Virus record (IMG/VR): IMGVR_UViG_3300024259_002152
Span: 62,001 to 126,000 of that record
Length of the DNA stretch: 64,000 nucleotides
Reading direction: 5' to 3' (one strand)
Shown: positions 1 to 64,000 of the stretch, piece after piece
Layout of the letters: each line of letters begins with the position of its first letter
Numbering within the stretch: position 1 is the stretch's first letter
Program-made: the position numbers and the translations under genes
Notes under the pieces: generated by a model
What the model saw: only the letters and a program-made list of their open reading frames with translations
Told to the model about the DNA's origin: nothing
The model's database searches: none

Positions 1-1
1 G

Positions 2-136
2 CTCCCAGAAGAAGTTTATCAAAAATATCAAAGCAATAAATTATCTAAAAGTTTGGATATTGATAGATTTAAACAAAATTATGATAAAGATGATACTAAT
101 TTTAAATTTGGGAACCCAGGATATTATAGGAAATAA
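2..136 (+). CDS. 3' end of an upstream gene (partial, ...KFGNPGYYRK*)
   Basis: Open frame from position 2 to TAA at 134-136, two nt before the next ATG at 139. Confidence 0.7.
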   Translation, partial: LPEEVYQKYQSNKLSKSLDIDRFKQNYDKDDTNFKFGNPGYYRK

Positions 137-138
137 TT

Positions 139-2397
139 ATGGCTATAGATTTAACATCTAATACTATTGCTCAGTATAAAATGAATGATAATTCTGCGAA
201 TACTGTTGTTATAGATTCTGCTAGAAATTATAACGGAATGTATGGCGGAGCAAATACTGACGCTAAAAGTGTTGTGGGAGTTATTAATACTGCTTTGTCT
301 TTTAATGGGATCAATAACTATATTGATACTAATCAAACATTTCAGTCTACTTTACAAAATAGTTTTTCTATAAATTTGTGGTGCAAAGATATTGGTGAAG
401 GTACCAATCAGCAGCATTTTGTGGCGGTAAGTTGGGGTTTATATATTTTAGAATTCTTTAAAACAGGAACGACTGTTGGAATAAATTATACTACTCAAGC
501 TCCTGTGCCTGTTTCAGCTATTATTACCAATACACCATTAACATCTTGGAGTATGGTTACTGCTGTTGTGGAAAATTTAGATGGCTCTAATACTAGAGCT
601 TTATTATACATCAATGGGGATTTAGTAAAAATTGGAACAACAATGGGTATACCCATGTCGGATTGGGGGACCGTTGGTACAAATCTTAATGTATATGTAG
701 GTTGTGGCAATATCGTTGGTCATGCAATTGAAAATTTTGATGGTTATCTTGATGATGTAAGAATATTTAATAAAGTATTAACTGTAGATGAAATATCATT
801 TCTTTATAATGATGGGACCGGAACCGAGTTATCATCTTCTGGAAATATTGATCTTATTAGCGCTCCTAGTATTATTTATCCAAATGGTGGAGAAACTTTT
901 ACAGAAGGAGATATAAATATTCAATGGGTAGAACCAGGAAATTTATCTACCACCGAGTTGATATGGTATGAAATTTTTATAACTGATGATTATGATCCTC
1001 ATAAAAAATCAGAGTTGATTCAAATAGCAACGATTCCTTCTGGCAATACGTCTTATAGTTATACTATACAAAAAAATCTTAAAGGGACTAGGAGTCGAAT
1101 TGGCATTAGAGCAACGGACAGTACTGGGCTGAGAAGTAATATGTCTTTCTCTGCGGATTATTTTATCATTACTAATGAAAGTCTACCATCTCCTTCTATG
1201 ATAGAACCAGTTAAAGGAGATACTTATTTTTCATATGTGCCTTTTATATTTGATCATAATGCAGTTATGGGCAGATCTTCACAAAGGAGTTTTTATCAGA
1301 TATATTATAAATCTGATAATCAAGATTTGGATTGGACTTTATTAAAGAGTAATATCATGGTCGGTTCAGATCCTATTAATATCGATGTAAGTAATTTTAT
1401 AACTAATTCTGATTATGTTTTTAAAATAGAGTTGGTTGATGGGGATAATGTTTCTTCTCCTGTTTTTATTGATAATATTAATATTAATAATATTAATTTG
1501 TTTCTTATTGATACTACTCCACCTTCTGGAACTGTTCGGATAGTAGATAATGAAGAATATACTAAGGATAAGAGTTTGATACTTAGAATATCGGCAAGTG
1601 ATGAAGTAACTTTTGTGAAAGATGTTCAGATTCAGCAAACTAATACACAATCTCAGTTATCAGTTACTGGAGAATATGTCCCTCTTACTCCTTTGTTGAC
1701 ATGGGATATCAAAGAGGAGATAGCGGGTGGGGGAGTTATTGATGGGGTTAAATTAATACAGGCTAGATTTAGAGATTATGGGGGGAATACTGTAACAGCT
1801 AGTCAGGAAAAATATTTTAGGACTTATAAAAATTTGGAAAACAGGGAAGTAACCTCTTTATTCTATGATCATGCTCAAGATAATTTATATTTTTCTTTTG
1901 CTGGTGATTTAATTTCCTCTGCTTCGGCGGAATTGTATAGAAATTTAACTTTTATATCTACGCTAGATGGAGATGCTACTGCTTTAGAAGTATATAATAA
2001 CGTGTTATATGTCGCTATAAAAGACGATGAAAATAAAGGTATTTTACAAAGGTTGACAGGCGGGTCTATTAATACTATTGCTGATAATGAAGATGAATTT
2101 TTAGATGTGTCAGAAACTGTTATAAATTCCTTATATTCTGCTGATTCAGTTATAAATGCAATGGAAGTGTTTGATAATGTTTTATTTTTAGGGTTGGATA
2201 ATGGGGAAATATTGAGTTTTAAGGGGGCAACAGTTTCTTCGGAAAATGATGATTATCTTAATCTTAAAAGTGTCAGAAACATAAGGACTGACGGTATTAT
2301 GTTATATATATTTTTCTATAATACTACAGAGATGTTGGTGATGAGCCAAGATTCTAGCGGAGATTATGTTTTTAGCACGGTGGATACGGAGAATTAA
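139..2397 (+). CDS. Putative virion structural/adhesin protein: N-terminal LamG/ConA-like domain followed by FN3/Ig-like segments
   Basis: 752 aa. IAQYKMND...ALSFNGINNYIDT...FSINLW...WSMVTAV...LYINGDL...FDGYLDDVRIFNKVLT is a typical LamG-like pattern; PSIIYPNGGE and Ig-like strands follow. Confidence 0.75.
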   Translation: MAIDLTSNTIAQYKMNDNSANTVVIDSARNYNGMYGGANTDAKSVVGVINTALSFNGINNYIDTNQTFQSTLQNSFSINLWCKDIGEGTNQQHFVAVSWGLYILEFFKTGTTVGINYTTQAPVPVSAIITNTPLTSWSMVTAVVENLDGSNTRALLYINGDLVKIGTTMGIPMSDWGTVGTNLNVYVGCGNIVGHAIENFDGYLDDVRIFNKVLTVDEISFLYNDGTGTELSSSGNIDLISAPSIIYPNGGETFTEGDINIQWVEPGNLSTTELIWYEIFITDDYDPHKKSELIQIATIPSGNTSYSYTIQKNLKGTRSRIGIRATDSTGLRSNMSFSADYFIITNESLPSPSMIEPVKGDTYFSYVPFIFDHNAVMGRSSQRSFYQIYYKSDNQDLDWTLLKSNIMVGSDPINIDVSNFITNSDYVFKIELVDGDNVSSPVFIDNININNINLFLIDTTPPSGTVRIVDNEEYTKDKSLILRISASDEVTFVKDVQIQQTNTQSQLSVTGEYVPLTPLLTWDIKEEIAGGGVIDGVKLIQARFRDYGGNTVTASQEKYFRTYKNLENREVTSLFYDHAQDNLYFSFAGDLISSASAELYRNLTFISTLDGDATALEVYNNVLYVAIKDDENKGILQRLTGGSINTIADNEDEFLDVSETVINSLYSADSVINAMEVFDNVLFLGLDNGEILSFKGATVSSENDDYLNLKSVRNIRTDGIMLYIFFYNTTEMLVMSQDSSGDYVFSTVDTEN

Positions 2398-2399
2398 CG

Positions 2400-3410
2400 A
2401 TGGCGACATTAAAATTATATTTAACTAGTTTAGAGCCAGATATGAATCAAACTATTTATTCTCAGTCAATAGGAGGGTATATTAGTAATTCTCTTATTTA
2501 TCCAGAAACTACTTTGGCAGCATCAATGGACTTATATAGTACTAATTTAAGTCTTGCTACCCCCGCTTCAGGAAGTTGGTCAGAATGGCAAGGAATAGAA
2601 TACATTAACGTTGGGAACGAGCTTATGAAAGTTCCTGCTGTAGTTAATGGTTCTATTGTGGTTACTCAAAGAGCTTATAATAATATTTATAATATCCATC
2701 TTTCAGGGGATGTAGCGAGAGCATCAGCATCTAAAGAGTTATTTAATGATAATTTTAATGATAGTTATAAACAATATAGATGTATTGCAATAAAGAATGT
2801 TTCTACAGATTCTACCGATCCTTCCAATGAACAAGTTGCTTATAATTTAGCAGTATATATAAAACAAAATAGTAGGAGTGTTAACTCTTCTATCAAAATA
2901 TCTTTAGAAAGGCCTTCTAGTGGATATATAACAGGGACTGCTACTAGTTGGAGCACAATGCAATTGATTGATACTTCTTTAATTGGTGTTTATGATGATG
3001 ATTATTTTAAAGAATCTTATTTAAAAATAACAAGTGGTGGGGCCATTGGCCAGGGGAAAATAATTAGTAGTTTTGATAATGATACTGGGACTTTTACTTT
3101 TTATAGTTCTTTTTCATCTGCTTTTGATTTTTCTGGGACTGTGGAGTATGAAATATTACCTGCTCCTGCTCAAAGAATTAAAACTGGAACGGTTTCTCCT
3201 GTGGTGGGAAATATTAATGTGACACAGTTTTTTATTCCTGATTCAAATACTCCGTTAACTTTTTATGAGCAGCCTAGTGTTTTTAATATGGGTGATTTAT
3301 TTCCAAATGATATCATGTACGTATGGGTTGAAAGATATGTGGAAAAAGGTAGTGCTGAGTTTTTAAATAATGATTTTGTTATAAACGCTAGATATAAGGT
3401 AACAGAATAA
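2400..3410 (+). CDS. Hypothetical structural protein
   Basis: 336 aa inside the tightly packed structural operon; SIGGYIS...YRCIAIKN pattern that I associate with phage tail-associated proteins. Confidence 0.55.
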   Translation: MATLKLYLTSLEPDMNQTIYSQSIGGYISNSLIYPETTLAASMDLYSTNLSLATPASGSWSEWQGIEYINVGNELMKVPAVVNGSIVVTQRAYNNIYNIHLSGDVARASASKELFNDNFNDSYKQYRCIAIKNVSTDSTDPSNEQVAYNLAVYIKQNSRSVNSSIKISLERPSSGYITGTATSWSTMQLIDTSLIGVYDDDYFKESYLKITSGGAIGQGKIISSFDNDTGTFTFYSSFSSAFDFSGTVEYEILPAPAQRIKTGTVSPVVGNINVTQFFIPDSNTPLTFYEQPSVFNMGDLFPNDIMYVWVERYVEKGSAEFLNNDFVINARYKVTE

Positions 3411-3411
3411 T

Positions 3412-4392
3412 ATGTTTATAAATGATTTGAAATTTTTAGTAAGATTTAGTTCTTCTTCTATGTTTGAAGAAGTTAGTCAAACAAATTTAGTACCTATAGG
3501 AGATAATATAACTCCGTCTATTTCTACTGGTGGGTATTTAATGCAGAATGACCAATATTTACTTGGTGATGGGATTGGATCGAATGGTTATAATTTGAGT
3601 GTTACTGATGAATATGCTCTTGGTTTTTGGTTATATTCTGCCAGTCCAGGTCTTGTGATTGATTCCCTTTCTGGAGTCTTAGTATCTATTGAAATGCCTG
3701 TATTGAATTTTGTAGATGTGAGTAGCGCAGAACATACAATTATAGAGATAACAGAGCATACTCAAACTTCTGGTAATAATTCTTTGAAGTTATCAGAGAG
3801 AGGAGGGTATTCTGTTTTTACAGAAGAATACTTACCTAATAAATGGCATTATTTCTGGGTGTCTCGTATCACAGGTCATTTGAGAATTTTTGTAGATGGG
3901 TCTGAACAAACTCTGCAAGATGAAACAGGATCTCGTTCTTCAAATTTAATGGAAGGGTTAGGTTCTCTTTTAAATCTATATGTAAATCATAGTTTAGATG
4001 GTTACTCTACTAGTGTTGCTAAAAACACAGGTATTATTGATGATATATTCTTTTTAAATGTTAGAAATAGTTCTCAAACAGATATTCAGAGATCTATTAA
4101 TGATGGCGTGCTTTATGTAGTAGATGATATTTTTACGGGAACTAATATTGTTAAATCAGATATTTATATGAATGATCCAGAAACGATTACCATTAATTCT
4201 ATGATTGATGATTTAAGCTATATTTTCATAGGTAGAAATGATGGCAAAATAATGAGAGGATCGTCTTTATTCTGGGAGACAAGAAGGTCTTTTTCTGATT
4301 CTGCTGAATTTTCTGGTTTTGACTTTAGCGGATCATCTAGTGGTCAAACTGGAGGTTTTTTAAGATTGATTAATGATACTATAAGGTTATAA
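3412..4392 (+). CDS. Hypothetical structural protein with divergent LamG-like domain
   Basis: 326 aa; YALGFWLY, NKWHYFWVSR, LRIFVDG, IIDDIFFLN resemble a ConA-like fold. Confidence 0.55.
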   Translation: MFINDLKFLVRFSSSSMFEEVSQTNLVPIGDNITPSISTGGYLMQNDQYLLGDGIGSNGYNLSVTDEYALGFWLYSASPGLVIDSLSGVLVSIEMPVLNFVDVSSAEHTIIEITEHTQTSGNNSLKLSERGGYSVFTEEYLPNKWHYFWVSRITGHLRIFVDGSEQTLQDETGSRSSNLMEGLGSLLNLYVNHSLDGYSTSVAKNTGIIDDIFFLNVRNSSQTDIQRSINDGVLYVVDDIFTGTNIVKSDIYMNDPETITINSMIDDLSYIFIGRNDGKIMRGSSLFWETRRSFSDSAEFSGFDFSGSSSGQTGGFLRLINDTIRL

Positions 4393-4394
4393 AA

Positions 4395-6482
4395 ATGAAT
4401 TTGCAATTAACATTAAAATTAAATAATCAGGCAGTCACTGATCATACTTTTAGAATCAGAATATTGAATGATTATCCGATATGGAGCTGGGTATTTGATA
4501 CGGTTGATAAGGTTTCTATAGACCCTAATACTGGAGTTGTTACTGATGTAGGGGATTTCAGTCAAGTAGGTTATGAAATAAAAATAGGTACTTCTGATTA
4601 TGGTATAGGGACTATTGATTTTGTAGGAGATGTGGTTAGAACGGGGTATACAACTAGTCAAGAGTTATTTTGGTCATATAAAGGTTTGTCTTTGGCAAGA
4701 GGGGTTAAGTATTATGGCCAAATATATGCTATTGATGAGTTGAGTAGATCGACTGATATCTCTACTTTTTCATTTTTTTATAATGAGTTGCCATTTGTAA
4801 ATAATGTGGTTATTTCTCCTGCTAATCCCGCTCCTACTGATAATCTTATATTAACTTATGATTTTTTTGACGTGGACGGAGATTTAGAGTCAGGAACAAT
4901 TATAAGATGGTTTAAAAATGGAGTACATCAGAGACAATTTGATAATGCTACTAGTATAGTTTCCTCTTTTTTACAGAATGAAGATATATGGAATGCTGAT
5001 GTGTATCCGTCAGATGGATTTGAGTATGGAGTGAGAGTAACTTCTCCTCAAATAAAAATAGCAGCTACAGCTATTACTGTTTCTGAGTTAGCGGTATTGC
5101 CTTCGCATCCTAATCCTAATGATATTTTAAAAGCTGCTTATGAAACTAGTAGCGAATTAGAGTCTAGTAATGTATCTATTAGATGGTACATTAATAATAG
5201 AATTTTCCAGGATTTCAATGACCAGCAGTTTGTTAGACTTAATATAGAAGAAAATGATCAAGTTCGATTTGAAATTAAACATAATGATGCTTCTGTTTAT
5301 ACCTCTTCTTCTATAGTTACGGTTGTAGCTTCTGATTTTATTGTTACAGGCATACAAATAGATGGCAAAAGCGATCCTTTAGATGTTTCTACAATAACTC
5401 CCCATGTTAGATGGAAGAGATTTATTCCGGATGGTAAAAGTGTGAATTATATATCTATAAAAATAGGAACTTTTTTTGAGGCGAATAATATATATTCTAC
5501 AGTTATTACGGGAGATAGAAATACATTTACGATTCCTACAAATATTTTAGAAAAAGGTAGAGATTATTACATTGGTATTGCTTTGAGCGATACTTCAACT
5601 TTTAACAAGTATTCTACAAGTCATTTTAGAGTTAGGGGCAGTAGGTGGGAAGAGGATGTTTCTAACTCAACAGGATGGACTTTTGAGGTTATGTTTGTAG
5701 TTAATGCAGGAGGTACTTCCGAAGATTATCAAACTATTAGGATTAATGATGGTGATAGATTTGCAGAAGTTAGGATATATAATAGTAAAATATCTTTGAT
5801 TTCTGGTTCTCAGTTAGAATACACAGTATCAACGACTACCAACAATTTTTTAACAGTAGCTGCTCGAGATGATGATATAAAGATTTATTTAAATCGAGAT
5901 TTAATAATAAATGGAGAAGGAATTTTTACGCAAACTTCTAATATAAAAAGATTAGAGATATCTCATGATAATGCGACTTCTCTATTTTCGGTTGATTATA
6001 AATATTTTTTCTATACAACTTCAGGATATTTTCTGCCTGATGTTTCAAGTGAATATACTAATTTGCAATTTCATGATTACATCGAATTTCAGAACAATGA
6101 AGTGATTGCTTTGCAGGGGTATGTTGGAGGTAAATATGTTTTTGGTCTTAACTCAGACAGCGAAAATGAGAGTAGCACTATTTATGCGATTAGGGCAGGA
6201 GATATTAAAGAAACAGGAACAATTGCTCGAACATATTCTCCTATTAATAGGATAAATAAATCTCCAGATGGAAAATTTACTGTGGCCGCTCATGCAAAAG
6301 GGGCTACTATTATTACGGGATATTTGATAAATCCTTTTAATCATTCAATGATTTTTGTTGATGCTAATAATAATTTAAATGAGACGTTTCCCACAGCAAG
6401 CGGGTGGGAATTAGTTGAGAATATTAATATCGATTCTGCTTATTTTCAATCAGATGGTTTTCATATAGATACTATCCAATAA
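4395..6482 (+). CDS. Structural protein with Ig/FN3-like repeats
   Basis: 695 aa; repeated P(A/S)xP(A/N)PxDxL...Y...I.W(F/Y).N modules and LEKGRDYYIGI FN3-like strand. Confidence 0.6.
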   Translation: MNLQLTLKLNNQAVTDHTFRIRILNDYPIWSWVFDTVDKVSIDPNTGVVTDVGDFSQVGYEIKIGTSDYGIGTIDFVGDVVRTGYTTSQELFWSYKGLSLARGVKYYGQIYAIDELSRSTDISTFSFFYNELPFVNNVVISPANPAPTDNLILTYDFFDVDGDLESGTIIRWFKNGVHQRQFDNATSIVSSFLQNEDIWNADVYPSDGFEYGVRVTSPQIKIAATAITVSELAVLPSHPNPNDILKAAYETSSELESSNVSIRWYINNRIFQDFNDQQFVRLNIEENDQVRFEIKHNDASVYTSSSIVTVVASDFIVTGIQIDGKSDPLDVSTITPHVRWKRFIPDGKSVNYISIKIGTFFEANNIYSTVITGDRNTFTIPTNILEKGRDYYIGIALSDTSTFNKYSTSHFRVRGSRWEEDVSNSTGWTFEVMFVVNAGGTSEDYQTIRINDGDRFAEVRIYNSKISLISGSQLEYTVSTTTNNFLTVAARDDDIKIYLNRDLIINGEGIFTQTSNIKRLEISHDNATSLFSVDYKYFFYTTSGYFLPDVSSEYTNLQFHDYIEFQNNEVIALQGYVGGKYVFGLNSDSENESSTIYAIRAGDIKETGTIARTYSPINRINKSPDGKFTVAAHAKGATIITGYLINPFNHSMIFVDANNNLNETFPTASGWELVENINIDSAYFQSDGFHIDTIQ

Positions 6483-6497
6483 AGATTTGGAGCAAAC

Positions 6498-9400
6498 ATG
6501 AGTTTATATAGTAATTTAATTGCACAGTGGAAATTTAATGGTAGTCTTTTAGAAACAAAAGGCAATCATCCTGGCTCATGGACAGGTGGTTATGGTAATG
6601 AAACATACAGCTTTGGAGTCAATGGGGATCTTGATAGCTCTATAGATTTAATTGGAGTTAATGACTATGTCCGTATAGCTGACGATTCAAGATTGCAATT
6701 GAGTGAATTCTCTATATCTTTATGGATTCATCCTAGCGATTTGGGTAATGGTGATACACTTGTGTATTACGGAGAGACGACTAGTCCAAGTCAAGGAGAT
6801 GATGGATGGGGGATATATTACAAAAGCGGGTATATTCGCCTAACTGTTGGAGATAGGTCAAATTATTCTTCTTTTCCAGAAGCTATTGTTGGACCTATGG
6901 CTATGTGGCATCATATTGTTTGTACATATGATGGGGCTATTGGTAAGGTGTATGTTGATTCTAATAAAGGGGAGGATGGTGGACTAACTTTTAACGGATA
7001 TGGCAATTCAACTTTTGTTATTGGGGATGATGGTTCTAGATTATATCATACCAATAGTTTGTTCGATAATGTATGTTATTTTAACAGGGTATTAGACCAA
7101 GATGAAATAAATATTTTATACAATTCTGGGAATGGTATAGAGGATTTGACGGTATTTGATGATTCGTTAGCAATTGATTCTGCTATTAATGAATATGGAG
7201 ATGAAGCCAATAAAGGAGGAACATGGTATTATACTCAAAATAAGTTTGGTTCTGATTGGGTTAATAAGGTAGATAATTCAAAAGGGTGGACAGTAGATTT
7301 TAATTTGAGAGTAGAAAATGTTGTAGATAGCGATTGGATTATTGATGAAAATAACAAGGGCAGAGGAATAGGATTGTACGTAAACGACGGGACAAAACAA
7401 GAAACAATCAATTTTCTCATGCAGCAAATTGTTTTTGCTAATGCTAATCATACTGAAATTTATGACACAACTCAAGAAATAAATTATAGGTTAACTGGTC
7501 AAAATAATAATTTGAAACTTTATGCTCGTCCTGCATCTGATGCTACTTACAAACAAATATCAGATGTTAATTTCACCATGGACGCCACAGTAAATGGTAA
7601 TTCTTTAAATCCTGTTGTTTTTGAAGATACCAATAGTAATTTACATGTTGTGTGGTGGGATGATGGAGGAAATCTAGGTTCTATTTATTATTCTAAATTT
7701 AATGGAACGACATGGACAAATCCTGAAGAAATTGTTTCTTTGGATAATGGGGTTCAATTTCCTTCGATTGTTGTTGATGGGGAAGAAACTGTTTATGTTT
7801 CTTTCGAATCAAAACAGACTGAAGGGAGCGTAATAGGTTTCGTTTATAGAAATAATTTGGGATGGAGTGAGCCATATTATACAGGTGTGGATATAGGCTA
7901 TTGTAAATATCCTCAAATGACACTGGATAGTTTATCTAATCCTTGCGTTGTTTGGGAGGATCATAGAAGAACTCATCAAGAAATATATTTGAATATATTT
8001 TTGGCAGATGAGCTGAGATGGAGAGGGGAAGAAAAAGTATCTACTAATTTATTTGGTAGTTATCGTCCATCCATTTCTTCTTATATGGATGATTTATTTA
8101 TCACATGGTCATCAGTTTCTCAAGATGTTACTTCTCATATAGAGATAATGAGATATAATGTTTTGAATTCTTCCAAATTGTCTGCCGTTACAATCTCTAG
8201 GACTGATAGTAGAGCTGATCATTCTAATGTTCTTTGTAATGTTGGTGGAAAAGTGTTTGTGGTCTGGCATGATAATCCTGATGGTAAATATAAGATTTAT
8301 TCAACTATTTTATCTCCGTCTTTAGATGTTTTAACGAATGAATTTGCTATTGTAGAGGGTCATGGAGGGGCCAAGTATCCTACTTTATCAGAGCAACTTG
8401 CTACAGGTTATATTTATATAGCGTGGCAAGATTATAAGACTGGTGATTATAATGAATTTGGTATAGATCTTGATCCGTCAGATCTTGATCCATACGGGGA
8501 ACGCTCAGTGCAATCTTTAGAGCCTTCTGATTCAGCTATATTTGTTGCTCTTTATAATGGGAATTATCTGTCTAGTGGTAATGGATCTTTTGATGTAAAG
8601 ATGGTATTTGATGACGATAGAAATTCTTATGCTCCTGCCATTCCTATATTTTTTAATGGAGAATTGCCAATATTGTATGAGTCATATTTATTTGATGAAT
8701 ATGGTTTTTTAAATAATAATGATCTGTTACGTAGAGTTAGATGTGCTTTTTATTCTTTAGATAGGAGTAGTGCGGAATTTTTGGCTGACAACGTAACTAT
8801 ATCAGATCCGTCATCTAGAATATTTAATATTCATAGAGATTATATTTTAAATGAGAATATATCGACTAAGGAAATACGATTTGGAGATTTTTCTGATGTT
8901 ATAGATTCTCATTATGTGTTTAAGGAGTTTAAATATTACATAGACGACGCTGTTGAACCATATGATATTAAAGAAATAGATTATAGCTCGATAGGAATCG
9001 ATTCTATATCTGCATCAGATGCTGTTATTAATAATTATGGTGATGCATGGATTGTTGGTATTTGCGGGGCTTATTTTTACTATAATCATCAGAGTAGGTC
9101 TCTGGAAATAGGGAGAGATTTGCCAGGAATAGAAGATGATATAGATAATGAAGATATAGCATCATGGAGCAATATGAAAGCAATATCTTTTGATGTATAT
9201 AATAATTTATTTATTGGTGGTTATGGCAGTGATGATAAGGGATTAATAAGGTATAGTTTTAATCATGTTGATGGATTTAAAGATTTGTCAATAACAGATC
9301 TTCCAAGCGATGTAGTTATTACATCTATGATATTTGATAAGGATAATAGATTATATGTAGGAACATCTTCATTAGTGGATGGTGTCTCATCTGGGCTTTA

Positions 9401-12400
9401 TGGCTTTGATTTGTCTTATACCGAGATAGTGACTGACGGGATTGCTGATATAACAATTAATGCTACTGGGTTTAGAAATAGCGGAGGAGAGGTAAGTCTA
9501 ACATCGATATTCTCAGAGTTCCCAAATGTTTTGACAGATACTATATCTTCATTGAAAGTAGATGATAATAATAATATTTGGATTTGTACTAATAGTGGTT
9601 TGTATAGGCTTTATAAGAATAAGGCATTATGTTTTACGACTTCTAATGGATTGCCTTCTAATAAAATAAATGATATAGCTGTTAGGAATACAGCGATAAG
9701 ATATATTGCTACTGCTAATGGTATAGCTAAAATGGTAGGATTTAATTTTGATAATTTTATAACATCCGAAGATGAAACTATATGGAATAATAATGTTAAA
9801 AGTATAATGTGGAAAAATCCTAATGTTTTATTAGCTGGTACTATGTCAAGATTGAATCAGATCATTATTAATGATGTTGATGAAACATATTCTACAGCAA
9901 TTTATGAACCTGCATCTTCTATTAATGTGTCTCCAGATGATTTGCAAACATATTATTTAGATAATCCTACAATTGCTGAAGATGACATTGTTGAAGTCTA
10001 TATAAATGGAAATAAAATACATTACGGATATGTTGTTAGTATTGATAAAAAAACGATAAGATTTGGAATGTCTCTTAATAATGATGATATTGTGGAAGTG
10101 GTTGCTAGGAGTGATTTAGAAGTTGTTTCTGATTTTTCCCAGACTATTGCCGAAAGAACAGATATTGGTAGCACTTTATTAAAGATTAAAGATATTGCTG
10201 TTAGGGATAATCAAGATGGAACTGGAGATGTATTTGTTATTTCGGAAGGGTCCGAGAATGAGGTAAAAATAAATGATGCTGATAGTGTTCTACCTTTTGA
10301 TAGAGTTCATCTTGATACTCATGCTCCAATTTTTTTAAACAGTGGTGAGGGAATTAAAATAGGAGAACAAATTGATAGAAGTGTTGTTCGTATTAATATC
10401 GGAGGAGCAACAGATGATGTGTTTGAGACGGAGGGTGATTCTACCACTTCTTTAGTATCAGCAGGATCTGGTATAGATAGTATGATAATATCTAATAATG
10501 AAGAATTTTTAGATAATGACGGTATTACTCCGTTGGTTGCTATTCCATTTTCTAATTCTGCGACTCATGATTTAGGTTTGTCATTAGAAAATATTGTTAA
10601 GAATCTAACTTTGACTAGCGGGGAGGGTTCAGTTATTTCATACATATCAGATGAAAATGAATTATATGTAGGAGTTTCTAAACCAGCTATTGTTTATAAA
10701 TATAATTGGGATACAGAAGTGTGGGATGAGTTGTATACTTACGATACGGACCAATATGTTGATTTTATAGAAAAATATAATAACAATCTTATGATAAGTA
10801 TAGGTCACGATACAGATCCTGCTATTATTTATACTTACACGTATAATAGTGGAACTTTGCAAGCTAATAGTGTTTTACCTTTATTTGAATCTAGAGCTTA
10901 TTCTTCTCATATTCTAGATGGTAAGTTTTATATTGGAACTGGTATAGGATCTGGAGATGAATATACTAGTGGCTCTGGATCAAGTGGAGCCATCTATTTG
11001 TTTGATGATGGAACTACGCAAGCCATAGATCCTTCTTTATCTAAAGTAGTAGATGATCTAGATGAAAATGTTTATGGTTTAACGAGTGCTTTAGGTAGTT
11101 CTAATTTGTTAGCATCAACAGGTCCGAGTGCTTATATCTATGAAGTTGATATAGAAAATCAGGCTTCATTTATTATTTATAACTCTACTGAGGCTATTGT
11201 TTCTCTAAATCATCAGGGAGATATAGGAGAAACTTTTGCTGGATCAGAAACGAGTGGAGTTATTAGAAGATCAATTACTTCTAATAATACTTATGATATA
11301 TCTTTTAGAACAACGCCTGGCAAAGTAAGTGTTTTAAAGATTTTTCCTGTTATTACGGGGATTGAAGGGGCAACGAGTTATTCTTCTACTTTTGCTGCTG
11401 TGGGTAATGTTATTTATTATTTGTCTGATGCTGGGACATGGGTATGGAAATATACCCATAACGAAATTATCAACGATATGACATTTGATAATAGATCTAT
11501 TTCTAATGTATTATATGTAATTTCTGATACTGGTGTTACAAAAATTAATCCTCTAGTTTCAGAAAAAGTTGTATACTTAAAACTGATTGATAGAGCAGGT
11601 AATGCGTCTGTTCTCGATGTTTCTCTTGAATCTGACGGGAGCGTAGATGTAGATAGTAGTAAGTTTGTGGATGGGGTTGCTATAGCAAGTTTGGTTGATT
11701 TTGTAAGTGAAAATATGATTTTTGAGTTAGACGAATTAGGAAATAATCTTTATACTTTAACTGGTGATAGTAGATTTTATTCTGCTGGAAAAATAGAAGA
11801 GGAGAAGGGAGAATATGTTAGTGAAATATTTGATGGTACAAATGATCTTGTTAAATGGGAAACTCTTTCATGGCAAGTAACAGAATTATTTGATACTCAA
11901 GTTTTGATATATGTTAGAACTTCGACATCTTCTAATGATATATTAACAGCAGCATGGCAAGGTCCGTATTCTAGTTTGCAATCTGCTGGAGTCGCTCTGA
12001 GTCATTTGCTTGGTCAATTTATACAATTTAAAGCAGTGTTAATAAGTAATGCAAAGGGTATGTCTCCTACTTTTCATAGGGCAACTATTAGAGCAATTAC
12101 AAGTGAATCGGTTCATTTCTTTACTACTAATTTTGCGATGCCAACAAAACTTAATAAAGGTATTATAACTAGTAAGAAAGTAGTCCCTGTGGCGGCAGAT
12201 GTTGTTTTCGGTCTTAATACAACGAATTCTATTGATTGGACTGAGTATCAGGAGGTTGATGAAAATAGGATATTTAATATTAATCAAACAGGTCATAATT
12301 TAAGAGTAGGGATTAAATTTATAAGTCCTAATCGTTCTACGATAGATACAACAGATTTTGGAGAATATGGTCCATATGATTCTAATTTATATGTTAATAC

Positions 12401-13163
12401 AATAGATTTTGATGTTCTTAATGATACAGGGGTGGTACAGAATTATCATTTTAAGGTTACTTTATTTAGTGATGTTTATCTTAGGGATGAAGTTTTTTCA
12501 GCTTCGTCTTCTGATAGTCCTGACGGATTTAGCGTAAATGGTGTAGCTGTTCCTGAAGGCGGGGTTAGTTTGCTTCATGGAGAGACAGCAGAAGTGTTAT
12601 TTGCTGTTTCTGGAGCGGCTAATATTGATTGCGAAACTTATTATTTTGTAAGGGTAGAATATATATATAACTCTACGTCTTATACTTTGTCTGAAGATAG
12701 ATCATTTGTTGCTAGTTGCACATCTTCATTTATTGATACTATTGATTTTAATTTTACTAATAATGATACAGTATTAAATAACTATCATTTTAGAATAAAA
12801 TTTTATCAAGATTTAGAGAGAACTAATGAATATGCTACAGTTTTTAGCGGAAATGATAGAACTGGATGGATGGTTGATGATGTTTTAATTCCTGAGGATG
12901 GTGCGACCGTGGCATCTGGTCAAACAGTTGGTGTGGTTTATAGACCAGATGCAGATGATTTTTCTTCAGGTTCTATTTATTATATTACAATAGAAGCACA
13001 TGACGGAGATGACTACGTATTCTCTGATAGCTCTTATAGTTTTCAAGTTAGAGATGTTCAAAGCGCAGAGGTGTGTGGAGAATATGCTGATGTTCCTATT
13101 GTGGAGAATTTTGGTCTTATGTTTGAACTAGATAACAACGAATTTATCACTTTGAATATTTAA
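6498..13163 (+). CDS. Giant adhesin/tail-appendage protein: N-terminal LamG, beta-propeller repeats, duplicated C-terminal domain
   Basis: 2221 aa; IAQWKFNG...FSISLWI...WHHIVCTYDG...FDNVCYFNRVLD (LamG); SSLKVDDNNNIWICTNSGLY and GLPSNKINDIAV (propeller blades). Confidence 0.7.
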   Translation: MSLYSNLIAQWKFNGSLLETKGNHPGSWTGGYGNETYSFGVNGDLDSSIDLIGVNDYVRIADDSRLQLSEFSISLWIHPSDLGNGDTLVYYGETTSPSQGDDGWGIYYKSGYIRLTVGDRSNYSSFPEAIVGPMAMWHHIVCTYDGAIGKVYVDSNKGEDGGLTFNGYGNSTFVIGDDGSRLYHTNSLFDNVCYFNRVLDQDEINILYNSGNGIEDLTVFDDSLAIDSAINEYGDEANKGGTWYYTQNKFGSDWVNKVDNSKGWTVDFNLRVENVVDSDWIIDENNKGRGIGLYVNDGTKQETINFLMQQIVFANANHTEIYDTTQEINYRLTGQNNNLKLYARPASDATYKQISDVNFTMDATVNGNSLNPVVFEDTNSNLHVVWWDDGGNLGSIYYSKFNGTTWTNPEEIVSLDNGVQFPSIVVDGEETVYVSFESKQTEGSVIGFVYRNNLGWSEPYYTGVDIGYCKYPQMTLDSLSNPCVVWEDHRRTHQEIYLNIFLADELRWRGEEKVSTNLFGSYRPSISSYMDDLFITWSSVSQDVTSHIEIMRYNVLNSSKLSAVTISRTDSRADHSNVLCNVGGKVFVVWHDNPDGKYKIYSTILSPSLDVLTNEFAIVEGHGGAKYPTLSEQLATGYIYIAWQDYKTGDYNEFGIDLDPSDLDPYGERSVQSLEPSDSAIFVALYNGNYLSSGNGSFDVKMVFDDDRNSYAPAIPIFFNGELPILYESYLFDEYGFLNNNDLLRRVRCAFYSLDRSSAEFLADNVTISDPSSRIFNIHRDYILNENISTKEIRFGDFSDVIDSHYVFKEFKYYIDDAVEPYDIKEIDYSSIGIDSISASDAVINNYGDAWIVGICGAYFYYNHQSRSLEIGRDLPGIEDDIDNEDIASWSNMKAISFDVYNNLFIGGYGSDDKGLIRYSFNHVDGFKDLSITDLPSDVVITSMIFDKDNRLYVGTSSLVDGVSSGLYGFDLSYTEIVTDGIADITINATGFRNSGGEVSLTSIFSEFPNVLTDTISSLKVDDNNNIWICTNSGLYRLYKNKALCFTTSNGLPSNKINDIAVRNTAIRYIATANGIAKMVGFNFDNFITSEDETIWNNNVKSIMWKNPNVLLAGTMSRLNQIIINDVDETYSTAIYEPASSINVSPDDLQTYYLDNPTIAEDDIVEVYINGNKIHYGYVVSIDKKTIRFGMSLNNDDIVEVVARSDLEVVSDFSQTIAERTDIGSTLLKIKDIAVRDNQDGTGDVFVISEGSENEVKINDADSVLPFDRVHLDTHAPIFLNSGEGIKIGEQIDRSVVRINIGGATDDVFETEGDSTTSLVSAGSGIDSMIISNNEEFLDNDGITPLVAIPFSNSATHDLGLSLENIVKNLTLTSGEGSVISYISDENELYVGVSKPAIVYKYNWDTEVWDELYTYDTDQYVDFIEKYNNNLMISIGHDTDPAIIYTYTYNSGTLQANSVLPLFESRAYSSHILDGKFYIGTGIGSGDEYTSGSGSSGAIYLFDDGTTQAIDPSLSKVVDDLDENVYGLTSALGSSNLLASTGPSAYIYEVDIENQASFIIYNSTEAIVSLNHQGDIGETFAGSETSGVIRRSITSNNTYDISFRTTPGKVSVLKIFPVITGIEGATSYSSTFAAVGNVIYYLSDAGTWVWKYTHNEIINDMTFDNRSISNVLYVISDTGVTKINPLVSEKVVYLKLIDRAGNASVLDVSLESDGSVDVDSSKFVDGVAIASLVDFVSENMIFELDELGNNLYTLTGDSRFYSAGKIEEEKGEYVSEIFDGTNDLVKWETLSWQVTELFDTQVLIYVRTSTSSNDILTAAWQGPYSSLQSAGVALSHLLGQFIQFKAVLISNAKGMSPTFHRATIRAITSESVHFFTTNFAMPTKLNKGIITSKKVVPVAADVVFGLNTTNSIDWTEYQEVDENRIFNINQTGHNLRVGIKFISPNRSTIDTTDFGEYGPYDSNLYVNTIDFDVLNDTGVVQNYHFKVTLFSDVYLRDEVFSASSSDSPDGFSVNGVAVPEGGVSLLHGETAEVLFAVSGAANIDCETYYFVRVEYIYNSTSYTLSEDRSFVASCTSSFIDTIDFNFTNNDTVLNNYHFRIKFYQDLERTNEYATVFSGNDRTGWMVDDVLIPEDGATVASGQTVGVVYRPDADDFSSGSIYYITIEAHDGDDYVFSDSSYSFQVRDVQSAEVCGEYADVPIVENFGLMFELDNNEFITLNI

Positions 13164-13164
13164 T

Positions 13165-16100
13165 ATGCCTTTCAAAACAACATACTATGATTTAGAAGCC
13201 TTTAAAACAGGAGATATTTACTCTTCTAGAGTAGATAAAAGAAGATTCACCATTATAGATAATGAGATGGCTTTTATTTCTGACTATATAGGTTCTGGAC
13301 TTATTTTTGGATGGGACATCACAAATAATAAAGACGGAACAATATCAATTTCTAATGGTATGGGATTAATTAATAGAAGAGTAGTAGAGTCATTTGGAGG
13401 TTTTGAGGCAACATTAACTAATAATTCAATTCACTATTTGGTGATTGAGGCAAGAGACGGGGTTGTTGGTGGTCGTAGTGGCCATTCTAATATCGCCCAG
13501 GTTACCGCTATAGACACAATTTCTCCTGCATCTCCTTTAGGAGTTCAAAAAGAGAGTAGTATATTAGCCTATTTGGCTTCTTTGCCTTCTGTTAGTGATG
13601 AGTTGAGGAATTATTTGAGGAATTTAATGGACAAAGGGGAAGAAGATGATACTTTAGAATTAACTCCCTATAAAGAAGTTGCTTTTAGTTGGAGCGCTAA
13701 TACAGAGATTGATTTTAGTCATTATAAAATAACTAGTGGTTTTGGCAGTGATATAACTACTCTTGGAACTACTACAGAATTAATATATGTTGATATTAAT
13801 TTAGAACAAAATACGCATTATGAGTATCAAGTTATAGCGGTTGATTTTAGTGGTAATGAAAGTGATTCTACAGATATAAATATATCAACAGATGTAGATG
13901 CTAGGATTCCTGCTTCTCCTCTTTTTGTGCAGGTATTTCCAGGAGATGAAACTTTACAAGTTATTTGGGATAATGCTCCTACTGATAATGTTCCTAATTA
14001 TAGGGTCGAGGTCCAAGAATTAGATGTGGATTATAATTCTGTAGGAGACCCTACTATTAGTATTGTTTCTGCTGAGGAAGATGTTGAATTTGGTTCTAGT
14101 TATGTAGTATTTGAAAATCTTAGTTTAAATACTAATTATCAGGTGACAGTCTATTCTGTTAGTAGGGCTGGAAATTTATCTGACGGAGCTTCCAAAAGGG
14201 TTTTGTTGAAAAGTAATCCTGGAGCTGGGGAAGTTAATAATATTGAATTAGAATTTTCTGTCAGCACTTTTGAGAATGTCGGAGTAGAAACAAAGGTATC
14301 ATGGAAATATCAACGTTTAAACCCCTCTATATCTTATGCTGATAAATTTTTAGTAACTTTTATTGAGAACGGAAATAGATTTTCTGAGCCTATAGAGGTA
14401 TTAGAAACAGTTGCCAACGTGTCATGTCCAGGAGGAGATGAAACAAATGGTAAATGTTATGAAATGGATGTCAAATATATTCCTTATATGAATAATGATG
14501 TTTTAGAATATGAGTCTATTAAGCAATATGAATCCTATGTAGTTGTTGTACAAACTGAGGACGAAGATGGTAATATTAGTGCTGGGTCAATTATTAGGGT
14601 TGCCAAAACTCCTGTTTCTGATTTGCTTCCTGCTGTTACTAGTTTTAGCATAGAGAGAGCAACTGATAATGATTTGTTATTATTATGGAATAATCCTGTT
14701 CAGACTTATTTTTCGCATAATCTGATAACGGTTAATATAATAGATGTAACTACGACTGATGTGGTAGGAGCTAATTATGTAACAGATCTGTTAATAGGGA
14801 AAGCCAATAGCTTTATTATACCTTCGTCTCAATTTAGTATTAATTTTAGATATACTATCTCTATTATTCCATATGATGCTTTTGGAGCAGAGGGGAATGA
14901 TTTTTCGTATATTAAGCAATTTACAGAATCTCCTAATGTATTAAGACCATCTGTTCCTATTGGTTTAACAATAGATACTGGAGATAAGGAGTTAGAATTA
15001 GCGTGGGACAAAGACACAAAAGATGAGGATATAGAATTTTATAAGGTTTATAGAGCAGTATATTCTCTATATCAGAGGGCTAGTTCTTTTTCTAATATAG
15101 CGACTCTTGTATCTTCTTTGACTACTTTTGTAGATTACACAGTAATAAACAGTACAAGTTATTCATATTTTGTAACTTCCGTTGATACTCATGGCACAGA
15201 ATCATTAAATCCAATAGATGATGGCCATATATCTACAAATACGGTTTCTGCTACTCCTAGCGAAAGCGCTTCGTTATCACCACCAGAAGGGTTAATTGTT
15301 GCTGCTTCCAGTAATAATACTGATGCTGAATTATCCTGGGATGCAAGTGCTGGGACTTTTGATGGCTATGAAATTTTGAGATCGGTAGGTAATAATTATT
15401 CTTTTGAAGTTATAGATCAAGTGCTTGTATCCGAATTGAGCTATATCGATACTGACACTTTATTGAAGCACGATGAAGTTTATTATTATATGGTTAGAAA
15501 ATATAGGGATGAAGTTTTTCTTATTGTGAAGAGTTCTTCTGTATTAACTGACAATCAAATATCGATAGGTAAGGTTACTACTTCCAGTGGCACAAGTAGT
15601 GTGATTATTGATCTTTCATCTGTGGTTAATATTTTAAACTTAGAAGATCCTTTAACAGATTTAACTAATGCCGCCATAGATGTCCATCATCATGATAACG
15701 ATAATGATGAAGGTATTGATAAGAGAATCGAGCTTCGGTCAAATGTTCATATATCAGATTGGACTACAAATGATTATAAGGTGTACACTACGGAAGAAGA
15801 TATAGAAGGAGCAGTTAATTATTATTTGCAGATTTCAGGAACATTAAATACAGAATATTTTACAATTAATGGAGTAACCAATACGGCAGCATTAAGACAG
15901 GCTCAAGCTGGAGAATCTCCTATTTTATTTGAAGTAGATGAAGATAATAATCAAATAATTTTTAATGAACCATTGTTTTCTCAAAATGGGTCGTTTTCTG
16001 CTCCTTATTCGGCAGCTCCTTCTTTAGCTTTAGAATTGTTAGGTATATCTGAAGTTGATAATCTCCTCCCAGAAATTAAAGTGGAGAACATTAGTGCTTC

Positions 16101-19068
16101 TCAGTTTAGTAGTGGCAGATTTGAATCTACACAAATGCCGACTATTAATCATGATGGGAGAAAATCAGAAAGATTGTTGCCTCTACGTCTACCTATGCAA
16201 ACTATAGATAAGTTTATTTATAGTTTATCAGCTATTTATGATGATTCGTTTAGAAATAAAATGGGTGATTCTGTAACTTTTTATGATATTATAACTACAG
16301 ATAGTGAAGTTTTATTATCAGCCACTAGTAATGGGGTATGGATAAGTGAAAATTATGGAAACGATTGGGAGCAAGCTTCTGATTTCCTTGTGGCAGTTCA
16401 TAAATTATATAAATCTGTGAATGAGGAATATTATGCTTTAACTAATTATGGTGTTTATAAAAATAATGGAACAAGTTTTAGAACGTGGGATTTGATGGAA
16501 GGTTTAGAATTTGTAAAAAGTGTAAGAGATATAATTGAGGATGGTAGTGGTAATATATATATTAGTACGGATATGGGGGTATTTAAATTAAATAGTGAGC
16601 TTATTCCATACATAGAAGATACTTGGCAAAAAATGCCTATATTTGGAGCTAAAAGTTCAGAATCATATGCGATCACTTATGATGGAGACTATGACAGAGG
16701 GTCTATTGCTGGGGTTGGAAGGCTTCTTGTGAGTAATGAGATTGGTTTGGTTCAATCTATCGATGAGGGGTTAACATGGAGTTACATATCTGATCTAGAG
16801 GCATTTATTAAAATTAGAGATTTTATAATAGATGGAAATTATATATTTGCATTGTCAGATAATGCAATTTATAGAGAACTAAAAGGAAATGACACATTTA
16901 TAAAAATTGCAGAAATAGATTCGTCTAGAACTAAAGATATGATTATTTTTGCAGGTCAGTTATATATTACCACAGATAATGGGTTGAAAAAAACAATAAC
17001 TGGAGATATATATATTGACGAAAATATTTCAATTGTGCCTACGTTTGAAAATCTAAATATAAACAATACTGTTGTTCCTGCTACCACGATAAATAATATT
17101 AATGATAATATGATGGTTGGATCAGATAGGTTATTATACATTGTAGAAGTATCTGGTAATTCTTGGTTGCAATATGAACAAAAAGAAACAGTTGTTCCAA
17201 GTATATATGTAGATGATGTATTGCAGAAATTAGGATTTTATTATAATAATAGTGGTTCAAATCATAATATTAGTTTTGATGAAATATTAGATGAAGAAAG
17301 TGCAGTAGTAGTTGCTAATAAGTATGATATATATACTACTGAGTTTGGAGGATGGGCATATAATAAATATGACGCTAAATTTAAAATATATAATAATAAT
17401 TCGTTATTTGGGGAATCAAGAGATGAAATATCAGTAGATATCAATCAGTTTGCTGTTGTAGTGTTTCCTACTTATGATGATAATAATGCTCATAAAATAG
17501 GAGCGGATAAATATAAAACAGATGTAGAAGCAAATATTACAACTATAACTACTGAAGAATTACCAACAGGAGATGATCTTATTAGTTTGATTTCCGATAC
17601 ATATCAAAATTTTGAATTATTTTTATCTCAACTTTATGAAGAAGCTAGAGTTGTGACTGATTCAAATGGTCAAACATCTAATTTTGTCCTTCCTGCTATA
17701 AACACTGATATAATAACTAAAAGGAATAGTACTTCTAATGCTGGGGAAGTGATAGAAATAGAAGAACCAGTGTATACAGTAATTAATTCAGAAAGATCAA
17801 CTTCTTACACTACATTAGTTAACGTTGTAGATGGATTTTTTACTTTTGGTTTGCCTTTTGATAAGTATGATACTTTGACAGCGGACATATTTGATGTTAC
17901 AATCAAAAATGCAGGAGATAATTCACATAGAGAGTTAGAAGATGTTTTTGAAGAGGCTTATTCTGGTCCTCCTTCTTATTTGTCTCAAGTTCAGCAAGTT
18001 AATTTGGTAAAAATGGGGCTATTTACAGAAAAAACATATCCAGGAGAACAGGAGCTGATTAGTCCATTGACTCAATTCAAAGCTGTTATTCCAGATACTA
18101 ATAGCGGATGGTATGATTCTTTAAATTCTACTATTAACTATGATGTTCAAGAGGTCAACGAGACAACAACACTGTCAATAAGTTATCCTTCAGCAGTGAG
18201 ATATATATCTGAAACGGGTTTGGTTTTAGTTGGCGGTAAAAGTGGCGTTTTGTCTATTCATCATGACACTCTAGAAGTTAATGAAGTTAATTTTGGCTCT
18301 ATTGGTGACGAATTAGTAAGAGAAATATTACAAACAAATAACAATGTATATATATTGATTGATAGTGATATATTTGTTTCTTCTGATAATGGTGCAACAT
18401 GGGCAGAATATAATAGAAGTGGATTGCCTAATAATTTGTATTCTATGGGATTTATTAGTAATAACCTTTTAGTCGGTGCAGAAGACGGTATTTACATAAA
18501 ATTGTCGGATTCAGATGCGATTGATTGGGAAAAGGTTAAGGATTCCGAAACTCCCGTAGAAATTATTTATAGTTCTAATATATTATTTGCAGTTGTTGGT
18601 GTTGTGAACACGCAGGATAATACAATTGATAAAAAGATATTTTTAACGTCTAATGGATTTACTTATACAGATACTACGATAGGAAAAGATCTAGATATAA
18701 CAGATATTGATAGACACGGTTTTGTTAATACTTATGTTTCTACTAATCAAGGACTATATTCTGATAATGGGACATTTAACAGTTTGACTCCATTACTAGA
18801 ATCTGTGGATTTGGGTGGTCTTATCGAAGACGGTGATACTATCAATAACACAACTACAGATGATGCCAATAAAGTTGTGATTGGAGCTAGTAATGGATCG
18901 TTTGGATTAATAACAGATAATGTATTAAATATAAAGGAAAATACATCGTTAGATGTTATTCATAAAGTTCTTATTGTGGATGAAGAAGAATGGTTATTTG
19001 GTCAGAATTTATTTAAAGTACCTTTCTTGGATTATCCGATTAGATTAACAACAGGCGCTCCTATGTAG
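13165..19068 (+). CDS. Giant structural protein with FN3 domains and BNR/Asp-box propeller repeats
   Basis: 1967 aa; FN3 patterns (FSWSAN...YEYQVIAVDFSGNES; ELAWDK...FYKVYR...YSYFVTSVD); Asp-boxes ISENYGNDW, QSIDEGLTW, VSSDNGATW. Confidence 0.7.
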   Translation: MPFKTTYYDLEAFKTGDIYSSRVDKRRFTIIDNEMAFISDYIGSGLIFGWDITNNKDGTISISNGMGLINRRVVESFGGFEATLTNNSIHYLVIEARDGVVGGRSGHSNIAQVTAIDTISPASPLGVQKESSILAYLASLPSVSDELRNYLRNLMDKGEEDDTLELTPYKEVAFSWSANTEIDFSHYKITSGFGSDITTLGTTTELIYVDINLEQNTHYEYQVIAVDFSGNESDSTDINISTDVDARIPASPLFVQVFPGDETLQVIWDNAPTDNVPNYRVEVQELDVDYNSVGDPTISIVSAEEDVEFGSSYVVFENLSLNTNYQVTVYSVSRAGNLSDGASKRVLLKSNPGAGEVNNIELEFSVSTFENVGVETKVSWKYQRLNPSISYADKFLVTFIENGNRFSEPIEVLETVANVSCPGGDETNGKCYEMDVKYIPYMNNDVLEYESIKQYESYVVVVQTEDEDGNISAGSIIRVAKTPVSDLLPAVTSFSIERATDNDLLLLWNNPVQTYFSHNLITVNIIDVTTTDVVGANYVTDLLIGKANSFIIPSSQFSINFRYTISIIPYDAFGAEGNDFSYIKQFTESPNVLRPSVPIGLTIDTGDKELELAWDKDTKDEDIEFYKVYRAVYSLYQRASSFSNIATLVSSLTTFVDYTVINSTSYSYFVTSVDTHGTESLNPIDDGHISTNTVSATPSESASLSPPEGLIVAASSNNTDAELSWDASAGTFDGYEILRSVGNNYSFEVIDQVLVSELSYIDTDTLLKHDEVYYYMVRKYRDEVFLIVKSSSVLTDNQISIGKVTTSSGTSSVIIDLSSVVNILNLEDPLTDLTNAAIDVHHHDNDNDEGIDKRIELRSNVHISDWTTNDYKVYTTEEDIEGAVNYYLQISGTLNTEYFTINGVTNTAALRQAQAGESPILFEVDEDNNQIIFNEPLFSQNGSFSAPYSAAPSLALELLGISEVDNLLPEIKVENISASQFSSGRFESTQMPTINHDGRKSERLLPLRLPMQTIDKFIYSLSAIYDDSFRNKMGDSVTFYDIITTDSEVLLSATSNGVWISENYGNDWEQASDFLVAVHKLYKSVNEEYYALTNYGVYKNNGTSFRTWDLMEGLEFVKSVRDIIEDGSGNIYISTDMGVFKLNSELIPYIEDTWQKMPIFGAKSSESYAITYDGDYDRGSIAGVGRLLVSNEIGLVQSIDEGLTWSYISDLEAFIKIRDFIIDGNYIFALSDNAIYRELKGNDTFIKIAEIDSSRTKDMIIFAGQLYITTDNGLKKTITGDIYIDENISIVPTFENLNINNTVVPATTINNINDNMMVGSDRLLYIVEVSGNSWLQYEQKETVVPSIYVDDVLQKLGFYYNNSGSNHNISFDEILDEESAVVVANKYDIYTTEFGGWAYNKYDAKFKIYNNNSLFGESRDEISVDINQFAVVVFPTYDDNNAHKIGADKYKTDVEANITTITTEELPTGDDLISLISDTYQNFELFLSQLYEEARVVTDSNGQTSNFVLPAINTDIITKRNSTSNAGEVIEIEEPVYTVINSERSTSYTTLVNVVDGFFTFGLPFDKYDTLTADIFDVTIKNAGDNSHRELEDVFEEAYSGPPSYLSQVQQVNLVKMGLFTEKTYPGEQELISPLTQFKAVIPDTNSGWYDSLNSTINYDVQEVNETTTLSISYPSAVRYISETGLVLVGGKSGVLSIHHDTLEVNEVNFGSIGDELVREILQTNNNVYILIDSDIFVSSDNGATWAEYNRSGLPNNLYSMGFISNNLLVGAEDGIYIKLSDSDAIDWEKVKDSETPVEIIYSSNILFAVVGVVNTQDNTIDKKIFLTSNGFTYTDTTIGKDLDITDIDRHGFVNTYVSTNQGLYSDNGTFNSLTPLLESVDLGGLIEDGDTINNTTTDDANKVVIGASNGSFGLITDNVLNIKENTSLDVIHKVLIVDEEEWLFGQNLFKVPFLDYPIRLTTGAPM

Positions 19069-19077
19069 GAAAATTAA

Positions 19078-21036
19078 ATGGCTTATGCTCAGATACAAAA
19101 GATAGAGAATCCGAATCCTGGAGCTGCTCATGGTTTTGGGCAGAGATCTGTCATTGACGGGTATCATATAATAGTGGCTCGCGACGGTCATGATAGAGCG
19201 GATTTGTATAAAAGAAATGTTGGAGGAGCATGGATATATCAGGACGATAATGCTTACAAATGGGGTCAGTCCATGCATAATAATTATTTTACGTCTAATC
19301 TGACAGCCGTTAGTCAAGGCGGTTATATATGGCATAAAGATGATTTCAACACCACTTTGAGATATTTTAATCCTACAGATTTTGTTTCGACTTCTGATTT
19401 TCCTAAGTCATCCGCCATCTCAGATGATTTGGTGATTTTTGGAGATTATGGATATAACTTAAATCGAGGAGCAGTAGTTGTTTTTGAAAGGATAGGTTTA
19501 GATACGTGGACTGCTAACGATGATTATACTTTGTTAACTCCGGATATAAGCAATGAAAATGATTATTTTGGCTATTCGGTTGCGACTAATGGTGAATCAA
19601 TTATAGTTGGAGCCTATGGGGATAATCAAGGCAAGGGAACGGTTTATATTTTTCAAAAAGATGCGGATACGGGGTTATGGGAGCAAACTCAAAAATTGTT
19701 TGCTTCTGATGGGGAATCTAACGATCGTTTTGGTGAATCTGTTTCTGCTTCTGGAGATTATTTTATTGCAGGAGCCAGCTTAAAGGATAGTTTAAATGGG
19801 GATGTAAATTCTGGAGCTGCATATGTGTTTAAATATTCTACAGGTTGGTATGAGGTTGATAGGTTAGTAGGTATTGGTGAAGATGATTATGAAGGGAATC
19901 ATTTTGGAGAATCTGTTTATATTAATGGAGATCATATTATAGTTGGTTCTCCTGAAGCTAGAAGTGGGAGAGGTGTGGCAGATATTTTTTACAAGAAAAG
20001 AAGCTGGGGTCATTTAACAAAACTTGTAGGGTCGGATTCGTCAGTAAATGATAACTTCGGTACTTCTGTATCTATTTCTGGAAGATTTGCTGCGGTTGGT
20101 TCTCCTAGCTACGAATCGGCTACTACTGGGGGCGCGGTTTATTTGTATGAAGATTCCCCCGTAAGATTGAGATTAGCACAAGAGTTTGAAGTTAATAGTC
20201 AGTTTGTACCGACTAAAGCATCTGTTTATTTAAAAAGGGTAGGAAAAAATACGAGTAATTATTGGCCTATTTATAATACTGTTAAAACTGTTATAGATGC
20301 CACCAATTTTTCCACCATAGATAAAGAAAATAATATTGTTATATTTGGTGACACGGTTTCTGGATTTACTGGTAATGGGTATATGATTCTTAGTAGTGAT
20401 AATCCGTCTTTTTCTGATTTTGATATGAGTGTTATAAATTATCCTATTAGAGCAATAACTCCCGATACGTATAATCTATGGATTAGATGTATAAATATTA
20501 ATACTAATATTTTTGAAGCAGAAATATTAATAGATGGGATAACATTTAAAACTATCGATACTCTCATAGATAATCCTTCTGATGGGTTGGAGTGGACTTG
20601 GGTGAATACTACTCTTGTTTTGCCTGATGCTAGAGAACATATTTTAGGAATAAAGATGAAGGAAAATGGGTCTGCTATTGATAAAATATATATAGAGGCT
20701 GATAATACAACCCCTTATACAGAAGGTCCTGATTATAGTCTTAGTCCATATTTAACTGCTCATATGCAAGTTTATGATTCTCTTCGTGGAGAACCAGGAA
20801 TCTCTCTTTATATTTATGATTATAAGAATAGTATAACAGAAATTATTCAAGACGATTGGTATAATTTTGATATAAAAGTATTGGACAATATCCACGGGTA
20901 TAATGAAGCAAATGATTTTACAGAAGATTATTATTTAGTTATGTCAGTGGCAGGCTCTAACACTTCTAATTTTATTATTTGGGAATTGATTGATAATGAT
21001 GAATATGTGGCACCATCATCAGCAATTAAGTTTTAA
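19078..21036 (+). CDS. FG-GAP repeat beta-propeller protein with C-terminal carbohydrate-binding-like domain
   Basis: 652 aa; DYFGYSVATNGESIIVGA, DRFGESVSASGDYFIAGA, NHFGESVYINGDHIIVGS, DNFGTSVSISGRFAAVGS. Confidence 0.8.
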   Translation: MAYAQIQKIENPNPGAAHGFGQRSVIDGYHIIVARDGHDRADLYKRNVGGAWIYQDDNAYKWGQSMHNNYFTSNLTAVSQGGYIWHKDDFNTTLRYFNPTDFVSTSDFPKSSAISDDLVIFGDYGYNLNRGAVVVFERIGLDTWTANDDYTLLTPDISNENDYFGYSVATNGESIIVGAYGDNQGKGTVYIFQKDADTGLWEQTQKLFASDGESNDRFGESVSASGDYFIAGASLKDSLNGDVNSGAAYVFKYSTGWYEVDRLVGIGEDDYEGNHFGESVYINGDHIIVGSPEARSGRGVADIFYKKRSWGHLTKLVGSDSSVNDNFGTSVSISGRFAAVGSPSYESATTGGAVYLYEDSPVRLRLAQEFEVNSQFVPTKASVYLKRVGKNTSNYWPIYNTVKTVIDATNFSTIDKENNIVIFGDTVSGFTGNGYMILSSDNPSFSDFDMSVINYPIRAITPDTYNLWIRCININTNIFEAEILIDGITFKTIDTLIDNPSDGLEWTWVNTTLVLPDAREHILGIKMKENGSAIDKIYIEADNTTPYTEGPDYSLSPYLTAHMQVYDSLRGEPGISLYIYDYKNSITEIIQDDWYNFDIKVLDNIHGYNEANDFTEDYYLVMSVAGSNTSNFIIWELIDNDEYVAPSSAIKF

Positions 21037-21047
21037 AGGGATGTTTA

Positions 21048-24000
21048 ATGTCGTTTAGTTTATTAGAATATTATAAAGCTCTAAATGGAGAGTCAACAGA
21101 GAGTAGTAATGTATGGCATATTAATTATACTAAAAGGCATGCTTATAGAATATCTAGCGATTTTGATGCTATAGATGAACATAATAAAAAGATCAATTTA
21201 CCTCCGTCAGAGGCAGAAACAGATCTTGTGAATGTATTTTCTGACAAGTTGGGGCAGAAGTTAAAAAATACTAAGATTACAGATAATGGGGATGGAACGG
21301 AGAGTATAGATTTAGAGCTAGATGATAGGATTGTAACTATTATTATGGACCAAAGTGGCAGTATGACATGGAATGACCATAACAATTTTCGTCATGATGT
21401 GGCGACTGATTTAGTTAATAAAATAGAGATCAATTATCCAGGAGATATCACATATAATCTTATAGAATATGGTGCTGATATTATTAATGTTTTATTTTTT
21501 GGGATTATTGAGAATGATTCTTTTGATCCTAATGATATTGATAGTCTTAGTAAAATGATAAAAGCAGATGATCTTGCTAATTATGATGGAATGAGAATTA
21601 TTAGGAATGATGATCATTATCCTACTTCTGTTCTTGATGGGGAAATAGTGGATGATGGATTTATTAGCAGAATTAAAGATAGCGGATTGGTAGAGGGGCA
21701 TACATATTATTATACTATTTATACTTATGATAAAGATTATAAGTTCAGTGAGGGTGTTAGAGTTAAAGTAACTTCGAGAGCAAGAGTAGTTCCTAGATCT
21801 ATTTCTAATTTTAGGACAGTGGTAAATTCAGAAGATTTAACTAAAGGTGTTCCTTTTACAGGTTATGGTATTAATAGGGATGATAATACTGTGGGTATCT
21901 GGCACATGGATGAGGGAGAAGGAAAGTTTTTATATGATTTTAGTGATAATGATAATATATTAGAGCATAGTAAAGAAAATCCTATTTGGTATGAAAGTAG
22001 ATTTGTTCCTGCAGGGACTTCGGGACTATTTTTTGATGGGGTGGGTGATTATGCTTATTTGGATGGGGTTTCAGAGTTGGAACTTTCATCTCAAACATCT
22101 ACTACAGTATGTGCTTGGATTTATCCATATTCTGTTGATGGTCTTTATGTTATTGCTAGCTCTATGCAGGCAGATACTATTTCTTTTATTCTTTATACGC
22201 TTAATGGAAGATTACATCTTATCCAGAATTATGGAGACGTTCGATATAATGCTTATAGTAATGATGCTCTAATAGAGGTTAATAAATGGCAGCATGTTTG
22301 TGTAACTACTACTGGCGGAATATTTACATTATATATTAATGGGATTGAAATATCCTATGGTCTAACAACCGCATCACCAGTGCTAATAGGAACAACTAAT
22401 CTTCGTTTTTCTATTGGAGTTTATCGTTCGGACTCTTTTCCATTTCTTTATTATTTTAGAGGCAAAATAACAGAATTTAGTATTCATAATACCGTAAGGG
22501 ATCTGGCATACATACAATCTCAAGTGGTTTCTAATCCTATTTTAAATTCAGAAGGAGGTCAAGTAGATAGCGAGTTTTCAGGAATAAAGGAAGATAATGG
22601 AGATAGACTGGCAGTTTTTAAATATAATGTTCCTAAAGATTATAACTATGTTGGAGGAGAAATTTCTGTTGTAAGAAATGAAAAGCATATTCCTTCATGG
22701 GAGGAAGACGGAGATATAATTTATCAAGTTGACGACCCTGGTTCGGGGGAATTCTTTATATCTAATGTTGATGATTTTGTGCTGGGAGAGAAATATTATT
22801 ATAGATTATTTACTAAAAACTCTTTGGGTAATGTTAGCTTTCTGTCGGATTCTCCCTCATTGACTGTAGAAATTCCAGAAGCGGCTACAGATGACTACTT
22901 TTTAGATTTAGATACTTCTGTTCTTTTAAATCCTTCAGGAGATCCTATTGGTACTAAAGGTGATGCTATAGACTCACCTGAATCTCCAGATGTTGGCCAG
23001 TTAATTACTTCTGGAAATGGGAAGGTTTACTTAAGATGGAAACAAAATGACCCTATAGATAGTAGAATAGCAAGAGTTAAAATATTTTATTCTTCTTCGG
23101 ACTTTCCTGTTGTGAATATTAATGGTGGATCAAGTGGGCGGTTAGTTTTTACTGGATTGACGACAGATGAAAAATTTGTTCATAGGAATATTCCTAACGA
23201 TATTAATGCTTACTATACAATAGTTAATACTGATAAGTATGGAAGATCTTCTAATTATAATGAAGATGGTGTTCAAGTAGAAGATTTCTTACATGCTTCG
23301 GTGGTGCCTACTTCTTCTGCCAATGAAAATACATTTCCATTGATAGAAATTGAAAATGTTAATTATGAATTGGTTGATAGTAATACTATTACTATAGGGT
23401 GGGACCAACCTCAAAAAAGTATAGAAGATATAGAAGCATATTTTGATCAAACAATATATGTATATGGCGCTATTTCAGATGAATTTGGAGATGCTATTTC
23501 AGAAGATACTCCTATTAAAATGAGTATCACTGCTGCTATTAGTAGAGAGACACAAGCAGATGATATTTTTGGTGGTGGAGTATTAACTCAATTTGAAGAT
23601 ATAGAAGCTTATGATTTTTTTGTTACAAAAACTAATGATGGATTCTTTAAAGGCGTATTAAGGATGACCTCTAATGTTTCTATTATGGCCCAAATAAGAG
23701 AAGCTACTTTTCAGATACAATTGAAAGCGTTAATTCCTAGAGAGGGAGGGTATACGCCTCCTAATGATAATACTATAAGTGGAGATCCTATATCAGAATA
23801 TGCTAGTTTGATCGAACAGTTAGCAGGGGAAGAAGAAAGCACATCCACATCGAGTGATAATTTTTATGAATATTATTCTAAAACGATACAAGTTCATTAT
23901 ACTAATCCTTGGGAAGTAGAATTAGTAGGTAGAGATAATCAGAAGGTTTATCAAAGATGTTATTGTGTAAAAACGGATGAAAAGACTTCTGAGAAAGTTC

Positions 24001-27000
24001 TTAATGTAGAATCAGCATCTTTTCATGGTATATATATGAAAGCAACAAATCCGTTTGTTGCACGAGCAAAGGTAAAATATAAAGGACAACCTCTGGAATC
24101 GGGAAATATACAATTGGCGGTATGGGACGCTGATTCTACGGAGCTTTGTAAAAATTCATGTTCTGGTTCCTCTTCCTCTCCTTCTTCATCTTATGAAGGA
24201 CCAAAGCTTCAGCCTAGCATAACGGTTCCTCCTCCTGATTCTATTTTGTCTATTATTCAAGGTCAAGAAGAAACCTATGATGGCAGCGGAGTATATACTG
24301 ACATATCATACGTTGATATACCCTTATATGCCCCAGAAGCGTTTCAAGCTGTTAGACTATTTGTGAAAGGAGAAAAAGCGGGATATTCTTCTGTTAAAGA
24401 TATATACATTCTGTTTCAGAGTATATTGCTGATTGATATAGATACGAATTCTGAGGGTCTTACTGTTGATGGAAAGGATATTGCTGAATTTAGATCTAAT
24501 GCTTTCATTATAAATCCAGATTATCCTAATTATTATATTCCTGATTCTCTTGATGCGTCGTTAGTAACATATCCTGAAGATTTAACAGTTGTCCAATGGG
24601 ATGTTGAGTTTATACAGGCGATAGATGGGGCAGCAGGTAGCGGACCGAGATCTATTTACTCAACTGATAGTGTTCCATTAACTAATGGTGTTTACTCTTA
24701 CACTCGTAGTGGAACTGCTAGAAATGTGTTTTTAGGACCTGTTCCCAAAGGGGATGAAAAGATTAATGAAGATCATGAGATTAAGGCATCAATTGTATAT
24801 CAGGGTTTGTCATCGTTTGCTAAAACATTCTTTAGTGTTGGTCCTTATGATCCTGAAGAATTTGATAGAACATCAGCCAGATTTTTGATGGAGATAGATG
24901 GTGGATGGGAAGGAGATCTTCCTAATCAATTGTATGGAGGTGGAGGGTGGTCAACAGCGGAAAATTGGCCTTTATGGACCGATGGTATTCATTACAAGAA
25001 AATTAAAATAAGTAGAAATCCAAGAATTGCCGAGTCAGGCACAGCAGCGGGAGAGTTTGCTTATGCGAATTGTTTTAGAGATTGTGCGTCAGATGATGAT
25101 AATGAATTATTAGAGTTAAGTTCTGGGCAGATAGTGGAAGTTTCATTAGGGGGGGTTACTGGTCCTGTTTCTAGTGCTATTGTTGATAGCACGAATCTTC
25201 TTAATTCTGAAGTAGAAATTTTACATGGAGAAATATATGAAGTAGAGGACGCCTATACTGGTTTGCATTATCTGGAAGTTGGTGATGAAGGATTTATAGA
25301 TAACGGAACTGCGTTTATTGAGTTAAATGCAGAAGATGTCTCAGATGTTACTTATTTTTATATAAGAATAAATAAAACTATTTCTGATTCAGGAAAAATT
25401 TCAGATGAATTCTGTGACGAACCAGAACCTGTGGTTATTAATGATTGTCTTTGTCTTAATGGGAGTGATGGGATCACAGAATGTGATGTGCCAGCATGGG
25501 AACCGACTTCGTATGTGAATGGAAAAACCACTGTATTTTTAAATAATAATCCATTGGTTTTAAATGGGGGAGGAAATATGTATAATGGTATTCCTCCGTG
25601 TCCTATATGTATGAACGAACCTTTGCTTATGGAAACTGTATGGAGAAAAGTTACAGATTATTTTTATGACACAGATTTAGGTAACCCTTCAAATGATTTT
25701 CTTTATCCTGTTGACACTTTTACAGATAGTAATAATTTTACAGATGATAATGGAGAAACTCTTGTAAAGCATACTTCGGATGTCACAATCAGGGTTAAAG
25801 TTTTATGGAGAGGTCAAAATGTTCCTGATGGCACTCCTGTTTATGTTTCTGTTGGAGATAATACAGCTTCTTCGTTGTTTGTTGCTAGCCAAAATGTATA
25901 TTATACACAAACAATTAGTACTGATTATAGTTATGTAGATGTTCTTATTAATGCTCGCAGATATATAGATTCAACAAGGACTGAGCAAATCGAGATATTT
26001 TCTACTTATGATGAAAGCGATAAAACGGTAAGGCATATAGGGCAAAATTATTCTCTTACTTTAGATAAAAAGAATAAAGAAATAGAAGAACCTCCAGTGC
26101 TTCCAGTAGATCCAAGTACAGGTATTGCTATAGATCCTGTCCCAATTACCCCATATTCTCCAACAATGGACAGATATAGTATTACGGATAATGGATGGGA
26201 TAGAGTTTCCAATATGAGCGAAGCGAGAGGTAATGGTTTTTCCGGATCTGTAGGAAATTTTATTTATTATATAGGAGGGTTATTAGGAAATAGTCTTAAT
26301 ATATCTGATAAAAATGAACAATATGATATTCTTAATGATGAATGGAATGATGTAACAAAAATGACGATTCCTCGTTTTGGGGGTATGTCAGTTACTATCG
26401 GAGATGATATATATACGATAGGAGGAATTTTTTCTAATGATAAGACTGGCGGGAATCTTGGTGTAAGTATTTTAGTAGAAGTATATCATGCTGATGTTGA
26501 TATGTGGGAGGAACTCGAGCATATGCCGATAATAGCCGAGGGAAGTGCTTTTGAAAAAGAATTAGGAGTTGCATTTGGATCTGCATCTCATGTTATGATG
26601 GGAAAGAAGAATTATATATATATTGTTGGTGGAGTAAAAGATGCAATCGTAACTGCTGACCAATTTACTATAAGAGAACATAATCAAAGGATTTTAAGAT
26701 ATTGTGTAGAAGATGATGAATGGGAATATTCTAATATTTTGAGAAGTAATGAGTTAAATACTTATGAGAGAATTTCTCCTTTATCGATTGTTTTTGATAA
26801 TAAATTAATAGTATTTAATGGGGCTATTTTAGAGGGTAATAATTTTACCTATCCATCAGAAGAGTTTTATATAGATCTGTCAGGATCATTTGTTACTCCA
26901 TCTTCTGGGGAGTGGTTGACTTTGGGAAGCAATTGGTTACGTAGTGCCTCGGTTCCTAAGGCTCAGTCAGCAATGACAGAATACAATTTGAATCCCTCCG

Positions 27001-27275
27001 CTGATCATGCTGATTATTATATTTTTGGCGGGTTTAACAATAATTCTCCAAGTTTAGATATTACAGAAAAAATTACTGCTCAAGATAGTGGTTTTGAATA
27101 TTATTCTAGCTATAATATGCCAAATCCTTCAGTAGATTTGGAAAAAATGCTTATAGGTAAACATGGAGCTAGTGCAGAATTTTCTGATGTGGATGGTTCT
27201 CCGTTTATTTATCTTATGGGTGGTTATACAGTTAATAGAGATGATGATTATGTTGATATTTCTTTTGACCTTTAG
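21048..27275 (+). CDS. Giant multidomain protein: VWA N-half (DxSxS), LamG, FN3-like, C-terminal Kelch propeller
   Basis: 2075 aa; IIMDQSGS (21342-21362); VGIWHMDEGEG...KWQHVCVT...IYINGIE (LamG); Kelch repeats IYYIGG, IYTIGG, IYIVGG, YYIFGG, IYLMGG with W-x-x-x-x-x-M spacers. Confidence 0.75.
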   Translation: MSFSLLEYYKALNGESTESSNVWHINYTKRHAYRISSDFDAIDEHNKKINLPPSEAETDLVNVFSDKLGQKLKNTKITDNGDGTESIDLELDDRIVTIIMDQSGSMTWNDHNNFRHDVATDLVNKIEINYPGDITYNLIEYGADIINVLFFGIIENDSFDPNDIDSLSKMIKADDLANYDGMRIIRNDDHYPTSVLDGEIVDDGFISRIKDSGLVEGHTYYYTIYTYDKDYKFSEGVRVKVTSRARVVPRSISNFRTVVNSEDLTKGVPFTGYGINRDDNTVGIWHMDEGEGKFLYDFSDNDNILEHSKENPIWYESRFVPAGTSGLFFDGVGDYAYLDGVSELELSSQTSTTVCAWIYPYSVDGLYVIASSMQADTISFILYTLNGRLHLIQNYGDVRYNAYSNDALIEVNKWQHVCVTTTGGIFTLYINGIEISYGLTTASPVLIGTTNLRFSIGVYRSDSFPFLYYFRGKITEFSIHNTVRDLAYIQSQVVSNPILNSEGGQVDSEFSGIKEDNGDRLAVFKYNVPKDYNYVGGEISVVRNEKHIPSWEEDGDIIYQVDDPGSGEFFISNVDDFVLGEKYYYRLFTKNSLGNVSFLSDSPSLTVEIPEAATDDYFLDLDTSVLLNPSGDPIGTKGDAIDSPESPDVGQLITSGNGKVYLRWKQNDPIDSRIARVKIFYSSSDFPVVNINGGSSGRLVFTGLTTDEKFVHRNIPNDINAYYTIVNTDKYGRSSNYNEDGVQVEDFLHASVVPTSSANENTFPLIEIENVNYELVDSNTITIGWDQPQKSIEDIEAYFDQTIYVYGAISDEFGDAISEDTPIKMSITAAISRETQADDIFGGGVLTQFEDIEAYDFFVTKTNDGFFKGVLRMTSNVSIMAQIREATFQIQLKALIPREGGYTPPNDNTISGDPISEYASLIEQLAGEEESTSTSSDNFYEYYSKTIQVHYTNPWEVELVGRDNQKVYQRCYCVKTDEKTSEKVLNVESASFHGIYMKATNPFVARAKVKYKGQPLESGNIQLAVWDADSTELCKNSCSGSSSSPSSSYEGPKLQPSITVPPPDSILSIIQGQEETYDGSGVYTDISYVDIPLYAPEAFQAVRLFVKGEKAGYSSVKDIYILFQSILLIDIDTNSEGLTVDGKDIAEFRSNAFIINPDYPNYYIPDSLDASLVTYPEDLTVVQWDVEFIQAIDGAAGSGPRSIYSTDSVPLTNGVYSYTRSGTARNVFLGPVPKGDEKINEDHEIKASIVYQGLSSFAKTFFSVGPYDPEEFDRTSARFLMEIDGGWEGDLPNQLYGGGGWSTAENWPLWTDGIHYKKIKISRNPRIAESGTAAGEFAYANCFRDCASDDDNELLELSSGQIVEVSLGGVTGPVSSAIVDSTNLLNSEVEILHGEIYEVEDAYTGLHYLEVGDEGFIDNGTAFIELNAEDVSDVTYFYIRINKTISDSGKISDEFCDEPEPVVINDCLCLNGSDGITECDVPAWEPTSYVNGKTTVFLNNNPLVLNGGGNMYNGIPPCPICMNEPLLMETVWRKVTDYFYDTDLGNPSNDFLYPVDTFTDSNNFTDDNGETLVKHTSDVTIRVKVLWRGQNVPDGTPVYVSVGDNTASSLFVASQNVYYTQTISTDYSYVDVLINARRYIDSTRTEQIEIFSTYDESDKTVRHIGQNYSLTLDKKNKEIEEPPVLPVDPSTGIAIDPVPITPYSPTMDRYSITDNGWDRVSNMSEARGNGFSGSVGNFIYYIGGLLGNSLNISDKNEQYDILNDEWNDVTKMTIPRFGGMSVTIGDDIYTIGGIFSNDKTGGNLGVSILVEVYHADVDMWEELEHMPIIAEGSAFEKELGVAFGSASHVMMGKKNYIYIVGGVKDAIVTADQFTIREHNQRILRYCVEDDEWEYSNILRSNELNTYERISPLSIVFDNKLIVFNGAILEGNNFTYPSEEFYIDLSGSFVTPSSGEWLTLGSNWLRSASVPKAQSAMTEYNLNPSADHADYYIFGGFNNNSPSLDITEKITAQDSGFEYYSSYNMPNPSVDLEKMLIGKHGASAEFSDVDGSPFIYLMGGYTVNRDDDYVDISFDL

Positions 27276-27283
27276 GGAATAAA

Positions 27284-30200
27284 ATGGCTACAACTAATGA
27301 ATATAAAATAATTGTAGATAAGATAGATGGTAAAAAATCTATTTCTATTCCTGTGGACTTTAAAAAGAACGGGGTATATATTCCCGATGTGCTTGATGTT
27401 ATTGTTAGGGGTTTCTTAAAATTTGAAGAGACCGTGACTCAAACATCAGAAGATAGTTTAAACGAATTAGAAGATAAAACGGTAGTTCATCCTGTTGTTT
27501 TTTCAAGTGATACTATTCGTATTAGTAATGGTCGATGTGTCATTGTTCTTTTGCCAAGATCAGAAGATTTGTTTGAGGAAACGAGTACAGTTCAATCTAG
27601 AGCAGGGGAAACGATTACTGATAGTATGATCATATCAGATGGTGGGGTTAGAGCAGATGAGCAGATTACTGATCCAGATAAAATTCCAGTAGTTATTAAG
27701 ATAGAGACAGGAGTTACAAGAAAACCTTATAAAATATCTTTACAGGTTACTGTTACTTCTGTAAATGATGATAGTTTTTATATCCAAACTATTGATAGGG
27801 GAACTAGTCCTAAAATAGAAGAAGTATCTGCTTCTAAATCATTATTCCATAAGGCTACAGCTAGAATTTCTAGTAACTTAATCATTAATTGTGAAACCGA
27901 TCTTGAATGGATACCTTCGGTTAACTCTATTTTGGGAAGTAATAATGGTTCCCAAAATATTATTTTAGATGAAATAGAAAAGTTAAAAAATTCGACACCT
28001 CTCGGTACTTCTACAATGTTTGATGCTGTAGTTGCTGGTGATAGAATATTATCTGATAGCGATGTTAATAATAGTAAAAAAACTATCTATTTATTTACTG
28101 ATAATGAAGCAAATATTTCAGTTGCTTCTATACAAAACGCCATTGATGAAACTAATGATATAGATGGGAATAAAGAGGTTCCTATTCTTGTAGGTAATAT
28201 GGCAATTTCTGATAATGCTACTTTGTCCATAAAAGCTAATAGATCAGATACTAAGACTATTAATCAGTTGGCTTTTGAGACAGGAGGGCAAAGTATAACG
28301 GTAGCAGATGAAGATTATTTAGATGATATTGTTGGAATATTTTATAGAGAAGCTGTTGGATCAATGGGGTATGGAACTTATGAATTTATTAATGATTTCG
28401 GAGAGGAAGTTTTAATCAATAGAATTTCTGCCAGTTTTACTATACCTTCTTCTGATTCTAATGCTACATGGACAATAGAAACAAGTTTAGATGGATATAA
28501 TTACACAGCAATAAATCTTAATTATAATTCCACAGATAGTGTTTCTTTTAGCAATCTTCTAGTAAGATATATAAGATTTAAAATCATTATGGTTACAGGA
28601 ATTAGTTCAGTACCTGTGGATGAATATGGAACAACTCCTGCCACTCCTTCTTTAGAATCAATAGAAATAGTATTTAATGCTAATAAGGTAGCTTATTTGT
28701 ATCTAAACAAAGAAGATGTTACGGTCCCTCCGTATCAAATAACATTGGGAGTAGATGCTAATGAAATAAATGATGATCAAATTAAAGTAGGAGTGGCTAA
28801 ATCAGATGCTGTTAATTGGAATGATTATTTCACAGAATCTCAACCCACTGTTGATCAAAATGGTAAAGTAGTTATACCCATAAGATTTTCACAGGACGTT
28901 ACACAATTTGAGCACGAACCATTAAGAAAAATAGATAATTTTGCAACAAAAACGGAATATGGAAGATGGGATCAGAATGCTAGAGTTATTATATATGATA
29001 AGAATAATGCTCCAATGCCAACAGATTACTATAATACTCACCCGAGAGAAGGAAGAATAGTTTTTAATACGGCACTCCCTTCTGATTATCAAGATGGCGA
29101 TTATAAGATAGGTATTTTGAATGTGGGAGAGTATAAGGTTGGTCTAGAATTAACTAATAAAACAGAAACAGATACATTAGATATTTATGGAATAGGATAC
29201 GAATATACTACAGGTAAAAATTTATTGCCGCCTGTCTCTAAGGCGTCTCCTGAAGTACAACAAGTTGCTATTTCTAATGAAACTCCTAATAGATTTAGTC
29301 TTATTACGCTTACCTATATCTATTTTGACTCTAACTTTGATCCAGAAGATACTTCTAAAAGAGTTATTACATGGTATATAAATGGAGTGCCAAATGCAGC
29401 TTTAAATAATATGATACAATGGAATAATATTAATGATTTTCAAGATCCTTTATATACTACCACTGCTTTGGAATATCCCGACATTGATGATTTAAATGGT
29501 CTTACAATATCCGAATGGGTTCAACAACAAACAGTATCACTAATAAAAGCGGGAGATATTATTCATGCTGAAGTTAATGTGAGTGATGGAGAATTGTTGA
29601 GCGATAAAGGGACATCTATTCCTGTAACAGTAATTGAATCTGTTCCTGTTTTAACTGGTTTAAATATTAAGGGTAGAGATCCTGATGGGAATATTATTTC
29701 GAGGATAGCGACTAATACTGATGCTATAATAGATCCTCCTTTGACAGAATCATTCTTTAGTGATAGTGGTGGAGATAATCAGTCGCAAATAATATGGTAT
29801 GTTAATGATGAAATATTTAAGCAAGGTGTTTATGGAGATACTTTGCCTGAAGGACAACCTCCAATAACAGAAATAAGAGTTAATGAGATAGCTTCAGGGA
29901 CTTTGATTGATTATGGTTTAAGAATTACTAATTCTATTTATGTTCAGGTCATTCCCAAAACAAGTAGTACTGATGGGGCATTGGTAACAAGTCCTGCTAT
30001 TATCGTACAAAATGCTATACCCACAGTTTTTGATTTAACATATCTTACTAATGTATTTGTTCCAACAAATGATATTATTCTAGATTATGAATTTTTTGAT
30101 TTTGAGGTGATCGCTCTAGGAGATGTTGATGAAACGTTACAGGAAGATCAGACTATGGTTAGATGGTATAGGAAAAACCCAGGAGATAATAATTTTACCT

Positions 30201-30427
30201 TGGTTTATGGTTTTAATGATGTAGACAATGGGCTGCAAGAGACATTTTATGTCGAAGAATATCGAGGATTTATTACTACTAATATAGCAGAGACAAATAC
30301 TACTGTGAGTAAGGACATATTGTTTGAGAATCAAAAATTTTACTGTGTTATAACTCCATTTGATACGATCGATTATGGAACTCCTGTGAGTTCAGAAACT
30401 GTTACAATCACATCATCTACTAATTAA
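27284..30427 (+). CDS. Structural protein containing the C-terminal half of a VWA domain and Ig-like repeats
   Basis: 1047 aa; TPLGTSTMFDAV...KKTIYLFTDNE...INQLAFETGGQS; no DxSxS motif seen; Ig-like modules resembling those of 4395..6482. Confidence 0.65.
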   Translation: MATTNEYKIIVDKIDGKKSISIPVDFKKNGVYIPDVLDVIVRGFLKFEETVTQTSEDSLNELEDKTVVHPVVFSSDTIRISNGRCVIVLLPRSEDLFEETSTVQSRAGETITDSMIISDGGVRADEQITDPDKIPVVIKIETGVTRKPYKISLQVTVTSVNDDSFYIQTIDRGTSPKIEEVSASKSLFHKATARISSNLIINCETDLEWIPSVNSILGSNNGSQNIILDEIEKLKNSTPLGTSTMFDAVVAGDRILSDSDVNNSKKTIYLFTDNEANISVASIQNAIDETNDIDGNKEVPILVGNMAISDNATLSIKANRSDTKTINQLAFETGGQSITVADEDYLDDIVGIFYREAVGSMGYGTYEFINDFGEEVLINRISASFTIPSSDSNATWTIETSLDGYNYTAINLNYNSTDSVSFSNLLVRYIRFKIIMVTGISSVPVDEYGTTPATPSLESIEIVFNANKVAYLYLNKEDVTVPPYQITLGVDANEINDDQIKVGVAKSDAVNWNDYFTESQPTVDQNGKVVIPIRFSQDVTQFEHEPLRKIDNFATKTEYGRWDQNARVIIYDKNNAPMPTDYYNTHPREGRIVFNTALPSDYQDGDYKIGILNVGEYKVGLELTNKTETDTLDIYGIGYEYTTGKNLLPPVSKASPEVQQVAISNETPNRFSLITLTYIYFDSNFDPEDTSKRVITWYINGVPNAALNNMIQWNNINDFQDPLYTTTALEYPDIDDLNGLTISEWVQQQTVSLIKAGDIIHAEVNVSDGELLSDKGTSIPVTVIESVPVLTGLNIKGRDPDGNIISRIATNTDAIIDPPLTESFFSDSGGDNQSQIIWYVNDEIFKQGVYGDTLPEGQPPITEIRVNEIASGTLIDYGLRITNSIYVQVIPKTSSTDGALVTSPAIIVQNAIPTVFDLTYLTNVFVPTNDIILDYEFFDFEVIALGDVDETLQEDQTMVRWYRKNPGDNNFTLVYGFNDVDNGLQETFYVEEYRGFITTNIAETNTTVSKDILFENQKFYCVITPFDTIDYGTPVSSETVTITSSTN

Positions 30428-30438
30428 GAATTATTAAC

Positions 30439-30467
30439 TTAAAAGTGAAAAAATATCGATTTATAAT
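30439..30467 (+). promoter_or_regulatory. Putative promoter (motif copy 1): TTAAAAGTGAAA-...-TATAAT
   Basis: TTAAAA at 30439-44, 17-nt spacer, TATAAT at 30462-67; lies in the gap after the structural operon. Confidence 0.65.
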
Positions 30468-30505
30468 ATAGTTAATATTTTTGGTTTGTAAAATGGGAGA
30501 TAAAA

Positions 30506-30760
30506 ATGAGGTATAAAATAGGTGATAGAATTAAAATAAGGACCTGGGAAAATATGATGAAAGAGTATGGTTCTTTTCCTGATGGAAAAGAAATTATGCT
30601 TGATAGTCCATTATATTTTGCGTCCGAGGTAGAGGAAGAAATAAATAAAAATTTCCCAGATAGAATTTTAACAGTCTTAAGCGCAGTAAGTGGGTTTTAT
30701 ACAATGGAAAAAACCATTCATGCATTCACTGATGAGATGATAGAGGGATTAGTAGAATAA
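30506..30760 (+). CDS. Small KOW/SH3-like phage protein, paralog of 52684 and 53671, without C-terminal tag
   Basis: MRYKIGDRIKIRTWENM...DRILTV...FTDEMIEGLVE aligns with MKYKVGDKVRIKIWEDM...DRILTI...WTEDMIEGIVE. Confidence 0.7.
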   Translation: MRYKIGDRIKIRTWENMMKEYGSFPDGKEIMLDSPLYFASEVEEEINKNFPDRILTVLSAVSGFYTMEKTIHAFTDEMIEGLVE

Positions 30761-30770
30761 TATTAGATTT

Positions 30771-31478
30771 ATGATTATAGATATAATATTATTAACTTAC
30801 AATAATGTAGAAAATACTAAACAATGTATAAATAATCTTTACAAATTTACTGATAATTTTGGTTTAGTTATTTTAGATAATCACTCCACAGATGGTACTG
30901 TTGATTATTTGAAAAAAATATCAGACCAAAATGATAATATAACTTTATTCCTTTCTGATCTTAATTTGGGTATTATTAATGGCAGGAATAGTGCGTACAA
31001 ATTATCAAAAGGAACTGACTATATCGTTTTTCTCGATAATGATCAATATGTTCAAAAAGATTGGTTGGATAGTTATTTAAAATTAATGATAGATAAAGAA
31101 TTTGATTTGATTGGTTGTGAAGCATGGAAAATGAGAGAAAAAGATTTTTACCCATATAAAAAAATAATAGATAACAATGACACTTTTTCCTATGTCGGCG
31201 CTGGTGGATTAATGATTAAGAATAAGATATTCGAAAAATTAGGATTATTCGATGAAGATTATGATTTTATCTATTTTGAAGATCCTAGTTTATGCTTTAA
31301 GGCACATTATCAGGGATATAAAATAGGATGGAATTATAATCCAATAATAGACCATAATCATAAGGGGGCATTGTTAAGCAATGAGAATAGGAAATATTTT
31401 CTGAACAATTGGAAAGTATTTCAGAATAAATGGCAGGGAAAAAGAATCCCTATCTTCTCAAATACTGTTGAAAAGTGA
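30771..31478 (+). CDS. Glycosyltransferase family 2
   Basis: IILLTYN, ILDNHSTDGT, NLGIINGRN, YIVFLDND (DxD), FDEDYDFIYFED. Confidence 0.9.
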   Translation: MIIDIILLTYNNVENTKQCINNLYKFTDNFGLVILDNHSTDGTVDYLKKISDQNDNITLFLSDLNLGIINGRNSAYKLSKGTDYIVFLDNDQYVQKDWLDSYLKLMIDKEFDLIGCEAWKMREKDFYPYKKIIDNNDTFSYVGAGGLMIKNKIFEKLGLFDEDYDFIYFEDPSLCFKAHYQGYKIGWNYNPIIDHNHKGALLSNENRKYFLNNWKVFQNKWQGKRIPIFSNTVEK

Positions 31479-31502
31479 AAAAGTATCATATAAAAGTATA
31501 AT
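31468..31502 (+). promoter_or_regulatory. Putative promoter (copy 2), ATG at predicted +1
   Basis: TTGAAAAGTGAAA at 31468; ATG at 31503 is 35 nt downstream; the -10 position reads TAAAAG (weak). Confidence 0.6.
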
Positions 31503-32594
31503 ATGAAACTAGGAATATTTTGTAATTTTTCATATAAGCATGTTGGTGGCTCTGAAAATGTTATTAAGAACATATCGGACAGATTAGTCAACGATTTTGA
31601 TTATGAGGTAAATGTTTATAGTTTCAGCGTTAATGCTCCTTTTTACGAGAATAAGGTTAGATATTTTCCTTGTAAAAAGGGAGATGGACTGTTTGCTCAG
31701 ATTGCTCAAAACGACCATATCTTTATTTATAGTGATTCTTTTTGGCAGCTCGATACATTACTCCAAAATATCGATAAAATCGATTGTAGGGCATCCTTGG
31801 CACTCGTAGGTGCTTACCATTTACAATCTCATCCTGAATCTTTTAGATTATTAAAAGAGAATATAGAGAAATTTAATCTTATTACCCATTCTGAGACAAC
31901 TCCTGACTATAAGTGGTGTATTGACAATAACTTACCTGTTAAAGTGGTGCCCAACGGGGTTGATTTGTCTGAATTTTGGGAAAATAGAGTAAATTTTCGT
32001 GAAAAGTATAAAATAAAAGAAAAATATATTATTCTTAGCGTTTTTTCATATTTTTTTGGCAAAGGGTTTGAAATTCTTCCCAAAATAGCTGAAAAACTAT
32101 CAGAGCATTTAGATGATTTTTTAATTCTACAATGCTCAAACACCTCCCAGTACCCCTATGATAAACCATTTTTTGAGAGGACAAAAAAACAAAGTAGAGG
32201 ACTACCTATAAGGTTTTTAAGGGATATTCCTAGGGAAGATATTGTTTCGGCTTTTAATTGTTCTGATGTGTTTTTATCGCCAAGTAAGAAAGAAGTTGCT
32301 CCTATTGTTATTCTAGAATGTAGAGCGGCGAAATTGCCTTATGTTTCTTTTGCTGTGGGGAATGTTGGAGAACAAGGAGGAATTCCTTTGATAGTCCAAC
32401 AAAAGGATAATAAGGGTTATGCTATAGTTGAGAAGAGAGATATTGATCATTTTTCTGCTGCTATACTTCAACTATTGACCTGTAAAGATGAGAGATATAA
32501 AAATATAGTAATAGAAAAAGGACAACACTTTATAAACAACATTGATTGGGACAATATAGTTCTTTTGTATGATAGAGAATTTAGACATGAATAA
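31503..32594 (+). CDS. Glycosyltransferase family 4 (GT-B)
   Basis: GGSENV, VVPNGVDL, SDVFLSPSKKEVAPIVILECRAAKLPYV. Confidence 0.9.
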   Translation: MKLGIFCNFSYKHVGGSENVIKNISDRLVNDFDYEVNVYSFSVNAPFYENKVRYFPCKKGDGLFAQIAQNDHIFIYSDSFWQLDTLLQNIDKIDCRASLALVGAYHLQSHPESFRLLKENIEKFNLITHSETTPDYKWCIDNNLPVKVVPNGVDLSEFWENRVNFREKYKIKEKYIILSVFSYFFGKGFEILPKIAEKLSEHLDDFLILQCSNTSQYPYDKPFFERTKKQSRGLPIRFLRDIPREDIVSAFNCSDVFLSPSKKEVAPIVILECRAAKLPYVSFAVGNVGEQGGIPLIVQQKDNKGYAIVEKRDIDHFSAAILQLLTCKDERYKNIVIEKGQHFINNIDWDNIVLLYDREFRHE

Positions 32595-32901
32595 ATTAAT
32601 AGGAACTACTGTATTTTATTGGCATGATGCTAAAAAGGAAATGCCAAAGTATGATAGGCCAGTTCTCTTAAAAAGAGAGCCACGTGATAAAGGCAATCCA
32701 ACAAGAGAGAATTTTATTAGTGCATGTCGGAAAATAGATTGGTCCGACGGGCAGGATTATTGGGATTATGTTGGGAAGGTATTTGAAGAATATGAGTTTA
32801 ATGTTGTTGGTTGGGCATATCTGGCAGAAATGGTATCTAATGATATATCAGAGAATAAGACAAGTGAAATAAATGATAGATTTGAGATATTAGATTTATA
32901 G
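32569..32901 (+). CDS. DUF551-like small phage protein with C-terminal RFEILDL tag (start probably ATG 32587)
   Basis: WHDAKKEMP...VVGWAYL pattern; ends INDRFEILDL*. Confidence 0.65.
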   Translation: MIENLDMNKLIGTTVFYWHDAKKEMPKYDRPVLLKREPRDKGNPTRENFISACRKIDWSDGQDYWDYVGKVFEEYEFNVVGWAYLAEMVSNDISENKTSEINDRFEILDL

Positions 32902-32914
32902 AAAAGGAGAAAAA

Positions 32915-33103
32915 ATGAGCAAAACATGTAAAGAATGTAAAGGTAAGGGAAAGATAAAAAAGAAAGAATGTGATACCTGTCATGGGTTTGGATGGGTAGA
33001 ATGTCGCTGTGGGTCATATTGTTGTAAAGAGTGTAATCCAGCCAGTAATGAGGAATCAACTATGTTATTTCCTGGTTGTTCGTTCGGAAAGTGTAACGAT
33101 TAG
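32915..33103 (+). CDS. Small Cys-rich (DnaJ-type CxxCxGxG) zinc-finger protein
   Basis: CKECKGKG, CDTCHGFG, additional Cys; AGGAG RBS upstream. Confidence 0.65.
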   Translation: MSKTCKECKGKGKIKKKECDTCHGFGWVECRCGSYCCKECNPASNEESTMLFPGCSFGKCND

Positions 33104-33106
33104 ATT

Positions 33107-33820
33107 ATGAGCACTCCATTAGTTAGTGTAATTACGACAGCATATAATTGTGAAAAATATATAAAAGAGTCTATAAATTCTATTATTAATCAGACTTTTA
33201 GAGACTTTGAGATTGTCGTTTATAACGATGCTTCTACGGATAAAACGTGGGACATTGTTTTTCATATGGATTTATTTTGTGATCATAATATTTTTAGAGG
33301 AGATAAAAATGTGGGTTGTGGAGAAGGGAGAAATAGGGCGATAAAACAAGCAAGAGGGAAATATATAGCGATACAGGATGCTGATGATATAAGTCTTCCA
33401 GAGAGATTGGAGAAAGAAGTCAATTTTTTAGAAGAGAATGATGATATATTTTGTGTGGGAGCATGGGCCATAAAGATAAAAGAAGATGGTAGTTTTATCG
33501 AATCTATGACATATCCTCGTTCTGCACATGAAAAAATATATGAAGATATAATAGTTAAAAAAAATAATCCTATTATTGATCCTTCTTGTATGTATAGGAG
33601 GGGATTGTTTAATGAATTAGGGGGTTATGATGGTCGATGGAAACTAGTTCCTGATTTTAATCTGTGGGCTAGAGCGGCTAAAGCAGGTTTTAAATTTTTC
33701 AATTTTCAGGAAGCATTGGTGTATTATCGTCAACATCCTAATAGTGTGACAAATAAGAGTGAAATGGCTGTCGTTAGAGAGCATTACAGGATGTGTAAAG
33801 AGGTTTTAGGGAATAAATAA
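33107..33820 (+). CDS. Glycosyltransferase family 2
   Basis: PLVSVITTAYN, YNDASTD, ARGKYIAIQDADD, DFNLWAR. Confidence 0.92.
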   Translation: MSTPLVSVITTAYNCEKYIKESINSIINQTFRDFEIVVYNDASTDKTWDIVFHMDLFCDHNIFRGDKNVGCGEGRNRAIKQARGKYIAIQDADDISLPERLEKEVNFLEENDDIFCVGAWAIKIKEDGSFIESMTYPRSAHEKIYEDIIVKKNNPIIDPSCMYRRGLFNELGGYDGRWKLVPDFNLWARAAKAGFKFFNFQEALVYYRQHPNSVTNKSEMAVVREHYRMCKEVLGNK

Positions 33821-33876
33821 AGGTTTTTGATAAGATGTATTGGAATAATATAAATGGGATACTTTGATACGGAGAT

Positions 33877-34350
33877 ATGAATATGCAAGAGATACCCAAC
33901 TGGATTGTCAAAGTAGTCGAGACGGAAAAATTAGAATGTCGAAACTGTAAAATGGTATTTAGTGTTGATAATCTGATGTCAATTAGTGTTCAAGAAAGCA
34001 GTAAATCTCCTCATAAAGATACTTTATGTATAGGTTTATATTGTCATGACTGTAAAGAATTGATGATTTTTGAATTAAAAGAAATGAGTTTGATTGATTT
34101 TGCATTTGAGATACTAGACCAAGAGACATCTAATAAGATTCAGAAGAAATCCAAAGATGATTCTCCAGCATTGGCAAATAAATCAGGAAAAAAGAGAATC
34201 AAAAGAATAAATTCTAAAAGCAAAATAACACGTAAAGAGGTAGATGATATAAAGAAGTTTTTAGGTGATAAGAATTTATCTCATGAAGAATTTTTAATAG
34301 CTTTAGGGATGTTGCCAGAAGATATTAAGAAATATAATTATAAAAAATAG
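33877..34350 (+). CDS. Hypothetical protein with zinc ribbon
   Basis: CRNC...CHDC; Lys-rich C-terminus. Confidence 0.6.
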   Translation: MNMQEIPNWIVKVVETEKLECRNCKMVFSVDNLMSISVQESSKSPHKDTLCIGLYCHDCKELMIFELKEMSLIDFAFEILDQETSNKIQKKSKDDSPALANKSGKKRIKRINSKSKITRKEVDDIKKFLGDKNLSHEEFLIALGMLPEDIKKYNYKK

Positions 34351-34358
34351 AGAATAAC

Positions 34359-35414
34359 ATGAGTAAAATAAGTGATTTCAAAATAGCCGAATCTATTCTT
34401 AGGAAGATATGTAGAAAGTATAATGTTAATTTTATAGATGTTCCAATCTCTTTTGAAGAACAGGTATCAGGATCTTTGTTTATCGGAGAAACAAGAAACG
34501 TAGCTCATACAACATTTAAGATTGTAGCGGAGTATATGGAGAATTCGTTAGATATTTTAGATATTCAGCTAATGCCAGATAGAGATGATTTTCTTATTGT
34601 TTTAGCCTCTAATCTGAGAACTTTTATGTATGGGGATGATCCTGATTGCGATTTTGTAGATGAGGCTCATGTTTTGAGATTGTATCAATTCCCTATGGTT
34701 TGGATTTTATTAAAAGACATTATTTGTCCTTTACATAATAAAGAGCTGATCAATTTTAAAATTATTTGTGATGGTAATCCAGAACTAGATATTGCTAAAT
34801 ATTATAAGAAAGAAGATTTACCATCGAAAGAGATATCAGATGAGTCATTTATTTTTGTGAATATAATTAATAATAGGGTTGTTCAGAATGCTTTTATTTT
34901 CATAGAGGTATTAAAAGCGTATGGACTATCTCCGATAGAGGTTGTTAAAAATATATATGAAACAGATGTGTATGATAAATATAAGGGTTTGCTTGAGATT
35001 GCTTTAGAGGAAGAAGAGGTATCTGATTTCGAGTGTGCAATTATGGCTAATTTGGGTATTAATTTTTATGCTTTAATTTCTAATAAAATGGCACGCATCA
35101 ACTCTAATTCCATTAAGACTGCTCAAAATTCGGTTCCAGGATTGCCGAATCAATTTTGGCAGTTAGGGGTATTAGAGCAAATGATTGAGCCTGCACGTGG
35201 TGACGATTGGACGGTTTATAATAATTTAGAGCCATATGTTAAGGATTTCTGGGACAAAGTGGAAGACGTGAGGAAGAAAAGGGTCGCAAATGGTCATGAT
35301 GATGGTGTGCCATTTAATGTCCTTTTACGTCTAAAGCAAAAGCAGACCGTAGGTTATAAAACAGATCCAACATTAACTATTCAGTCTTTATTGTCATCTG
35401 ATAGGGTCTGGTAA
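34359..35414 (+). CDS. Hypothetical protein
   Basis: 351 aa ORF in operon; no motif recognised. Confidence 0.6.
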   Translation: MSKISDFKIAESILRKICRKYNVNFIDVPISFEEQVSGSLFIGETRNVAHTTFKIVAEYMENSLDILDIQLMPDRDDFLIVLASNLRTFMYGDDPDCDFVDEAHVLRLYQFPMVWILLKDIICPLHNKELINFKIICDGNPELDIAKYYKKEDLPSKEISDESFIFVNIINNRVVQNAFIFIEVLKAYGLSPIEVVKNIYETDVYDKYKGLLEIALEEEEVSDFECAIMANLGINFYALISNKMARINSNSIKTAQNSVPGLPNQFWQLGVLEQMIEPARGDDWTVYNNLEPYVKDFWDKVEDVRKKRVANGHDDGVPFNVLLRLKQKQTVGYKTDPTLTIQSLLSSDRVW

Positions 35415-35420
35415 ATACCC

Positions 35421-35449
35421 TTGAAAAGTGAAAGTAATAGAAATATTAT
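35421..35449 (+). promoter_or_regulatory. Putative promoter (copy 3)
   Basis: TTGAAAAGTGAAA at 35421, 17-nt spacer, TATTAT at 35444-49; ATG at 35456. Confidence 0.65.
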
Positions 35450-35487
35450 TGTAGAATGTTTGGTTGTTAATTATCGAGGTAGATAAA

Positions 35488-35808
35488 ATGAATAGCGATG
35501 AATATGTTGTTTTTTTGACGAGTGTTTTAATTAAAATAGAAAATGCTATTAATTTATTAGAGCATAAACCTGCTAAACATATACCGGCATATCATAAAAT
35601 GCTAGGAGTTCAGCAAAAATTAGCAGGTTTGGACTGCGATTATAGAAGTAAATTATTTTCACAGTTAATAGTAACGAGAGGGATAATTAGTTATTTGACT
35701 AATGGTCAGTATGAAAATGCTCTTGTTCAAATAATGAATTTAAAGGGAGATTTAATAAACATTTGTTTAGAAATAAAGAATGAAAAAGATACAGTCAAAA
35801 AAGTTTAA
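35488..35808 (+). CDS. Hypothetical protein (ORF track start 35464; ATG 35488 has GAGGT RBS)
   Basis: Helical ORF; RBS GAGGT upstream of ATG 35488. Confidence 0.6.
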   Translation: MNSDEYVVFLTSVLIKIENAINLLEHKPAKHIPAYHKMLGVQQKLAGLDCDYRSKLFSQLIVTRGIISYLTNGQYENALVQIMNLKGDLINICLEIKNEKDTVKKV

Positions 35809-35950
35809 AAAATTACAAGCAGATTTAATAGAGCATCCTCCAATTAGTGAAGAAGATGATAATAATCTGATTAAAGATAAAAAAAAGAAAAAGATTTATC
35901 AATTAAATTATTTTGTTGATGATATTGATATTAATGATGTCGTAGAGTAG
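35780..35950 (+). CDS. Small 56-aa ORF missed by the track (MKKIQSKKFKKLQADLIEHPPISEEDDNNLIKDKKKKKIYQLNYFVDDIDINDVVE)
   Basis: Translated by hand; fills the gap between 35808 and the helicase start. Confidence 0.55.
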   Translation: MKKIQSKKFKKLQADLIEHPPISEEDDNNLIKDKKKKKIYQLNYFVDDIDINDVVE

Positions 35951-35969
35951 GAGAGTAGGAGTTTGCAAT

Positions 35970-37514
35970 TTGAGTACTAATCAGTTAATCCTACGCGTTG
36001 ATCATAATTCAACGTATGTAGCAGGTAGGATGAGCAGTGAAATATATGATAAATTTAAGAGAGAATTAGGTTATCTTCCAGAAAATTCTTTTTGGATGAT
36101 TAAGAATAGTTCTGAAAACGCTAAAGAACACGAGAAGTGGAAAAAAGAGTGGGACGGCAATATTTCTGCTGTTTGTTGGAATAAACAATTCTGCCATTGT
36201 CATATAAAAAAAAGCGGCTTACATTTTCAATCGGGATTACTATCTAAGGCGGTAGATTTTTTTAGGGCCAATGGAGTGTCCTTTAGAAGAATAGATATTA
36301 GGAGTAAAACTGAAAAAACAAATAGATATTCTATGTCTAGTGAATTTGAATCGAGGGATTATCAGCAGGATCTTATTGATAAAATAATAGGAACGCAGCA
36401 AATCCAAGGTATAGATAGAGGTATTATTAAGGCAGCAACAGGGTCTGGGAAAACTGGTATTGCTTGTGGTGTTATAGCAGGGGTAGGAGTGGCTCCTGCT
36501 GTATTTTATGTGCCTAGTATTGATCTCTTAAGACAGGCTAAGGATGAGCTAGAAAGATTTATAAGGCAAAATAATCTAGGTATAGAAGTTGGGATAATTG
36601 GTGGGGGCAGTAAGGATATAAAAGACATTAATGTTATGACCATACAAACAGCAGTTAGAGCATTGGGTGGAGTATGGGTGAAATTTGATGATGAAGATGA
36701 TACCAAAGATGATACGGACATTGATGATGTTAAAGAAAATGTTAGGGATTTAATTAGAAATTCAAAACTAATGATATGCGACGAAGTGCAACATTGGGCG
36801 GCTGAGACCTGCCAGATAATATCTGATGCTTCTTCTTCTTGTCAGTATAGGTATGGTTTATCGGCAACACCTTATAGAGATCAAGGAGATGATATATTAA
36901 TTCATGGATGCTTTGGAAAAACTATTCAGGATATTAGCGCTTCTTTTTTAATTAAGAAGGGATATCTTATTAAGCCTACAATCTATTTTATAAAAATTAG
37001 TAATATGAGAGGACTAAGGACTGCAACATATGCTAATGTTTATAAGCAAGCTATTATAGAAAATTCATATAGAAATAATAAAATAGTAGAAATGGCTAAT
37101 CGTTGTTTAGCGGGAGGTAGAAAAGTTCTTATTCTTGTGAAGCAAATAAAGCATGGAAAGATGTTGGAAAAATTAATGCCAGGAAGTGCTTTTATATATG
37201 GAGGCACAGCTAAAAAGAAAAGAAAATCTCATCTGGACCATATGAGGAAAGGAGATCCTCAGATTACTATTGCTAGTGTAATTTTCGATGAGGGTATTGA
37301 TGTTAGGCCTTTAGATACTTTGATTTTAGCAGGAGCGGGTAAATCTCCTACTAGAGCTTTGCAAAGAATAGGGAGAATCTTAAGACCTTATGAGGGTAAG
37401 AAAGATGCGATAGCTATTGATTTTATGGACAATTGTAAATACATGCAAAGTCATAGCAAAAAGAGGTTAAATATCTATAAAACAGAAGAAGAGTTTGAGA
37501 TTATAGGAGATTAG
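35970..37514 (+). CDS. Superfamily 2 DNA helicase (UvsW/XPB-like)
   Basis: AATGSGKT, ICDEVQH, GLSATPYR, FDEGIDV, QRIGRILR; TTG start after AGGAG. Confidence 0.92.
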   Translation: MSTNQLILRVDHNSTYVAGRMSSEIYDKFKRELGYLPENSFWMIKNSSENAKEHEKWKKEWDGNISAVCWNKQFCHCHIKKSGLHFQSGLLSKAVDFFRANGVSFRRIDIRSKTEKTNRYSMSSEFESRDYQQDLIDKIIGTQQIQGIDRGIIKAATGSGKTGIACGVIAGVGVAPAVFYVPSIDLLRQAKDELERFIRQNNLGIEVGIIGGGSKDIKDINVMTIQTAVRALGGVWVKFDDEDDTKDDTDIDDVKENVRDLIRNSKLMICDEVQHWAAETCQIISDASSSCQYRYGLSATPYRDQGDDILIHGCFGKTIQDISASFLIKKGYLIKPTIYFIKISNMRGLRTATYANVYKQAIIENSYRNNKIVEMANRCLAGGRKVLILVKQIKHGKMLEKLMPGSAFIYGGTAKKKRKSHLDHMRKGDPQITIASVIFDEGIDVRPLDTLILAGAGKSPTRALQRIGRILRPYEGKKDAIAIDFMDNCKYMQSHSKKRLNIYKTEEEFEIIGD

Positions 37515-37518
37515 GACA

Positions 37519-38472
37519 TTGATGATGGCACAAAAAGATGCTAAAGATATTCTCAGAGATATAAAGGCAGATATAGAAGGGGTAGACCCTAAAGACATAC
37601 AGTTTCAAGACTTACGTAAAAGAAGAAATAAAAAAAAGAAAGTAGAAAAATCTAATGAAAGTGAAAGTGGAAGTGGTATAATTGGAAACACTGAAGGTTT
37701 CTCACTTTTGGAAGTAGAGACTAAATGTTGCGATTATAGAGATATAAGTAAGAAAGGAAAGTTGAGAGAAAAGGGTAGTCTTGAGGAGTGGGGACCTTTT
37801 GATTTTTTTAAATTTGCTCATAAATTATATGTTAATCGATATCAGATAGAGTGGGATTTAAATATGGGGGGAAGTAGTCTTGAGATTAACCGGATTAAAG
37901 ATAAGTTTGTTGATGTTTTCGGTTATTGTTGTAATTTAATGATATATGATTATATTGTTTATTTTTTCGAATATCATATTGATTATTTTAAGAATAAAGA
38001 TGGTTTTTATTTTAGCCAAATGAAAACAGATTGGATAATTCTAACATTTCAAGAGACATATGATTTTAGAGAGCGTTTCGTTAATTATATGACGCAGAAA
38101 AAACAAAAGAATAAGAAATATCAATTAACACATGATGAAATTCAAAAATCTTATGATATGGGCGATACAACTTTAATTGGGAATTATGGAATTGTTATCG
38201 CTTTAAACTGGCTTTTGAAGATAAAGAAGATTAACAAAAAAGATGCGATAAAGGTTGTCGTTGATGCATGTAAAGATATGTATAAAAAGCATTTGATAGA
38301 TGTTGTCCAAAGCGCAACGGAGATATATTCTCCATATCCTGTTAATCTAATATTCAAAAGTCCTCAACTTGTTCTAAATAAAATAGATAAAAATATTAAA
38401 CTTAAAGTAGAGTTTAATGATAATAATCAAATGGAATTTTTACAAAAGGGAGATAATACGAAAGGTGCTTAA
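37519..38472 (+). CDS. Hypothetical protein
   Basis: 317 aa; basic N-terminus; TAATG-coupled to infC. Confidence 0.6.
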   Translation: MMMAQKDAKDILRDIKADIEGVDPKDIQFQDLRKRRNKKKKVEKSNESESGSGIIGNTEGFSLLEVETKCCDYRDISKKGKLREKGSLEEWGPFDFFKFAHKLYVNRYQIEWDLNMGGSSLEINRIKDKFVDVFGYCCNLMIYDYIVYFFEYHIDYFKNKDGFYFSQMKTDWIILTFQETYDFRERFVNYMTQKKQKNKKYQLTHDEIQKSYDMGDTTLIGNYGIVIALNWLLKIKKINKKDAIKVVVDACKDMYKKHLIDVVQSATEIYSPYPVNLIFKSPQLVLNKIDKNIKLKVEFNDNNQMEFLQKGDNTKGA

Positions 38473-38981
38473 TGGAACGAACATATAATGTTAACGGCCA
38501 GATCGAAGCAGATATAGTTAATTTGGTTTTGACTGATGGACAAGTTAAGAAGGCTATTAGTTTATCTGATGCACTAGACATTGCTGAAGATGAAGGGTTA
38601 GATGTTGTAGAAGTATCTTCAAATGGGGAAAATGGTATTCCTGTTTGTAAGATGATAGATTATGGCAAAATGATGTATCAACAAAGAAAAAAGAAAAAGA
38701 ATCAAAAGCAAATACAGCATGTTAAAGAGATTAAATATAATTTAAATATTGGTTCTCATGATCTTGGCATTAGACATACAAAGATATTAAAGTTTTTATC
38801 AAAAAAATATACTGTTAAATATACTTTGGAACTTAATGGCAGAGAAAGGAATATGATTGATAGTGCTGTAGTTACAATTAATAAAAATTTGGAAGAATTT
38901 AGAGATGTGGCGACATGGAAACCTCCAAAAGTTTCAACAGGTAGAAGAGTAACGATATCTACCACTCTTGTCCCAGTATAG
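38472..38981 (+). CDS. infC: Translation initiation factor IF-3 homolog
   Basis: VNGQI...ALDIAEDEGLDVVEVS...PVCKMIDYGKMMYQQRKK...VKEIK...HDL...KFL...GRE. Confidence 0.9.
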   Translation: MERTYNVNGQIEADIVNLVLTDGQVKKAISLSDALDIAEDEGLDVVEVSSNGENGIPVCKMIDYGKMMYQQRKKKKNQKQIQHVKEIKYNLNIGSHDLGIRHTKILKFLSKKYTVKYTLELNGRERNMIDSAVVTINKNLEEFRDVATWKPPKVSTGRRVTISTTLVPV

Positions 38982-38983
38982 TG

Positions 38984-39012
38984 TTGAAAAGTGAAAAGTA
39001 AGTTGTTAATTT
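38984..39012 (+). promoter_or_regulatory. Putative promoter (copy 4)
   Basis: TTGAAAAGTGAAA at 38984; -10 position TAATTT at 39007-12. Confidence 0.6.
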
Positions 39013-39043
39013 AGTAGTAGTGTTTTTAGAAAAGGATTAATAG

Positions 39044-40702
39044 ATGAAACCGATTAGTAAAAAAGTGAGCGAAGCGACATTAGACGAGATGTGTACGAAA
39101 AAATTTAAGGATGATTTTACAAATATTTTACGTTGTCGTTATCCTTTATTTTATATCACTCACAATGAGGAAAAAAGATTAACACAATTTTTGACTCACT
39201 TTTGTAAGGTCAAAGGTTATGAATGCTTTTTATGGGATAGCTATAATGGGCTTGTAAATTTGTTTAGTGGAGAAGAGGTGGCAGGTACTACTGAGGATCT
39301 GAAAAATAATCCTCTGGCTATTCTCGATCATGTTATTGGGGAAGGTAGAACTTTTGAGAAAAAGAAAACAAGTGTTCTAGAGAAGAAGGAGAAGGGTTGT
39401 AATGGGATAATTTATGTCCTGTTGGACTTTTTTAATTTTATCCAAGCAAATCCAGATATTGAAAGACGTTTTGTAGCATTGTCTAATTTGAATTCTATTG
39501 TTAGTACTGTTTGTACAGGTCCGTATTATCAGTCCACCGATGTGATTCAAAACATTTTACCGATGATTGAGTTTCCTTTTGCTAACAAAAAAGAAATTCG
39601 TCATGCTTTATATGATGTGGTTCATGGTGCTGAAAGAAAGATTCCTACTATTGCTAAAGAGACTAAGGCAATGGAAGAAGAACTGATTAGTGCTGTTTCT
39701 GGTTTGACTCTTATGGAGGCACAAACGGCATTTAGTAAATCTCTTGTGTCGCGCCATACTTGGGACACAGATCTCATTTTAGAGGAAAAGAAACAGATTA
39801 TCAGTAAAAGTGGCATGTTGGAGTATTTTGATAAAACTGTTTCGATGGAAGATATCGGAGGATTAAAGAATTTAACCACATGGATAAAAGAGAGAAAAAA
39901 ATGTTTTTCACAAGAGGCAGAAGATTATGGGATAAAGAAGCCTAGGGGTCTGTTGACTATTGGTATGCCTGGGTGCGGGAAGTCTTTAGTATGTAAAGCC
40001 ATTAGTAGTGTATGGAAAATGCCTTTATTAAGGTTGGACTTTGGTAAGCTTTTTGGGAATCTTGTTGGTGATTCTGAGAAGAATGCTCGGGAAGCCATTA
40101 AACAGGCCGAAGCAATTGCTCCCTCGATTTTGTGGATAGATGAAATTGAGAAAGCTATTTCTGGAGTTAATTCTAGTGGTCGCTCAGATGGAGGAACTAC
40201 AAGTCGAGTGTTGTCCACTTTCCTAACATGGATGCAGGAAAAAACCTCTCCTGTATTTGTGGTTGCTACTGCTAATAATCATGATGCGATACCTCCTGAA
40301 TTTTTGAGAGCAGGTCGTTTTGACGAGATCTTTTTTGTTGATTTGCCGAATATAGATGAGAGAGAAGAGATTTTTAATGTTCTTCTCAGACTTAGGGAAA
40401 TTAACACCAAAAAGATTAACATACCTTTATTGGCAGAAAAAAGTTCTGGGTATAGTGGTGCCGAGATTGAAAAAGGGATCGATAATGCTATGCTAGTCGG
40501 CTTTAGCGATTCAGCTAGGCCAATTGATAGTGACGACATTGTTACTGCTCTTGGTCAATTTAAATCTTTGTTTGAAATGAGACAAGCAGATTTTGAAGAG
40601 CTTAGAGAATGGGCAACAAATAAATGTCGTATGGCAAACGATGAACCTAAGAGAATCGTTAATCTAGGACAAGATAATTCTGCTAAAGATTTGGATTTAT
40701 GA
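39044..40702 (+). CDS. Ycf46-like AAA+ ATPase (degenerate N-terminal AAA domain plus intact C-terminal AAA domain)
   Basis: GMPGCGKS, ILWIDEIEK, ATANN...PPEFLRAGRFDEIFFVDLP; ends KDLDL*. Confidence 0.88.
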   Translation: MKPISKKVSEATLDEMCTKKFKDDFTNILRCRYPLFYITHNEEKRLTQFLTHFCKVKGYECFLWDSYNGLVNLFSGEEVAGTTEDLKNNPLAILDHVIGEGRTFEKKKTSVLEKKEKGCNGIIYVLLDFFNFIQANPDIERRFVALSNLNSIVSTVCTGPYYQSTDVIQNILPMIEFPFANKKEIRHALYDVVHGAERKIPTIAKETKAMEEELISAVSGLTLMEAQTAFSKSLVSRHTWDTDLILEEKKQIISKSGMLEYFDKTVSMEDIGGLKNLTTWIKERKKCFSQEAEDYGIKKPRGLLTIGMPGCGKSLVCKAISSVWKMPLLRLDFGKLFGNLVGDSEKNAREAIKQAEAIAPSILWIDEIEKAISGVNSSGRSDGGTTSRVLSTFLTWMQEKTSPVFVVATANNHDAIPPEFLRAGRFDEIFFVDLPNIDEREEIFNVLLRLREINTKKINIPLLAEKSSGYSGAEIEKGIDNAMLVGFSDSARPIDSDDIVTALGQFKSLFEMRQADFEELREWATNKCRMANDEPKRIVNLGQDNSAKDLDL

Positions 40703-41541
40703 GAAATATAGAAAAGGTTAAAAAACAGTTAATCTGTGATTTCGCTCAGAAATATTTTAATAAGGAAGAAATAGATTTAACAGAACAAGAGTTTAAAGTT
40801 ATTTCATTTAATGCGGAATTATGGGCATATGTAAAAAGTGTAGTCCCCGATGGGTTTGGGGATTACACTATTTTTAATTTTAATGGTTGTGCTACAGATA
40901 AAAAAGACAATAGTAAAACTAATATTATTTCTAATAAAGTTGCCTCGATTGCCAGGGATAAAGTATGCGCATATTGCTGGGGCTTAAGATGGGAAGAGAT
41001 ATTGCAGCAAAAAAAGAAAGATGAAAATTCCATCGAATCTTTTTTAAGAGATAGTAATATTATGATGCAGAGGGTAGAGAATGGTAATAATATAGTTATT
41101 CATGGGCTATCAGATCGACCTATCGGGAGAACAATGCTTGCTTCTATCGTAATGAAAGAAGCTATAAGATTAAGGGTTACTCATCATATACGAGGACATA
41201 CTTATGACTGGGTAGATTTTTCCAAGCTATTTCAAGCGATAGAGCAAGACTCAATGGAGTTGGCAGATTACAAGAGTTGTGATTGGTTGGTGGTTGATAA
41301 TATTATAAAAAAATCTCGAAGCGAAAAACAAACTACTTTAATGAGCGATTTGGTTGATCCTTTTTTTCTCGATAGATATTATAATAGACAACCTACAATC
41401 CTAGTGTTTAAATTTGATATAAGAGACAAATTGCTGAATATGGAAAAGGCATTTGGAGTCGGTATCGGTAGAATTATCGATAGTAGAAGAACATTTAAAA
41501 TTGCTTTAAGCGAGAATTTAATTAATAATTATATAGTATGA
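40699..41541 (+). CDS. DnaC/IstB-like helicase loader with degenerate P-loop
   Basis: NIVIHGLSDRPIGRTMLASIV, CDWLVVDNI, RYYNRQPTI; immediately upstream of DnaB. Confidence 0.65.
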   Translation: MRNIEKVKKQLICDFAQKYFNKEEIDLTEQEFKVISFNAELWAYVKSVVPDGFGDYTIFNFNGCATDKKDNSKTNIISNKVASIARDKVCAYCWGLRWEEILQQKKKDENSIESFLRDSNIMMQRVENGNNIVIHGLSDRPIGRTMLASIVMKEAIRLRVTHHIRGHTYDWVDFSKLFQAIEQDSMELADYKSCDWLVVDNIIKKSRSEKQTTLMSDLVDPFFLDRYYNRQPTILVFKFDIRDKLLNMEKAFGVGIGRIIDSRRTFKIALSENLINNYIV

Positions 41542-43145
41542 GTGAATTACTTAATATCCAAGAAGAAAGGGAGTTAATTTATTTATTACTTCATCATAAA
41601 GATGCAATTGATCGTTTTTATGATGCTGGGTTATCTCCTGATCAATTTAGTGAAGAAAATCGTCCGATTCTTCTTTCTATTATCGATTCGTATGATAAAA
41701 ACGGTGTTTTATTAACTCGAAAATCGTTTAAAGAAAAGTTGAAACTTAACACCGTTCCAAAAGAGAGAATATCACAAGAACTAGCTTTTAATTCATGTTA
41801 TGCAGCATCATCAGATATAGAAGATCTGCCCATGCTGATGAATAAAGTTATTGATCGTAATATTGATAATTCTATTACCAGTGTTTTGGAAAAGTTTGTT
41901 AAAAGCAGAAAGAAAGTTGGTAATGTTCCCGCAATTAAAAGTTTAGTAAATGATTGTGATGATATTTTAAGCGGGGCAAAAGTTACGGATGAAAAATCTT
42001 ACTATGAAGATATTCGAGTGTTATCAGAAGTACAGGTTAAATATCTTGAGGATGTTCGTAGTGGCAAGATTAAAGAAGATCCTATTATCCTGAGTGGGAT
42101 AAGGGAAATGGACTATACTATGGTTACAGGATTCGAGAAAGGAACTCTCACATTAATATGCGCTGATGTTGGCGGATTTAAAAGTGCTATGATGCTGAAT
42201 GTGGGTCTAAATGTCTGGAGTCAGGGGTTTGACGTTTTATTTGTTCCTCTTGAGATGCATAGAGATCAGATGTGGCGACGAGCTTGTGCCAGGGAGGCAA
42301 GAATACGATCAGAATTAATTACAAGAAATATTAAAGATCTGACTGATGATCAGATGCAGCAGATTAGAGATATGAATAAAGTATGGAATGATATTCCTGC
42401 TAAATTTTATATGATGCAAGAACCAGGGAATACAACTGTTCTTAAAATACAAAGACAAATAGAAAGAAATATAGAACTTATCAGACCTAAACTTGTAGTA
42501 ATAGATTATGTAGCTAATCTCGAAGCACATAAAAATAGATATGGTAGAAACGATCTTGAAATTGGAGATATGTTAAAAACCATGAGACAGATGGGAAAAG
42601 ATTTAGATTTTGCTGTTTTGTCTGCGGCACAATTGGGTAGAGAAGCATTAAAAAGAGTTAGAAAAGCTAGTGGGGATAGAGATAAAACTTCCATTAATTC
42701 AGAAGATATAAGAGGTTCTCATGAATATGCTGCTGATGCTGATAATATTTTTGCACAATTAAAAAATGTTTCACAGCCATCTTCGTTGTTAGATATTTTT
42801 TGTGTGAAATCAAGAAATGGTCCAACAGTTTTTGAGAATGGAAAAGTGAGAGCGACACTTGATATACATCCAGAATATGGTTTGATTTGTAGTTCTCCTT
42901 ATAATAAAACCTCTGATGATCCAGGGGAGAATGATGAGAATGAAAAAATTACTGCTGACACAAATGCTCTTATGGATCAGATAGAGAAGGATGGAGTAGT
43001 TATGAATAAAGCATTTGAAGAACCTGATAATTTATATGAGCCTAATTATGATGATTATAATTGTGAGGATAGCTCTGATGATAATACAGATATAGAAAAA
43101 TCTATTAATGATGGAGAATCAGGAGATGATTTTGAGTTTGATTAA
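41538..43145 (+). CDS. dnaB: Replicative DNA helicase (DnaB-like)
   Basis: LICADVGGFKS, FVPLEM, LVVIDYV, LSAAQLGR, IRGSHEYAADAD, KSRNGP. Confidence 0.88.
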   Translation: MSELLNIQEERELIYLLLHHKDAIDRFYDAGLSPDQFSEENRPILLSIIDSYDKNGVLLTRKSFKEKLKLNTVPKERISQELAFNSCYAASSDIEDLPMLMNKVIDRNIDNSITSVLEKFVKSRKKVGNVPAIKSLVNDCDDILSGAKVTDEKSYYEDIRVLSEVQVKYLEDVRSGKIKEDPIILSGIREMDYTMVTGFEKGTLTLICADVGGFKSAMMLNVGLNVWSQGFDVLFVPLEMHRDQMWRRACAREARIRSELITRNIKDLTDDQMQQIRDMNKVWNDIPAKFYMMQEPGNTTVLKIQRQIERNIELIRPKLVVIDYVANLEAHKNRYGRNDLEIGDMLKTMRQMGKDLDFAVLSAAQLGREALKRVRKASGDRDKTSINSEDIRGSHEYAADADNIFAQLKNVSQPSSLLDIFCVKSRNGPTVFENGKVRATLDIHPEYGLICSSPYNKTSDDPGENDENEKITADTNALMDQIEKDGVVMNKAFEEPDNLYEPNYDDYNCEDSSDDNTDIEKSINDGESGDDFEFD

Positions 43146-43147
43146 TA

Positions 43148-43771
43148 ATGAATTTTCATATCAATAAAATATTAGAAGAAAAGACTATTACTTCTTACCT
43201 CGAAGAGAAGGGAGTGCTTCCTCAGAAAAAAACAGGAGATAAATATGTTTATCGTTGTCCTGTTCATCAGGGGGATAATGATCCATCTTTTATTGTTTAT
43301 CCTGTTGGGACAAAAAGTAGAAATTATCAGACATATTACTGCTTTGGCTGTCATTCAGGGATTACTTTAATTAATTTAAAAAGTGATCTCGAGGGAATAA
43401 GCACGAAAGAATCTGTTCGGCATTTTCTTAAAGATGTAAAAATAGATAGTCAAGATGTGATGCAGTCTATTATAGATGATCTTAAAAAGAATGAATCAGG
43501 TATTGAGGACAATAAGAGTGTTGAATTTTTATTGTTATTGATTAATACTACGTGTCGGAGACATATCGTAGAGCAATGTCAGAAGGATGAAGAGGAAATA
43601 ACTTTTTTTGAGAAGTTTTTTCAGAGGGTTAATGATATAGCTAGAGCTAGAGATGTGGATCTATTGGAAAAGGTGGTTGATCTTTTACCTAGGGGAAATG
43701 AAAAAAGGACACAGAGTTATAATAAGAGAAACGAAATGCAGGAAGTATCTTCTTTAACTTGGAAAATATAG
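43148..43771 (+). CDS. Stand-alone primase zinc-binding domain (CHC2)
   Basis: CPVHQGDNDPSF...YYCFGCHSG; no Toprim domain in this ORF. Confidence 0.85.
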   Translation: MNFHINKILEEKTITSYLEEKGVLPQKKTGDKYVYRCPVHQGDNDPSFIVYPVGTKSRNYQTYYCFGCHSGITLINLKSDLEGISTKESVRHFLKDVKIDSQDVMQSIIDDLKKNESGIEDNKSVEFLLLLINTTCRRHIVEQCQKDEEEITFFEKFFQRVNDIARARDVDLLEKVVDLLPRGNEKRTQSYNKRNEMQEVSSLTWKI

Positions 43772-43772
43772 T

Positions 43773-44195
43773 ATGGATAATGAGTTTATAATTAATTTTA
43801 CAGATATAACTCTTAATGAAACTGATGGAATTTTTGAAGATACAAAGAAGATAATGCTAAATGAAACTCCCCGTAGTGATAAGTGGGTATTGAGAAGTTT
43901 TATTACTATTGTTAGCAATAGTGGTGAAGGGTCAATGGAAATTCAATGTCATGGAGATAAGAATATATATATACTAGATTATGAGCCATCGATAGGAGAT
44001 TTATATTATAATCCTGATATACAGGCGATATCTATGTGGGCTCAAGAAAATGGATGGAATATTCCTCAACCTCATCCTGATTTAATTAAATCAAATAAAG
44101 AATTTTGGAAGTATTTTTACGATACGCTTGTGATAGATTCGGATTATCTCGATAAATTATATGGAGGTAGGCCTCAAATAGATGGGAGCAAATAA
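43773..44195 (+). CDS. Hypothetical protein
   Basis: 140 aa ORF, coupled to neighbours. Confidence 0.6.
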   Translation: MDNEFIINFTDITLNETDGIFEDTKKIMLNETPRSDKWVLRSFITIVSNSGEGSMEIQCHGDKNIYILDYEPSIGDLYYNPDIQAISMWAQENGWNIPQPHPDLIKSNKEFWKYFYDTLVIDSDYLDKLYGGRPQIDGSK

Positions 44196-44422
44196 TGAAT
44201 GCAGAAATAGCAATAGAAAAAGGGTATAAATATTTTTGCTTAAATTGTAATAGACCTTATAAAGAAATTCCTACTCAATGGGAAGAAAAGAATAATTGTT
44301 TAGGCGCAGAGATAGATATGTGTAGTTGTGGTTGTGATTTATTTATGTCTTTTGAAGAGTATTTAAAAAAGCAACAAGACGAAGGTCCAATAGAAAGCAG
44401 AATGGATATTTTGGATTTATAA
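44195..44422 (+). CDS. Small zinc-ribbon protein with C-terminal tag (IESRMDILDL)
   Basis: CLNC...CSCGC; tag at 44399-44422. Confidence 0.7.
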   Translation: MNAEIAIEKGYKYFCLNCNRPYKEIPTQWEEKNNCLGAEIDMCSCGCDLFMSFEEYLKKQQDEGPIESRMDILDL

Positions 44423-44424
44423 TT

Positions 44425-45381
44425 ATGAGTGAATTAGCAATTTTTTCAGGAAGATCGAATCCCAAACTAACACAAAATATTTGTGATTATGTTGGTGTAG
44501 ATATGGGGAAGGCGACTATCTCTAATTTTCCAGATGGGGAAACGATGGTAAAAATAGAGGAGAATGTGAGGGGAAAAGATTGTTTTGTTGTTCAATCTAC
44601 TAATGACCCAGTTAATCAAAACATCATGGAACTTTTGATTTTTATTGATTGTTTAAAGAGAGCGTCGGCAAATAGTATTAATGTTGTTATCCCTTATTAT
44701 GGCTATGCTAGACAAGATAGGAAAACTGAAGGCAGAACTCCTATTACTGCTAAAATGGTAGCAGATTTAATTACTACTCTTGGCGCTAAAAGGATTTTGA
44801 CTATAGATATTCATGCAAGGCAGATTGAAGGATTTTTTAATATACCTGTAGATCATCTTCAAGCTTTTCCCGTATTTGTAGATTATTTTAAGAATAGGGA
44901 TTTAGATAATTATGTTGTTTTATCTCCCGATGTTGGGAATATGAAAACTGCTGATTTGTATGCACAAGAATTAAATCTCGAATTAACAGTTATAGATAAA
45001 AAAAGAATAAATGGGGAAAAAACAGTTGCTCGTAAATTAATGGGAGATGTAAAAGATAAGCATGTATTAATGTTTGATGATATGATTTCTACAGCAGGAA
45101 CTATATGCGAGGCGGCCAAAAAAGCTAAGAAAGAGGGAGCAAAAAGTATAGCAGTCACAGCAACTCATGGATTGTTTTCGGGAGTGGCTTATCAAAGGAT
45201 GCCTGAAAGCGAGATCGATGAGGTAATAGTCTCCGATACTGTTGCTCGTACAAAAAGTATATATTATCCTGAAATTAAAGTAATCTCTATTGCTAAATTA
45301 TTAGGAGAGGCAATTATAAGGATTCACGACAATAGATCTGTGAGTGTTTTATTGGAGAGTAATTATGAAAATTGTATGTGA
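44425..45381 (+). CDS. prs: Ribose-phosphate pyrophosphokinase (PRPP synthetase)
   Basis: FPDGE, ELLIFID, IPYYGYARQDRK, DIHARQIEGFF, VLSPDVG, FDDMISTAGT, ATHGLFS. Confidence 0.95.
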   Translation: MSELAIFSGRSNPKLTQNICDYVGVDMGKATISNFPDGETMVKIEENVRGKDCFVVQSTNDPVNQNIMELLIFIDCLKRASANSINVVIPYYGYARQDRKTEGRTPITAKMVADLITTLGAKRILTIDIHARQIEGFFNIPVDHLQAFPVFVDYFKNRDLDNYVVLSPDVGNMKTADLYAQELNLELTVIDKKRINGEKTVARKLMGDVKDKHVLMFDDMISTAGTICEAAKKAKKEGAKSIAVTATHGLFSGVAYQRMPESEIDEVIVSDTVARTKSIYYPEIKVISIAKLLGEAIIRIHDNRSVSVLLESNYENCM

Positions 45382-45598
45382 CAAATGTGAGTATATTATT
45401 GATAAAGATATACATGATATAGATGGAAATTTAATAGAAGAGTATAAGAATGTATTTGGGACTATTTGTCCTAACTGTAAGATAAAAATAGAACCTTTTC
45501 AGAAATCTTCTTTTGAAGAACAGAGAGAAATTAAAATGGAGAGATTAAGAGAACAGATGAGAGATAAGCTTAGAAAGAATATAAAAGGAGAAAACTAA
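45365..45598 (+). CDS. Small zinc-ribbon protein (track start 45344; ATG 45365 more likely)
   Basis: CDKC...CPNC. Confidence 0.6.
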   Translation: MKIVCDKCEYIIDKDIHDIDGNLIEEYKNVFGTICPNCKIKIEPFQKSSFEEQREIKMERLREQMRDKLRKNIKGEN

Positions 45599-46197
45599 TG
45601 CCTATAGAAGAAAAAGCTCAATTATTAGAATTTAATTGCACTCTGGAGGGAATGCCAGATATTGTATGGAATATAAAATATGATCCAAATAGTAAGATTG
45701 GCCTTCAGGTTTCAGGTAATGGGCAGGAATTTCATTGTCCTGTAGAATTGTTTGGAGATGTGGCAGATTTTCTTCAAAATAAACAAATTTTAAAACCTAA
45801 TAATGTGCTTACCCGTTCTGCTACTGTGCCAACTCGTATTCCAGGAATTCGTGAAGGTAGTTTTGCTGCTGGTTTGTTGCCTCCTCAAATAGATGGGCAA
45901 GTTGATACTGCTGCTCCAATAAATGCTGCTCCAATGGACGCATTATCATCCTTCGATATAACCGAAGGGCAGGAGGTAGATGCTCCCACAGAGAGAGCAA
46001 ATGAAAATGTTGGTGTAGAAGTTGGTAATAAGGTGATAACGTCTGACACTAAGACAAACATTATAGATAGACCTGTTATTCGAACAAGGGTTACTCAGGC
46101 TGACCCCACTAGTGCCGAACGAGATGCTGCAGCAATAAGAGGTTCGGATACGGCTGGGGGAAAAAAGATAATTAAGAAAAGGCATGAATCAGAATAA
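45598..46197 (+). CDS. Hypothetical protein
   Basis: 199 aa, TAATG coupling at both ends. Confidence 0.6.
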   Translation: MPIEEKAQLLEFNCTLEGMPDIVWNIKYDPNSKIGLQVSGNGQEFHCPVELFGDVADFLQNKQILKPNNVLTRSATVPTRIPGIREGSFAAGLLPPQIDGQVDTAAPINAAPMDALSSFDITEGQEVDAPTERANENVGVEVGNKVITSDTKTNIIDRPVIRTRVTQADPTSAERDAAAIRGSDTAGGKKIIKKRHESE

Positions 46198-46412
46198 TGG
46201 AATATAAATGTCAAACAGTTGATATGTCTCGTATGATCGTGGGTTCAATGGGCTTTTTTAGTCCTATTTGTGAAAGTTGTTCTACTCAAGATTGTAGCAA
46301 TCCTATCGAAAAAACAAAAGTTAGTATTATGGGGGTTGTAAAAGAAGTAAAGGTCTATAGTAGAGGTAGTCAATCTAGATTTGTTGTTCAATGTGAAGGA
46401 TATATGCCATAA
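46197..46412 (+). CDS. Small Cys-containing hypothetical protein
   Basis: CESC..DC motif; TAATG coupling. Confidence 0.6.
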   Translation: MEYKCQTVDMSRMIVGSMGFFSPICESCSTQDCSNPIEKTKVSIMGVVKEVKVYSRGSQSRFVVQCEGYMP

Positions 46413-47203
46413 TGTTTAAATCGATTTGTTTGTCAGAAGCTTATTTAAAAGATCATAGACTTCGTAAAGACGCTCAAAAGCAATATGAATTAACTCAGAA
46501 AAATATTCATAAAATCAAGCAAATTGCTCTTAAGATGATATCTTATCCTGAGTACCAATTGGCTTATGATTATGTTGATAATTTATTTCCCAGAGTTAAA
46601 GTAAAAGAAATTTCTATTTATAAGGTTGCAGCAAAAGATTTGGCAAAGATGGGATATTCTGGAGCAGAGGGATTTTATGATCCTGTGTCTAAGATAATTG
46701 TAGCTTGCGGTGCTCGCAAATTATCTCAACCTGTTAATAAGAAATATTATATAACAGCCAAGATAGAGAGAGATGAAGTTATTGTTCATGAATTATGTCA
46801 TTACTGTTATGTCTTTGAGGGGAAAAGATCTCTTAGTAGTGAAATCAGAGAAGAATTTGCTTATGGTTGGTCAGTTGGGTATCTCAGACAAAAAGGTTAT
46901 AGTGATGAGCAAATTGTTAGATATAATTTCTTACCGTATTTGGTGGGGTTGTCGTATGACGAGGCTATAAAAAATATATTAGTGAGAAATAATATAAGCA
47001 CTTATGCATATAATAATCATTCTCGATATCAAAGAAAAGAATTTGAGAGAACATATTTTGGTAGAATTTTTGATAGAGCTAAAGAAATAGCTATGGAGAG
47101 AGGATTGAAGTTGATTGATATTTATTCCAAAAAAATAGAAGAAGGGACAGGGTTAATAGACGAAGAAGTCGATTGTGATCGATTTGATATTTTAGATTTA
47201 TGA
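46412..47203 (+). CDS. HExxH (zincin-like) metallopeptidase with C-terminal tag (DRFDILDL)
   Basis: GAEGFYDP...VIVHELCHY...EEFAY. Confidence 0.7.
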   Translation: MFKSICLSEAYLKDHRLRKDAQKQYELTQKNIHKIKQIALKMISYPEYQLAYDYVDNLFPRVKVKEISIYKVAAKDLAKMGYSGAEGFYDPVSKIIVACGARKLSQPVNKKYYITAKIERDEVIVHELCHYCYVFEGKRSLSSEIREEFAYGWSVGYLRQKGYSDEQIVRYNFLPYLVGLSYDEAIKNILVRNNISTYAYNNHSRYQRKEFERTYFGRIFDRAKEIAMERGLKLIDIYSKKIEEGTGLIDEEVDCDRFDILDL

Positions 47204-47445
47204 AGAAACAAGTTATTGATAAAGATGATAGGATGTGGATAGGACTAGGTTTTAAGTCCTTTGCCCGATTTTTTGGTTTAAGTATCGAAGAAGCTTATAA
47301 AATCATTTCTAATCCTAATGAGGTTTTTGAAGAAATGATAGAAGAAATGGATTCTTCATTAAATGAATATGAAAATTTCATGGTTAAGACAATGAGAATG
47401 GATGAGAAAGAAGAACTGACTCGGCTTGATATTTTAGATTTATAG
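47200..47445 (+). CDS. Hypothetical protein with C-terminal tag (TRLDILDL)
   Basis: 81 aa; ATGA overlap with the upstream tag. Confidence 0.7.
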   Translation: MKKQVIDKDDRMWIGLGFKSFARFFGLSIEEAYKIISNPNEVFEEMIEEMDSSLNEYENFMVKTMRMDEKEELTRLDILDL

Positions 47446-47456
47446 GGGAAAACAAT

Positions 47457-47717
47457 ATGCCAATTTATGAGTACGAACACCCTGAGACAGGGGAGATATT
47501 TAGAGAAATAAGAAAAGTGAAAGAGAGAGATAATCCTTTTATATCTAAAGATGGAAAGATATGTAAAAGGATAACATTTCCTGGGGGAATAAAAGGTTGG
47601 AAGAAGAATAGGGAAGTTTTCGAAGCTGATCCTGCGTATGTTAAGCAGTCCAACCCCAAGTTCGTTCAATTCCAAGACGGTCATAAAGAGAGATATGACT
47701 CTACAAAACACTGTTGA
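47457..47717 (+). CDS. FmdB-family zinc-ribbon-like protein lacking most of the Cys ligands
   Basis: MPIYEYEHPETGEIF resembles MPIYEYxCxxCG of FmdB proteins. Confidence 0.65.
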   Translation: MPIYEYEHPETGEIFREIRKVKERDNPFISKDGKICKRITFPGGIKGWKKNREVFEADPAYVKQSNPKFVQFQDGHKERYDSTKHC

Positions 47718-47748
47718 AAAGTGAAAGATAAAAAGACATAATAGATGG
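47714..47748 (+). promoter_or_regulatory. Putative promoter (copy 5), ATG at predicted +1
   Basis: TTGAAAAGTGAAA at 47714, 17-nt spacer, CATAAT at 47737-42, ATG at 47749. Confidence 0.7.
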
Positions 47749-48108
47749 ATGAGATTTATACGTAAAGAGTTTATAGTTACTACTATATTTAATAAAGAAT
47801 TAACAGAGAGGGACGAAGTCCTAATCGTTTTTAACAATTTATTAAATGAGAGGATAGAGTTCGCTATGACTATGAAGAAGTATATGCCTATGCAACAAGA
47901 CTATTTCAATATGAGTTTTGAAAAAGTTAGGGTGAAGAGAATCAACGATGATGATACTGTTGATTTGTTAGCTTTCAAGAGTGGGGTTAAAACTAACATA
48001 AAGGGGGTTCCTTTTGATCATATCATAGAAGTAAATGCGACTACTAAAAAACATAAAATTTTAGATATTGACTCCGATTTAAATCGTTTTGATATATTAG
48101 ACTTGTAA
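47749..48108 (+). CDS. Hypothetical protein with C-terminal tag (NRFDILDL)
   Basis: 119 aa. Confidence 0.7.
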   Translation: MRFIRKEFIVTTIFNKELTERDEVLIVFNNLLNERIEFAMTMKKYMPMQQDYFNMSFEKVRVKRINDDDTVDLLAFKSGVKTNIKGVPFDHIIEVNATTKKHKILDIDSDLNRFDILDL

Positions 48109-48815
48109 TGACAGAAGAAGTAAAAAAAGAAGTAAAAGAATTAATAGATCAATATAAATTAGATTGTTCTATTGAAGAGTTTAAAAACAAAGCAAATTGG
48201 GAAAAAATTTCTCATTATGACTTCCTTTCAGAAGATTTTATTAGAGAATTTCAAGATGAAGTACATTGGGAATATCTTTGTTTTTATCAACTATTGCCAG
48301 AAGACTTTATTAGAGAATTTAAAGACGAGGTACATTGGGATAATGTTTTTATATGTCAAAAAATATCAGAGAATTTTATTAGAGAATTTAAGGATAAAGC
48401 AAGTTGGAGAGAAATTTCTTATTATCAAGAATTATCAGAGAATTTTATTAGAGAATTTAAAGATGAAGTAAATTGGAACAATATTTGTCAGAAACAAAAG
48501 TTATCAGAGAATTTTATTAGAGAATTTCAGGATAGGGTAAATTGGCATTGGACTCCCTTTTATCAAACCTTATCAGAAGATTTTATTAGAGAGTTTCAAG
48601 ATAAAGTAGATTGGGTGGCTGTATCTTTTTGTCAAGTATTATCAGAAGATTTTATCAGGGATTTTAGAGACAAGATTTCTTTAGGGTATTTATCGAGTAA
48701 TCAAAAAATAAATGTCTCAGAAGAATTTCGAAAAGGAATAAAAAATGGAAAAATATTACCTCCTCCAATAAAACCATTTTCTTTTGGTAATAGAGTAGAA
48801 ATGTTGGACTTATAA
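48108..48815 (+). CDS. 23-aa tryptophan-repeat protein (7 repeats) with C-terminal tag (NRVEMLDL)
   Basis: W-x6-Q-x-LSE[D/N]FIREF-x-D-x-V-x repeated; tag at 48792-48815. Confidence 0.85.
   Translation: MTEEVKKEVKELIDQYKLDCSIEEFKNKANWEKISHYDFLSEDFIREFQDEVHWEYLCFYQLLPEDFIREFKDEVHWDNVFICQKISENFIREFKDKASWREISYYQELSENFIREFKDEVNWNNICQKQKLSENFIREFQDRVNWHWTPFYQTLSEDFIREFQDKVDWVAVSFCQVLSEDFIRDFRDKISLGYLSSNQKINVSEEFRKGIKNGKILPPPIKPFSFGNRVEMLDL
48198..48680 (+). repeat. Seven imperfect 69-bp tandem repeats (core TCAGA[A/G][G/A]ATTTTATTAGAGAATTT)
   Basis: Visible in DNA and in protein; first Trp codon at 48198. Confidence 0.85.
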
Positions 48816-49162
48816 TGTATAGAGTTGTAGTATTAAAAGAGAAAGATAATAGTTGTTCAGGTTGTTTTGGAAAATCACTTGGATTCTGCTCGAGTTATCA
48901 GTGCCTTACAGGAAATACCTCTTCTGATAGGTCCACTACTGCTTGTATTAATAAAAACAAAGATATTAATAGATATGTCCAGGGTTTTTTGAGATCAAAA
49001 GCACAAGTCCTAAATGACTATAATAGCACAGAAGAAGTTATTAATTCGTTCATAAGATATCTAGAAAATATTGGTAGTACAGATGATGATGCTATTATTG
49101 TAGAAGAAAAGGAAGAAAAAGAAGAAATTATTGAAGACAGATTCGAAATGTTGGATTTGTAA
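48815..49162 (+). CDS. Cys-cluster hypothetical protein with C-terminal tag (IEDRFEMLDL)
   Basis: CSGC...C...C...C; 115 aa. Confidence 0.7.
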   Translation: MYRVVVLKEKDNSCSGCFGKSLGFCSSYQCLTGNTSSDRSTTACINKNKDINRYVQGFLRSKAQVLNDYNSTEEVINSFIRYLENIGSTDDDAIIVEEKEEKEEIIEDRFEMLDL

Positions 49163-49650
49163 TGACAGAAAAAGTAAAAAAAGAAGTAGAAGAAATAATA
49201 AAAGAATATAAATCACAAGTTTCTGTTAGTTATATTCGGGCATTTGAAGATCAGAAATTTGAAAGTCAGGCATTTTGGCAGTCTATTTCTCAATTCCAAA
49301 TTTTATCAGAAGATTTTATTAGAGAATTTCAAGATAAAGTATGGTGGTATGCTATTTCTTGGCATCAAAAATTATTAGAAGATTTTATTAGGGAATTTAA
49401 AGATGAAATAAATTGGTATCAAATTTTTTTACATCAAAAATTATCAGAAGGTTTTATTAGGGAGATTACTGAGAACTTGAAAGACGACAAGAAGTTTTAT
49501 TATGAAGAAAATTTAAGATGTTTACTTAGAAACAAAAATATACCAAATCAAATAAGAAAAGAGATAAATAATTATGGAAAAATATTACCTCCTCGTGGTC
49601 CAATAAAATTATTTTCTTTTAGTGATAGAGCAGAAATGTTGGACTTATGA
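49162..49650 (+). CDS. Tryptophan-repeat protein paralog (3 repeats) with tag (DRAEMLDL)
   Basis: Shares N-terminus MTExVKKEV and C-terminal GKILPP...FSF with 48108. Confidence 0.8.
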   Translation: MTEKVKKEVEEIIKEYKSQVSVSYIRAFEDQKFESQAFWQSISQFQILSEDFIREFQDKVWWYAISWHQKLLEDFIREFKDEINWYQIFLHQKLSEGFIREITENLKDDKKFYYEENLRCLLRNKNIPNQIRKEINNYGKILPPRGPIKLFSFSDRAEMLDL

Positions 49651-50165
49651 CAGAAGAATTAAAAAAAGAAATAGAAGAAATAATAAGAATTGAGAATCTT
49701 AGTTGTTCTGTAGAAGAATTTATTATAGAGGCAAATGATCCTATTTATAGAATTCCCATAGAAGAAGTTCCTTCTATGGAGGGGAAGAAAAGGGTGTGTA
49801 TAAAAACTACTCTGTGGAGTAGAATTTGTCAACATTGTAGTTTATCAGAAGATTTGATGAGAGAATTTATTGAATTACTTCATTGGCCTGGTGTATCTTG
49901 TCATCAAAAATTATCAATAGAATTTGTTAGAGAGTTTAAACACAAAATTCATTGGTATTGGCATACTCATAGAACAGATTTGTCTTATGATTTTATTTTA
50001 GAATTTGAAAAATATTTAGATTGGGAATATTTGATGAAAAAGAAATATTATATATCTGATAATCAAGGTTTTTTTAATGGTGATTTAGATTTTTCTTTAG
50101 AAGAATATAAAAGATTTAAAGAAGAAAATAAAATTCATAGTAGATTTGGTATTTTGGACTTATGA
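49647..50165 (+). CDS. Divergent tryptophan-repeat protein (3 repeats) with tag (SRFGILDL)
   Basis: WSRICQHCSLSEDLMREF, WPGVSCHQKLSIEFVREF, WYWHTHRTDLSYDFILEF. Confidence 0.75.
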   Translation: MTEELKKEIEEIIRIENLSCSVEEFIIEANDPIYRIPIEEVPSMEGKKRVCIKTTLWSRICQHCSLSEDLMREFIELLHWPGVSCHQKLSIEFVREFKHKIHWYWHTHRTDLSYDFILEFEKYLDWEYLMKKKYYISDNQGFFNGDLDFSLEEYKRFKEENKIHSRFGILDL

Positions 50166-50189
50166 AGAAATGGTTGAAGGAAAGAGGTT

Positions 50190-51605
50190 ATGAAATACAA
50201 TAATAAAGATTTTGTTCACTTTCACACACATTCGGAATTTAGTCAGTTTGACGGTTTGGCCAAGGTAGATGATCTTGTTCTTCAAGCTCGAAAGATGGGA
50301 TTTCCATCATTAGCACTTACGGACCATGGATCGGTTATGGGCTGGGTTAAATTTCTCCAGGCAGCAAGAGCTACTAAGGACAAAAAAGGGAAAGATATTC
50401 CTTACGCTCCTATTAAACCTATCCTTGGTTGTGAATTTTATCTGGCTCGAAAAATGAGTATAGGTCAAAATGAGGAGAAAAGAGATACTGATCTTATAAA
50501 AAAATGGCAGCCCGATGGGAGAAGAGGAAATAGACATTTGAATCTCTATGCTATGAATTTTGAAGGATATAAGAATGTATGTCGTATGTCCCAAAGGTCT
50601 TTTACCGAGGGTTTTTATTATGATGCACGTATCGATATTGATTTAATATCAAAACACTCTAAAGGAGTAATGTGTGGTTCAGCATGTCTATCTAGCGTTA
50701 TTAACGCTAATTTAATGTATGGTCGTTACAACCAAGCTAAACAGGTTTGTGGTGTTTTGAATGAGATATTTGATGGTAATTTTTTTCTAGAAATAATGTA
50801 TCATGGGATTAGGGAAGAAAGAGAAATTATTCCTTTAATCTTAAAATTATCATCAGAATTAGATATTCCTGTAGTTGCTACGAATGATTCTCACTACATT
50901 TATAAGGATCAAGGAGAATCTCAAGAAGTCCTATTGTGTATGTCTCAGCAAAGATGTGTTAAAGATCCAAAGAGATTAAAATTTGGTCATATGGAGTTCT
51001 ATCTAAAAAGTGCAGAAGAAATGGGCAGGATGTTTGGGCATATCCCTCATAGTTTGACTAATTCTGTTGCTCTTGCGGAGAGAATTAATACTAAAGATAT
51101 AGAAGATAACCTTTTTGGGGGCATGAGACTGCCAAAGTTCGATATACCTGAAAAGTATAAAAGTCCTTATGATTATTTATCTGATTTAGCATGGCAAGGC
51201 ATGAAAAGAATAGGTTGGGATCAGAGTAAAGAGCATGTTGAAGCACTAAAAAAAGAGTTAGAAGATGTTCTGGTCGCTCAAGAAAATAATAATTATGATT
51301 TCTCAACTTATTTTCTAATTGTTCGTGATTACATTCTTGACGCAAAGGAAAAGGGTGTTTTGGTGGGTTGCGGTAGAGGGAGTGGTTATGCTAGTGTGCT
51401 ATTAAGATGTATTGAAATTACTTATGGAGTTGATCCATTAAAATATGGACTTCTTTGGGAAAGGTTTTTAGGATTTGATTCTAAGAAGTTTATTAAAGAG
51501 TCAGATTTCGGCTTTGAAGAAGATTTGGTGCAGGCGGCGGCAGATAAAGATTTAGGAGGAGATAGAGAGTTAGAAGATGATTTGGGAGGGGTAGATAGAT
51601 ATTAA
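50190..51605 (+). CDS. dnaE: DNA polymerase III alpha, N-terminal fragment (PHP domain to ERFL)
   Basis: FVHFHTHSEFSQFDG, LTDHG, PILGCEFY, ATNDSHY, YFLIVRDYI, VGCGRGS, DPLKYGLLWERFL, then an acidic tail and stop. Confidence 0.93.
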   Translation: MKYNNKDFVHFHTHSEFSQFDGLAKVDDLVLQARKMGFPSLALTDHGSVMGWVKFLQAARATKDKKGKDIPYAPIKPILGCEFYLARKMSIGQNEEKRDTDLIKKWQPDGRRGNRHLNLYAMNFEGYKNVCRMSQRSFTEGFYYDARIDIDLISKHSKGVMCGSACLSSVINANLMYGRYNQAKQVCGVLNEIFDGNFFLEIMYHGIREEREIIPLILKLSSELDIPVVATNDSHYIYKDQGESQEVLLCMSQQRCVKDPKRLKFGHMEFYLKSAEEMGRMFGHIPHSLTNSVALAERINTKDIEDNLFGGMRLPKFDIPEKYKSPYDYLSDLAWQGMKRIGWDQSKEHVEALKKELEDVLVAQENNNYDFSTYFLIVRDYILDAKEKGVLVGCGRGSGYASVLLRCIEITYGVDPLKYGLLWERFLGFDSKKFIKESDFGFEEDLVQAAADKDLGGDRELEDDLGGVDRY

Positions 51606-51619
51606 AGATTGGAAAAATA

Positions 51620-51880
51620 ATGACAGACAAAAAAGAAAAATTTAATATAGGGTGGGGAGACAGACGGGTAGGAGTTATTGGAAAAGATGGAGAAATGATA
51701 GGCAATTTTGTTGTTTTTGACCCCAAAACAAGAATGTTGAAATCTGTTGATGAAAAAGGAGAAGTAGTAAATTTAATTATGGATGCCGATTGTAGGACAT
51801 GGATTCCAGAAGAAATAGAGAAAAAAGAAACAGAAGAGGATATAGGGATAGAGAATCGTTCAGATATTTTGGATATTTGA
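51620..51880 (+). CDS. Hypothetical protein with tag (IENRSDILDI)
   Basis: 86 aa. Confidence 0.7.
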   Translation: MTDKKEKFNIGWGDRRVGVIGKDGEMIGNFVVFDPKTRMLKSVDEKGEVVNLIMDADCRTWIPEEIEKKETEEDIGIENRSDILDI

Positions 51881-51997
51881 AGAAAGTAGATAGATATTAG
51901 TGCAGAGAAGAAAGAGATAATATATCTAAACTTTAGTAATGAATGTTCTATTTGGAAGATTAGTTCTATCATTAACAAAAGGGATGTGAAACATTTT

Positions 51998-52153
51998 ATG
52001 ATAGATGATAATAAATGTTTTGTTATAGGGTGTCTTGGTGTTAATGAAGAAGCATATGTAGGAGAATATGTGTTTTTCAGAGATTTTAATCATTGTCTGA
52101 GGTTTAAAAAAATAGAAGCAATTCATGATAGATTTGAGATAATGGACTTATAG
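51998..52153 (+). CDS. Small ORF missed by the track, with tag (MIDDNKCF...IHDRFEIMDL); frame is open back to 51890
   Basis: Hand translation: 51 aa from ATG 51998; no stop between 51890 and TAG 52151-53. Confidence 0.65.
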   Translation: MIDDNKCFVIGCLGVNEEAYVGEYVFFRDFNHCLRFKKIEAIHDRFEIMDL

Positions 52154-52162
52154 GAGAAAAAA

Positions 52163-52687
52163 ATGAAGAGATCGTGTCATATTTGCAAACATGGTGTTAT
52201 AGTTGAATATAAATATGAAGATGATTATGACGAGGACTATATTTTTAAAGGATCGGTTATATTTTGTATTGCAAATCCTCCTCTTTTTGTAGGGGATGAT
52301 GATCATCGTTTTGGGAATGATCTTCAGATCGTAGAAGGAGAAAAGGAGATAAAGGAATATTGTTATTATCCTGTTGTTTATAGAAATGATAATGAGAATA
52401 TAGAAGAAGATGATGAAGATGATGAATATTATGGTAATGGAGAGATAAGTGTTGCTCCTTGTTCTCTTTATTGTGAATCGGCCACTAATAAAACTAAATA
52501 TACGAAGAAATTGGAGAAAATAGAAAAAGAAAAGCAAGAGCAAATAAAAAAAGCAGAAACTAAGAAGAAAGCAGAAGCCAAGAAAAAAGCCGATAAGTTA
52601 CAACGTAAAAAAAATAATAAAAAACGGAAACTAAAAGAGCAAGAAGAAATGAAATTAAAAAACAGATTTGAAATATTGGATATATGA
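52163..52687 (+). CDS. Cys-containing protein with Lys-rich coiled coil and tag (NRFEILDI)
   Basis: CHIC..., KKAE repeats; AGGAG RBS overlaps the preceding stop. Confidence 0.7.
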   Translation: MKRSCHICKHGVIVEYKYEDDYDEDYIFKGSVIFCIANPPLFVGDDDHRFGNDLQIVEGEKEIKEYCYYPVVYRNDNENIEEDDEDDEYYGNGEISVAPCSLYCESATNKTKYTKKLEKIEKEKQEQIKKAETKKKAEAKKKADKLQRKKNNKKRKLKEQEEMKLKNRFEILDI

Positions 52688-53010
52688 AATACAAAGTAGG
52701 AGATAAAGTAAGGATTAAGATATGGGAAGACATGTTAATAGAGTTGTGTAATTATTGGGAGACTCTAGAACAGGCAAGAAACCGTCTTGAGGATCAACAT
52801 ATCTGTCTTGAAAAGGAACTTAACAAGGTAAATGTTGATAGGATTTTGACTATTGAAAGTATAGAAAAACGTGAAGGTTATTATTGTTATCGTACAAAGG
52901 AGAAAGGTTGGGAATGGACTGAGGATATGATAGAAGGGATAGTAGAAGACGTGATAGAGGACCGAATTGAGGATAGAATAGAAAGTAGATTTGAGATATT
53001 GGATATATGA
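52684..53010 (+). CDS. KOW/SH3-like small protein with tag (IEDRIEDRIESRFEILDI)
   Basis: Paralog of 30506 and 53671. Confidence 0.75.
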   Translation: MKYKVGDKVRIKIWEDMLIELCNYWETLEQARNRLEDQHICLEKELNKVNVDRILTIESIEKREGYYCYRTKEKGWEWTEDMIEGIVEDVIEDRIEDRIESRFEILDI

Positions 53011-53402
53011 AATTTATAGAAGTAATAGATTATAATAAGTCATATCCTCAAGGTATTTTTGTAAAAATTCCTATCAAAGATATAAAGAAATTTCATAAGG
53101 TTGAAAAATATACTAGATATTATATAGATTTAGATGATTCAGAACGTTTGTTAAAACGTAAGTATAAAGAACACCTTGGTAATCACATGTTTATCGAGAA
53201 ATCTGAAAATGGTCAATATTATAGTGCTGGGATTATGATTAATCATAAAACACAGATACAATGCCAATCGTCATGTGGTGGTAGTATATATTTTTATTTT
53301 TCAGATTTGGATTATGAAGAATTTGAGGGAGAAGCTCGGTTGTATGATTTGTCGTTACATATTGCCGATATTAATTATAGATTTGAGATATTGGATATAT
53401 AA
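53007..53402 (+). CDS. Hypothetical protein with tag (DINYRFEILDI)
   Basis: 131 aa; ATGA overlap. Confidence 0.7.
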   Translation: MKFIEVIDYNKSYPQGIFVKIPIKDIKKFHKVEKYTRYYIDLDDSERLLKRKYKEHLGNHMFIEKSENGQYYSAGIMINHKTQIQCQSSCGGSIYFYFSDLDYEEFEGEARLYDLSLHIADINYRFEILDI

Positions 53403-53404
53403 AA

Positions 53405-53671
53405 GTGACAGATAAAGAATTTTTACAGATGGTGAGAAATTCATTTGCTCAGGTTCGTAATAAGGGTAATTTGCCTACTGGTCCTGAGCTAATTGAATCA
53501 TTATTATCAGTTCAACCTATGACTGATGAATTAGTTGCAGAGGGATATACTAATGAATTAATAAAATTAGGAAGTTCTAATTTGCAGCGTAAAAAAGTTA
53601 TTATTACAGCATATATGGATATTAATTATAGATTTGAAATATTGGATATACAAAAACAGGAGATAAAGTAA
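53405..53671 (+). CDS. Hypothetical protein; tag extended by QKQEIK
   Basis: GTG start; ...RFEILDI then CAA where sister copies have TAA/TGA/TAG. Confidence 0.65.
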   Translation: MTDKEFLQMVRNSFAQVRNKGNLPTGPELIESLLSVQPMTDELVAEGYTNELIKLGSSNLQRKKVIITAYMDINYRFEILDIQKQEIK

Positions 53672-53940
53672 TGAAATATAAAACAGGAGATAAAGTAAGG
53701 ATAAAGACAAAGGGTCAGATGGAGAAAGAATTTGGCTATTATGACGAAGAAAGCAAATTCATAAATTGTGATCAACATTTTTCTTCTATTATGGAAGAGG
53801 CACTGAATCGGCTAGATAGTGATAGAATTCTTACTATTAATCATTTAGAATATTTTCAAAATGTTAATTATTATTACATGAGGGAAATAGAGGGATTTTG
53901 GACTGATGATATGATAGATGAGTTAGTAAATGATAAATAG
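53671..53940 (+). CDS. KOW/SH3-like small protein; tag lies just downstream in the +1 frame (possible frameshift)
   Basis: MKYKTGDKVRIK...; 53930-53962 reads MINRFEILDI* in the +1 frame. Confidence 0.7.
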   Translation: MKYKTGDKVRIKTKGQMEKEFGYYDEESKFINCDQHFSSIMEEALNRLDSDRILTINHLEYFQNVNYYYMREIEGFWTDDMIDELVNDK

Positions 53941-53971
53941 ATTTGAGATATTGGATATATAGGAATAAAAG

Positions 53972-54505
53972 ATGAGTGAAGTAAGTAAATTATCAGAAGA
54001 AGATCTTAAAAAAATAGCGGATATGATGGTTGATCAGGCAGTAGTGCCGTCTCCTAAAGCAATTATTAAAATAGAAAATGAGACTGTTCCTGAAACTGAT
54101 ACAATTAAAAGATATAAAAGGTCTAATAAACAATTACGGACAAAAGTAGAAAGACAGATTAGCGAAATAGCCAAACAGGAAGCAGAGATAAAAGAGTTGC
54201 AGGTAAGTGCTTATCTTAATACGGATGAGGCTAAAGATACGATCAATAAAAAATTAAGAGAAGAAAAACAAGCATTAAAGCTAAAAATGGAAGAGCAGGG
54301 ATTAAATTTTGAAAAAGAGCGCAAAGAAATAATAGAGACAAGAAGTAAGATTTATGAGTTAGAACGAACAATAGGGAGTAATAAGAAAGAGATTGAGGGG
54401 CTAAGAACAGAAGTGGATCAATTAATGAATGATAATAGAGAACTTCAAGCAGAGATAGATGCTAGAATTAAAGCAGATGGTAGATTTAATATAATGGATT
54501 TATAA
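53972..54505 (+). CDS. Coiled-coil protein with tag (GRFNIMDL)
   Basis: 177 aa, heptad-rich. Confidence 0.75.
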   Translation: MSEVSKLSEEDLKKIADMMVDQAVVPSPKAIIKIENETVPETDTIKRYKRSNKQLRTKVERQISEIAKQEAEIKELQVSAYLNTDEAKDTINKKLREEKQALKLKMEEQGLNFEKERKEIIETRSKIYELERTIGSNKKEIEGLRTEVDQLMNDNRELQAEIDARIKADGRFNIMDL

Positions 54506-54506
54506 T

Positions 54507-54541
54507 TTGCAAAGTGAAAGTTTTGAAAATATATTTAGAGA
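54507..54541 (+). promoter_or_regulatory. Putative promoter (copy 6) for DnaE C-fragment, ATG at predicted +1
   Basis: TTGCAAAGTGAAA at 54507, 17-nt spacer, TATATT at 54530-35, ATG at 54542. Confidence 0.7.
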
Positions 54542-56515
54542 ATGGCAGATTTAGCAGATATTAAAAAAGAGATAATAGGATATATCACTAAAAAGCACTC
54601 CAAGAGCGATAAATTACCAAAAATTATTTCTAAAGTGAAAGAAGAACTCGATGTTTTAGAATCGACTGACGGTTTAGAAGGCAAGAATAATTTAGAAGTA
54701 TTTTATAATACATGGAAGAGCCACAAGGGAGAGGTGGGTCATAAAAATGACATTAATAGTTGGGCTGCTTTCTTCCTGGGGATAACGGAAGTAAAACCTG
54801 ATGGAGATTTTCTTCCGACTAGGCGTGCTTTTGCTAGGGCGGGATTCCCTGATATTGACACTGATTTTGATTACGAGAATAGGGATACTGTTTATTCTTA
54901 TATAATTGATAAGTATGGAAGAGAGAATGTAGGGAATATTGGCACTCACGGATTATTGAAATTTAAATCATGTGTGACCAGGGTGACTAAAGCTTTAGAT
55001 CTAGCAAATGCTTATCACAAAGGTAGTGATGCTTTTGTTAGCGAAAATGCTGCTAAGGTAACAGAAATTTTATCTCCTTTTCCGAAAATGGGACTAGTGA
55101 AAGTTACTGACGATGATGGTGAAAGTTACCTTATAAAAACTTTCCAAGATGCTTATGATCATTGTCCAGATTTTAGACATTATGTTGACAAATATGAGAG
55201 TAGTCATTTCAAAGAATATATGGAGCATATAGAAGGGACATTTGCTAATTTCGGCTGCCATGCTGCAGGAATAGTTGTTTCTGATATTCCTCTTGATGAA
55301 ATTGCTCCTTTGAGAAATGCTAAAAAGGGAGTTCTTGCCACTCAATTCCCTAATGAAGATTTGGAATCAATAGGTCTTATTAAATTTGATGATCTTGCTC
55401 TTTCTACTTTATCCATTGTGAAAAAAACAGTAAAAATGGTAAAAGAACATTGGGGAATAGAAGTAGATCTAGAAAATCTGCCTATGGAAGATGATGCTAC
55501 TTTCGAATTATATCGTAGAGGAAATTTGGGTGGAGTTTTTCAGTGTGAAAATAGTGGCATGCAAAAAACTATGAGAGATATAGGAGTAGATCGTTTTGAA
55601 GATATTATAGCGGGACTAGCTCTTTATCGTCCTGGACCTATGGATAGTATTCCTGAGTATTGTGCAAGAAAGCATGAAGAAAATGAAATTAGTTACTTTC
55701 ATAGGTCAATTGAGCCATTTGTAAAATCTTATTTAGAAAGCACATATGGAATCTTATGTTATCAAGAGCAAGTTATGCAGATTTGTAATAGTCTTGCAGG
55801 TTTTACTATTACTGATGGCTACATAATGATTAAGTCGATTGGTAAGAAAAAAGAATACTTAATGAAGCGTTTTGAAGAACAATTTATTTTAGGTTGTGAA
55901 AGAAATAAAGTGCCGTCAGATGTTGCTAAGCAATATTGGGATAAATTTATAGTTCCTTTCTCTGGTTATGGGTTTAATTTGGCTCATAGTGCTTGTTATG
56001 GTTATAATTCTTACACTACAGCATATCTAAAAGCTAATTATCCTGATGAATTTATATGTTCTTTATTAGATGTGACGATAAATAGTTCTCAGGGTGAAAG
56101 GTATGATAAAGTTTCAGCATTTGAGAGGGAATTTAAAAGAAAGATGGGTGTTAAATTTCTTCCCAGAGATATAAATAAGTGTAAAGTATCATTTACTATC
56201 GAAAAAAGAAAAGATCTTGCAGAAGGTGTAAAAAAAACAGAAATACGTCCTAGTCTTTTATGTAAAGGGCTTTTAACTAAATCTGCCAAGAACATAGAAG
56301 AAAATCAACCTTATGAAGATATGAGAGATATAGTTAGAAAAACTGATTCTTCGTTAGTTGATACTAGGGTTATAGACGCTTTGGCTACAGGGGGATATTT
56401 AGGTAAAAAGCATATAGAAGACTCTTCTGTTATAGTAAAAGATTTTGTCATGATCAGAGAGGATATGAAAAAAACTGCTAAAAGAGGGGTAGAAACTATT
56501 GATATATTTGGTTAA
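54542..56515 (+). CDS. dnaE: DNA polymerase III alpha, C-terminal fragment (catalytic Asp residues, fingers, HhH)
   Basis: GFPDIDTDF, YIIDKYG, GCHAAGIVVS, GLIKFDDLAL, GVFQCE, LALYRPGPM, TYGILCYQEQVMQI, YGFNLAHS, LKANYP. Confidence 0.93.
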   Translation: MADLADIKKEIIGYITKKHSKSDKLPKIISKVKEELDVLESTDGLEGKNNLEVFYNTWKSHKGEVGHKNDINSWAAFFLGITEVKPDGDFLPTRRAFARAGFPDIDTDFDYENRDTVYSYIIDKYGRENVGNIGTHGLLKFKSCVTRVTKALDLANAYHKGSDAFVSENAAKVTEILSPFPKMGLVKVTDDDGESYLIKTFQDAYDHCPDFRHYVDKYESSHFKEYMEHIEGTFANFGCHAAGIVVSDIPLDEIAPLRNAKKGVLATQFPNEDLESIGLIKFDDLALSTLSIVKKTVKMVKEHWGIEVDLENLPMEDDATFELYRRGNLGGVFQCENSGMQKTMRDIGVDRFEDIIAGLALYRPGPMDSIPEYCARKHEENEISYFHRSIEPFVKSYLESTYGILCYQEQVMQICNSLAGFTITDGYIMIKSIGKKKEYLMKRFEEQFILGCERNKVPSDVAKQYWDKFIVPFSGYGFNLAHSACYGYNSYTTAYLKANYPDEFICSLLDVTINSSQGERYDKVSAFEREFKRKMGVKFLPRDINKCKVSFTIEKRKDLAEGVKKTEIRPSLLCKGLLTKSAKNIEENQPYEDMRDIVRKTDSSLVDTRVIDALATGGYLGKKHIEDSSVIVKDFVMIREDMKKTAKRGVETIDIFG

Positions 56516-56519
56516 TAGT

Positions 56520-56548
56520 TTGCAAAGTGATTGTTATTATATTAGAAG
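56520..56548 (+). promoter_or_regulatory. Putative promoter (copy 7)
   Basis: TTGCAAAGTGATT at 56520; -10 position TAGAAG at 56543-48; ATG 40 nt downstream. Confidence 0.55.
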
Positions 56549-56559
56549 AGTAATTATAT

Positions 56560-56742
56560 ATGAATATTATAAAGTGTCCTAAGTGTGAGAGCACAGACTT
56601 ATTCATATATGATACAAAAGGATGCATTGAGGATGGGGAGATCATCGAGGAAACAGAATGTTTGTGTTGTGATTTCACTTTTACTGTTAAAGCTCAATTA
56701 TCAAAAATTGAGATAGAGATAGGAATAAAAATAGGAGATTAA
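56560..56742 (+). CDS. Small zinc-ribbon protein
   Basis: CPKC...CLCC. Confidence 0.65.
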   Translation: MNIIKCPKCESTDLFIYDTKGCIEDGEIIEETECLCCDFTFTVKAQLSKIEIEIGIKIGD

Positions 56743-56744
56743 TT

Positions 56745-57056
56745 ATGGCAGAAGAAAATAAGACTACTTTGAGATTAGAGATAGATAGAACTATTCAGCC
56801 GAAACAATTTGAGTCGATTAAAGTTATCGTAGATGTGCAGGAAAGTTTTTATTGGAAAGATGAAAAAGATAGAACGAATAAGATAAAAGCTCATACTGAA
56901 AAAATATCAGAAGATTTTGTTTCTACCTTTAATCATGTTGTTAAGAGGATAGGGGAAGAGGATAGGTGTATTGGTAAGGTTATCACTGGTGGTGATGTTT
57001 CTATTGAGGAAAAAAAACAAATTATTTCTTCAGATGATGAGTTTGATTTTGATTAA
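56745..57056 (+). CDS. Hypothetical protein with acidic tail (DDEFDFD)
   Basis: 103 aa. Confidence 0.65.
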   Translation: MAEENKTTLRLEIDRTIQPKQFESIKVIVDVQESFYWKDEKDRTNKIKAHTEKISEDFVSTFNHVVKRIGEEDRCIGKVITGGDVSIEEKKQIISSDDEFDFD

Positions 57057-57068
57057 TAGGTGTAAAGT

Positions 57069-58256
57069 ATGACAAGTGAAAATAGTCTAAAAGAATTTGA
57101 AGAGATGTTTGATCTATCTTCTAAGGATGAAGATAACGGTCAAGCAGAGGAATATGGACATAGTGCTAATTCTGAGGCATCTTTTGATGAATTAGAGGGA
57201 GAGTTAAGCAATGATATAAAAGATGTTTCTGATAAAGGGGCAGCTTTAGAAGTTGTAGAAAATGTTCATGATATTATAAGAGATGTTTCTTCTAAAACCG
57301 AAGAAGAGCAAGAGGCAGATACTGTTTCTCCTGAATCGGAAAAATCAGAGGAGGTAGATACAGATAGTATAGCAGGTATTGTAGAGAGCATGCAGGGTGA
57401 GGATGATTTTGATTGTTTGCCAGATCAGTGTATTCCAGAAAAAAATACTGAGAAGGAAGAAGTATCAGAAGAAGTAGTCGATCTTGCTAAAAATATTGCT
57501 GATTTTCATACAGAAGCAAAGAAAGATGGAAAGGAGGAGGAAACGTCTTTTGATCAAGTTAATGTAGAGAGCGATTCTATGCTTGATGGAGATCAGGTTA
57601 AATGGTCTCTAAAGAGTCCTGCTGGTATGTATGATCCATTTTATAGGCAAAAGAAAAGGGTATTGGATAGTTGTCTTGTTGGTGGCCAAGTGGAATTTAC
57701 TAGGTGGGACAAAGAGTTACAAGATGCCCAGGTTGATGTAGTTAGTGAAGTATTCGATAAGGAAGTAATTACAAAACAGATGGAAGATGTTCAGCAGTTT
57801 AGGAACAGAGTTAAATACATTGGTGTAAGAGTTAATAATCAACATTTTTTATTCGATAGGTTTGTGCCTTTGCTAAGGGGATTTTTGGCACGTATTCAAT
57901 ATCTCAAACCCGTTTTAAAACAAGATGGTCTTATTCTAGAGCATATGGGTGATGTTGAAATGTATTTTGAGAGATTAAGAGGTTTATATAAATCTGTCTC
58001 TGATACTGAAAAGAATTTAGCAGCAGCTTATGAAATGTTGAGTAGAAAAGTCACTATTTGTATGGATTTGCCTCCTGTTGAGAGACATGGTAAACCAGAG
58101 TATAAATCATATCGTTCTAAATTTTCGGAAAATACAATAAATACAGAAGCTGCAGCAGCATCTTCTGAGATGGACGGTTTTGATGATCTTCCTGATAATG
58201 CTAAAGCAGGTGATTCAGGGAATAAAAACGGGACAATAGGATGGGATGATATTTAA
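57069..58256 (+). CDS. Acidic low-complexity N-terminus plus helical C-domain (possible UvsY-like recombination mediator)
   Basis: Helical/coiled-coil C-half and position before SSB and RecA; mediator role is inferred from context only. Confidence 0.4.
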   Translation: MTSENSLKEFEEMFDLSSKDEDNGQAEEYGHSANSEASFDELEGELSNDIKDVSDKGAALEVVENVHDIIRDVSSKTEEEQEADTVSPESEKSEEVDTDSIAGIVESMQGEDDFDCLPDQCIPEKNTEKEEVSEEVVDLAKNIADFHTEAKKDGKEEETSFDQVNVESDSMLDGDQVKWSLKSPAGMYDPFYRQKKRVLDSCLVGGQVEFTRWDKELQDAQVDVVSEVFDKEVITKQMEDVQQFRNRVKYIGVRVNNQHFLFDRFVPLLRGFLARIQYLKPVLKQDGLILEHMGDVEMYFERLRGLYKSVSDTEKNLAAAYEMLSRKVTICMDLPPVERHGKPEYKSYRSKFSENTINTEAAAASSEMDGFDDLPDNAKAGDSGNKNGTIGWDDI

Positions 58257-58264
58257 TTTTTAGA

Positions 58265-58301
58265 AATCACTTTAAAAGTGATTGTAAAACGATTATAAAA
58301 T
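58265..58301 (+). promoter_or_regulatory. Putative promoter (copy 8) overlapped by palindrome AATCACTT-TAA-AAGTGATT
   Basis: TTAAAAGTGATT at 58272; inverted repeat 58265-72 / 58276-83; TATAAAAT downstream. Confidence 0.6.
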
Positions 58302-58338
58302 AAAGTGTAATGTAATTTTTTTGATAGGAGTTTAAATT

Positions 58339-59043
58339 ATGGCAGAGTATGTTCAATGGGGCGCAGTCCCACAAGGCGGTGGCAATGGAGAGAAATCGGA
58401 GTATCTGAAGCTAAAGAGTGGCAATACGTATAAAATTCGCCCAGTGTTTGACCCTGTGGTATTTTATAAGTATTTTCACAAACATGAAGGCAAATTAAGA
58501 ACAGCTATTTGTGCAAAACCTGATGTTTGCCCTGTTAGAGACAGGCATCCGGATCTTAAAAAACCTTCTAAACGTTATGCGGCTTACGTTATTGATCGAG
58601 CTGATGGTAAAGTAAAGATTCTTGAAGCTCCTCAAACTGTTTTCCGTCCAATTGGTAGCAGTTTTGAAGCTACAGGGAAAAATCCTGGTAGTGGAAAAGA
58701 TGGTAGTGATTGGCAGATCAAAGTTACAGGAACGGGTTTGAATACTACTTATGATGTGGCGTTTGCAGGTAATACCCCTCTCACTCAAGAGGAGATAGCA
58801 TTGTTCAAGGAAGCCTTGGACGGGGATAAGCTAAAGCTTCAGAAGCTTTATAAGGTTGATACTCCACCAGAAATTGAAGAAAAGTTGTTTGGAGATCTCA
58901 ATAAAACAGAAGCTGAGCCTTCTGTTGATATGGGCTTTGATAGCTCACCTGATTCAACACCTGATTCAACACCTGATTCAACACCTGTTGCAACAGCAGA
59001 CACTGCGACAGATAGTGGAGATGATTGGGAAAGCAACTTTTAA
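58339..59043 (+). CDS. ssb: Single-stranded DNA-binding protein (T4 gp32-like) with acidic tail
   Basis: YLKLKSG.TYKIRPV...HKH...C...CPV...RYAAYVIDR.DGKVKILE...GTGLNTTYDV; ends GDDWESNF. Confidence 0.75.
   Translation: MAEYVQWGAVPQGGGNGEKSEYLKLKSGNTYKIRPVFDPVVFYKYFHKHEGKLRTAICAKPDVCPVRDRHPDLKKPSKRYAAYVIDRADGKVKILEAPQTVFRPIGSSFEATGKNPGSGKDGSDWQIKVTGTGLNTTYDVAFAGNTPLTQEEIALFKEALDGDKLKLQKLYKVDTPPEIEEKLFGDLNKTEAEPSVDMGFDSSPDSTPDSTPDSTPVATADTATDSGDDWESNF
58948..58987 (+). repeat. (CCTGATTCAACA)x3 tandem repeat encoding PDST in the SSB linker
   Basis: Exact 12-bp units read directly. Confidence 0.9.
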
Positions 59044-59057
59044 AGAGGGTTATCAAT

Positions 59058-60188
59058 ATGGCAAAAAGTAAAAGTAATAAAGCGAATGAAGATGAACTTT
59101 TTAAAAACCTAGGAGGTTTTTGTCAGATGGGAGCCAGGGCATCGAGCCCTGGTAACATCCCTACAGGTCATTTTAATTTGGATTTTATTATCCAGTATGG
59201 TCAAGATCCTACCAAAGTGGATTTGAATAGTCTCGAAGGATATGATCCTAAGACTGCTCTTGGAATACCATTAGGAAAATTGGTTGAAATATTTGGAGAA
59301 GAAGGTAGTGGCAAATCATCCTTAGCGTATCGTATTGCAGGCTATGCTCAAAAGATGGGATACAAGACTGCATGGATTGATGTTGAGCATTCTTTTCAAG
59401 AAAATTTAGCATATATTAATGGTTGTGATATTGATAAGTTGATTTATTCCAATATGGTAAATCATGAAAATCCTGATGATGATTATTATGCGGAAGATGT
59501 GATCGATGCTATGCAGCTAATGATGAAAAATGGAGTTCAAGTTATAGTTTTGGACTCTGTTGCTAATTTGATTCCTAAAAGTTTGTTCGAGGCAGCAACT
59601 GAAAAAGAGTTTATGGGGTTGCTGTCAAGATTGTTGAGTAAATCTTTAGGTAAATTAGTTTCTTATGCTGAGAAATATGGAGCATTGCTTGTTTTTATTA
59701 ATCAGTTAAGAGAAAAAATAGGACAAACTTGGGGAGACCCAAGAACAAGTCCAGGTGGTCATTCTTTACATCATAATGCCTCTTTGCGTTTGCGAATGGA
59801 TAAACGAAATGCTAAAGAGGCAGACATCTTTGTTCCAGATCCTGAAACGGGCGAGGATATGTTGATAGGTAGACATTCTAAGGTAGCTCTGATTAAGAAT
59901 AGATTTGCTAAACCGTATAGGGAGTCTCTTGATGTGCCCATTTATTACGAGGCTTATTTTCCAGAGATAGATGATATCGCTTTCGATACGGGTAGACAGA
60001 TAAAACTTATTTCAGTTAGGAAAGGAATCTTTAGTTGGGGTGAGTTAAAAATAGAAGGAAGAAAAGCTTTTATTGATCATATTATAAAAAATAAGCTTAC
60101 AGATAAACTTATTGAAGCAATAAGAGTCAAAGCTTCTGAAAAAGATCTTATCCTGCCTCCCGAGATTGTCCTATATGGATCAGAGTAA
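59058..60188 (+). CDS. recA: RecA/UvsX recombinase (track start 59025; ATG 59058 more likely)
   Basis: IPTG..NLD, GKLVEIFGEEGSGKS, WIDVEH, VIVLDSVANL, FINQLREKIG, SPGGHSLHHNASLRL, KNRFAKPYR. Confidence 0.92.
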   Translation: MAKSKSNKANEDELFKNLGGFCQMGARASSPGNIPTGHFNLDFIIQYGQDPTKVDLNSLEGYDPKTALGIPLGKLVEIFGEEGSGKSSLAYRIAGYAQKMGYKTAWIDVEHSFQENLAYINGCDIDKLIYSNMVNHENPDDDYYAEDVIDAMQLMMKNGVQVIVLDSVANLIPKSLFEAATEKEFMGLLSRLLSKSLGKLVSYAEKYGALLVFINQLREKIGQTWGDPRTSPGGHSLHHNASLRLRMDKRNAKEADIFVPDPETGEDMLIGRHSKVALIKNRFAKPYRESLDVPIYYEAYFPEIDDIAFDTGRQIKLISVRKGIFSWGELKIEGRKAFIDHIIKNKLTDKLIEAIRVKASEKDLILPPEIVLYGSE

Positions 60189-60895
60189 TGAACAAATGGA
60201 TAAATGGGTTTCCTGAAACTGAAAGACATAAAATTGTCAATGCGGCTAAAATAACTCTTTCTAAACCTGAGGGGAAAATTGCTCTTGATTATTTACTTAA
60301 TGAAAGAAAATTTTCTCCTGACATAATTGAAAAGTTCGATATGGGCTATTGCCCTTCAGATGTAAATCATGAAGTAAGAGGTAGAATTATTACTCCTATC
60401 TATAGTGCTTATGGGGAATTGGTCGCCCTATCAACTCGTCATTTAGATAAGAATCATTCTCAAAGATTTTTACACGAATCATTTGATAAAGGTTCTTATC
60501 TTTATGGCTTATTTTACGCGAAAGAAAATATTCAAAGAACTAATAAAGTGATTATTGTTGAGGGAGAGTGTGATGTAGCCTGTTTTCATACTTTTGGGTT
60601 CAATATGACTGTTGGACTATGCGGAAGTGCTTTTACTCTTTTTCAGACGGCTCTTTTAACGAAATATTGTACAGATTATTATCTTTTATTTGATGGAGAT
60701 GAAGCTGGTAGGAGATCGATAAAAAGAGCTATGGAATCTTATGAGAAATATAATCTAAGTGCTTATTCATTAAGGTTCATTCCTGTTTATCTTCCTAAGA
60801 ATTGCGATCCTGACGATTTCCTGATCAGAGAAGGTAAAAAAAACATGATAGAGAAACTAAAAACATCTAAAGAAGATTGTGGATTTAATATTTAA
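60188..60895 (+). CDS. dnaG: DNA primase catalytic (Toprim) core lacking the zinc-binding domain
   Basis: ALDYLLNER, RGRIITPI, SYLYGL, IIVEGECDV, LFDGDEAG, DPDDF. Confidence 0.88.
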   Translation: MNKWINGFPETERHKIVNAAKITLSKPEGKIALDYLLNERKFSPDIIEKFDMGYCPSDVNHEVRGRIITPIYSAYGELVALSTRHLDKNHSQRFLHESFDKGSYLYGLFYAKENIQRTNKVIIVEGECDVACFHTFGFNMTVGLCGSAFTLFQTALLTKYCTDYYLLFDGDEAGRRSIKRAMESYEKYNLSAYSLRFIPVYLPKNCDPDDFLIREGKKNMIEKLKTSKEDCGFNI

Positions 60896-60905
60896 AGGAT
60901 AAATT

Positions 60906-61910
60906 ATGGCAGATAAATATACTCCCCAGGAAGTAACATCAGTAATGAATCTCATAGACACTTATATTAGATGGGACGTTGTTGATAGAAGGGAAGAAAG
61001 AAGTTATGATCATTATCATCCATCAGAGTTTGGTAAATGTTTGAGGATGCAACAGTATAAGCATTATGCATGGAAAGGGCTTATTGATGTAAGTTATCCA
61101 GAACCAGATAGTGAAAAACATAGATTATTCCATAAGGGGCATAACATGCATGATCGTTGGTCTAACTATTTTGATAATATAGGAAATATTTTAATGGGAA
61201 GGTGGAGATGTAAAAATGCTCTCTGTTATATGTTTGATAATGAGGGGCAAGTTAAGAAAGATTATTCTTTAGAGAAAATATATGCGGAGAAAAAAACAAG
61301 AATCGCGAAGGGTAAAAATGGACCAATTTTTAGGCCAAAAAAATGTCTTTGTGGTTGTTCTGATTTTGAATATTTAGAAACCCAGGTGAGAGCACCAGAG
61401 TTACATATAAAAGGTAATGCAGATATAGTTCTTAATTGTAAGAATTTGAAAGAGGAAAGGTTTAAAGGTGTTAGGATTTCTTATAATCAGAAATTCTTAC
61501 CTCTTAAAAATAATAAAATTGTTATTGATATGAAAACATGTGGTAGTAATGCATGGAAGAATCAGATTATGTCGAAAGGGCCTCATAAGGATTATCTTAT
61601 TCAGCTTACTATATATGCTCATATCTTAGATTGTGATTATGGCATAATTGCTTATGAGAATAAAGATAATTCTAAGATGGCCTGGTTCCAAGTTCCAAGG
61701 AATGATACGTGGTGGGAAATTATTCAGGATCAGGCTAGGACTATGGTAGAAATGAGAAAGAATCGAAAGCTTCCTCCTCCCAAATATACTTCGAAAAGAG
61801 ATTATGGTTGCACATATTGCGATTTTAAGAAGCTGTGTAATAAATCGAAAATATGGGATAGTCCAACCTTAGAACAAAAGAGAAGAGAATTTTATAAATC
61901 TTTATTATAA
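60906..61910 (+). CDS. Cas4-like PD-(D/E)XK exonuclease
   Basis: HPSEFGKCLR, GNADIV, IDMKT, QLTIYA, GCTYCDFKKLC. Confidence 0.82.
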   Translation: MADKYTPQEVTSVMNLIDTYIRWDVVDRREERSYDHYHPSEFGKCLRMQQYKHYAWKGLIDVSYPEPDSEKHRLFHKGHNMHDRWSNYFDNIGNILMGRWRCKNALCYMFDNEGQVKKDYSLEKIYAEKKTRIAKGKNGPIFRPKKCLCGCSDFEYLETQVRAPELHIKGNADIVLNCKNLKEERFKGVRISYNQKFLPLKNNKIVIDMKTCGSNAWKNQIMSKGPHKDYLIQLTIYAHILDCDYGIIAYENKDNSKMAWFQVPRNDTWWEIIQDQARTMVEMRKNRKLPPPKYTSKRDYGCTYCDFKKLCNKSKIWDSPTLEQKRREFYKSLL

Positions 61911-61970
61911 AGTTTTTTTGGTAAAAATACGATTATATGGTAGTTTTAGAAATTTATTTTTAAGGAGAAT

Positions 61971-62297
61971 GTGGTTATGACAGAAGGCGTTAATGAAAAA
62001 AATGAGGCAAAAGATGAAACTTTACTTTTGGTTAGTGGAGGCAAGGGGGGAGATAAAGAGTATATTAAAAAACTTTCTAATGCTATTATGCAAGTATATG
62101 CAAAGCACTCAGCAGTAAAGTTGAGGTGTGTAGGAGCAGCTTCTCTTAATAATGGTATTAAATCTTTTATTATTGCCAAGGGAGAAGCAAAAAAGAATGG
62201 GGATAATCTATGGATGAGTCCTAGTTTTACAACTGTTGATTTTAATGGGGAAGAAAAAACAGGTATTCTGTTAGAGGTCTTATCAAAAGAGGAATAA
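61971..62297 (+). CDS. spoVS: SpoVS-family (Alba-like) protein
   Basis: LLVSG...LSNAI...VGAASLNNGIKSFIIAKG...SPSFTTVDFNGEEKTGI matches the SpoVS pattern GAGALNQAVKAVAIARG...PAFTDIQIDGEERTAI. Confidence 0.8.
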   Translation: MVMTEGVNEKNEAKDETLLLVSGGKGGDKEYIKKLSNAIMQVYAKHSAVKLRCVGAASLNNGIKSFIIAKGEAKKNGDNLWMSPSFTTVDFNGEEKTGILLEVLSKEE

Positions 62298-62313
62298 TTT
62301 ATGAGGTGTTAAA

Positions 62314-62976
62314 ATGTCAGAATTTGAAAATGTTTTTAAGCGTAAAGAGCTGCACGATATGTTTGCAGCGGGAGAAATTCGTCCCCTGGACGATTTATAC
62401 CTATTAGAAGATGTAGCTTTAACTATCAAAGAGCTTGAGAAGCAAAAAGATTTTTATAAAGATTATAAGAAGAAAAAATCTCAAGATGTTAGTGATGCTG
62501 TTAAAGTTATTGAGAATAAGGTTGCCTTTTATAAATCTATTATGGTATCTACTCTTGAAAGTAATAATGAGAAAAGTGTTAAATTTCCTGGATCTTGTGC
62601 TGTTTCTTCGAGAAATCAGAAAGCTAAATGGGTTGTTAATGATGAAGAAGAATTTATAGCTGTTTTGAAAGAAGCTCAAAAAGCAGGAGAAGATGTTGAT
62701 GACGTTCTTGAGGAAGTTGTTCAATATAATATTAGAAAAAGAGAAGCTAGTAAGCTGATTGCGATATGGGAGCAAAGTGGCAAATTAGAAGATTTTCTAA
62801 AAAAGGCCAAAAAGAGTAATGATGATATTATAGTGAAAGAGTCTGAGAAAAAAACAGTTTCCATTAAATTTTTGGAAGTAGTAGATGAAGGTATGGACGA
62901 TAGTGCAGAGGATGTTGATATTCCTGTAAAAGAAGGGGCATCTTCTGATAACATGGGAGACTATGATAGTCTTTGA
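62314..62976 (+). CDS. Mu Gam/Gp157-like DNA end-binding protein (putative)
   Basis: N-terminal coiled coil, then KSVKFPGSCAVSSRNQKAKWVVNDEEEFI. Confidence 0.55.
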   Translation: MSEFENVFKRKELHDMFAAGEIRPLDDLYLLEDVALTIKELEKQKDFYKDYKKKKSQDVSDAVKVIENKVAFYKSIMVSTLESNNEKSVKFPGSCAVSSRNQKAKWVVNDEEEFIAVLKEAQKAGEDVDDVLEEVVQYNIRKREASKLIAIWEQSGKLEDFLKKAKKSNDDIIVKESEKKTVSIKFLEVVDEGMDDSAEDVDIPVKEGASSDNMGDYDSL

Positions 62977-62981
62977 TAATT

Positions 62982-63743
62982 ATGAAAGATTTTGAATTTT
63001 ATAAACTGATTCGTCTTTCCGGTAATAACGAGAAGATAGTAAAATCATTCCCTGAATTACACAATCTTTATCATAAGATTCCTGATACGAAGGGGTGTAT
63101 GGAAAATATAAACGCCGAAGGAGGAAGCTGTAATGCTTGGTGTTGTAAGATCCAAACACCCCAACTTTTATATTCAGAGTTTCTTTTGCTCTGGCATTTT
63201 ATATCTAAGAATTGGACTGATGAGCATATATGTGATTTATTTGAGAAATGTATGCTCAATGCTGTTAATCCTGTTCCTTCAAAAGGTTGTGTGTTTTTTG
63301 ATGAAGACACATGTATGTGTAGGATTCATAAAGTAAGACCTTATAATTGTCGAATTTATGGGATTACTTCTAATGAAGAATTTGAGCCAAGATATCAACG
63401 TTTAAAAGAAGAATATAAAACTATTATAGGAGCGGTTGTTAAGCCACAATGCCTTTTGGTATCTACTGTCAATGGTAGTGATATAACTAAAGATAATACT
63501 GATAAATGGTGGGAAAAACTTGCTCAAATAGAAAAATCCATTGGTATTCCTAAAGAGATGATCACAGATTCTATTGGGGGTAGTTATCGAACTCCTCATG
63601 ATCATGTTCTGCTTTATAATATGCCTGAGAATGTTCTTAATGCTTTGGCAGGTATAAAAAAGTATGATGATGAATTTGATAAGAAAAAAATGATTATAGA
63701 ATTAGTGAGGGTAATTAAAGATGTCTTCAGTAGTAAAGGCTAA
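62982..63743 (+). CDS. YkgJ-family cysteine-cluster (putative Fe-S) protein (track start 62973)
   Basis: GC...SCNAWCC...GCVFFDEDTCMCRIHKVRPYNCRIYG. Confidence 0.8.
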   Translation: MKDFEFYKLIRLSGNNEKIVKSFPELHNLYHKIPDTKGCMENINAEGGSCNAWCCKIQTPQLLYSEFLLLWHFISKNWTDEHICDLFEKCMLNAVNPVPSKGCVFFDEDTCMCRIHKVRPYNCRIYGITSNEEFEPRYQRLKEEYKTIIGAVVKPQCLLVSTVNGSDITKDNTDKWWEKLAQIEKSIGIPKEMITDSIGGSYRTPHDHVLLYNMPENVLNALAGIKKYDDEFDKKKMIIELVRVIKDVFSSKG

Positions 63744-64000
63744 AATATTAAATATAACATATGATAGAGAGAATAATCTTTTTCAATTATCATTGAGAGA
63801 TGTAAAAGAACATAAACATATCAATATAGCAGTTAAAGGGACAGATTGGGGAGTGACCCAAGACATCCCAGATGAGATTATAGAAGAATTTTGTAAGAAT
63901 ATGATAGGGCAAGAAAAGAATCTTCATGTAGAAACAGAACAAGCTTCTTTAAGAGACGCGGAAAAAGATGATAAGGGGATAGTCTCTCAGGAGGAAATCA
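63721..64000 (+). CDS. Hypothetical protein, 5' part (MSSVVKAKILNITYDRENN...), truncated by window end
   Basis: Open frame from ATG 63721 to the end of the window. Confidence 0.65.
   Translation, partial: MSSVVKAKILNITYDRENNLFQLSLRDVKEHKHINIAVKGTDWGVTQDIPDEIIEEFCKNMIGQEKNLHVETEQASLRDAEKDDKGIVSQEEI

What the first reader, a model, noticed from the sequence alone, without database searches (positions are those of the whole stretch)
21327..28342. A VWA/MIDAS domain apparently split between two adjacent giant genes
Seen in sequence: ORF 21048 has only beta1-alpha1-beta2 with the MIDAS DxSxS (RIVTIIMDQSGS...YNLIEYG, 21327-21473) and then diverges into LamG, FN3-like and Kelch domains. ORF 27284 has only the second half (QNIILDEIEKL...TPLGTSTMFDAV...KTIYLFTDNE...QLAFETGG...DDIVGIF, 27953-28342), supplying the MIDAS Thr and distal Asp. 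Established knowledge: MIDAS needs DxSxS, T and D from one Rossmann fold. Inference: the two proteins complement to build one metal site, locking them together as a metal-dependent joint in a virion appendage, or an ancestral gene took a ~2000-aa insertion and then split.
Basis: partly seen in the sequence, partly recalled or inferred. Interest (0 to 1): 0.7.

Follow-up and report, generated by a model that had tools for sequence, protein, structure and literature searches.

The report
VWA metal-site domain split across two genes
Two neighbouring giant genes of an uncultured huge phage each carry one half of a single von Willebrand-A (integrin-like, metal-binding) domain; relatives encode both halves in one ~3000-residue protein, so the domain probably reassembles from two chains, though that is not yet shown.

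Summary

- **ORF A** (21048-27275, 2075 aa) has only the first part of a VWA domain: strand A with DxSxS, helix 1, and strands B and C, at aa 94-155.
- **ORF B** (27284-30427, 1047 aa) has only the rest, at aa ~220-361. An AlphaFold model of it matches the C-terminal ~60% of solved VWA domains, starting at the MIDAS Thr position.
- **MIDAS residues.** All five positions are near-invariant across the family. They are A D101/S103/S105 and B S243/D273. The "Thr" position is in fact a Ser.
- **Fused relatives.** In 91 relatives both halves sit in one 2236-5031-aa chain, always 1450-2880 aa apart and never contiguous.
- **Origin of the split.** The window's split type forms one clade nested among fused forms, so a fused gene with a giant insertion most likely underwent fission. 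A different clade is split at a different point.
- **What is not shown.** Assembly of the two halves in trans is inferred from fold logic, co-occurrence and weak covariation. The one complex prediction gave no answer.

This is a new variant of a known domain kind. The proteins are probably tail appendages, judged from gene context only.

The parts
21048..27275 (+). ORF A, 2075 aa. Order of domains: N-terminal ~90 aa, VWA N-half, FN3-like, LamG, long beta-rich middle, C-terminal Kelch propeller.
21327..21512 (+). VWA N-half, ORF A aa 94-155: strand A (IVTIIM), MIDAS loop, helix 1, strand B (TYNLIEYG), strand C (IINVLFF).
   Evidence: Pfam VWA_2 profile positions 2-52/107; alignment
21348..21362 (+). 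MIDAS DxSxS: D101-Q-S103-G-S105.
   Evidence: D 150/150, S 149/150, S 149/150
21585..21797 (+). FN3-like domain directly after strand C (GHTYYYTIYTYD...FSEG). The chain leaves the VWA fold here.
   Evidence: alignment; FN3-like Pur_ac_phosph_N hits in 6/37 members
22038..22508 (+). LamG (Laminin_G_3) domain, ORF A aa 331-487.
   Evidence: E 4e-17
26145..27272 (+). Kelch-type beta-propeller, ORF A aa ~1700-2075.
27273..27283 (+). Gene junction: TAG stop plus an 8-nt spacer (GGAATAAA) before the ATG of ORF B, which lies in another frame. It corresponds to a ~15-aa linker in the fused homologue P0099.
27284..30427 (+). ORF B, 1047 aa. Order of domains: N-terminal beta domain (aa 1-190), VWA C-half, jelly-roll (discoidin-like), tandem Ig/FN3-like domains.
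27860..28366 (+). VWA C-half, ORF B aa 193-361: conserved lead-in strand and W209-P211, helix 2, G241-x-S243, helix 3, strand D with D273, helix 4, strand E, helix 5, strand F, helix 6.
28010..28012 (+). S243, at the MIDAS Thr position.
   Evidence: 217 S + 3 T of 220. The structural alignments begin at T209 of CD11b, T221 of integrin alpha2 and T206 of LFA-1.
28100..28102 (+). D273, the distal MIDAS Asp at the end of strand D (IYLFTD).
   Evidence: 220/220
28370..28693 (+). Beta jelly-roll, ORF B aa 363-470. It is F5/8 type C (discoidin)-like in relatives.
   Evidence: PF00754 in P0121; P0050
29252..30424 (+). Tandem Ig/FN3-like domains, ORF B aa 657-1047 (pLDDT ~90).
19078..21036 (+). Upstream FG-GAP repeat (integrin-alpha-type propeller) protein, 652 aa. 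It keeps the same position in relatives.

Best explanation
ORF A and ORF B are the two products of a gene fission. The ancestral gene encoded a ~3000-aa protein whose single VWA/MIDAS domain is discontinuous. The chain leaves the fold after strand C, makes a 1500-2900-aa excursion (FN3, LamG, Kelch propeller, beta-sandwich) and returns at helix 2 to finish the domain.

In the window's clade a stop codon, an 8-nt spacer and a new start fell inside that excursion. Strand A with DxSxS, helix 1 and strands B and C now lie on ORF A. Helices 2-6, strands D-F and the Ser and Asp MIDAS ligands lie on ORF B.

The most likely mechanism is fold complementation in trans. Strand A of ORF A pairs with strand D of ORF B to close a six-stranded sheet. 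This ties the two giant proteins together non-covalently and creates one metal site with ligands from both chains.

The insertion point (end of the antiparallel strand C) lies on the face opposite the MIDAS. The metal face therefore stays free, probably to bind an acidic group on a host-surface ligand, as in integrin I domains and pilus-tip adhesins.

Shown: the two halves, their invariant MIDAS residues, fused relatives, and recurrent fission. Inferred: physical reassembly, metal binding, ligand binding, and virion or tail location.
For: 1. N-half only. ORF A matches VWA_2 profile 2-52/107, as do all 37 relatives tested. A small complete VWA protein in the same genome covers profile 1-106.
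2. C-half only. AF2 predicts H-H-E-H-E-H-E-H for B 224-359. In a Foldseek-independent scan of 48,161 PDB representatives, all 50 best hits are VWA folds. They align model residues 49-170 with the C-terminal part of the target, for example CD11b 206-318, integrin alpha2 219-336, LFA-1 205-307, Rpn10 84-192 and TRAP 128-240. The alignments begin at the MIDAS Thr.
3. MIDAS positions are near-invariant: D101 150/150, S103 149/150, S105 149/150, S243 220/220 Ser or Thr, D273 220/220.
4. Co-occurrence. 91 proteins have both halves in one chain, with a gap of 1450-2880 aa and never contiguous. All C-only proteins but two (P0269, P0161) are 1730 aa or shorter, and N-only proteins run 1170-2432 aa. In this genome only ORF A has an N-half of this family and only ORF B a C-half.
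5. Fission. ORF B aligns end to end with the C-terminal ~1050 aa of the fused proteins. The junction is collinear with a ~15-aa linker in P0099. The split clade is nested in fused forms.
6. Conserved synteny. The same split and gene order are kept at 35% identity (L007).
7. Second fission site. A fission at another site, before the Kelch domain, gives a 1256-aa N-protein and a 1492-aa C-protein with TAATG overlap (L006).
8. Covariation. The top inter-half MI pair of 17,112 is Q102 (the x of DxSxS) with P239, next to G241-x-S243. Rank 4 is T107 with N274, next to D273. Enrichment in the MIDAS loops has P~0.02.
9. Protein language model. The nearest named clusters of both halves are all VWA (lead only).
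Against: - No structural prediction or experiment shows the halves together. The only complex job scored 0.27 (runs 0.48, 0.26, 0.27), below the 0.32 mark, and is explicitly no evidence either way.
- The mean-field DCA did not reproduce the MIDAS-loop covariation. One MI pair (T107/N274) looks like a single clade change.
- The C-half profile does not reach canonical VWA proteins by sequence. It finds only 204 hits in 1.84 billion proteins, and every listed hit that was rechecked locally belongs to this family. PDB profile hits are at E 0.35.
- The C-half model has only pLDDT 68.
- ORF A's own VWA_2 score (17.5-22.7 bits) is below Pfam's cut-off of 27.
- ORF B has an extra conserved strand (aa 199-205) and W209/P211 before helix 2 whose role is unknown.
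Confidence: 0.6

Rival explanations
1. Inter-protomer swap. The halves do complement, but between different copies. In fused forms this would be between subunits. In split forms the N-half of one A-B unit would pair with the C-half of the next. The discontinuous VWA would then act as an oligomerisation clasp that links subunits of a fibre or ring, rather than closing one A-B pair.
For: The fold logic and co-occurrence are the same as for the main explanation. A 1500-2900-aa excursion makes intramolecular closure topologically demanding. Phage fibres are usually oligomers (general knowledge).
Against: Nothing here distinguishes cis from trans pairing. No oligomer prediction could be run.
Confidence: 0.15
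2. Two independent relics. The halves no longer form one domain. Each is stabilised by neighbouring domains: for example, the ORF B lead-in strand 199-205 and the upstream beta domain would fill in for strands A-C, and the FN3 domain would pack on the ORF A half. The conserved motifs would then serve separate roles.
For: The complex prediction did not reach the mark. The C-half is very divergent in sequence from canonical VWAs. ORF B has a conserved extra strand and W209/P211 before helix 2.
Against: All five MIDAS positions, spread over both halves, are invariant over sequences down to ~26-30% identity. A DxSxS loop, or a Ser/Asp pair, has no known function alone (established VWA knowledge). 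The halves never occur apart in a long protein. The all-hydrophobic strand A (IVTIIM) is typical of a buried central strand. Both halves model with low confidence when alone.
Confidence: 0.15
3. Artefact. The A/B boundary is an assembly or sequencing frameshift in a really fused gene.
For: ORF A and ORF B are in different frames, 8 nt apart. One relative (L001) is clearly fragmented by frameshifts.
Against: About 65 independent metagenomic relatives, down to 35% identity, have a separate ~1010-1060-aa ORF B starting at the same position, with the C-half at aa 184-234. The spacer carries a Shine-Dalgarno-like AGGGA upstream of the ATG.
Confidence: 0.02

Closest known systems
Integrin alpha I domains and other MIDAS-bearing VWA domains (vWF A1-A3, TRAP, ANTXR2, Rpn10, TFIIH p44/p34)
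   Same: DxSxS after strand A, Ser/Thr at the start of helix 3, and Asp after strand D. The C-half model superposes on their C-terminal ~110 residues at rmsd 2-3 A.
   Different: Their VWA is one contiguous ~180-200-aa domain in one chain. Here 1450-2880 aa are inserted between strand C and helix 2, and in this phage the two parts are separate polypeptides. The MIDAS Thr is Ser. Sequence similarity of the C-half to them is not significant.
Pilus-tip adhesins with a VWA domain that carries inserted arms or is nested in other domains (RrgA, SpaC, PitA, Mfa5, PilY1)
   Same: A surface appendage protein uses a MIDAS VWA together with Ig-like stalk domains. The VWA tolerates insertions. SpaC, PitA, Mfa5 and PilB are among the structural hits.
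   Different: Their insertions are tens to ~100 aa and the domain stays in one chain (recalled knowledge, not tested here). No homology beyond the fold.
Integrin head (FG-GAP alpha-propeller plus beta-I VWA domain)
   Same: An FG-GAP propeller protein is encoded immediately upstream of ORF A. An FG-GAP propeller is inserted into ORF A's homologue P0068.
   Different: There is no evidence that the propeller contacts the VWA, and no integrin-type hybrid or PSI domains. This resemblance is only a lead.
Gene fission and Rosetta-stone pairs; naturally split proteins that reassemble (split inteins, split enzymes)
   Same: Fused and split forms of the same protein coexist in related genomes. The split partners remain adjacent and co-oriented.
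   Different: The break is not inside the domain itself. It lies in a giant insertion, so the domain became two-chain as a side effect. Reassembly is inferred, not shown.

Membership tests
VWA superfamily (Pfam clan CL0128) | DxSxS motif immediately after a hydrophobic first strand | tested here: met
   ORF A I95-M100 then D101-Q-S-G-S105. Invariant in 149-150 of 150 members.
VWA superfamily (Pfam clan CL0128) | Ser/Thr MIDAS ligand at the start of helix 3 and Asp at the end of strand D | tested here: met
   ORF B S243 (217 S, 3 T of 220) and D273 (220/220). Structural alignments start at the MIDAS Thr of integrin I domains.
VWA superfamily (Pfam clan CL0128) | Complete six-stranded alpha/beta fold (strands C-B-A-D-E-F) within one polypeptide | tested here: not met
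   ORF A covers VWA_2 profile 2-53/107 only. ORF B models only helices 2-6 and strands D-F. Neither ORF contains the other half.
VWA superfamily (Pfam clan CL0128) | Complete fold formed by the two chains together | tested here: inconclusive
   Complex prediction scored 0.27, below the 0.32 mark, so gave no answer. There is weak MIDAS-loop covariation.
VWA superfamily (Pfam clan CL0128) | Score above Pfam's gathering threshold | tested here: not met
   ORF A scores 17.5-22.7 bits against a cut-off of 27 for VWA_2. ORF B has no hit. Fused relatives do pass (P0110 46.9 bits, P0099 27.6 bits, P0121 28.6 bits).
VWA superfamily (Pfam clan CL0128) | Divalent cation bound at the MIDAS | not testable with these tools
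   Needs biochemistry or a structure.
Split (fissioned) gene pair derived from one ancestral gene | Collinear single-chain homologues exist, and the partners are adjacent and co-oriented | tested here: met
   91 single-chain forms. ORF B aa 13-1043 aligns to their C-termini. Adjacency holds in the window, L007 and L006.
Phage tail fibre or adhesin | Presence in the virion, attached to the tail | not tested
   Context only. A tape-measure-like protein (phrog_794, E 5.5e-7) lies 42 kb upstream, followed by a run of giant LamG, FN3 and FG-GAP proteins. No Baseplate_J or sheath Pfam hits were found in the 73%-complete record.

The most novel reading that the evidence does not exclude
A natural two-chain VWA domain. 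The fold tolerates a 1.5-2.9-thousand-residue insertion in one loop, and it has repeatedly survived fission of that insertion at different sites. The domain would then act as a self-assembling clasp that joins two giant phage appendage proteins, with metal ligands from both chains, while still presenting an integrin-like ligand-binding metal site. This would be a new architectural use of the VWA fold and a possible natural split-domain tag.
Probability: 0.5. Interest if true: 0.65.

Novelty: new variant of a known kind. Interest (0 to 1): 0.55.

Why it matters
VWA/MIDAS domains are among the best-studied adhesion modules, and they are treated as compact, contiguous units. If this family folds as inferred, three things follow.

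- The fold can host an insertion ten times its own size.
- The fold can be rebuilt from two polypeptides, which gives a genetically encoded non-covalent lock between giant virion proteins.
- The family (more than 200 clusters at 50% identity, on contigs up to ~550 kb) gives huge-phage biology a testable handle on how very large appendage proteins are assembled and how they may recognise hosts.

It is also a clean natural case for studying the consequences of gene fission inside a nested-domain protein.

Tried and rejected
- **Known phages.** DNA and protein searches of ORF A and ORF B against 50,697 GenBank phage records found no match. A neighbouring ATPase finds only distant (~30% identity) phage hits that say nothing about lineage.
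- **Single-sequence PDB searches** of either half found nothing meaningful. Profile searches gave only E~0.3-0.4 hits, although these were to VWA proteins in the right register.
- **P0061** looked like a short natural fusion that could have been folded whole. Its locus shows it is a fragment of a frameshift-broken long gene, so it was rejected.
- **Complex prediction** on the two halves with row-paired alignments gave no answer.
- **Foldseek on the full ORF B model** was swamped by the Ig/FN3 tandem. The domain was therefore remodelled alone.
- **hhalign** of each half against the single extra VWA domain of P0110 was not significant, although the matches fell in the right order.
- **Mean-field DCA** on 111 paired sequences (Meff 103) gave noisy results with no MIDAS-loop enrichment. 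APC-corrected MI gave a weak signal only.
- **No short form exists.** No member with a contiguous VWA or a short insertion was found that could have been folded within the 1200-aa limit.
Full report
**1. Setting**

The window is bases 62001-126000 of a single 350,866-bp IMG/VR virus record, estimated 73% complete. GC is 32% and almost all genes lie on the + strand.

ORF A (21048-27275, 2075 aa) and ORF B (27284-30427, 1047 aa) are adjacent. They are separated by TAG plus 8 nt (GGAATAAA) and lie in different frames.

Upstream are an FG-GAP propeller protein and two ~2000-aa LamG/FN3 proteins. Further upstream, at genome coordinates 37800-41177, is a protein with a weak tape-measure match. Downstream are glycosyltransferases and replication genes. 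A tail or appendage role is therefore a reasonable guess from context, and no more than that. Pfam models for baseplate J and tail sheath found nothing.

**2.

The quoted peptides are at the quoted coordinates: A R94-G142 and B Q224-F353.

ORF A matches Pfam VWA_2 over profile positions 2-52 of 107 and then stops. The same half-match occurs in all 37 aligned relatives, best E 1e-7. A small protein elsewhere in the same genome matches positions 1-106. After strand C the chain enters an FN3-like domain, then LamG (331-487), and ends in a Kelch propeller.

ORF B has no Pfam hit. Its aa 199-359 are predicted as E-H-H-E-H-E-H-E-H.

Modelled alone with 51 homologues (pLDDT 68), this region was compared with solved structures:
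- Foldseek's best matches are mostly VWA folds, with some LarE hits among them.
- In a scan of 48,161 PDB representatives that does not depend on Foldseek, all 50 best matches are VWA-fold domains. They include integrin I and beta-I domains, vWF A1-A3, collagen VI/VII, TFIIH p44/p34, Rpn10, ITIH1, Sec23/24 trunk, BchD, TRAP, ANTXR2 and pilus-tip adhesins (Z 6.0-9.5).
- In every case model residues ~49-170 (B 240-361) align with the C-terminal part of the target. Examples are CD11b 206-318, alpha2 219-336, LFA-1 205-307, Rpn10 84-192 and TRAP 128-240.
- From established numbering of those I domains, the MIDAS Thr is T209, T221 and T206 respectively. The alignment therefore starts at the MIDAS Thr, which corresponds to B S243.

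Nothing in ORF B corresponds to strand A, helix 1, or strands B and C.

**3. Conservation**

Across 150 N-halves and 220 C-halves:

| Position | Conservation |
|---|---|
| A D101 | 150/150 |
| A S103 | 149/150 |
| A S105 | 149/150 |
| A G104, A D110 | 150/150 each |
| A W108 | 149/150 |
| B G241 | 220/220 |
| B S243 | 217 Ser + 3 Thr of 220 |
| B D273 | 220/220 |

T242 and T244 are variable.

**4. Relatives**

ORF B has about 60 full-length homologues at 35-76% identity. The N-terminus of ORF A finds two kinds of protein: ~2000-aa forms and 2900-3450-aa forms. The long ones are A+B fusions, because ORF B aa 13-1043 aligns with their last ~1050 residues. The junction is collinear with a ~15-aa linker in P0099.

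An exhaustive profile search with the C-half found only 204 proteins in 1.84 billion. Every listed hit that was rechecked locally belongs to this family.

Of 284 family proteins, 91 carry both halves in one chain. These are 2236-5031 aa long, and the gap between halves is 1450-2880 aa, never less. A further 133 proteins are C-only, all but two of them (P0269, P0161) 1730 aa or shorter. Another 60 are N-only, spanning 1170-2432 aa. In this genome no other ORF has either half.

**5. Direction of change**

The tree was built on the C-half plus ~430 following residues. The window's split type (65 rows, plus the 3 fused rows P0099, P0162 and P0165) forms one clade with support 98. That clade sits inside a clade with support 99 whose other branches are fused forms. 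Further fused clades lie outside (FastTree, midpoint root). Fusion is thus most parsimoniously ancestral, with fission near the base of the window's clade.

The same split and the same gene order are kept at 35% identity in L007.

In another clade the break is elsewhere. In L006 a 1256-aa protein with the N-half is followed, with TAATG overlap, by a 1492-aa Kelch protein with the C-half at aa 729-911. Fission therefore happened at least twice, at different points of the insertion, and both halves were retained each time.

**6. Do the halves form one domain?**

Arguments for:
- The secondary-structure elements are exactly complementary.
- The five ligands of one metal site are invariant although they are distributed over two halves.
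- The halves never occur alone in a long protein.
- The family has survived independent fissions.
- Strand A is all-hydrophobic, as expected for a buried central strand.
- The best inter-half mutual-information pairs lie next to the MIDAS residues: Q102-P239 ranks 1 of 17,112 and T107-N274 ranks 4, with loop enrichment P~0.02.

Limits on that evidence:
- The single complex prediction gave 0.27 (one run 0.48), under the 0.32 mark. By the tool's own statement this is no evidence either way.
- Mean-field DCA did not confirm the MI signal, and one MI pair looks like a single clade change.
- No family member is short enough to fold whole.

I therefore put the two-chain VWA at 0.6.

**7. Mechanism (inference from the VWA fold)**

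Strand C is antiparallel, so its end lies on the face opposite the MIDAS, as do the domain's own termini. The giant excursion would leave and re-enter there, leaving the metal face free.

The two chains would be held mainly by strand A-strand D pairing and the shared core. The metal, ligated by A D101/S103/S105 and B S243/D273, would add a bridge and probably bind an acidic ligand group. That makes this an adhesin head rather than a purely structural 'joint'.

**8. Comparison and novelty**

The domain is a VWA by motif and fold but fails the single-chain completeness test. It is best described as a discontinuous VWA, and in this clade a two-chain one. I found no report of such an arrangement in two full-text searches. 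That is weak negative evidence.

It is a new variant of a known kind. It is interesting for protein architecture and huge-phage biology, but the key step rests on inference.

Noticed in passing
window 19078-21036; also L007 1137-3206: A 652-aa FG-GAP (integrin-alpha-type propeller) protein sits directly upstream of the VWA-bearing ORF A, and keeps that position in a relative at 35% identity. In the close ORF A homologue P0068, an FG-GAP propeller of ~360-400 aa is inserted at ORF A aa ~1976-1989. The pairing of an FG-GAP propeller with a MIDAS VWA recalls the integrin head.
   Followed up: partly
protein P0110 aa 2104-2290 (fused homologue): Some fused relatives carry an additional complete VWA domain (PF00092, E 7.8e-9, with its own DxSxS) inserted just before the C-half. 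It lies between the equivalents of ORF B aa ~172 and ~205. Other long forms have 160-290 extra residues at the same spot.
   Followed up: partly
window 28370-28693 (ORF B aa 363-470): A jelly-roll immediately after the VWA C-half is F5/8 type C (discoidin)-like in relatives (PF00754 in P0050, P0120, P0121). This suggests a carbohydrate- or surface-binding module next to the metal site.
   Followed up: no
L007 12668-13654: A relative carries an IS605 OrfB/TnpB (Cas12f-like) gene just downstream of its ORF B homologue. It is absent at the corresponding place in the window.
   Followed up: no
window 30771-33820: Three glycosyltransferase-like genes (PHROG hits E 1e-8 to 1e-12) directly follow the giant-protein block. 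They may glycosylate those proteins or modify host surface.
   Followed up: no
whole window and genome (G000:C1): Of the ORFs of at least 100 aa, 349 lie on the + strand and 51 on the - strand. GC skew is positive throughout, so cumulative skew rises monotonically across the window. The record has 13 ORFs of at least 900 aa, 11 of them between 25 and 92 kb.
   Followed up: partly
L001 (GenBank MAG contig labelled Candidatus Competibacteraceae): The homologous giant gene there is broken into at least four overlapping frames. The contig has the same phage-like gene order, so it is probably a binned phage contig with indel errors rather than bacterial DNA.
   Followed up: partly
genome 245626-246243 and 283387-285114 (outside the window): There are two other VWA-like ORFs in the same phage. 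One is a complete 205-aa VWA (VWA_2 profile 1-106, E 2e-7). The other is a 575-aa protein matching VWA_2 profile 5-87.
   Followed up: no

What the first reader, a model, noticed from the sequence alone, without database searches (positions are those of the whole stretch)
30439..58301. Eight-copy extended -35 promoter motif TT[G/A][A/C]AAAGTGA[A/T][A/T]
Seen in sequence at 30439, 31468, 35421, 38984, 47714, 54507, 56520 and 58272, always at or just after a gene end. The hexamer 17 nt after the -35 position is TATAAT, TAAAAG, TATTAT, TAATTT, CATAAT, TATATT or TAGAAG; copy 8 has TATAAA/TAAAAT at 16/18 nt. The invariant AAAGTGA just downstream of the -35 start is not part of the sigma70 consensus. 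I saw no copy in the gaps of the 30-kb structural operon. Inference: an early/middle regulon read by a host sigma plus a phage factor, or by a phage sigma.
Basis: partly seen in the sequence, partly recalled or inferred. Interest (0 to 1): 0.6.

Follow-up and report, generated by a model that had tools for sequence, protein, structure and literature searches.

The report
Megaphage early/middle promoter family
The repeated TTGAAAAGTGAAA motif is real: it belongs to a promoter family used by a group of uncultured marine giant phages to switch on replication, nucleotide-metabolism and sigma-factor genes, an ordinary kind of signal with a previously undescribed sequence.

Summary
Six of the eight copies match the stated pattern (0.21 expected). 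Copies 1 and 8 are variants offset by one base.

The window lies in a 351-kb record of a marine huge phage. The eight copies belong to a family of about 40 sites in that genome. I counted 116 intergenic or gene-end sites in four related genomes, one of them a complete 548-kb genome.

- **Consensus:** an A/T-rich stretch, then TTGA(A)AAGTGAAAG, 8-9 bases, then TATAAT. This is a housekeeping-type -35 (TTGAAA) and -10 at 16-17 nt. The AAGTGA box makes the upstream half a tandem TGAAA(A)G-TGAAAG repeat.
- **Placement:** sites always point the way the genes run. They are 15-49 times denser in or next to non-coding DNA.
- **Conservation:** sites sit at orthologous positions although the flanks have diverged.
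- **Genes served:** helicase, AAA ATPase, Pol III alpha, SSBs, clamp, glycosyltransferases, tRNAs and every phage sigma gene checked.
- **Other classes:** tail-module gaps carry a sigma-H-type promoter instead. ORFan arrays carry a third motif, TTCCAGACAA.
- **No RNA polymerase gene** was found.

Best reading: these are early/middle promoters read by host core RNA polymerase, most likely with the host primary sigma. The box probably serves as a phage-specific tag read by an unidentified factor. No RNA data exist, so transcription start sites are inferred.

The parts
30438..30467 (+). Class A promoter, copy 1 (variant): cTTAAAAGTGAAAA, box AAGTGA at 30443-30448, -10 TATAAT at 30462-30467. It precedes ORF 30506-30760 (84 aa, no family hit), followed by a GT2 glycosyltransferase at 30771-31478.
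   Evidence: Orthologues of the 84-aa ORF in G004 and G005 lie elsewhere and lack the motif.
31468..31502 (+). Class A promoter, copy 2: TTGAAAAGTGAAA, box at 31473-31478. The -10 is ambiguous: TATAAA at 31489-31494 (10 nt after the box), TAAAAG at 31491-31496 (12 nt) or TATAAT at 31497-31502. ATG of the GT1 glycosyltransferase is at 31503. The motif overlaps the last codons of ORF 30771-31478.
   Evidence: Orthologues in G005 and G004 have AAGTGATTG, 9 nt, TATAA(A/G)AGTATAATATG. G000 has two bases fewer in the spacer.
35421..35449 (+). Class A promoter, copy 3: TTGAAAAGTGAAAG, -10 TATTAT at 35444-35449. It heads ORF 35464/35488-35808 (114 aa) and the helicase gene 35970-37514.
   Evidence: Conserved upstream of the orthologous ORF in G005, G004 (with TATAAT) and G002.
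37655..37682 (+). Function not established.
   Evidence: (the only one of 344 genic TATAAT with the box).
38984..39012 (+). Class A promoter, copy 4: TTGAAAAGTGAAAA, -10 TAATTT at 39007-39012. It precedes the AAA ATPase gene 39044-40702.
   Evidence: G005 has the same box and the same TAATTT. G004 has the box with TATAAT. G002 has lost it.
47714..47742 (+). Class A promoter, copy 5: TTGAAAAGTGAAAG, -10 CATAAT at 47737-47742. The ATG of ORF 47749-48108 lies exactly 6 nt after the -10, so the mRNA is predicted to be leaderless. The ORF ends in NRFDILDL.
   Evidence: Identical architecture in G005; absent in G004 and G002.
54507..54535 (+). Class A promoter, copy 6: TTGCAAAGTGAAAG, -10 TATATT at 54530-54535. 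The ATG of Pol III alpha (54542-56515) lies 6 nt after the -10, with no Shine-Dalgarno sequence, so the mRNA is predicted to be leaderless.
   Evidence: The box and a TATnnT -10 are conserved upstream of the orthologue in G004, G005, G003 and G001.
56520..56548 (+). Class A promoter, copy 7: TTGCAAAGTGATTG, -10 TAGAAG at 56543-56548. It precedes the small ORF 56560-56742 (60 aa).
   Evidence: Conserved directly after the Pol III alpha stop in G004, G005, G002 and G003.
58262..58299 (+). Class A promoter, copy 8 (variant): TTTAAAAGTGATTGT, -10 TATAAA at 58294-58299, embedded in the palindrome AATCACTTTAAAAGTGATT (58263-58281). It precedes the gp32-like SSB gene 58339-59043.
   Evidence: AAGTGATTGT, 8 nt, TATAA(A/T) is conserved in G005, G004 and G002. 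The palindrome is kept only in G005.
33821..33850 (+). Contrast element, not part of the family: a class C (sigma-H-type) promoter, AGGTTTT, 15 nt, GAATAA, upstream of ORF 33877-34350.
   Evidence: Conserved in G005 and G004.

Best explanation
**What it is.** The motif is the upstream half of a promoter family (here 'class A') of a clade of uncultured marine huge phages. These phages have no RNA polymerase of their own and transcribe with the host core enzyme.

**Anatomy (shown).**
- An A/T-rich stretch.
- A -35-like TTGAAA.
- An adjoining GTGAAAG. Together these form the tandem repeat TGAAA(A)G-TGAAAG.
- A -10 hexamer 12 nt (sometimes 11) after AAGTGA. That gives a -35/-10 spacer of 16-17 nt.
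- An A at about +1. In a subset this A is the A of a leaderless ATG.

**Role (shown by gene content and exclusion).** The family serves the non-structural early/middle genes: replication, nucleotide metabolism, DNA modification, tRNAs and the phage's own sigma genes. Tail-module genes use a sigma-H-type promoter. ORFan arrays use a third motif.

**Mechanism (inferred).**
- The -35 and -10 hexamers are read by a holoenzyme carrying the host's primary sigma. This places class A at the top of a sigma cascade.
- The near-invariant AAGTGA box, at about -30 to -25, is not contacted by a primary sigma in known holoenzymes. It is most likely read by an unidentified phage-encoded protein sitting beside sigma region 4. 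Such a tag would distinguish phage promoters from host promoters, for activation or for timed shut-off.
- The window copies are the subclass with a 17-nt spacer and a degenerate -10. They are probably weaker or more factor-dependent (delayed-early/middle) than the roughly 17 copies with a perfect TATAAT elsewhere in the genome.

**My odds.**

| Claim | Probability |
|---|---|
| Promoter family of early/middle genes | about 0.9 |
| Host primary sigma reads the hexamers | about 0.65 |
| A separate factor reads the box | about 0.45 |
For: **Enrichment, strand and position.**
- 6 matches against 0.21 expected in the window.
- 17 forward and 0 reverse strict matches in the 351-kb genome.
- AAAGTGA is 12 times enriched in intergenic DNA.
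- TTGA(A)AAGTGA is 15-49 times denser in or next to non-coding DNA in four genomes.
- All five reverse-strand sites in G004 precede minus-strand genes.

**Fixed -10.**
- Of 116 intergenic sites, 59 have a perfect TATAAT and 87 have at least 5 of 6 at the expected offset. Random intergenic positions give 0.6% and 7.7%.
- 19 of 72 intergenic TATAAT carry the box 11-13 nt upstream, against 1 of 344 genic TATAAT.

**Conservation.**
- The box and -10 are kept upstream of the sigma-a gene in four genomes whose sigma-a proteins are 29-52% identical, with unalignable flanks.
- They are also kept upstream and downstream of Pol III alpha, and upstream of the SSB, AAA ATPase, orf114, GT1 and orf60 orthologues.

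**Indirect support for the start site.** The distance from the -10 to the first long-ORF ATG peaks at exactly 6 nt: 8 sites at 6, none at 4-5.

**Gene content.**

**Dependence on host core polymerase.**
- No beta or beta-prime domain and no single-subunit RNA polymerase was found.
- No beta-prime domain was found in the complete 548-kb relative either.
- Three sigma-like ORFs are present here and several in the relatives.

**Cascade logic.**
- Sigma-a and sigma-b lie behind a perfect class A promoter. A 281-aa sigma in G004 lies behind TTGAAAAGTGA. A 191-aa sigma in G004 lies behind TTGCAA, 17 nt, TATAAT with an AAAGTAGA box.
- Distinct classes exist for phage sigmas to read. Class C is AGGwwTT, 14/15 nt, GAAT, found only at that spacing. 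It matches the published sigma-H consensus (PMC8510167), and a sigma-H-like phage sigma is present. Class B is described.
Against: - No transcript data exist. All 24 runs holding the DNA are seawater DNA runs, so no start site is demonstrated.
- The host is unknown, so its own promoter preference cannot be compared.
- The AAGTGA box is unexplained by known primary-sigma contacts, and no candidate reader protein was identified. AsiA and MotA C-terminal domain searches were negative.
- The phage encodes at least three sigma factors. One of them could read an extended -35 with positive autoregulation.
- Class B promoters head dense arrays of small ORFans, which is typical of immediate-early regions. 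Class B might therefore be the true host-read class.
- The window copies have weak -10 hexamers, which in AT-rich DNA are individually unremarkable.
- No terminators precede the window copies, so the downstream genes could also be served by read-through.
- Site counts rest on my own simple ORF models, not on a curated annotation.
Confidence: 0.6

Rival explanations
1. Class A is read by one of the phage-encoded sigma factors (sigma-a, which is WhiG/FliA-like, or sigma-b, which is ECF-like in region 4). Its region 4 would recognise the whole TTGAAAAGTGAAAG as an extended -35. The regulon would then be 'middle', and the host-read early class would be class B or the few TTGACA promoters.
For: - Three sigma-like ORFs in this genome.
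- The box is as conserved as the hexamers.
- No bacterial genome shows the full motif recurrently.
- Class B heads dense arrays of ORFans, an immediate-early-like layout.
- Canonical TTGACA, 16/17 nt, TATAAT promoters also exist.
Against: - Every sigma gene examined lies behind class A or its close variant. None was found behind class B. The sigma would have to drive itself.
- A perfect TATAAT and TTGAAA at 16-17 nt is the housekeeping signature. Known phage sigmas (SPO1 gp28 and gp34, T4 gp55; from general knowledge) use clearly different -10 elements.
- Classes B and C already offer targets for the phage sigmas, and class C pairs naturally with the sigma-H-like sigma-c.
Confidence: 0.22
2. 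Host primary sigma alone is sufficient, and there is no extra factor. The box would be an extended consensus that raises promoter strength through DNA shape, spacer contacts or a second -35 register (GTGAAA). This would resemble the long consensus of T4 early or T5 early promoters.
For: - The box creates a second -35-like hexamer, GTGAAA, 6-7 nt downstream. In some copies a good -10 lies 16-18 nt after it: 31475, 16 nt, TATAAT; also 30445 and 35428.
- A/T-rich, UP-element-like DNA lies upstream.
- Phage early promoters with extended consensus read by unmodified host polymerase are well known (general knowledge).
Against: - Nearly all TTGnnn, 16/17 nt, TATAAT promoters carry the box or its AAAGTAGA variant. 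That is far tighter than strength tuning usually needs.
- The box holds across genomes whose proteins are only 30-70% identical, while the spacers randomise.
- The 3' part of the box (AAAG or TTGT) is conserved gene by gene.
Confidence: 0.2
3. The motif is primarily an operator for a dimeric repressor or another non-promoter element (a replication or packaging repeat, or a mobile promoter cassette spread by recent duplication).
For: - Copy 8 lies in a perfect 19-nt palindrome, AATCACTTTAAAAGTGATT. The palindrome is also present in G005.
- The copies are very similar to one another.
Against: - Only copy 8 is palindromic, and the palindrome is lost in G004 and G002 while the box and -10 are kept.
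- Strict strand polarity following gene direction.
- A fixed distance to a -10 and to start codons.
- Flanks are not similar between copies, so this is not a duplicated cassette.
Confidence: 0.04

Closest known systems
Housekeeping (sigma-70 / sigma-A) bacterial promoters, especially strong phage early promoters with a long consensus (T4 early, T5 early, SPO1 early)
   Same: - The -35 TTGAAA matches TTGACA at 5 of 6 positions.
- The -10 is TATAAT, with a 16-17 nt spacer and A/T-rich DNA upstream.
- The promoters sit in front of early functions and of the phage's own regulators, and many copies are near-consensus.
   Different: - A near-invariant AAGTGA(AAG) box sits immediately after the -35, so that the upstream half is a tandem TGAAA(A)G repeat.
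- The preferred spacer is 16 nt.
- A subset is leaderless.
- Whether unmodified host polymerase suffices is untested.
T4 middle promoters (MotA box at -30 plus a sigma-70 -10; sigma appropriation by AsiA and MotA)
   Same: - A conserved box centred near -30, with a tolerance of one base relative to the -10.
- A housekeeping-type -10.
- Service to replication and nucleotide-metabolism genes.
   Different: - The box sequence differs: AAGTGA rather than TGCTT.
- A recognisable TTGA -35 is retained.
- No AsiA or MotA C-terminal domain homologue is found in six related records.
Sigma cascades of large Firmicute phages (SPO1: host sigma-A early, gp28 middle, gp33/34 late)
   Same: - Several phage sigma genes and no phage RNA polymerase.
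- At least three promoter classes partitioned between gene modules.
- Sigma genes placed behind the housekeeping-type class.
   Different: - The sigmas are only distantly related to characterised ones. The best solved-structure hits are WhiG and sigma-H at E = 1e-5.
- The class consensus sequences are different.
- The pairing of sigma and class is inferred, not shown.

Membership tests
Housekeeping sigma-70/sigma-A type promoter | A -35 hexamer resembling TTGACA | tested here: met
   TTGAAA, TTGCAA or TTTAAA in all copies. The four-genome logo shows TTGA at high information content.
Housekeeping sigma-70/sigma-A type promoter | A -10 hexamer resembling TATAAT, 16-18 nt downstream of the -35 | tested here: met
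   59 of 116 sites have a perfect TATAAT and 87 of 116 have at least 5 of 6 at the expected offset, against 0.6% and 7.7% at random intergenic positions. The window copies score 3-6 of 6 at 17 nt.
Housekeeping sigma-70/sigma-A type promoter | Transcription starts 6-8 nt downstream of the -10 | tested here: inconclusive
   There are no RNA runs. The only support is indirect: the start ATG of long ORFs peaks at exactly 6 nt after the -10 (8 sites at 6, none at 4-5), which is consistent with leaderless mRNAs.
Housekeeping sigma-70/sigma-A type promoter | Recognised by a holoenzyme with the primary sigma of the host | not testable with these tools
   The host is unknown. The genome-contig scan gave only scattered single hits.
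T4-type middle promoter (sigma appropriation) | A MotA box (TGCTT core) at -30 replacing the -35 | tested here: not met
   The box is AAGTGA and a TTGA -35 is retained.
T4-type middle promoter (sigma appropriation) | The phage encodes AsiA and MotA | tested here: not met
   Pfam AsiA (PF09010) and MotCF (PF09158) have no match at E <= 1 in six records, including the complete 548-kb genome. Analogues undetectable by sequence are not excluded.
Promoter of a phage-encoded alternative sigma (SPO1 gp28/gp34-like, ECF-like) | The phage encodes sigma factors | tested here: met
   Three sigma-like ORFs: genome 266813-267364, 267905-268621 and 225469-226203.
Promoter of a phage-encoded alternative sigma (SPO1 gp28/gp34-like, ECF-like) | Consensus elements distinct from the housekeeping -35/-10 (for example ECF AAC/CGT, or sigma-H AGGA/GAAT) | tested here: not met
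   Class A keeps TTGAAA and TATAAT. By contrast class C does show the sigma-H-type AGGwwTT, 14 nt, GAAT.
Operator of a dimeric helix-turn-helix repressor | Dyad symmetry shared by the copies | tested here: not met
   Only copy 8 is palindromic, and the palindrome is not conserved in G004 or G002.

The most novel reading that the evidence does not exclude
The AAGTGA box (a tandem TGAAAG repeat abutting the -35) may be the docking site of a new, sequence-unrelated analogue of the T4 MotA/AsiA sigma-appropriation system. In this reading a phage protein re-targets a host primary-sigma holoenzyme to tagged phage promoters. It would operate in a clade of marine megaphages that also runs a multi-sigma cascade: a sigma-H-type late class, plus a TTCCAGACAA class.
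Probability: 0.25. Interest if true: 0.65.

Novelty: new variant of a known kind. Interest (0 to 1): 0.45.

Why it matters
Huge phages from metagenomes are almost entirely unannotated at the regulatory level. This case yields a clean, clade-wide promoter grammar from sequence alone:

- **Class A:** a housekeeping-like promoter carrying an unexplained invariant box.
- **Class B:** TTCCAGACAA, in front of arrays of ORFans.
- **Class C:** a sigma-H-type promoter, in a phage that also encodes a sigma-H-like factor.

This grammar does several things:

- It allows temporal classes to be assigned to hundreds of genes of unknown function.
- It hints at a low-GC, sigma-H-using (Firmicute- or Fusobacterium-like) host.
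- It defines a concrete target, the box, for finding a new polymerase-redirecting factor.

The promoters could also be tested directly as portable parts.

Tried and rejected
- **Cultured relatives.** Megablast of 20 kb against cultured phage records found nothing. tblastn with Pol III alpha and the AAA ATPase found only distant relatives, below 36% identity. No annotated relative is available.
- **RNA evidence.** I therefore did not use read laying, because contigs cannot show start sites.
- **Host from the motif.** A scan of 185,579 species genomes for TTGAAAAGTGAAA, 9 nt, TATAAT gave 27 scattered hits, mostly single hits in AT-rich Clostridia MAGs. One 2.2-kb contig binned with an Asgard MAG has two hits and is probably a stray phage fragment. 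No host taxon emerged.
- **Generic promoter and terminator scans.** These were uninformative in this AT-rich DNA, and no terminator precedes the window copies.
- **Literature.** The motif strings appear only as primers or in eukaryotic contexts. Marine megaphage, moraphage, phage G and huge-phage papers contain nothing on these promoters.
- **PHROG scan of the giant ORFs** in window 139-30427 found no structural family. 'Structural operon' therefore rests only on the tail-like genes just upstream of the window.
- **Repressor-operator reading** rejected, because only one copy is palindromic.
- **Sigma appropriation of the T4 type** rejected as a membership claim.
- **Not used.** I did not use the large protein searches, structure prediction or complex prediction, because the claim does not rest on them. 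No alternative genetic code was used.

Full report
**1. Where the window lies.** The window is bases 62001-126000 of a 350,866-bp IMG/VR virus record that CheckV estimates to be 73% complete. GC content is 33%. G strongly exceeds C, and more than 90% of ORFs are on the + strand. The same DNA occurs in 24 seawater or marine metagenome runs, and none is RNA. No cultured phage is close.

**2. Checking the observation.**
- The stated pattern occurs six times in the window, all on the + strand, against 0.21 expected.
- The copies reported at 30439 and 58272 are variants offset by one base.
- All eight sit at or just after a gene end, 30-65 nt before the next start codon.
In this AT-rich DNA, however, a generic -35/-10 scan finds as many 'promoters' as in shuffled sequence. 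The hexamers by themselves prove nothing.
- A ninth copy with a perfect TATAAT lies inside ORF 37519-38472.

**3. The family is genome-wide.**
- In the whole record the strict 13-mer occurs 17 times forward and never in reverse.
- AAAGTGA is the most enriched class of intergenic heptamer, at 12-fold.
- Aligned on AAGTGA, the sites fall into three geometries:

| Geometry | Spacer | Where found |
|---|---|---|
| TTGA-AAGTGA, 12 nt, TATAAT | 16 nt | elsewhere in the genome |
| TTGAA-AAGTGA, 11 nt, TATAAT | 16 nt | elsewhere in the genome |
| TTGAA-AAGTGA, 12 nt, TAnnnn | 17 nt | all the window copies |

- The upstream half reads as a tandem repeat, TGAAA(A)G-TGAAAG.
- Nineteen of 72 intergenic TATAAT hexamers carry the box at the right distance, against 1 of 344 genic ones.
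- A handful of TTGACA, 16/17 nt, TATAAT promoters lack the exact box. Several of them carry AAAGTAGAA at the same place.

**4. The family is clade-wide and positionally conserved.**
- Relatives were found through Pol III alpha and through the motif itself.
- They include a complete 548-kb genome (G004), a 298-kb record (G005) and a 219-kb record (G002), all assembled from fetched tiles. An 88-kb record (G003) is also related.
- In the searches on the records as stored, motif counts in the direction of the genes versus the opposite direction are 39/6, 27/1, 14/0 and 5/0.
- Over four genomes I count 116 intergenic or gene-end sites. Of these, 59 have a perfect TATAAT at the expected offset and 87 have at least 5 of 6. 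Random intergenic positions give 0.6% and 7.7%.
- The motif is 15-49 times denser in or beside non-coding DNA.
- The five opposite-strand sites of G004 all precede opposite-strand genes.
- The box and -10 are retained upstream of the sigma-a gene in four genomes, although those proteins are only 29-52% identical and the flanks cannot be aligned.
- The box and -10 are also retained at these orthologous sites:
  - before and after Pol III alpha;
  - before the gp32-like SSB, where the subtype is AAGTGATTGT;
  - before the AAA ATPase;
  - before orf114, GT1 and orf60.
- The closest relative, G005, even keeps the weak -10 hexamers of the window copies: TAATTT, CATAAT, TATATT.

**5. What the family drives.**
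- In the window: GT2 and GT1 glycosyltransferases, a helicase operon, an AAA ATPase, Pol III alpha, a small zinc-ribbon-like ORF and a gp32-like SSB.
- Elsewhere in the genome:
  - a macro-domain protein;
  - a HAD hydrolase;
  - an RlaP-like protein;
  - a beta-clamp-like protein;
  - a ThyA-like protein;
  - a second AAA ATPase;
  - a bacterial-type SSB;
  - an N6/N4 DNA methylase;
  - a LAGLIDADG endonuclease;
  - the sigma-a/sigma-b operon;
  - the head of a 28-tRNA array.
- The predicted 5' untranslated region has a median of 33 nt.
- In a subset the ATG lies exactly 6 nt after the -10: 8 sites at 6 nt and none at 4-5. This subset includes the window copies at 47714 and 54507 and their G005 orthologues. 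It implies leaderless mRNAs and independently supports the placement of the -10 and the start site.

**6. Other promoter classes and the transcription machinery.**
- I found no beta, beta-prime or single-subunit RNA polymerase. The T7-type search had no positive control. The complete relative also lacks a beta-prime domain.
- The genome encodes three sigma-like proteins:

| Protein | Length | Best match |
|---|---|---|
| sigma-a | 183 aa | WhiG, E = 1e-5 |
| sigma-b | 238 aa | region 4 only, ECF-like |
| sigma-c | 244 aa | a sigma-H structure, E = 1e-5 |

- **Class B.** The consensus is aaaaTTCCAGACAAyGnGTTT, 10 nt, TAnnnT. It has 22 copies at 285-350 kb and heads mostly small ORFans. It is abundant in G004 (35 copies) and G005 (53 copies).
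- **Class C.** The consensus is AGGwwTT followed by GAAT. In intergenic DNA of the four genomes this pair occurs only at a spacing of 14 nt (12 times) or 15 nt (3 times). It never occurs at any spacing from 6-13 or 16-21 (single matches at 22 and 24), whereas the genic distribution is flat. This equals the published sigma-H consensus RNAGGAWWW / RNNGAATWW (PMC8510167).
- Class C or the looser AGGwTTT motif occupies gaps in the tail-like module just upstream of the window. That module holds a minor tail protein and a tape-measure-like protein. One class C copy is in the window at 33821.
- Every sigma gene examined lies behind class A or its AAAGTAGA variant.

**7. Interpretation.**
- Shown: class A is a conserved, oriented, gene-proximal bipartite signal with housekeeping-type hexamers, serving non-structural genes.
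- Inferred: it is read by host core polymerase with the host primary sigma, and it stands at the top of a cascade that produces the phage sigmas for classes B and C.
- The box occupies about -30 to -25. A primary sigma makes no base-specific contacts there in known holoenzymes (general knowledge). Its conservation is as strong as that of the hexamers. I therefore think a further reader is likely: a phage protein next to sigma region 4, acting as activator or timed repressor.
- None was identified. AsiA and MotA are absent by sequence.
- The rivals are a phage sigma with an extended -35, host polymerase alone, and an operator or other repeat. They are weighed in the structured fields.

**8. Novelty and limits.**
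- The motif strings are not in the searchable literature as phage signals. The kind of element, a phage temporal-class promoter, is well known.
- Limits: no RNA evidence, an unknown host, home-made ORF models, and an incomplete source genome.
- The description of the first 30 kb of the window as a 'structural operon' is plausible from context but unverified.

Noticed in passing
window ORF ends at 32901, 47203, 48108, 49162, 52153, 52687, 53010 and 53402; 25 ORFs genome-wide: Twenty-five otherwise dissimilar, mostly small ORFs end in the same C-terminal heptapeptide, [N/D/S]RF[E/D]ILD[L/I]-stop. They are clustered in early/middle regions. The tail is also present in relatives, for example on the ORF upstream of Pol III alpha in G004, G005 and G002. 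It looks like a shared docking or targeting tail (clamp-binding-like or a degron?). The peptide is not in the literature searched.
   Followed up: partly
genome 285-350 kb (outside the window; loci L039-L042): A second promoter-like family, aaaaTTCCAGACAAyGnGTTT, 10 nt, TAnnnT, has 22 copies here, 35 in G004 and 53 in G005. It is spaced every 300-900 bp in front of small ORFans and some tRNAs.
   Followed up: partly
window 33821-33850; genome 25172, 262825 and 346606; sigma-c at genome 225469-226203: Sigma-H-type bipartite promoters (AGGwwTT, 14/15 nt, GAATwt) occur at a strictly fixed spacing. A sigma-H-like phage sigma gene lies between the clamp-loader and beta-clamp-like genes. This suggests a late class read by sigma-c and a low-GC, Firmicute- or Fusobacterium-like host.
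   Followed up: partly
window 47737-47751 and 54530-54544: The ATG of ORF 47749 and of Pol III alpha (54542) lies 6 nt after the -10, with no Shine-Dalgarno sequence. This is conserved in G005. The mRNAs are predicted to be leaderless. Across four genomes there is a peak at exactly 6 nt.
   Followed up: yes
relatives G005:33679-37679, G002:68674-71149, G003:7979-12758: Pol III alpha is one intact 657-aa ORF here and in G004. In three relatives it is split into two or three pieces separated by inserted DNA (introns, inteins or homing endonucleases?).
   Followed up: no
window 58263-58281: A perfect 19-nt palindrome, AATCACTTTAAAAGTGATT, overlaps promoter copy 8 in front of the gp32-like SSB gene. 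It is kept in G005 but not in G004 or G002. It may be a gene-specific operator.
   Followed up: partly
window 139-30427: Nine tightly packed ORFs, including proteins of 2221, 1967 and 2075 aa. Of the eight scanned against PHROGs (the 2075-aa ORF was not scanned), seven have no match and the 752-aa ORF matches only families of unknown function. Their structural nature is inferred only from the tail-like genes upstream of the window.
   Followed up: partly
genome 29222, 35547 and 52824 (L027, L028); genome 7341 (L026): Several paralogous HNH endonuclease genes are interspersed in the tail-like module. A LAGLIDADG endonuclease lies behind a class A promoter.
   Followed up: no
genome 264209, 283323, 304876, 320727, 327297 and 340858: Canonical TTGACA/TTGCAA, 16/17 nt, TATAAT promoters without the exact box. 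Several carry AAAGTAGAA at the same position, which suggests a degenerate box consensus AAAGTrrAA.
   Followed up: partly
L090 (2,212-bp contig binned with an Asgard archaeon MAG): Two exact class A promoters within 2.2 kb. This is probably a mis-binned fragment of a related phage rather than archaeal DNA.
   Followed up: no
genome 327905-337500 (L041 10405-20001): An array of 28 tRNA genes lies downstream of a perfect class A promoter (genome 327162) and of a TTGACA, 17 nt, TATAAT promoter (327297). One is a tRNA-like gene with a two-base anticodon call.
   Followed up: no

Follow-up and report, generated by a model that had tools for sequence, protein, structure and literature searches.

Genes and features at the locus

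The window analyzed here is the whole stretch of 64,000 nucleotides at positions 62,001 to 126,000 of the IMG/VR virus record IMGVR_UViG_3300024259_002152, a 73%-complete record of a 351-kb phage with about 488 predicted genes. The features relevant to this study are listed in Table 1 and include three related open reading frames (ORFs), referred to by their first positions as 30506, 52684, and 53671, and a split Pol III alpha-type DNA polymerase whose two halves are separated by a gap containing small ORFs. Many of the ORFs terminate with the same 11-residue tail (PIxSRFEILDL).

Table 1. Features of the window, with positions numbered from its first nucleotide.
Positions	Strand	Feature	C-terminal end or tag	Further observations
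30506..30760	+	SH3-like paralog without a tag (84 aa)	MIEGLVE-stop
30760..30774	+	Relic of the 3′ half of the tag, out of frame	ATATTAGATTTATGA (ILDL + stop)	Overlaps the ATG of the next gene at 30771
32569..32901	+	Unrelated tagged ORF (110 aa)	INDRFEILDL-stop
39044..40702	+	Cdc48/p97-D2-like AAA+ ATPase		Considered as a possible reader of the tag, not supported
44195..44422	+	Tagged ORF, variant	PIESRMDILDL-stop
46412..47203	+	Tagged ORF (263 aa)	CDRFDILDL-stop
47749..50165	+	Run of five tagged ORFs (47749-48108, 48108-48815, 48815-49162, 49162-49650, 49647-50165)	RFDILDL, RVEMLDL, RFEMLDL, RAEMLDL, and RFGILDL	Divergent synonymous codons
50190..51605	+	N-terminal half of the split Pol III alpha-type DNA polymerase		PHP domain plus start of the NTPase domain
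51986..52153	+	Tagged ORF in the polymerase gap	HDRFEIMDL-stop
52163..52687	+	Tagged ORF in the polymerase gap	KNRFEILDI-stop
52684..53010	+	SH3-like paralog with an intact tag (108 aa)	VEDVIEDRIEDRIESRFEILDI-stop; tag 52987-53007	Linker stutter IEDR-IEDR-IESR at 52954-52989
53007..53402	+	Unrelated tagged ORF	DINYRFEILDI-stop	3′ end is the source or twin of the 51-nt segment
53405..53671	+	ORF with a masked tag (53630-53650)	Extension QKQEIK-stop (6 residues)	CAA where the twin segment has the stop TAA; G002 orthologue ends DIDNRFEILDL-stop
53671..53940	+	SH3-like paralog with the tag lost by a frameshift (89 aa)	LVNDK-stop	G002 orthologue ends PIQDRFEILDL-stop in frame
53939..53962	+	Intact tag-coding sequence plus stop in the +1 frame of the preceding ORF	NRFEILDI-stop; tag codons 53939-53959, stop 53960-53962
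53972..54505	+	Tagged ORF in the polymerase gap	DGRFNIMDL-stop
54542..56515	+	C-terminal half of the split Pol III alpha-type DNA polymerase		NTPase, fingers, HhH

The original prediction held that three KOW-like paralogs show the tag absent (30506, ending FTDEMIEGLVE), present (52684), and frameshifted (53671), and this observation is confirmed by our analysis. Pairwise BLASTP of the three proteins with the tag trimmed gave 36-41% identity over about 89 aa with E values of 1.5e-15 to 3e-14, and a tag-masked profile search found exactly five paralogs in the genome at E <= 3e-38. The frameshifted arrangement of 53671 is real sequence, since contigs from four seawater samples cover it with no substitutions and no gaps, although these probably represent the same strain. 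Two refinements are needed. The untagged copy is not clean, because the 15 nucleotides straight after its stop codon correspond to the 3′ half of a canonical tag, out of frame and ending in the usual ATGA overlap with the start of the next gene; this 15-mer occurs five times in the genome against 0.009 expected, in three intact tags and two such relics. The stuttered IEDR linker of 52684 is visible as peptide, but Tandem Repeats Finder does not score it at the DNA level.

The second refinement is that the description of the paralogs as KOW-like is only loosely right. A Pfam scan of all three at E <= 0.01 gave no match to KOW (PF00467) or to SH3_15/Mind bomb SH3 repeat (PF18346). The AlphaFold2 (AF2) model, with a pLDDT of 90, is a small barrel with helices that occupies residues 1 to about 89, starts with a KOW-like GDxVxI strand, and is followed by a linker and then by a 4-residue helix over the tag at pLDDT 69-81. 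The best Foldseek hits were the Mind bomb repeat, SH3 domains, YorP, and KOW-type ribosomal proteins, but these are weak matches, all at E >= 0.17, the best in the PDB (4tse) having a TM score of 0.44. The Atlas structural neighbor cluster "Mind bomb SH3 repeat" matched at TM 0.62, with PF18346 present in 31% of its members. The predicted fold is an SH3-like small barrel nearest to Mind bomb/SH3_15-type and YorP-like modules, which are common in phage proteins.

A C-terminal tail shared by unrelated proteins

The tail is far beyond chance expectation: 35 of 488 predicted genes end in it, against 0.03 expected from its frequency inside proteins, and the 21-nt form has 7 matches in the window against 0.06 expected. 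It is found on at least 28 protein groups of this genome that are unrelated by BLAST, and it lies beyond a linker of 8-52 residues, outside the modeled barrel. Distant homologues of the domain in other phages lack the tail and carry other C-terminal domains instead. A 51-nt segment containing the tail is shared by the 3′ ends of the neighboring ORFs 53007 and 53405, which are otherwise unrelated, indicating that it was copied as a piece of DNA. The tail is confined to a clade of huge marine phages, where it ends about 7% of the proteins, mostly small proteins of unknown function: the coding strands of the phage records G000, G001, and G002 contain 28, 48, and 20 pattern matches, respectively, against 0-1 for the reversed-pattern control.

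To determine whether the peptide or the nucleotide sequence is conserved, we compared the codons of the tags. Arg is kept in 29 of 29 copies by AGA, AGG, CGT, and CGA, Leu by TTA, TTG, CTT, and CTA, and all three stop codons occur. Over 139 tag DNAs from four phage records, all seven second codon positions are invariant and all seven third positions are the most variable. Of the 29 copies, 28 are in frame with the upstream ORF, and 27 of those are followed directly by a stop. Conservation has a period of 3 rather than 7, and variation is confined to synonymous or conservative sites, so the peptide is what is selected. The tail also varies between lineages, and neighboring genes with unrelated bodies share the lineage-specific variants, including extensions beyond the motif: RFEILDIR-stop occurs twice, and NRYEILDLRGYK-stop occurs twice with synonymous differences.

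Ancestry and loss of the tail in the paralog family

The interpretation placed on the three paralogs, that the tag is gained and lost independently of the domain as a removable address rather than part of the fold, is only partly supported. The tail is not part of the modeled fold and behaves as a portable module, but independent gain and loss within these paralogs is not supported as stated. A removable address is a reasonable functional guess. In this family the tail is ancestral, since 142 of the 150 best homologues carry it, and the syntenic orthologues of 53405 and 53671 in a related phage, G002, have it in frame at the exact C terminus. Both paralogs of the window that lack an in-frame tag, 30506 and 53671, are therefore losses, and no gain is documented inside the family. 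The family tree is poorly resolved, however, with 3 of 148 inner branches well supported, so that the number of independent losses is a parsimony minimum on that tree, and its supported branches do not exclude a single change. Of the condition that had been set beforehand as counting against the interpretation, namely that the tag be ancestral and structurally integral to the domain, the first half is fulfilled and the second is not.

The two losses occurred by different routes. In 53671 a one-base shift produced GAT AAA TAG A, where tagged relatives read Asp/Asn-Arg, whereas 30506 underwent a deletion that left 15 nt of the tag out of frame. Together with the masked copy in the adjacent ORF 53405, the three paralogs show frameshift, deletion, and stop-codon loss side by side as decay routes of such a tag.

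Interpretation of the tail

We consider it more likely than not, with moderate confidence, that the tail, with the consensus PIx[SN]-R-[FWY]-E-[IL]-[LM]-D-[LIF] and located in this phage directly before the stop, is a translated, peptide-selected, and portable C-terminal short linear motif, and that the three paralogs belong to a five-member family that was tagged ancestrally. The paralogy, the excess of terminal copies, the spread over unrelated proteins, the codon pattern, and the ancestry and losses rest on the sequence analysis, whereas translation in these uncultured phages is inferred from sequence alone, and the function of the tail, including any binding, sorting, or cleavage, is likewise inferred. 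In this view, the tail would be held on a flexible linker and would dock on one common reader protein that co-evolves with each phage lineage, bringing many unrelated client proteins to the same place or partner, as an address or docking peptide. The sharing of lineage-specific variants by unrelated proteins points to one co-evolving reader, although the concerted variants could partly reflect gene conversion among tags, since the two tags of L087, one of the sequences with such a pair, differ at only one synonymous site. No reader, destination, or cleavage was found, and domain searches of the record detected no ClpP, proteasome/HslV, beta-clamp, PDZ, or recognizable capsid gene. We would rank recruitment or loading to a common site, such as the virion interior or a replication/infection complex, ahead of a degradation or unfolding signal and that ahead of self-association. 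The tag spreads and decays at the DNA level, its repeated coding sequence at successive gene ends allowing copying between genes, duplication, and loss.

A specific version of the address model, which we regard as unlikely on present evidence, is that the tail binds the procapsid interior or scaffold so that diverse small proteins are packaged and ejected into the host with the DNA. The predicted architecture, a short terminal helix on a flexible linker carried by many unrelated small proteins, matches that of cargo peptides, and the client genes sit in variable, expanding arrays, for example 22 in 20 kb in a 548-kb relative, much like the hyperplastic internal-protein loci of T-even phages. 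However, no capsid, scaffold, or prohead protease gene was identified in the record, and the tagged genes lie among replication and nucleotide-metabolism genes, not among recognizable structural genes. It is also unlikely that the tail is a degron read by an AAA+ machine, either the Cdc48-like ATPase of the phage or a host protease, giving timed removal of a set of early proteins. The motif is exposed at the C terminus after a flexible linker, as in ssrA-type degrons, and the ATPase lies in the same module and is conserved at 86% and 76% identity in the tag-bearing relatives. Yet no partner protease of the ClpP or proteasome type is present in the record, full-length homologues of the ATPase occur in mycobacteriophages while no tagged family member was found in the GenBank phage collection, and the only complex prediction gave no verdict. 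Furthermore, the motif is more tightly conserved, and carries lineage-specific extensions, more than we would expect of a pore-engaged degron. Homotypic association of the tails into mixed oligomers, a scaffold, or a condensate without a separate reader is very doubtful; the core is hydrophobic and acidic with a predicted short helix, and lineage-wide concerted variation would also be expected if the tails must match one another, but a motif of only 7-11 residues contains no segment of coiled-coil length.

We also considered whether the repeated 21 nt is a promoter, terminator, protein-binding, or recombination site at gene boundaries, with the peptide as a by-product. The commonest coding form is a perfect triplet of tandem AGATTTN heptamers, the same heptamer tracts occur as noncoding sequence in Bacteroidota, Planctomycetota, and cyanobacterial assemblies, TAGATTTG resembles the Bacteroidota -7 promoter box, five exact 21-mers lie in the polymerase gap, and metagenome contigs break at the tags. 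This reading is very improbable and already largely refuted by the codon analysis, as Arg switches between codon families, the heptamer self-match (8.1 of 14) is close to what the peptide alone implies (7.0), and CGT-type copies break the promoter-like box, although a past or residual DNA-level role cannot be fully excluded. Equally improbable is that 53671 is still tagged through a programmed +1 ribosomal shift at AAA-TAG-A yielding VNDK-RFEILDI. The out-of-frame tag is letter-perfect and identical to two neighboring tags, a +1 shift at the stop would join it exactly, and the arrangement is stable in the four samples. However, the sequence at 53927-53941, GTA AAT GAT AAA TAG, has no prfB-like context, lacking both a slippery codon of the CUU-UGA-C type and an upstream Shine-Dalgarno-like element, and no close relative was found to show conservation of the shift site. 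Simple decay is common here, the tag of the neighboring gene being disrupted by a different lesion and another relic existing elsewhere.

A more far-reaching possibility, which we offer only tentatively, is that the tail is the address label of a so far undescribed protein-sorting or docking system of huge marine phages, in which a single lineage-specific reader would collect dozens of unrelated small accessory proteins (35 here and about 50 in the 548-kb relative) at one destination, such as the capsid interior or an infection compartment, and the variable gene arrays would be a reservoir of interchangeable, tag-addressed cargo. Terminal address peptides are known in cells (PTS1 and the encapsulin and microcompartment cargo peptides) and in one phage system (the T4 capsid targeting sequence), but a C-terminal tag carried by about 7% of a phage proteome has not been described to our knowledge, and we found no literature on this tail. 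The tag gives an immediate handle on the "dark matter" of huge-phage genomes, as it groups dozens of unannotated small proteins into one functional class, predicts a single reader, and offers a natural portable tag for experiments.

Comparison with known terminal peptides

The T4 capsid targeting sequence on internal proteins IPI-III, Alt, and others is, like the tail, a short conserved terminal peptide that is modular, transferable, and shared by unrelated, fast-evolving small phage proteins encoded in variable loci. It is N-terminal and is cut off by the prohead protease, whereas the motif described here is C-terminal in every copy and has no sequence similarity to it. Encapsulin cargo-loading peptides and microcompartment encapsulation peptides are C-terminal short peptides or helices on flexible linkers that address diverse cargo to one shell protein, of the HK97 fold in encapsulins; their consensus is different (Gly/Ser/Leu-rich in encapsulins), and the clients of the phage tail are many more. 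PTS1 (C-terminal SKL) and similar sorting signals are proteome-wide terminal addresses read by one receptor and gained and lost by small 3′ changes, but PTS1 belongs to a eukaryotic organelle system, no compartment is known in these phages, and the phage motif is longer and sometimes followed by 1-4 residues. The ssrA-type degrons are also exposed C-terminal tags after an unstructured linker, and an AAA+ unfoldase is encoded near the phage tags, but the phage tag is gene-encoded rather than added by tmRNA, and its sequence differs.

Hub-docking C-terminal tails of replication proteins, such as the clamp-binding QL[SD]LF and the SSB tail DDDIPF, and the chemoreceptor NWETF tether are short terminal peptides on flexible linkers that tether several different clients to one hub. 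RFEIL has the same polar-hydrophobic-acidic-hydrophobic-hydrophobic pattern as QLDLF, but Arg replaces Gln and is invariant at that position (135 of 135), no DNA_pol3_beta domain was found in the record, and only some of the 35 clients, mostly of unknown function, lie in replication modules. The tail does not fit a PDZ-binding motif either, since 1-4 residues follow it in about half of the homologues and no PDZ_2 domain was detected in the record.

Genomic context of the tagged genes

The region lies at bases 62,001-126,000 of a single 350,866-bp contig with 33% G+C, which is classed as a virus record, is about 73% complete, and recurs in many seawater metagenomes. Nearly all genes are on one strand (449 of 488 crude gene calls). 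The tagged cluster is found in a replication and nucleotide-metabolism module encoding a helicase, a phage IF3, a Cdc48-like AAA+ ATPase, DnaB, a primase zinc-ribbon, PRPP synthase, RecA, and glycosyltransferases. Neither the cluster nor the family has a DNA or protein match among GenBank phages, and no family homolog was detected in bacterial and archaeal genomes.

Features of the phage genome discussed in this section (window coordinates unless marked as genome coordinates)
Position	Feature	Details
6498-13163	Giant ORF, 2221 aa	No PHROG match
13165-19068	Giant ORF, 1967 aa	No PHROG match
21048-27275	Giant ORF, 2075 aa	
27284-30427	Giant ORF, 1047 aa	No PHROG or Pfam match
30506 (start)	Untagged paralog	Followed by an out-of-frame relic of the tag
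38472-38981	Translation initiation factor IF3	Both domains present (Pfam E 1e-19 and 2e-13)
39044-40702	Single-ring AAA+ ATPase with a Cdc48/p97-D2-like domain	300-residue N-region of unknown fold
40699-41541	280-aa protein, no family	Overlaps the stop of the AAA+ ATPase gene
41538-43145, 56745-57056, 58339-59043; genome 257182-257625 (SSB)	DnaB, SSB, and neighboring replication-module proteins	Acidic-aromatic C-terminal ends (GDDFEFD, DDEFDFD, GDDWESNF, DDSDFDAI)
49647-50165	ORF ending in RFGILDL	
50190-51605 and 54542-56515	Pol III alpha-type DNA polymerase split into two genes	N-half ends in DLGG[VI]DRY across the three related huge phages
52684 (start)	Tagged paralog	Tag at 52987; linker stutter IEDR-IEDR-IESR
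53007-53402	Gene sharing its last 51 nt with the next	Stop TAA where 53405-53671 has CAA
53405-53671	Gene whose tag is masked	6-residue extension after the tag
53671 (start)	Paralog with a frameshifted tag	
genome 137797	Tagged paralog	
genome 254365	Tagged paralog	
genome 138576-138878 (8576-8878 of sequence L002)	ORF ending in VIYQY	ILDL and a stop in another frame; second relic of the tag, at genome position 138872

Three paralogs with intact, absent, and frameshifted tags

The original prediction was that three related ORFs show the C-terminal tag absent (30506), present (52684), and frameshifted (53671), and this observation proved to be correct: the ORFs translate exactly as predicted. 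With the tag removed, pairwise BLASTP gave 36-41% identity over about 89 residues, with E values of 1.5e-15 to 3e-14, demonstrating that the three are homologous. A profile built with the tags masked found exactly five paralogs in the genome, each at E <= 3e-38, of which three are tagged, one is untagged, and one is shifted. After the stop of 53671, the sequence reads GAT AAA TAG ATT TGA G, and one base further on this gives AAT AGA TTT GAG ATA TTG GAT ATA TAG, which encodes N-R-F-E-I-L-D-I-stop. This 21-mer is identical to the tags at 52987 and 53379. Contigs from four different seawater samples cover 53699-54066 with no differences and no gaps, so the arrangement is real sequence and not an assembly slip, although these samples probably hold one strain, and contigs hide rare variants. 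No close relatives of the frameshifted paralog were detected in a set of 5.8 billion proteins, and one locus (L025) that looked like a variant strain is identical DNA with a different start call.

In the read layout at 52100-53000, many metagenome contigs from all four samples match only up to a tag copy, with loose ends at 52141, 52625, and 52995, and then diverge; the tag-coding sequence is therefore shared with other co-occurring genomes or loci and breaks assemblies. Apparent joints in the layout have short sides that start or end at tag copies and are best read as cross-matching of the repeated tag rather than as structural variants.

Selection acts on the tag as a peptide

Because the motif also occurs out of frame and resembles a Bacteroidota -7 promoter box (TAnnTTTG), we first suspected a nucleotide signal, such as a promoter, terminator, or repeat, but this reading was ruled out by the codons. 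In 29 genomic copies, Arg is always kept but is encoded by AGA, AGG, CGT, or CGA, Leu is encoded by TTA, TTG, CTT, or CTA, and all three stop codons are used. Across 139 tag-coding sequences from four related phage records, every second codon position is invariant and every third position is the most variable. The commonest spelling, AGA TTT GAG ATT TTA GAT TTA, consists of three tandem AGATTTN heptamers, and a scan of bacterial assemblies with the degenerate pattern mostly found non-coding heptamer-repeat tracts (for example GATTTTAGATTTGTGATTTTAGATTTG) in Bacteroidota, Planctomycetota, and filamentous cyanobacterial MAGs (loci L053-L086), which read in frame spell RFEILDL. One hit may be a true tagged ORF: L059, on a Kuenenia MAG contig, comprises 135 codons ending in VVSRFEILDL. 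In the phages, however, the heptamer self-match (8.1 of 14) is close to what the peptide alone gives under the codon usage of this genome (7.0), whereas other gene ends give 4.2. The heptamer appearance may hint at how the tail first arose, but present selection is on the protein and on its position, with 35 of 488 genes ending in the tag against 0.03 expected from its internal frequency.

The tag is modular

The 35 tagged proteins (55-371 aa, median 119) fall into at least 28 groups with no BLAST similarity once the tail is removed, and almost none has a Pfam match. An AlphaFold2 model of a family member, built from 139 homologs, has a mean pLDDT of 90 and predicts a small beta-barrel with two helices over residues 1 to about 89, followed by a stretch without secondary structure and a 4-residue helix over F-E-I-L at pLDDT 69-81. 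The distance from the last domain block (MIE) to the Arg of the tag ranges from 8 to 52 residues and in 52684 includes the linker stutter. Distant homologs of the domain in other viral contigs stop matching at about residue 89, have no tag nearby, and are N-terminal modules of 170-336-aa proteins, and Atlas structural neighbors show the same barrel fused to AAA_5 ATPases, dUTPase, and DUF3310. Genes 53007-53402 and 53405-53671 share no detectable protein similarity (no alignment at E <= 100), yet their last 51 nt are 86% identical, with the 33 nt coding DINY plus the tag nearly exact. The tag has therefore been copied between genes as DNA.

The tag is ancestral in this family

A profile search of 1.84 billion representative proteins found 1,477 family members (E <= 1e-3). 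Of the best 150, 74 carry the motif at the exact C terminus, 68 carry it followed by 1-4 polar residues, and only 8 lack it. Two related huge-phage records were examined, G001 (548 kb) and G002 (298 kb), both of which have the Pol III alpha-type polymerase split at the same point as in the window, with small tagged genes in the gap. The cargo of small tagged genes in the gap is different in each of the three phages. In G001 (locus L030), the gap also holds a 345-aa ORF and a 110-aa ORF whose end duplicates the end of the polymerase N-half, and in G002 (locus L031), the C-half is interrupted twice more. The G002 syntenic orthologs of window genes 53405 and 53671 (35-36% identical) end in frame in DIDNRFEILDL and PIQDRFEILDL, respectively, so the shift in 53671 is derived, as is the extension masking the tag of 53405.

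The apparently tagless 30506 is followed immediately by ATATTAGATTTATGA, the last 15 nt of a canonical tag plus stop, which is out of frame and ends in the usual ATGA overlap with the next gene. This 15-mer occurs five times in the genome against 0.009 expected: three copies are intact tags and two are relics, the second of which, the same ATATTAGATTTATGA, also overlaps the start of the next gene. A G002 paralog near the glycosyltransferases is found in the same neighborhood as 30506 but not in the same slot, and we do not call it the ortholog. A second family with an untagged paralog was considered but rejected, since the ORF concerned (49647-50165) ends in RFGILDL. On a domain-only tree of 151 sequences, the untagged state needs at least six changes, one covering the distant multidomain clade and the rest scattered singletons; the tree is poorly resolved, so this is a parsimony minimum on that tree only, and its supported branches do not exclude a single change.

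Lineage-specific variants of the tag

The tag is confined to a clade. The degenerate coding pattern occurs 28, 48, 20, and 3 times on the coding strand of the phage records G000, G001, G002, and G003, respectively, against 0-1 for the reversed-pattern control, and one 20-kb stretch of G001 has 22 tagged ORFs. In IMG/VR, the common spelling was found only in these records and one further fragment. Other lineages use their own variant, which is shared by neighboring genes with unrelated bodies: there are two tails ending in RFEILDIR in L087, two ending in NRYEILDLRGYK in L090/L091, and tails ending in RFEIMDFD and RFEIMDID in L088/L089 (L087-L091 being loci from these other lineages). The two RGYK tails differ at synonymous sites (CGT/AGG, TTA/CTA, and GGG/GGA), and that variant is therefore held at the peptide level. 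This is what many clients coevolving with one reader would show, although gene conversion may contribute as well.

Candidate readers and interpretation

Screening of the phage record, which is 73% complete, for potential readers gave no match to ClpP, proteasome/HslV, beta-clamp domain 2, PDZ_2, or the capsid models PF05065 and PF07068, although the PF07068 control also gave no match anywhere, which makes that result uninformative. The one principled candidate is the AAA+ ATPase at 39044-40702, whose ATPase domain is closest to Cdc48/p97 D2 (E about 1e-55) and which is 86% and 76% identical in G002 and G001, respectively. However, it has full-length, 30%-identical homologs in cluster-O mycobacteriophages (Corndog gp96), and a complex prediction of its N-region (residues 1-300) plus the coupled 280-aa protein against a tagged member gave a score of 0.01, with no verdict, which is not evidence either way.

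We therefore commit only to a general mechanism, in which the tail would be a linker-presented docking peptide bound by one common, lineage-specific reader. Among possible destinations, we place first recruitment or loading to a common site, of which virion loading is the most concrete version, ahead of a degradation or unfolding signal and, last, self-association. The position of many tagged genes among replication genes, and the polar-hydrophobic-acidic-hydrophobic-hydrophobic pattern shared with clamp-binding motifs, keep a replisome hub in play, but Arg replaces the defining Gln, and no clamp gene was found in the record. The original prediction also held that the tag is a modular add-on, gained and lost independently of the domain as a removable address, and this interpretation is supported only in part. 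The tail is modular and not part of the fold, and, within these paralogs, the history is one of retention and loss from a tagged ancestor rather than independent gain, with a relic still carried by the untagged copy; the reader, the docking, the destination, and the address function itself are inferred. Terminal address or docking peptides are already known, but literature searches for the motif and for shared C-terminal motifs in huge phages found nothing relevant and no description of this tail, which has real potential if the reader can be found.

Other features of the genome

The acidic-aromatic ends of DnaB, SSB, and neighboring replication-module proteins are a different class of C-terminal tail and resemble SSB/T7 gp2.5-type tails; the polymerase C-half in the related phages ends in VDMFEDLF or VDLFA. 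Outside the window, at about 128-148 kb and 244-264 kb of the genome, there is rich accessory content, including a UvrD helicase with an intein, a LAGLIDADG endonuclease, anti-Pycsar Apyc1, NADAR, NeuB/CMP-sugar genes, a histidine kinase with two response regulators, thymidylate synthase, RNA ligase, thioredoxin, and a papain-like peptidase.
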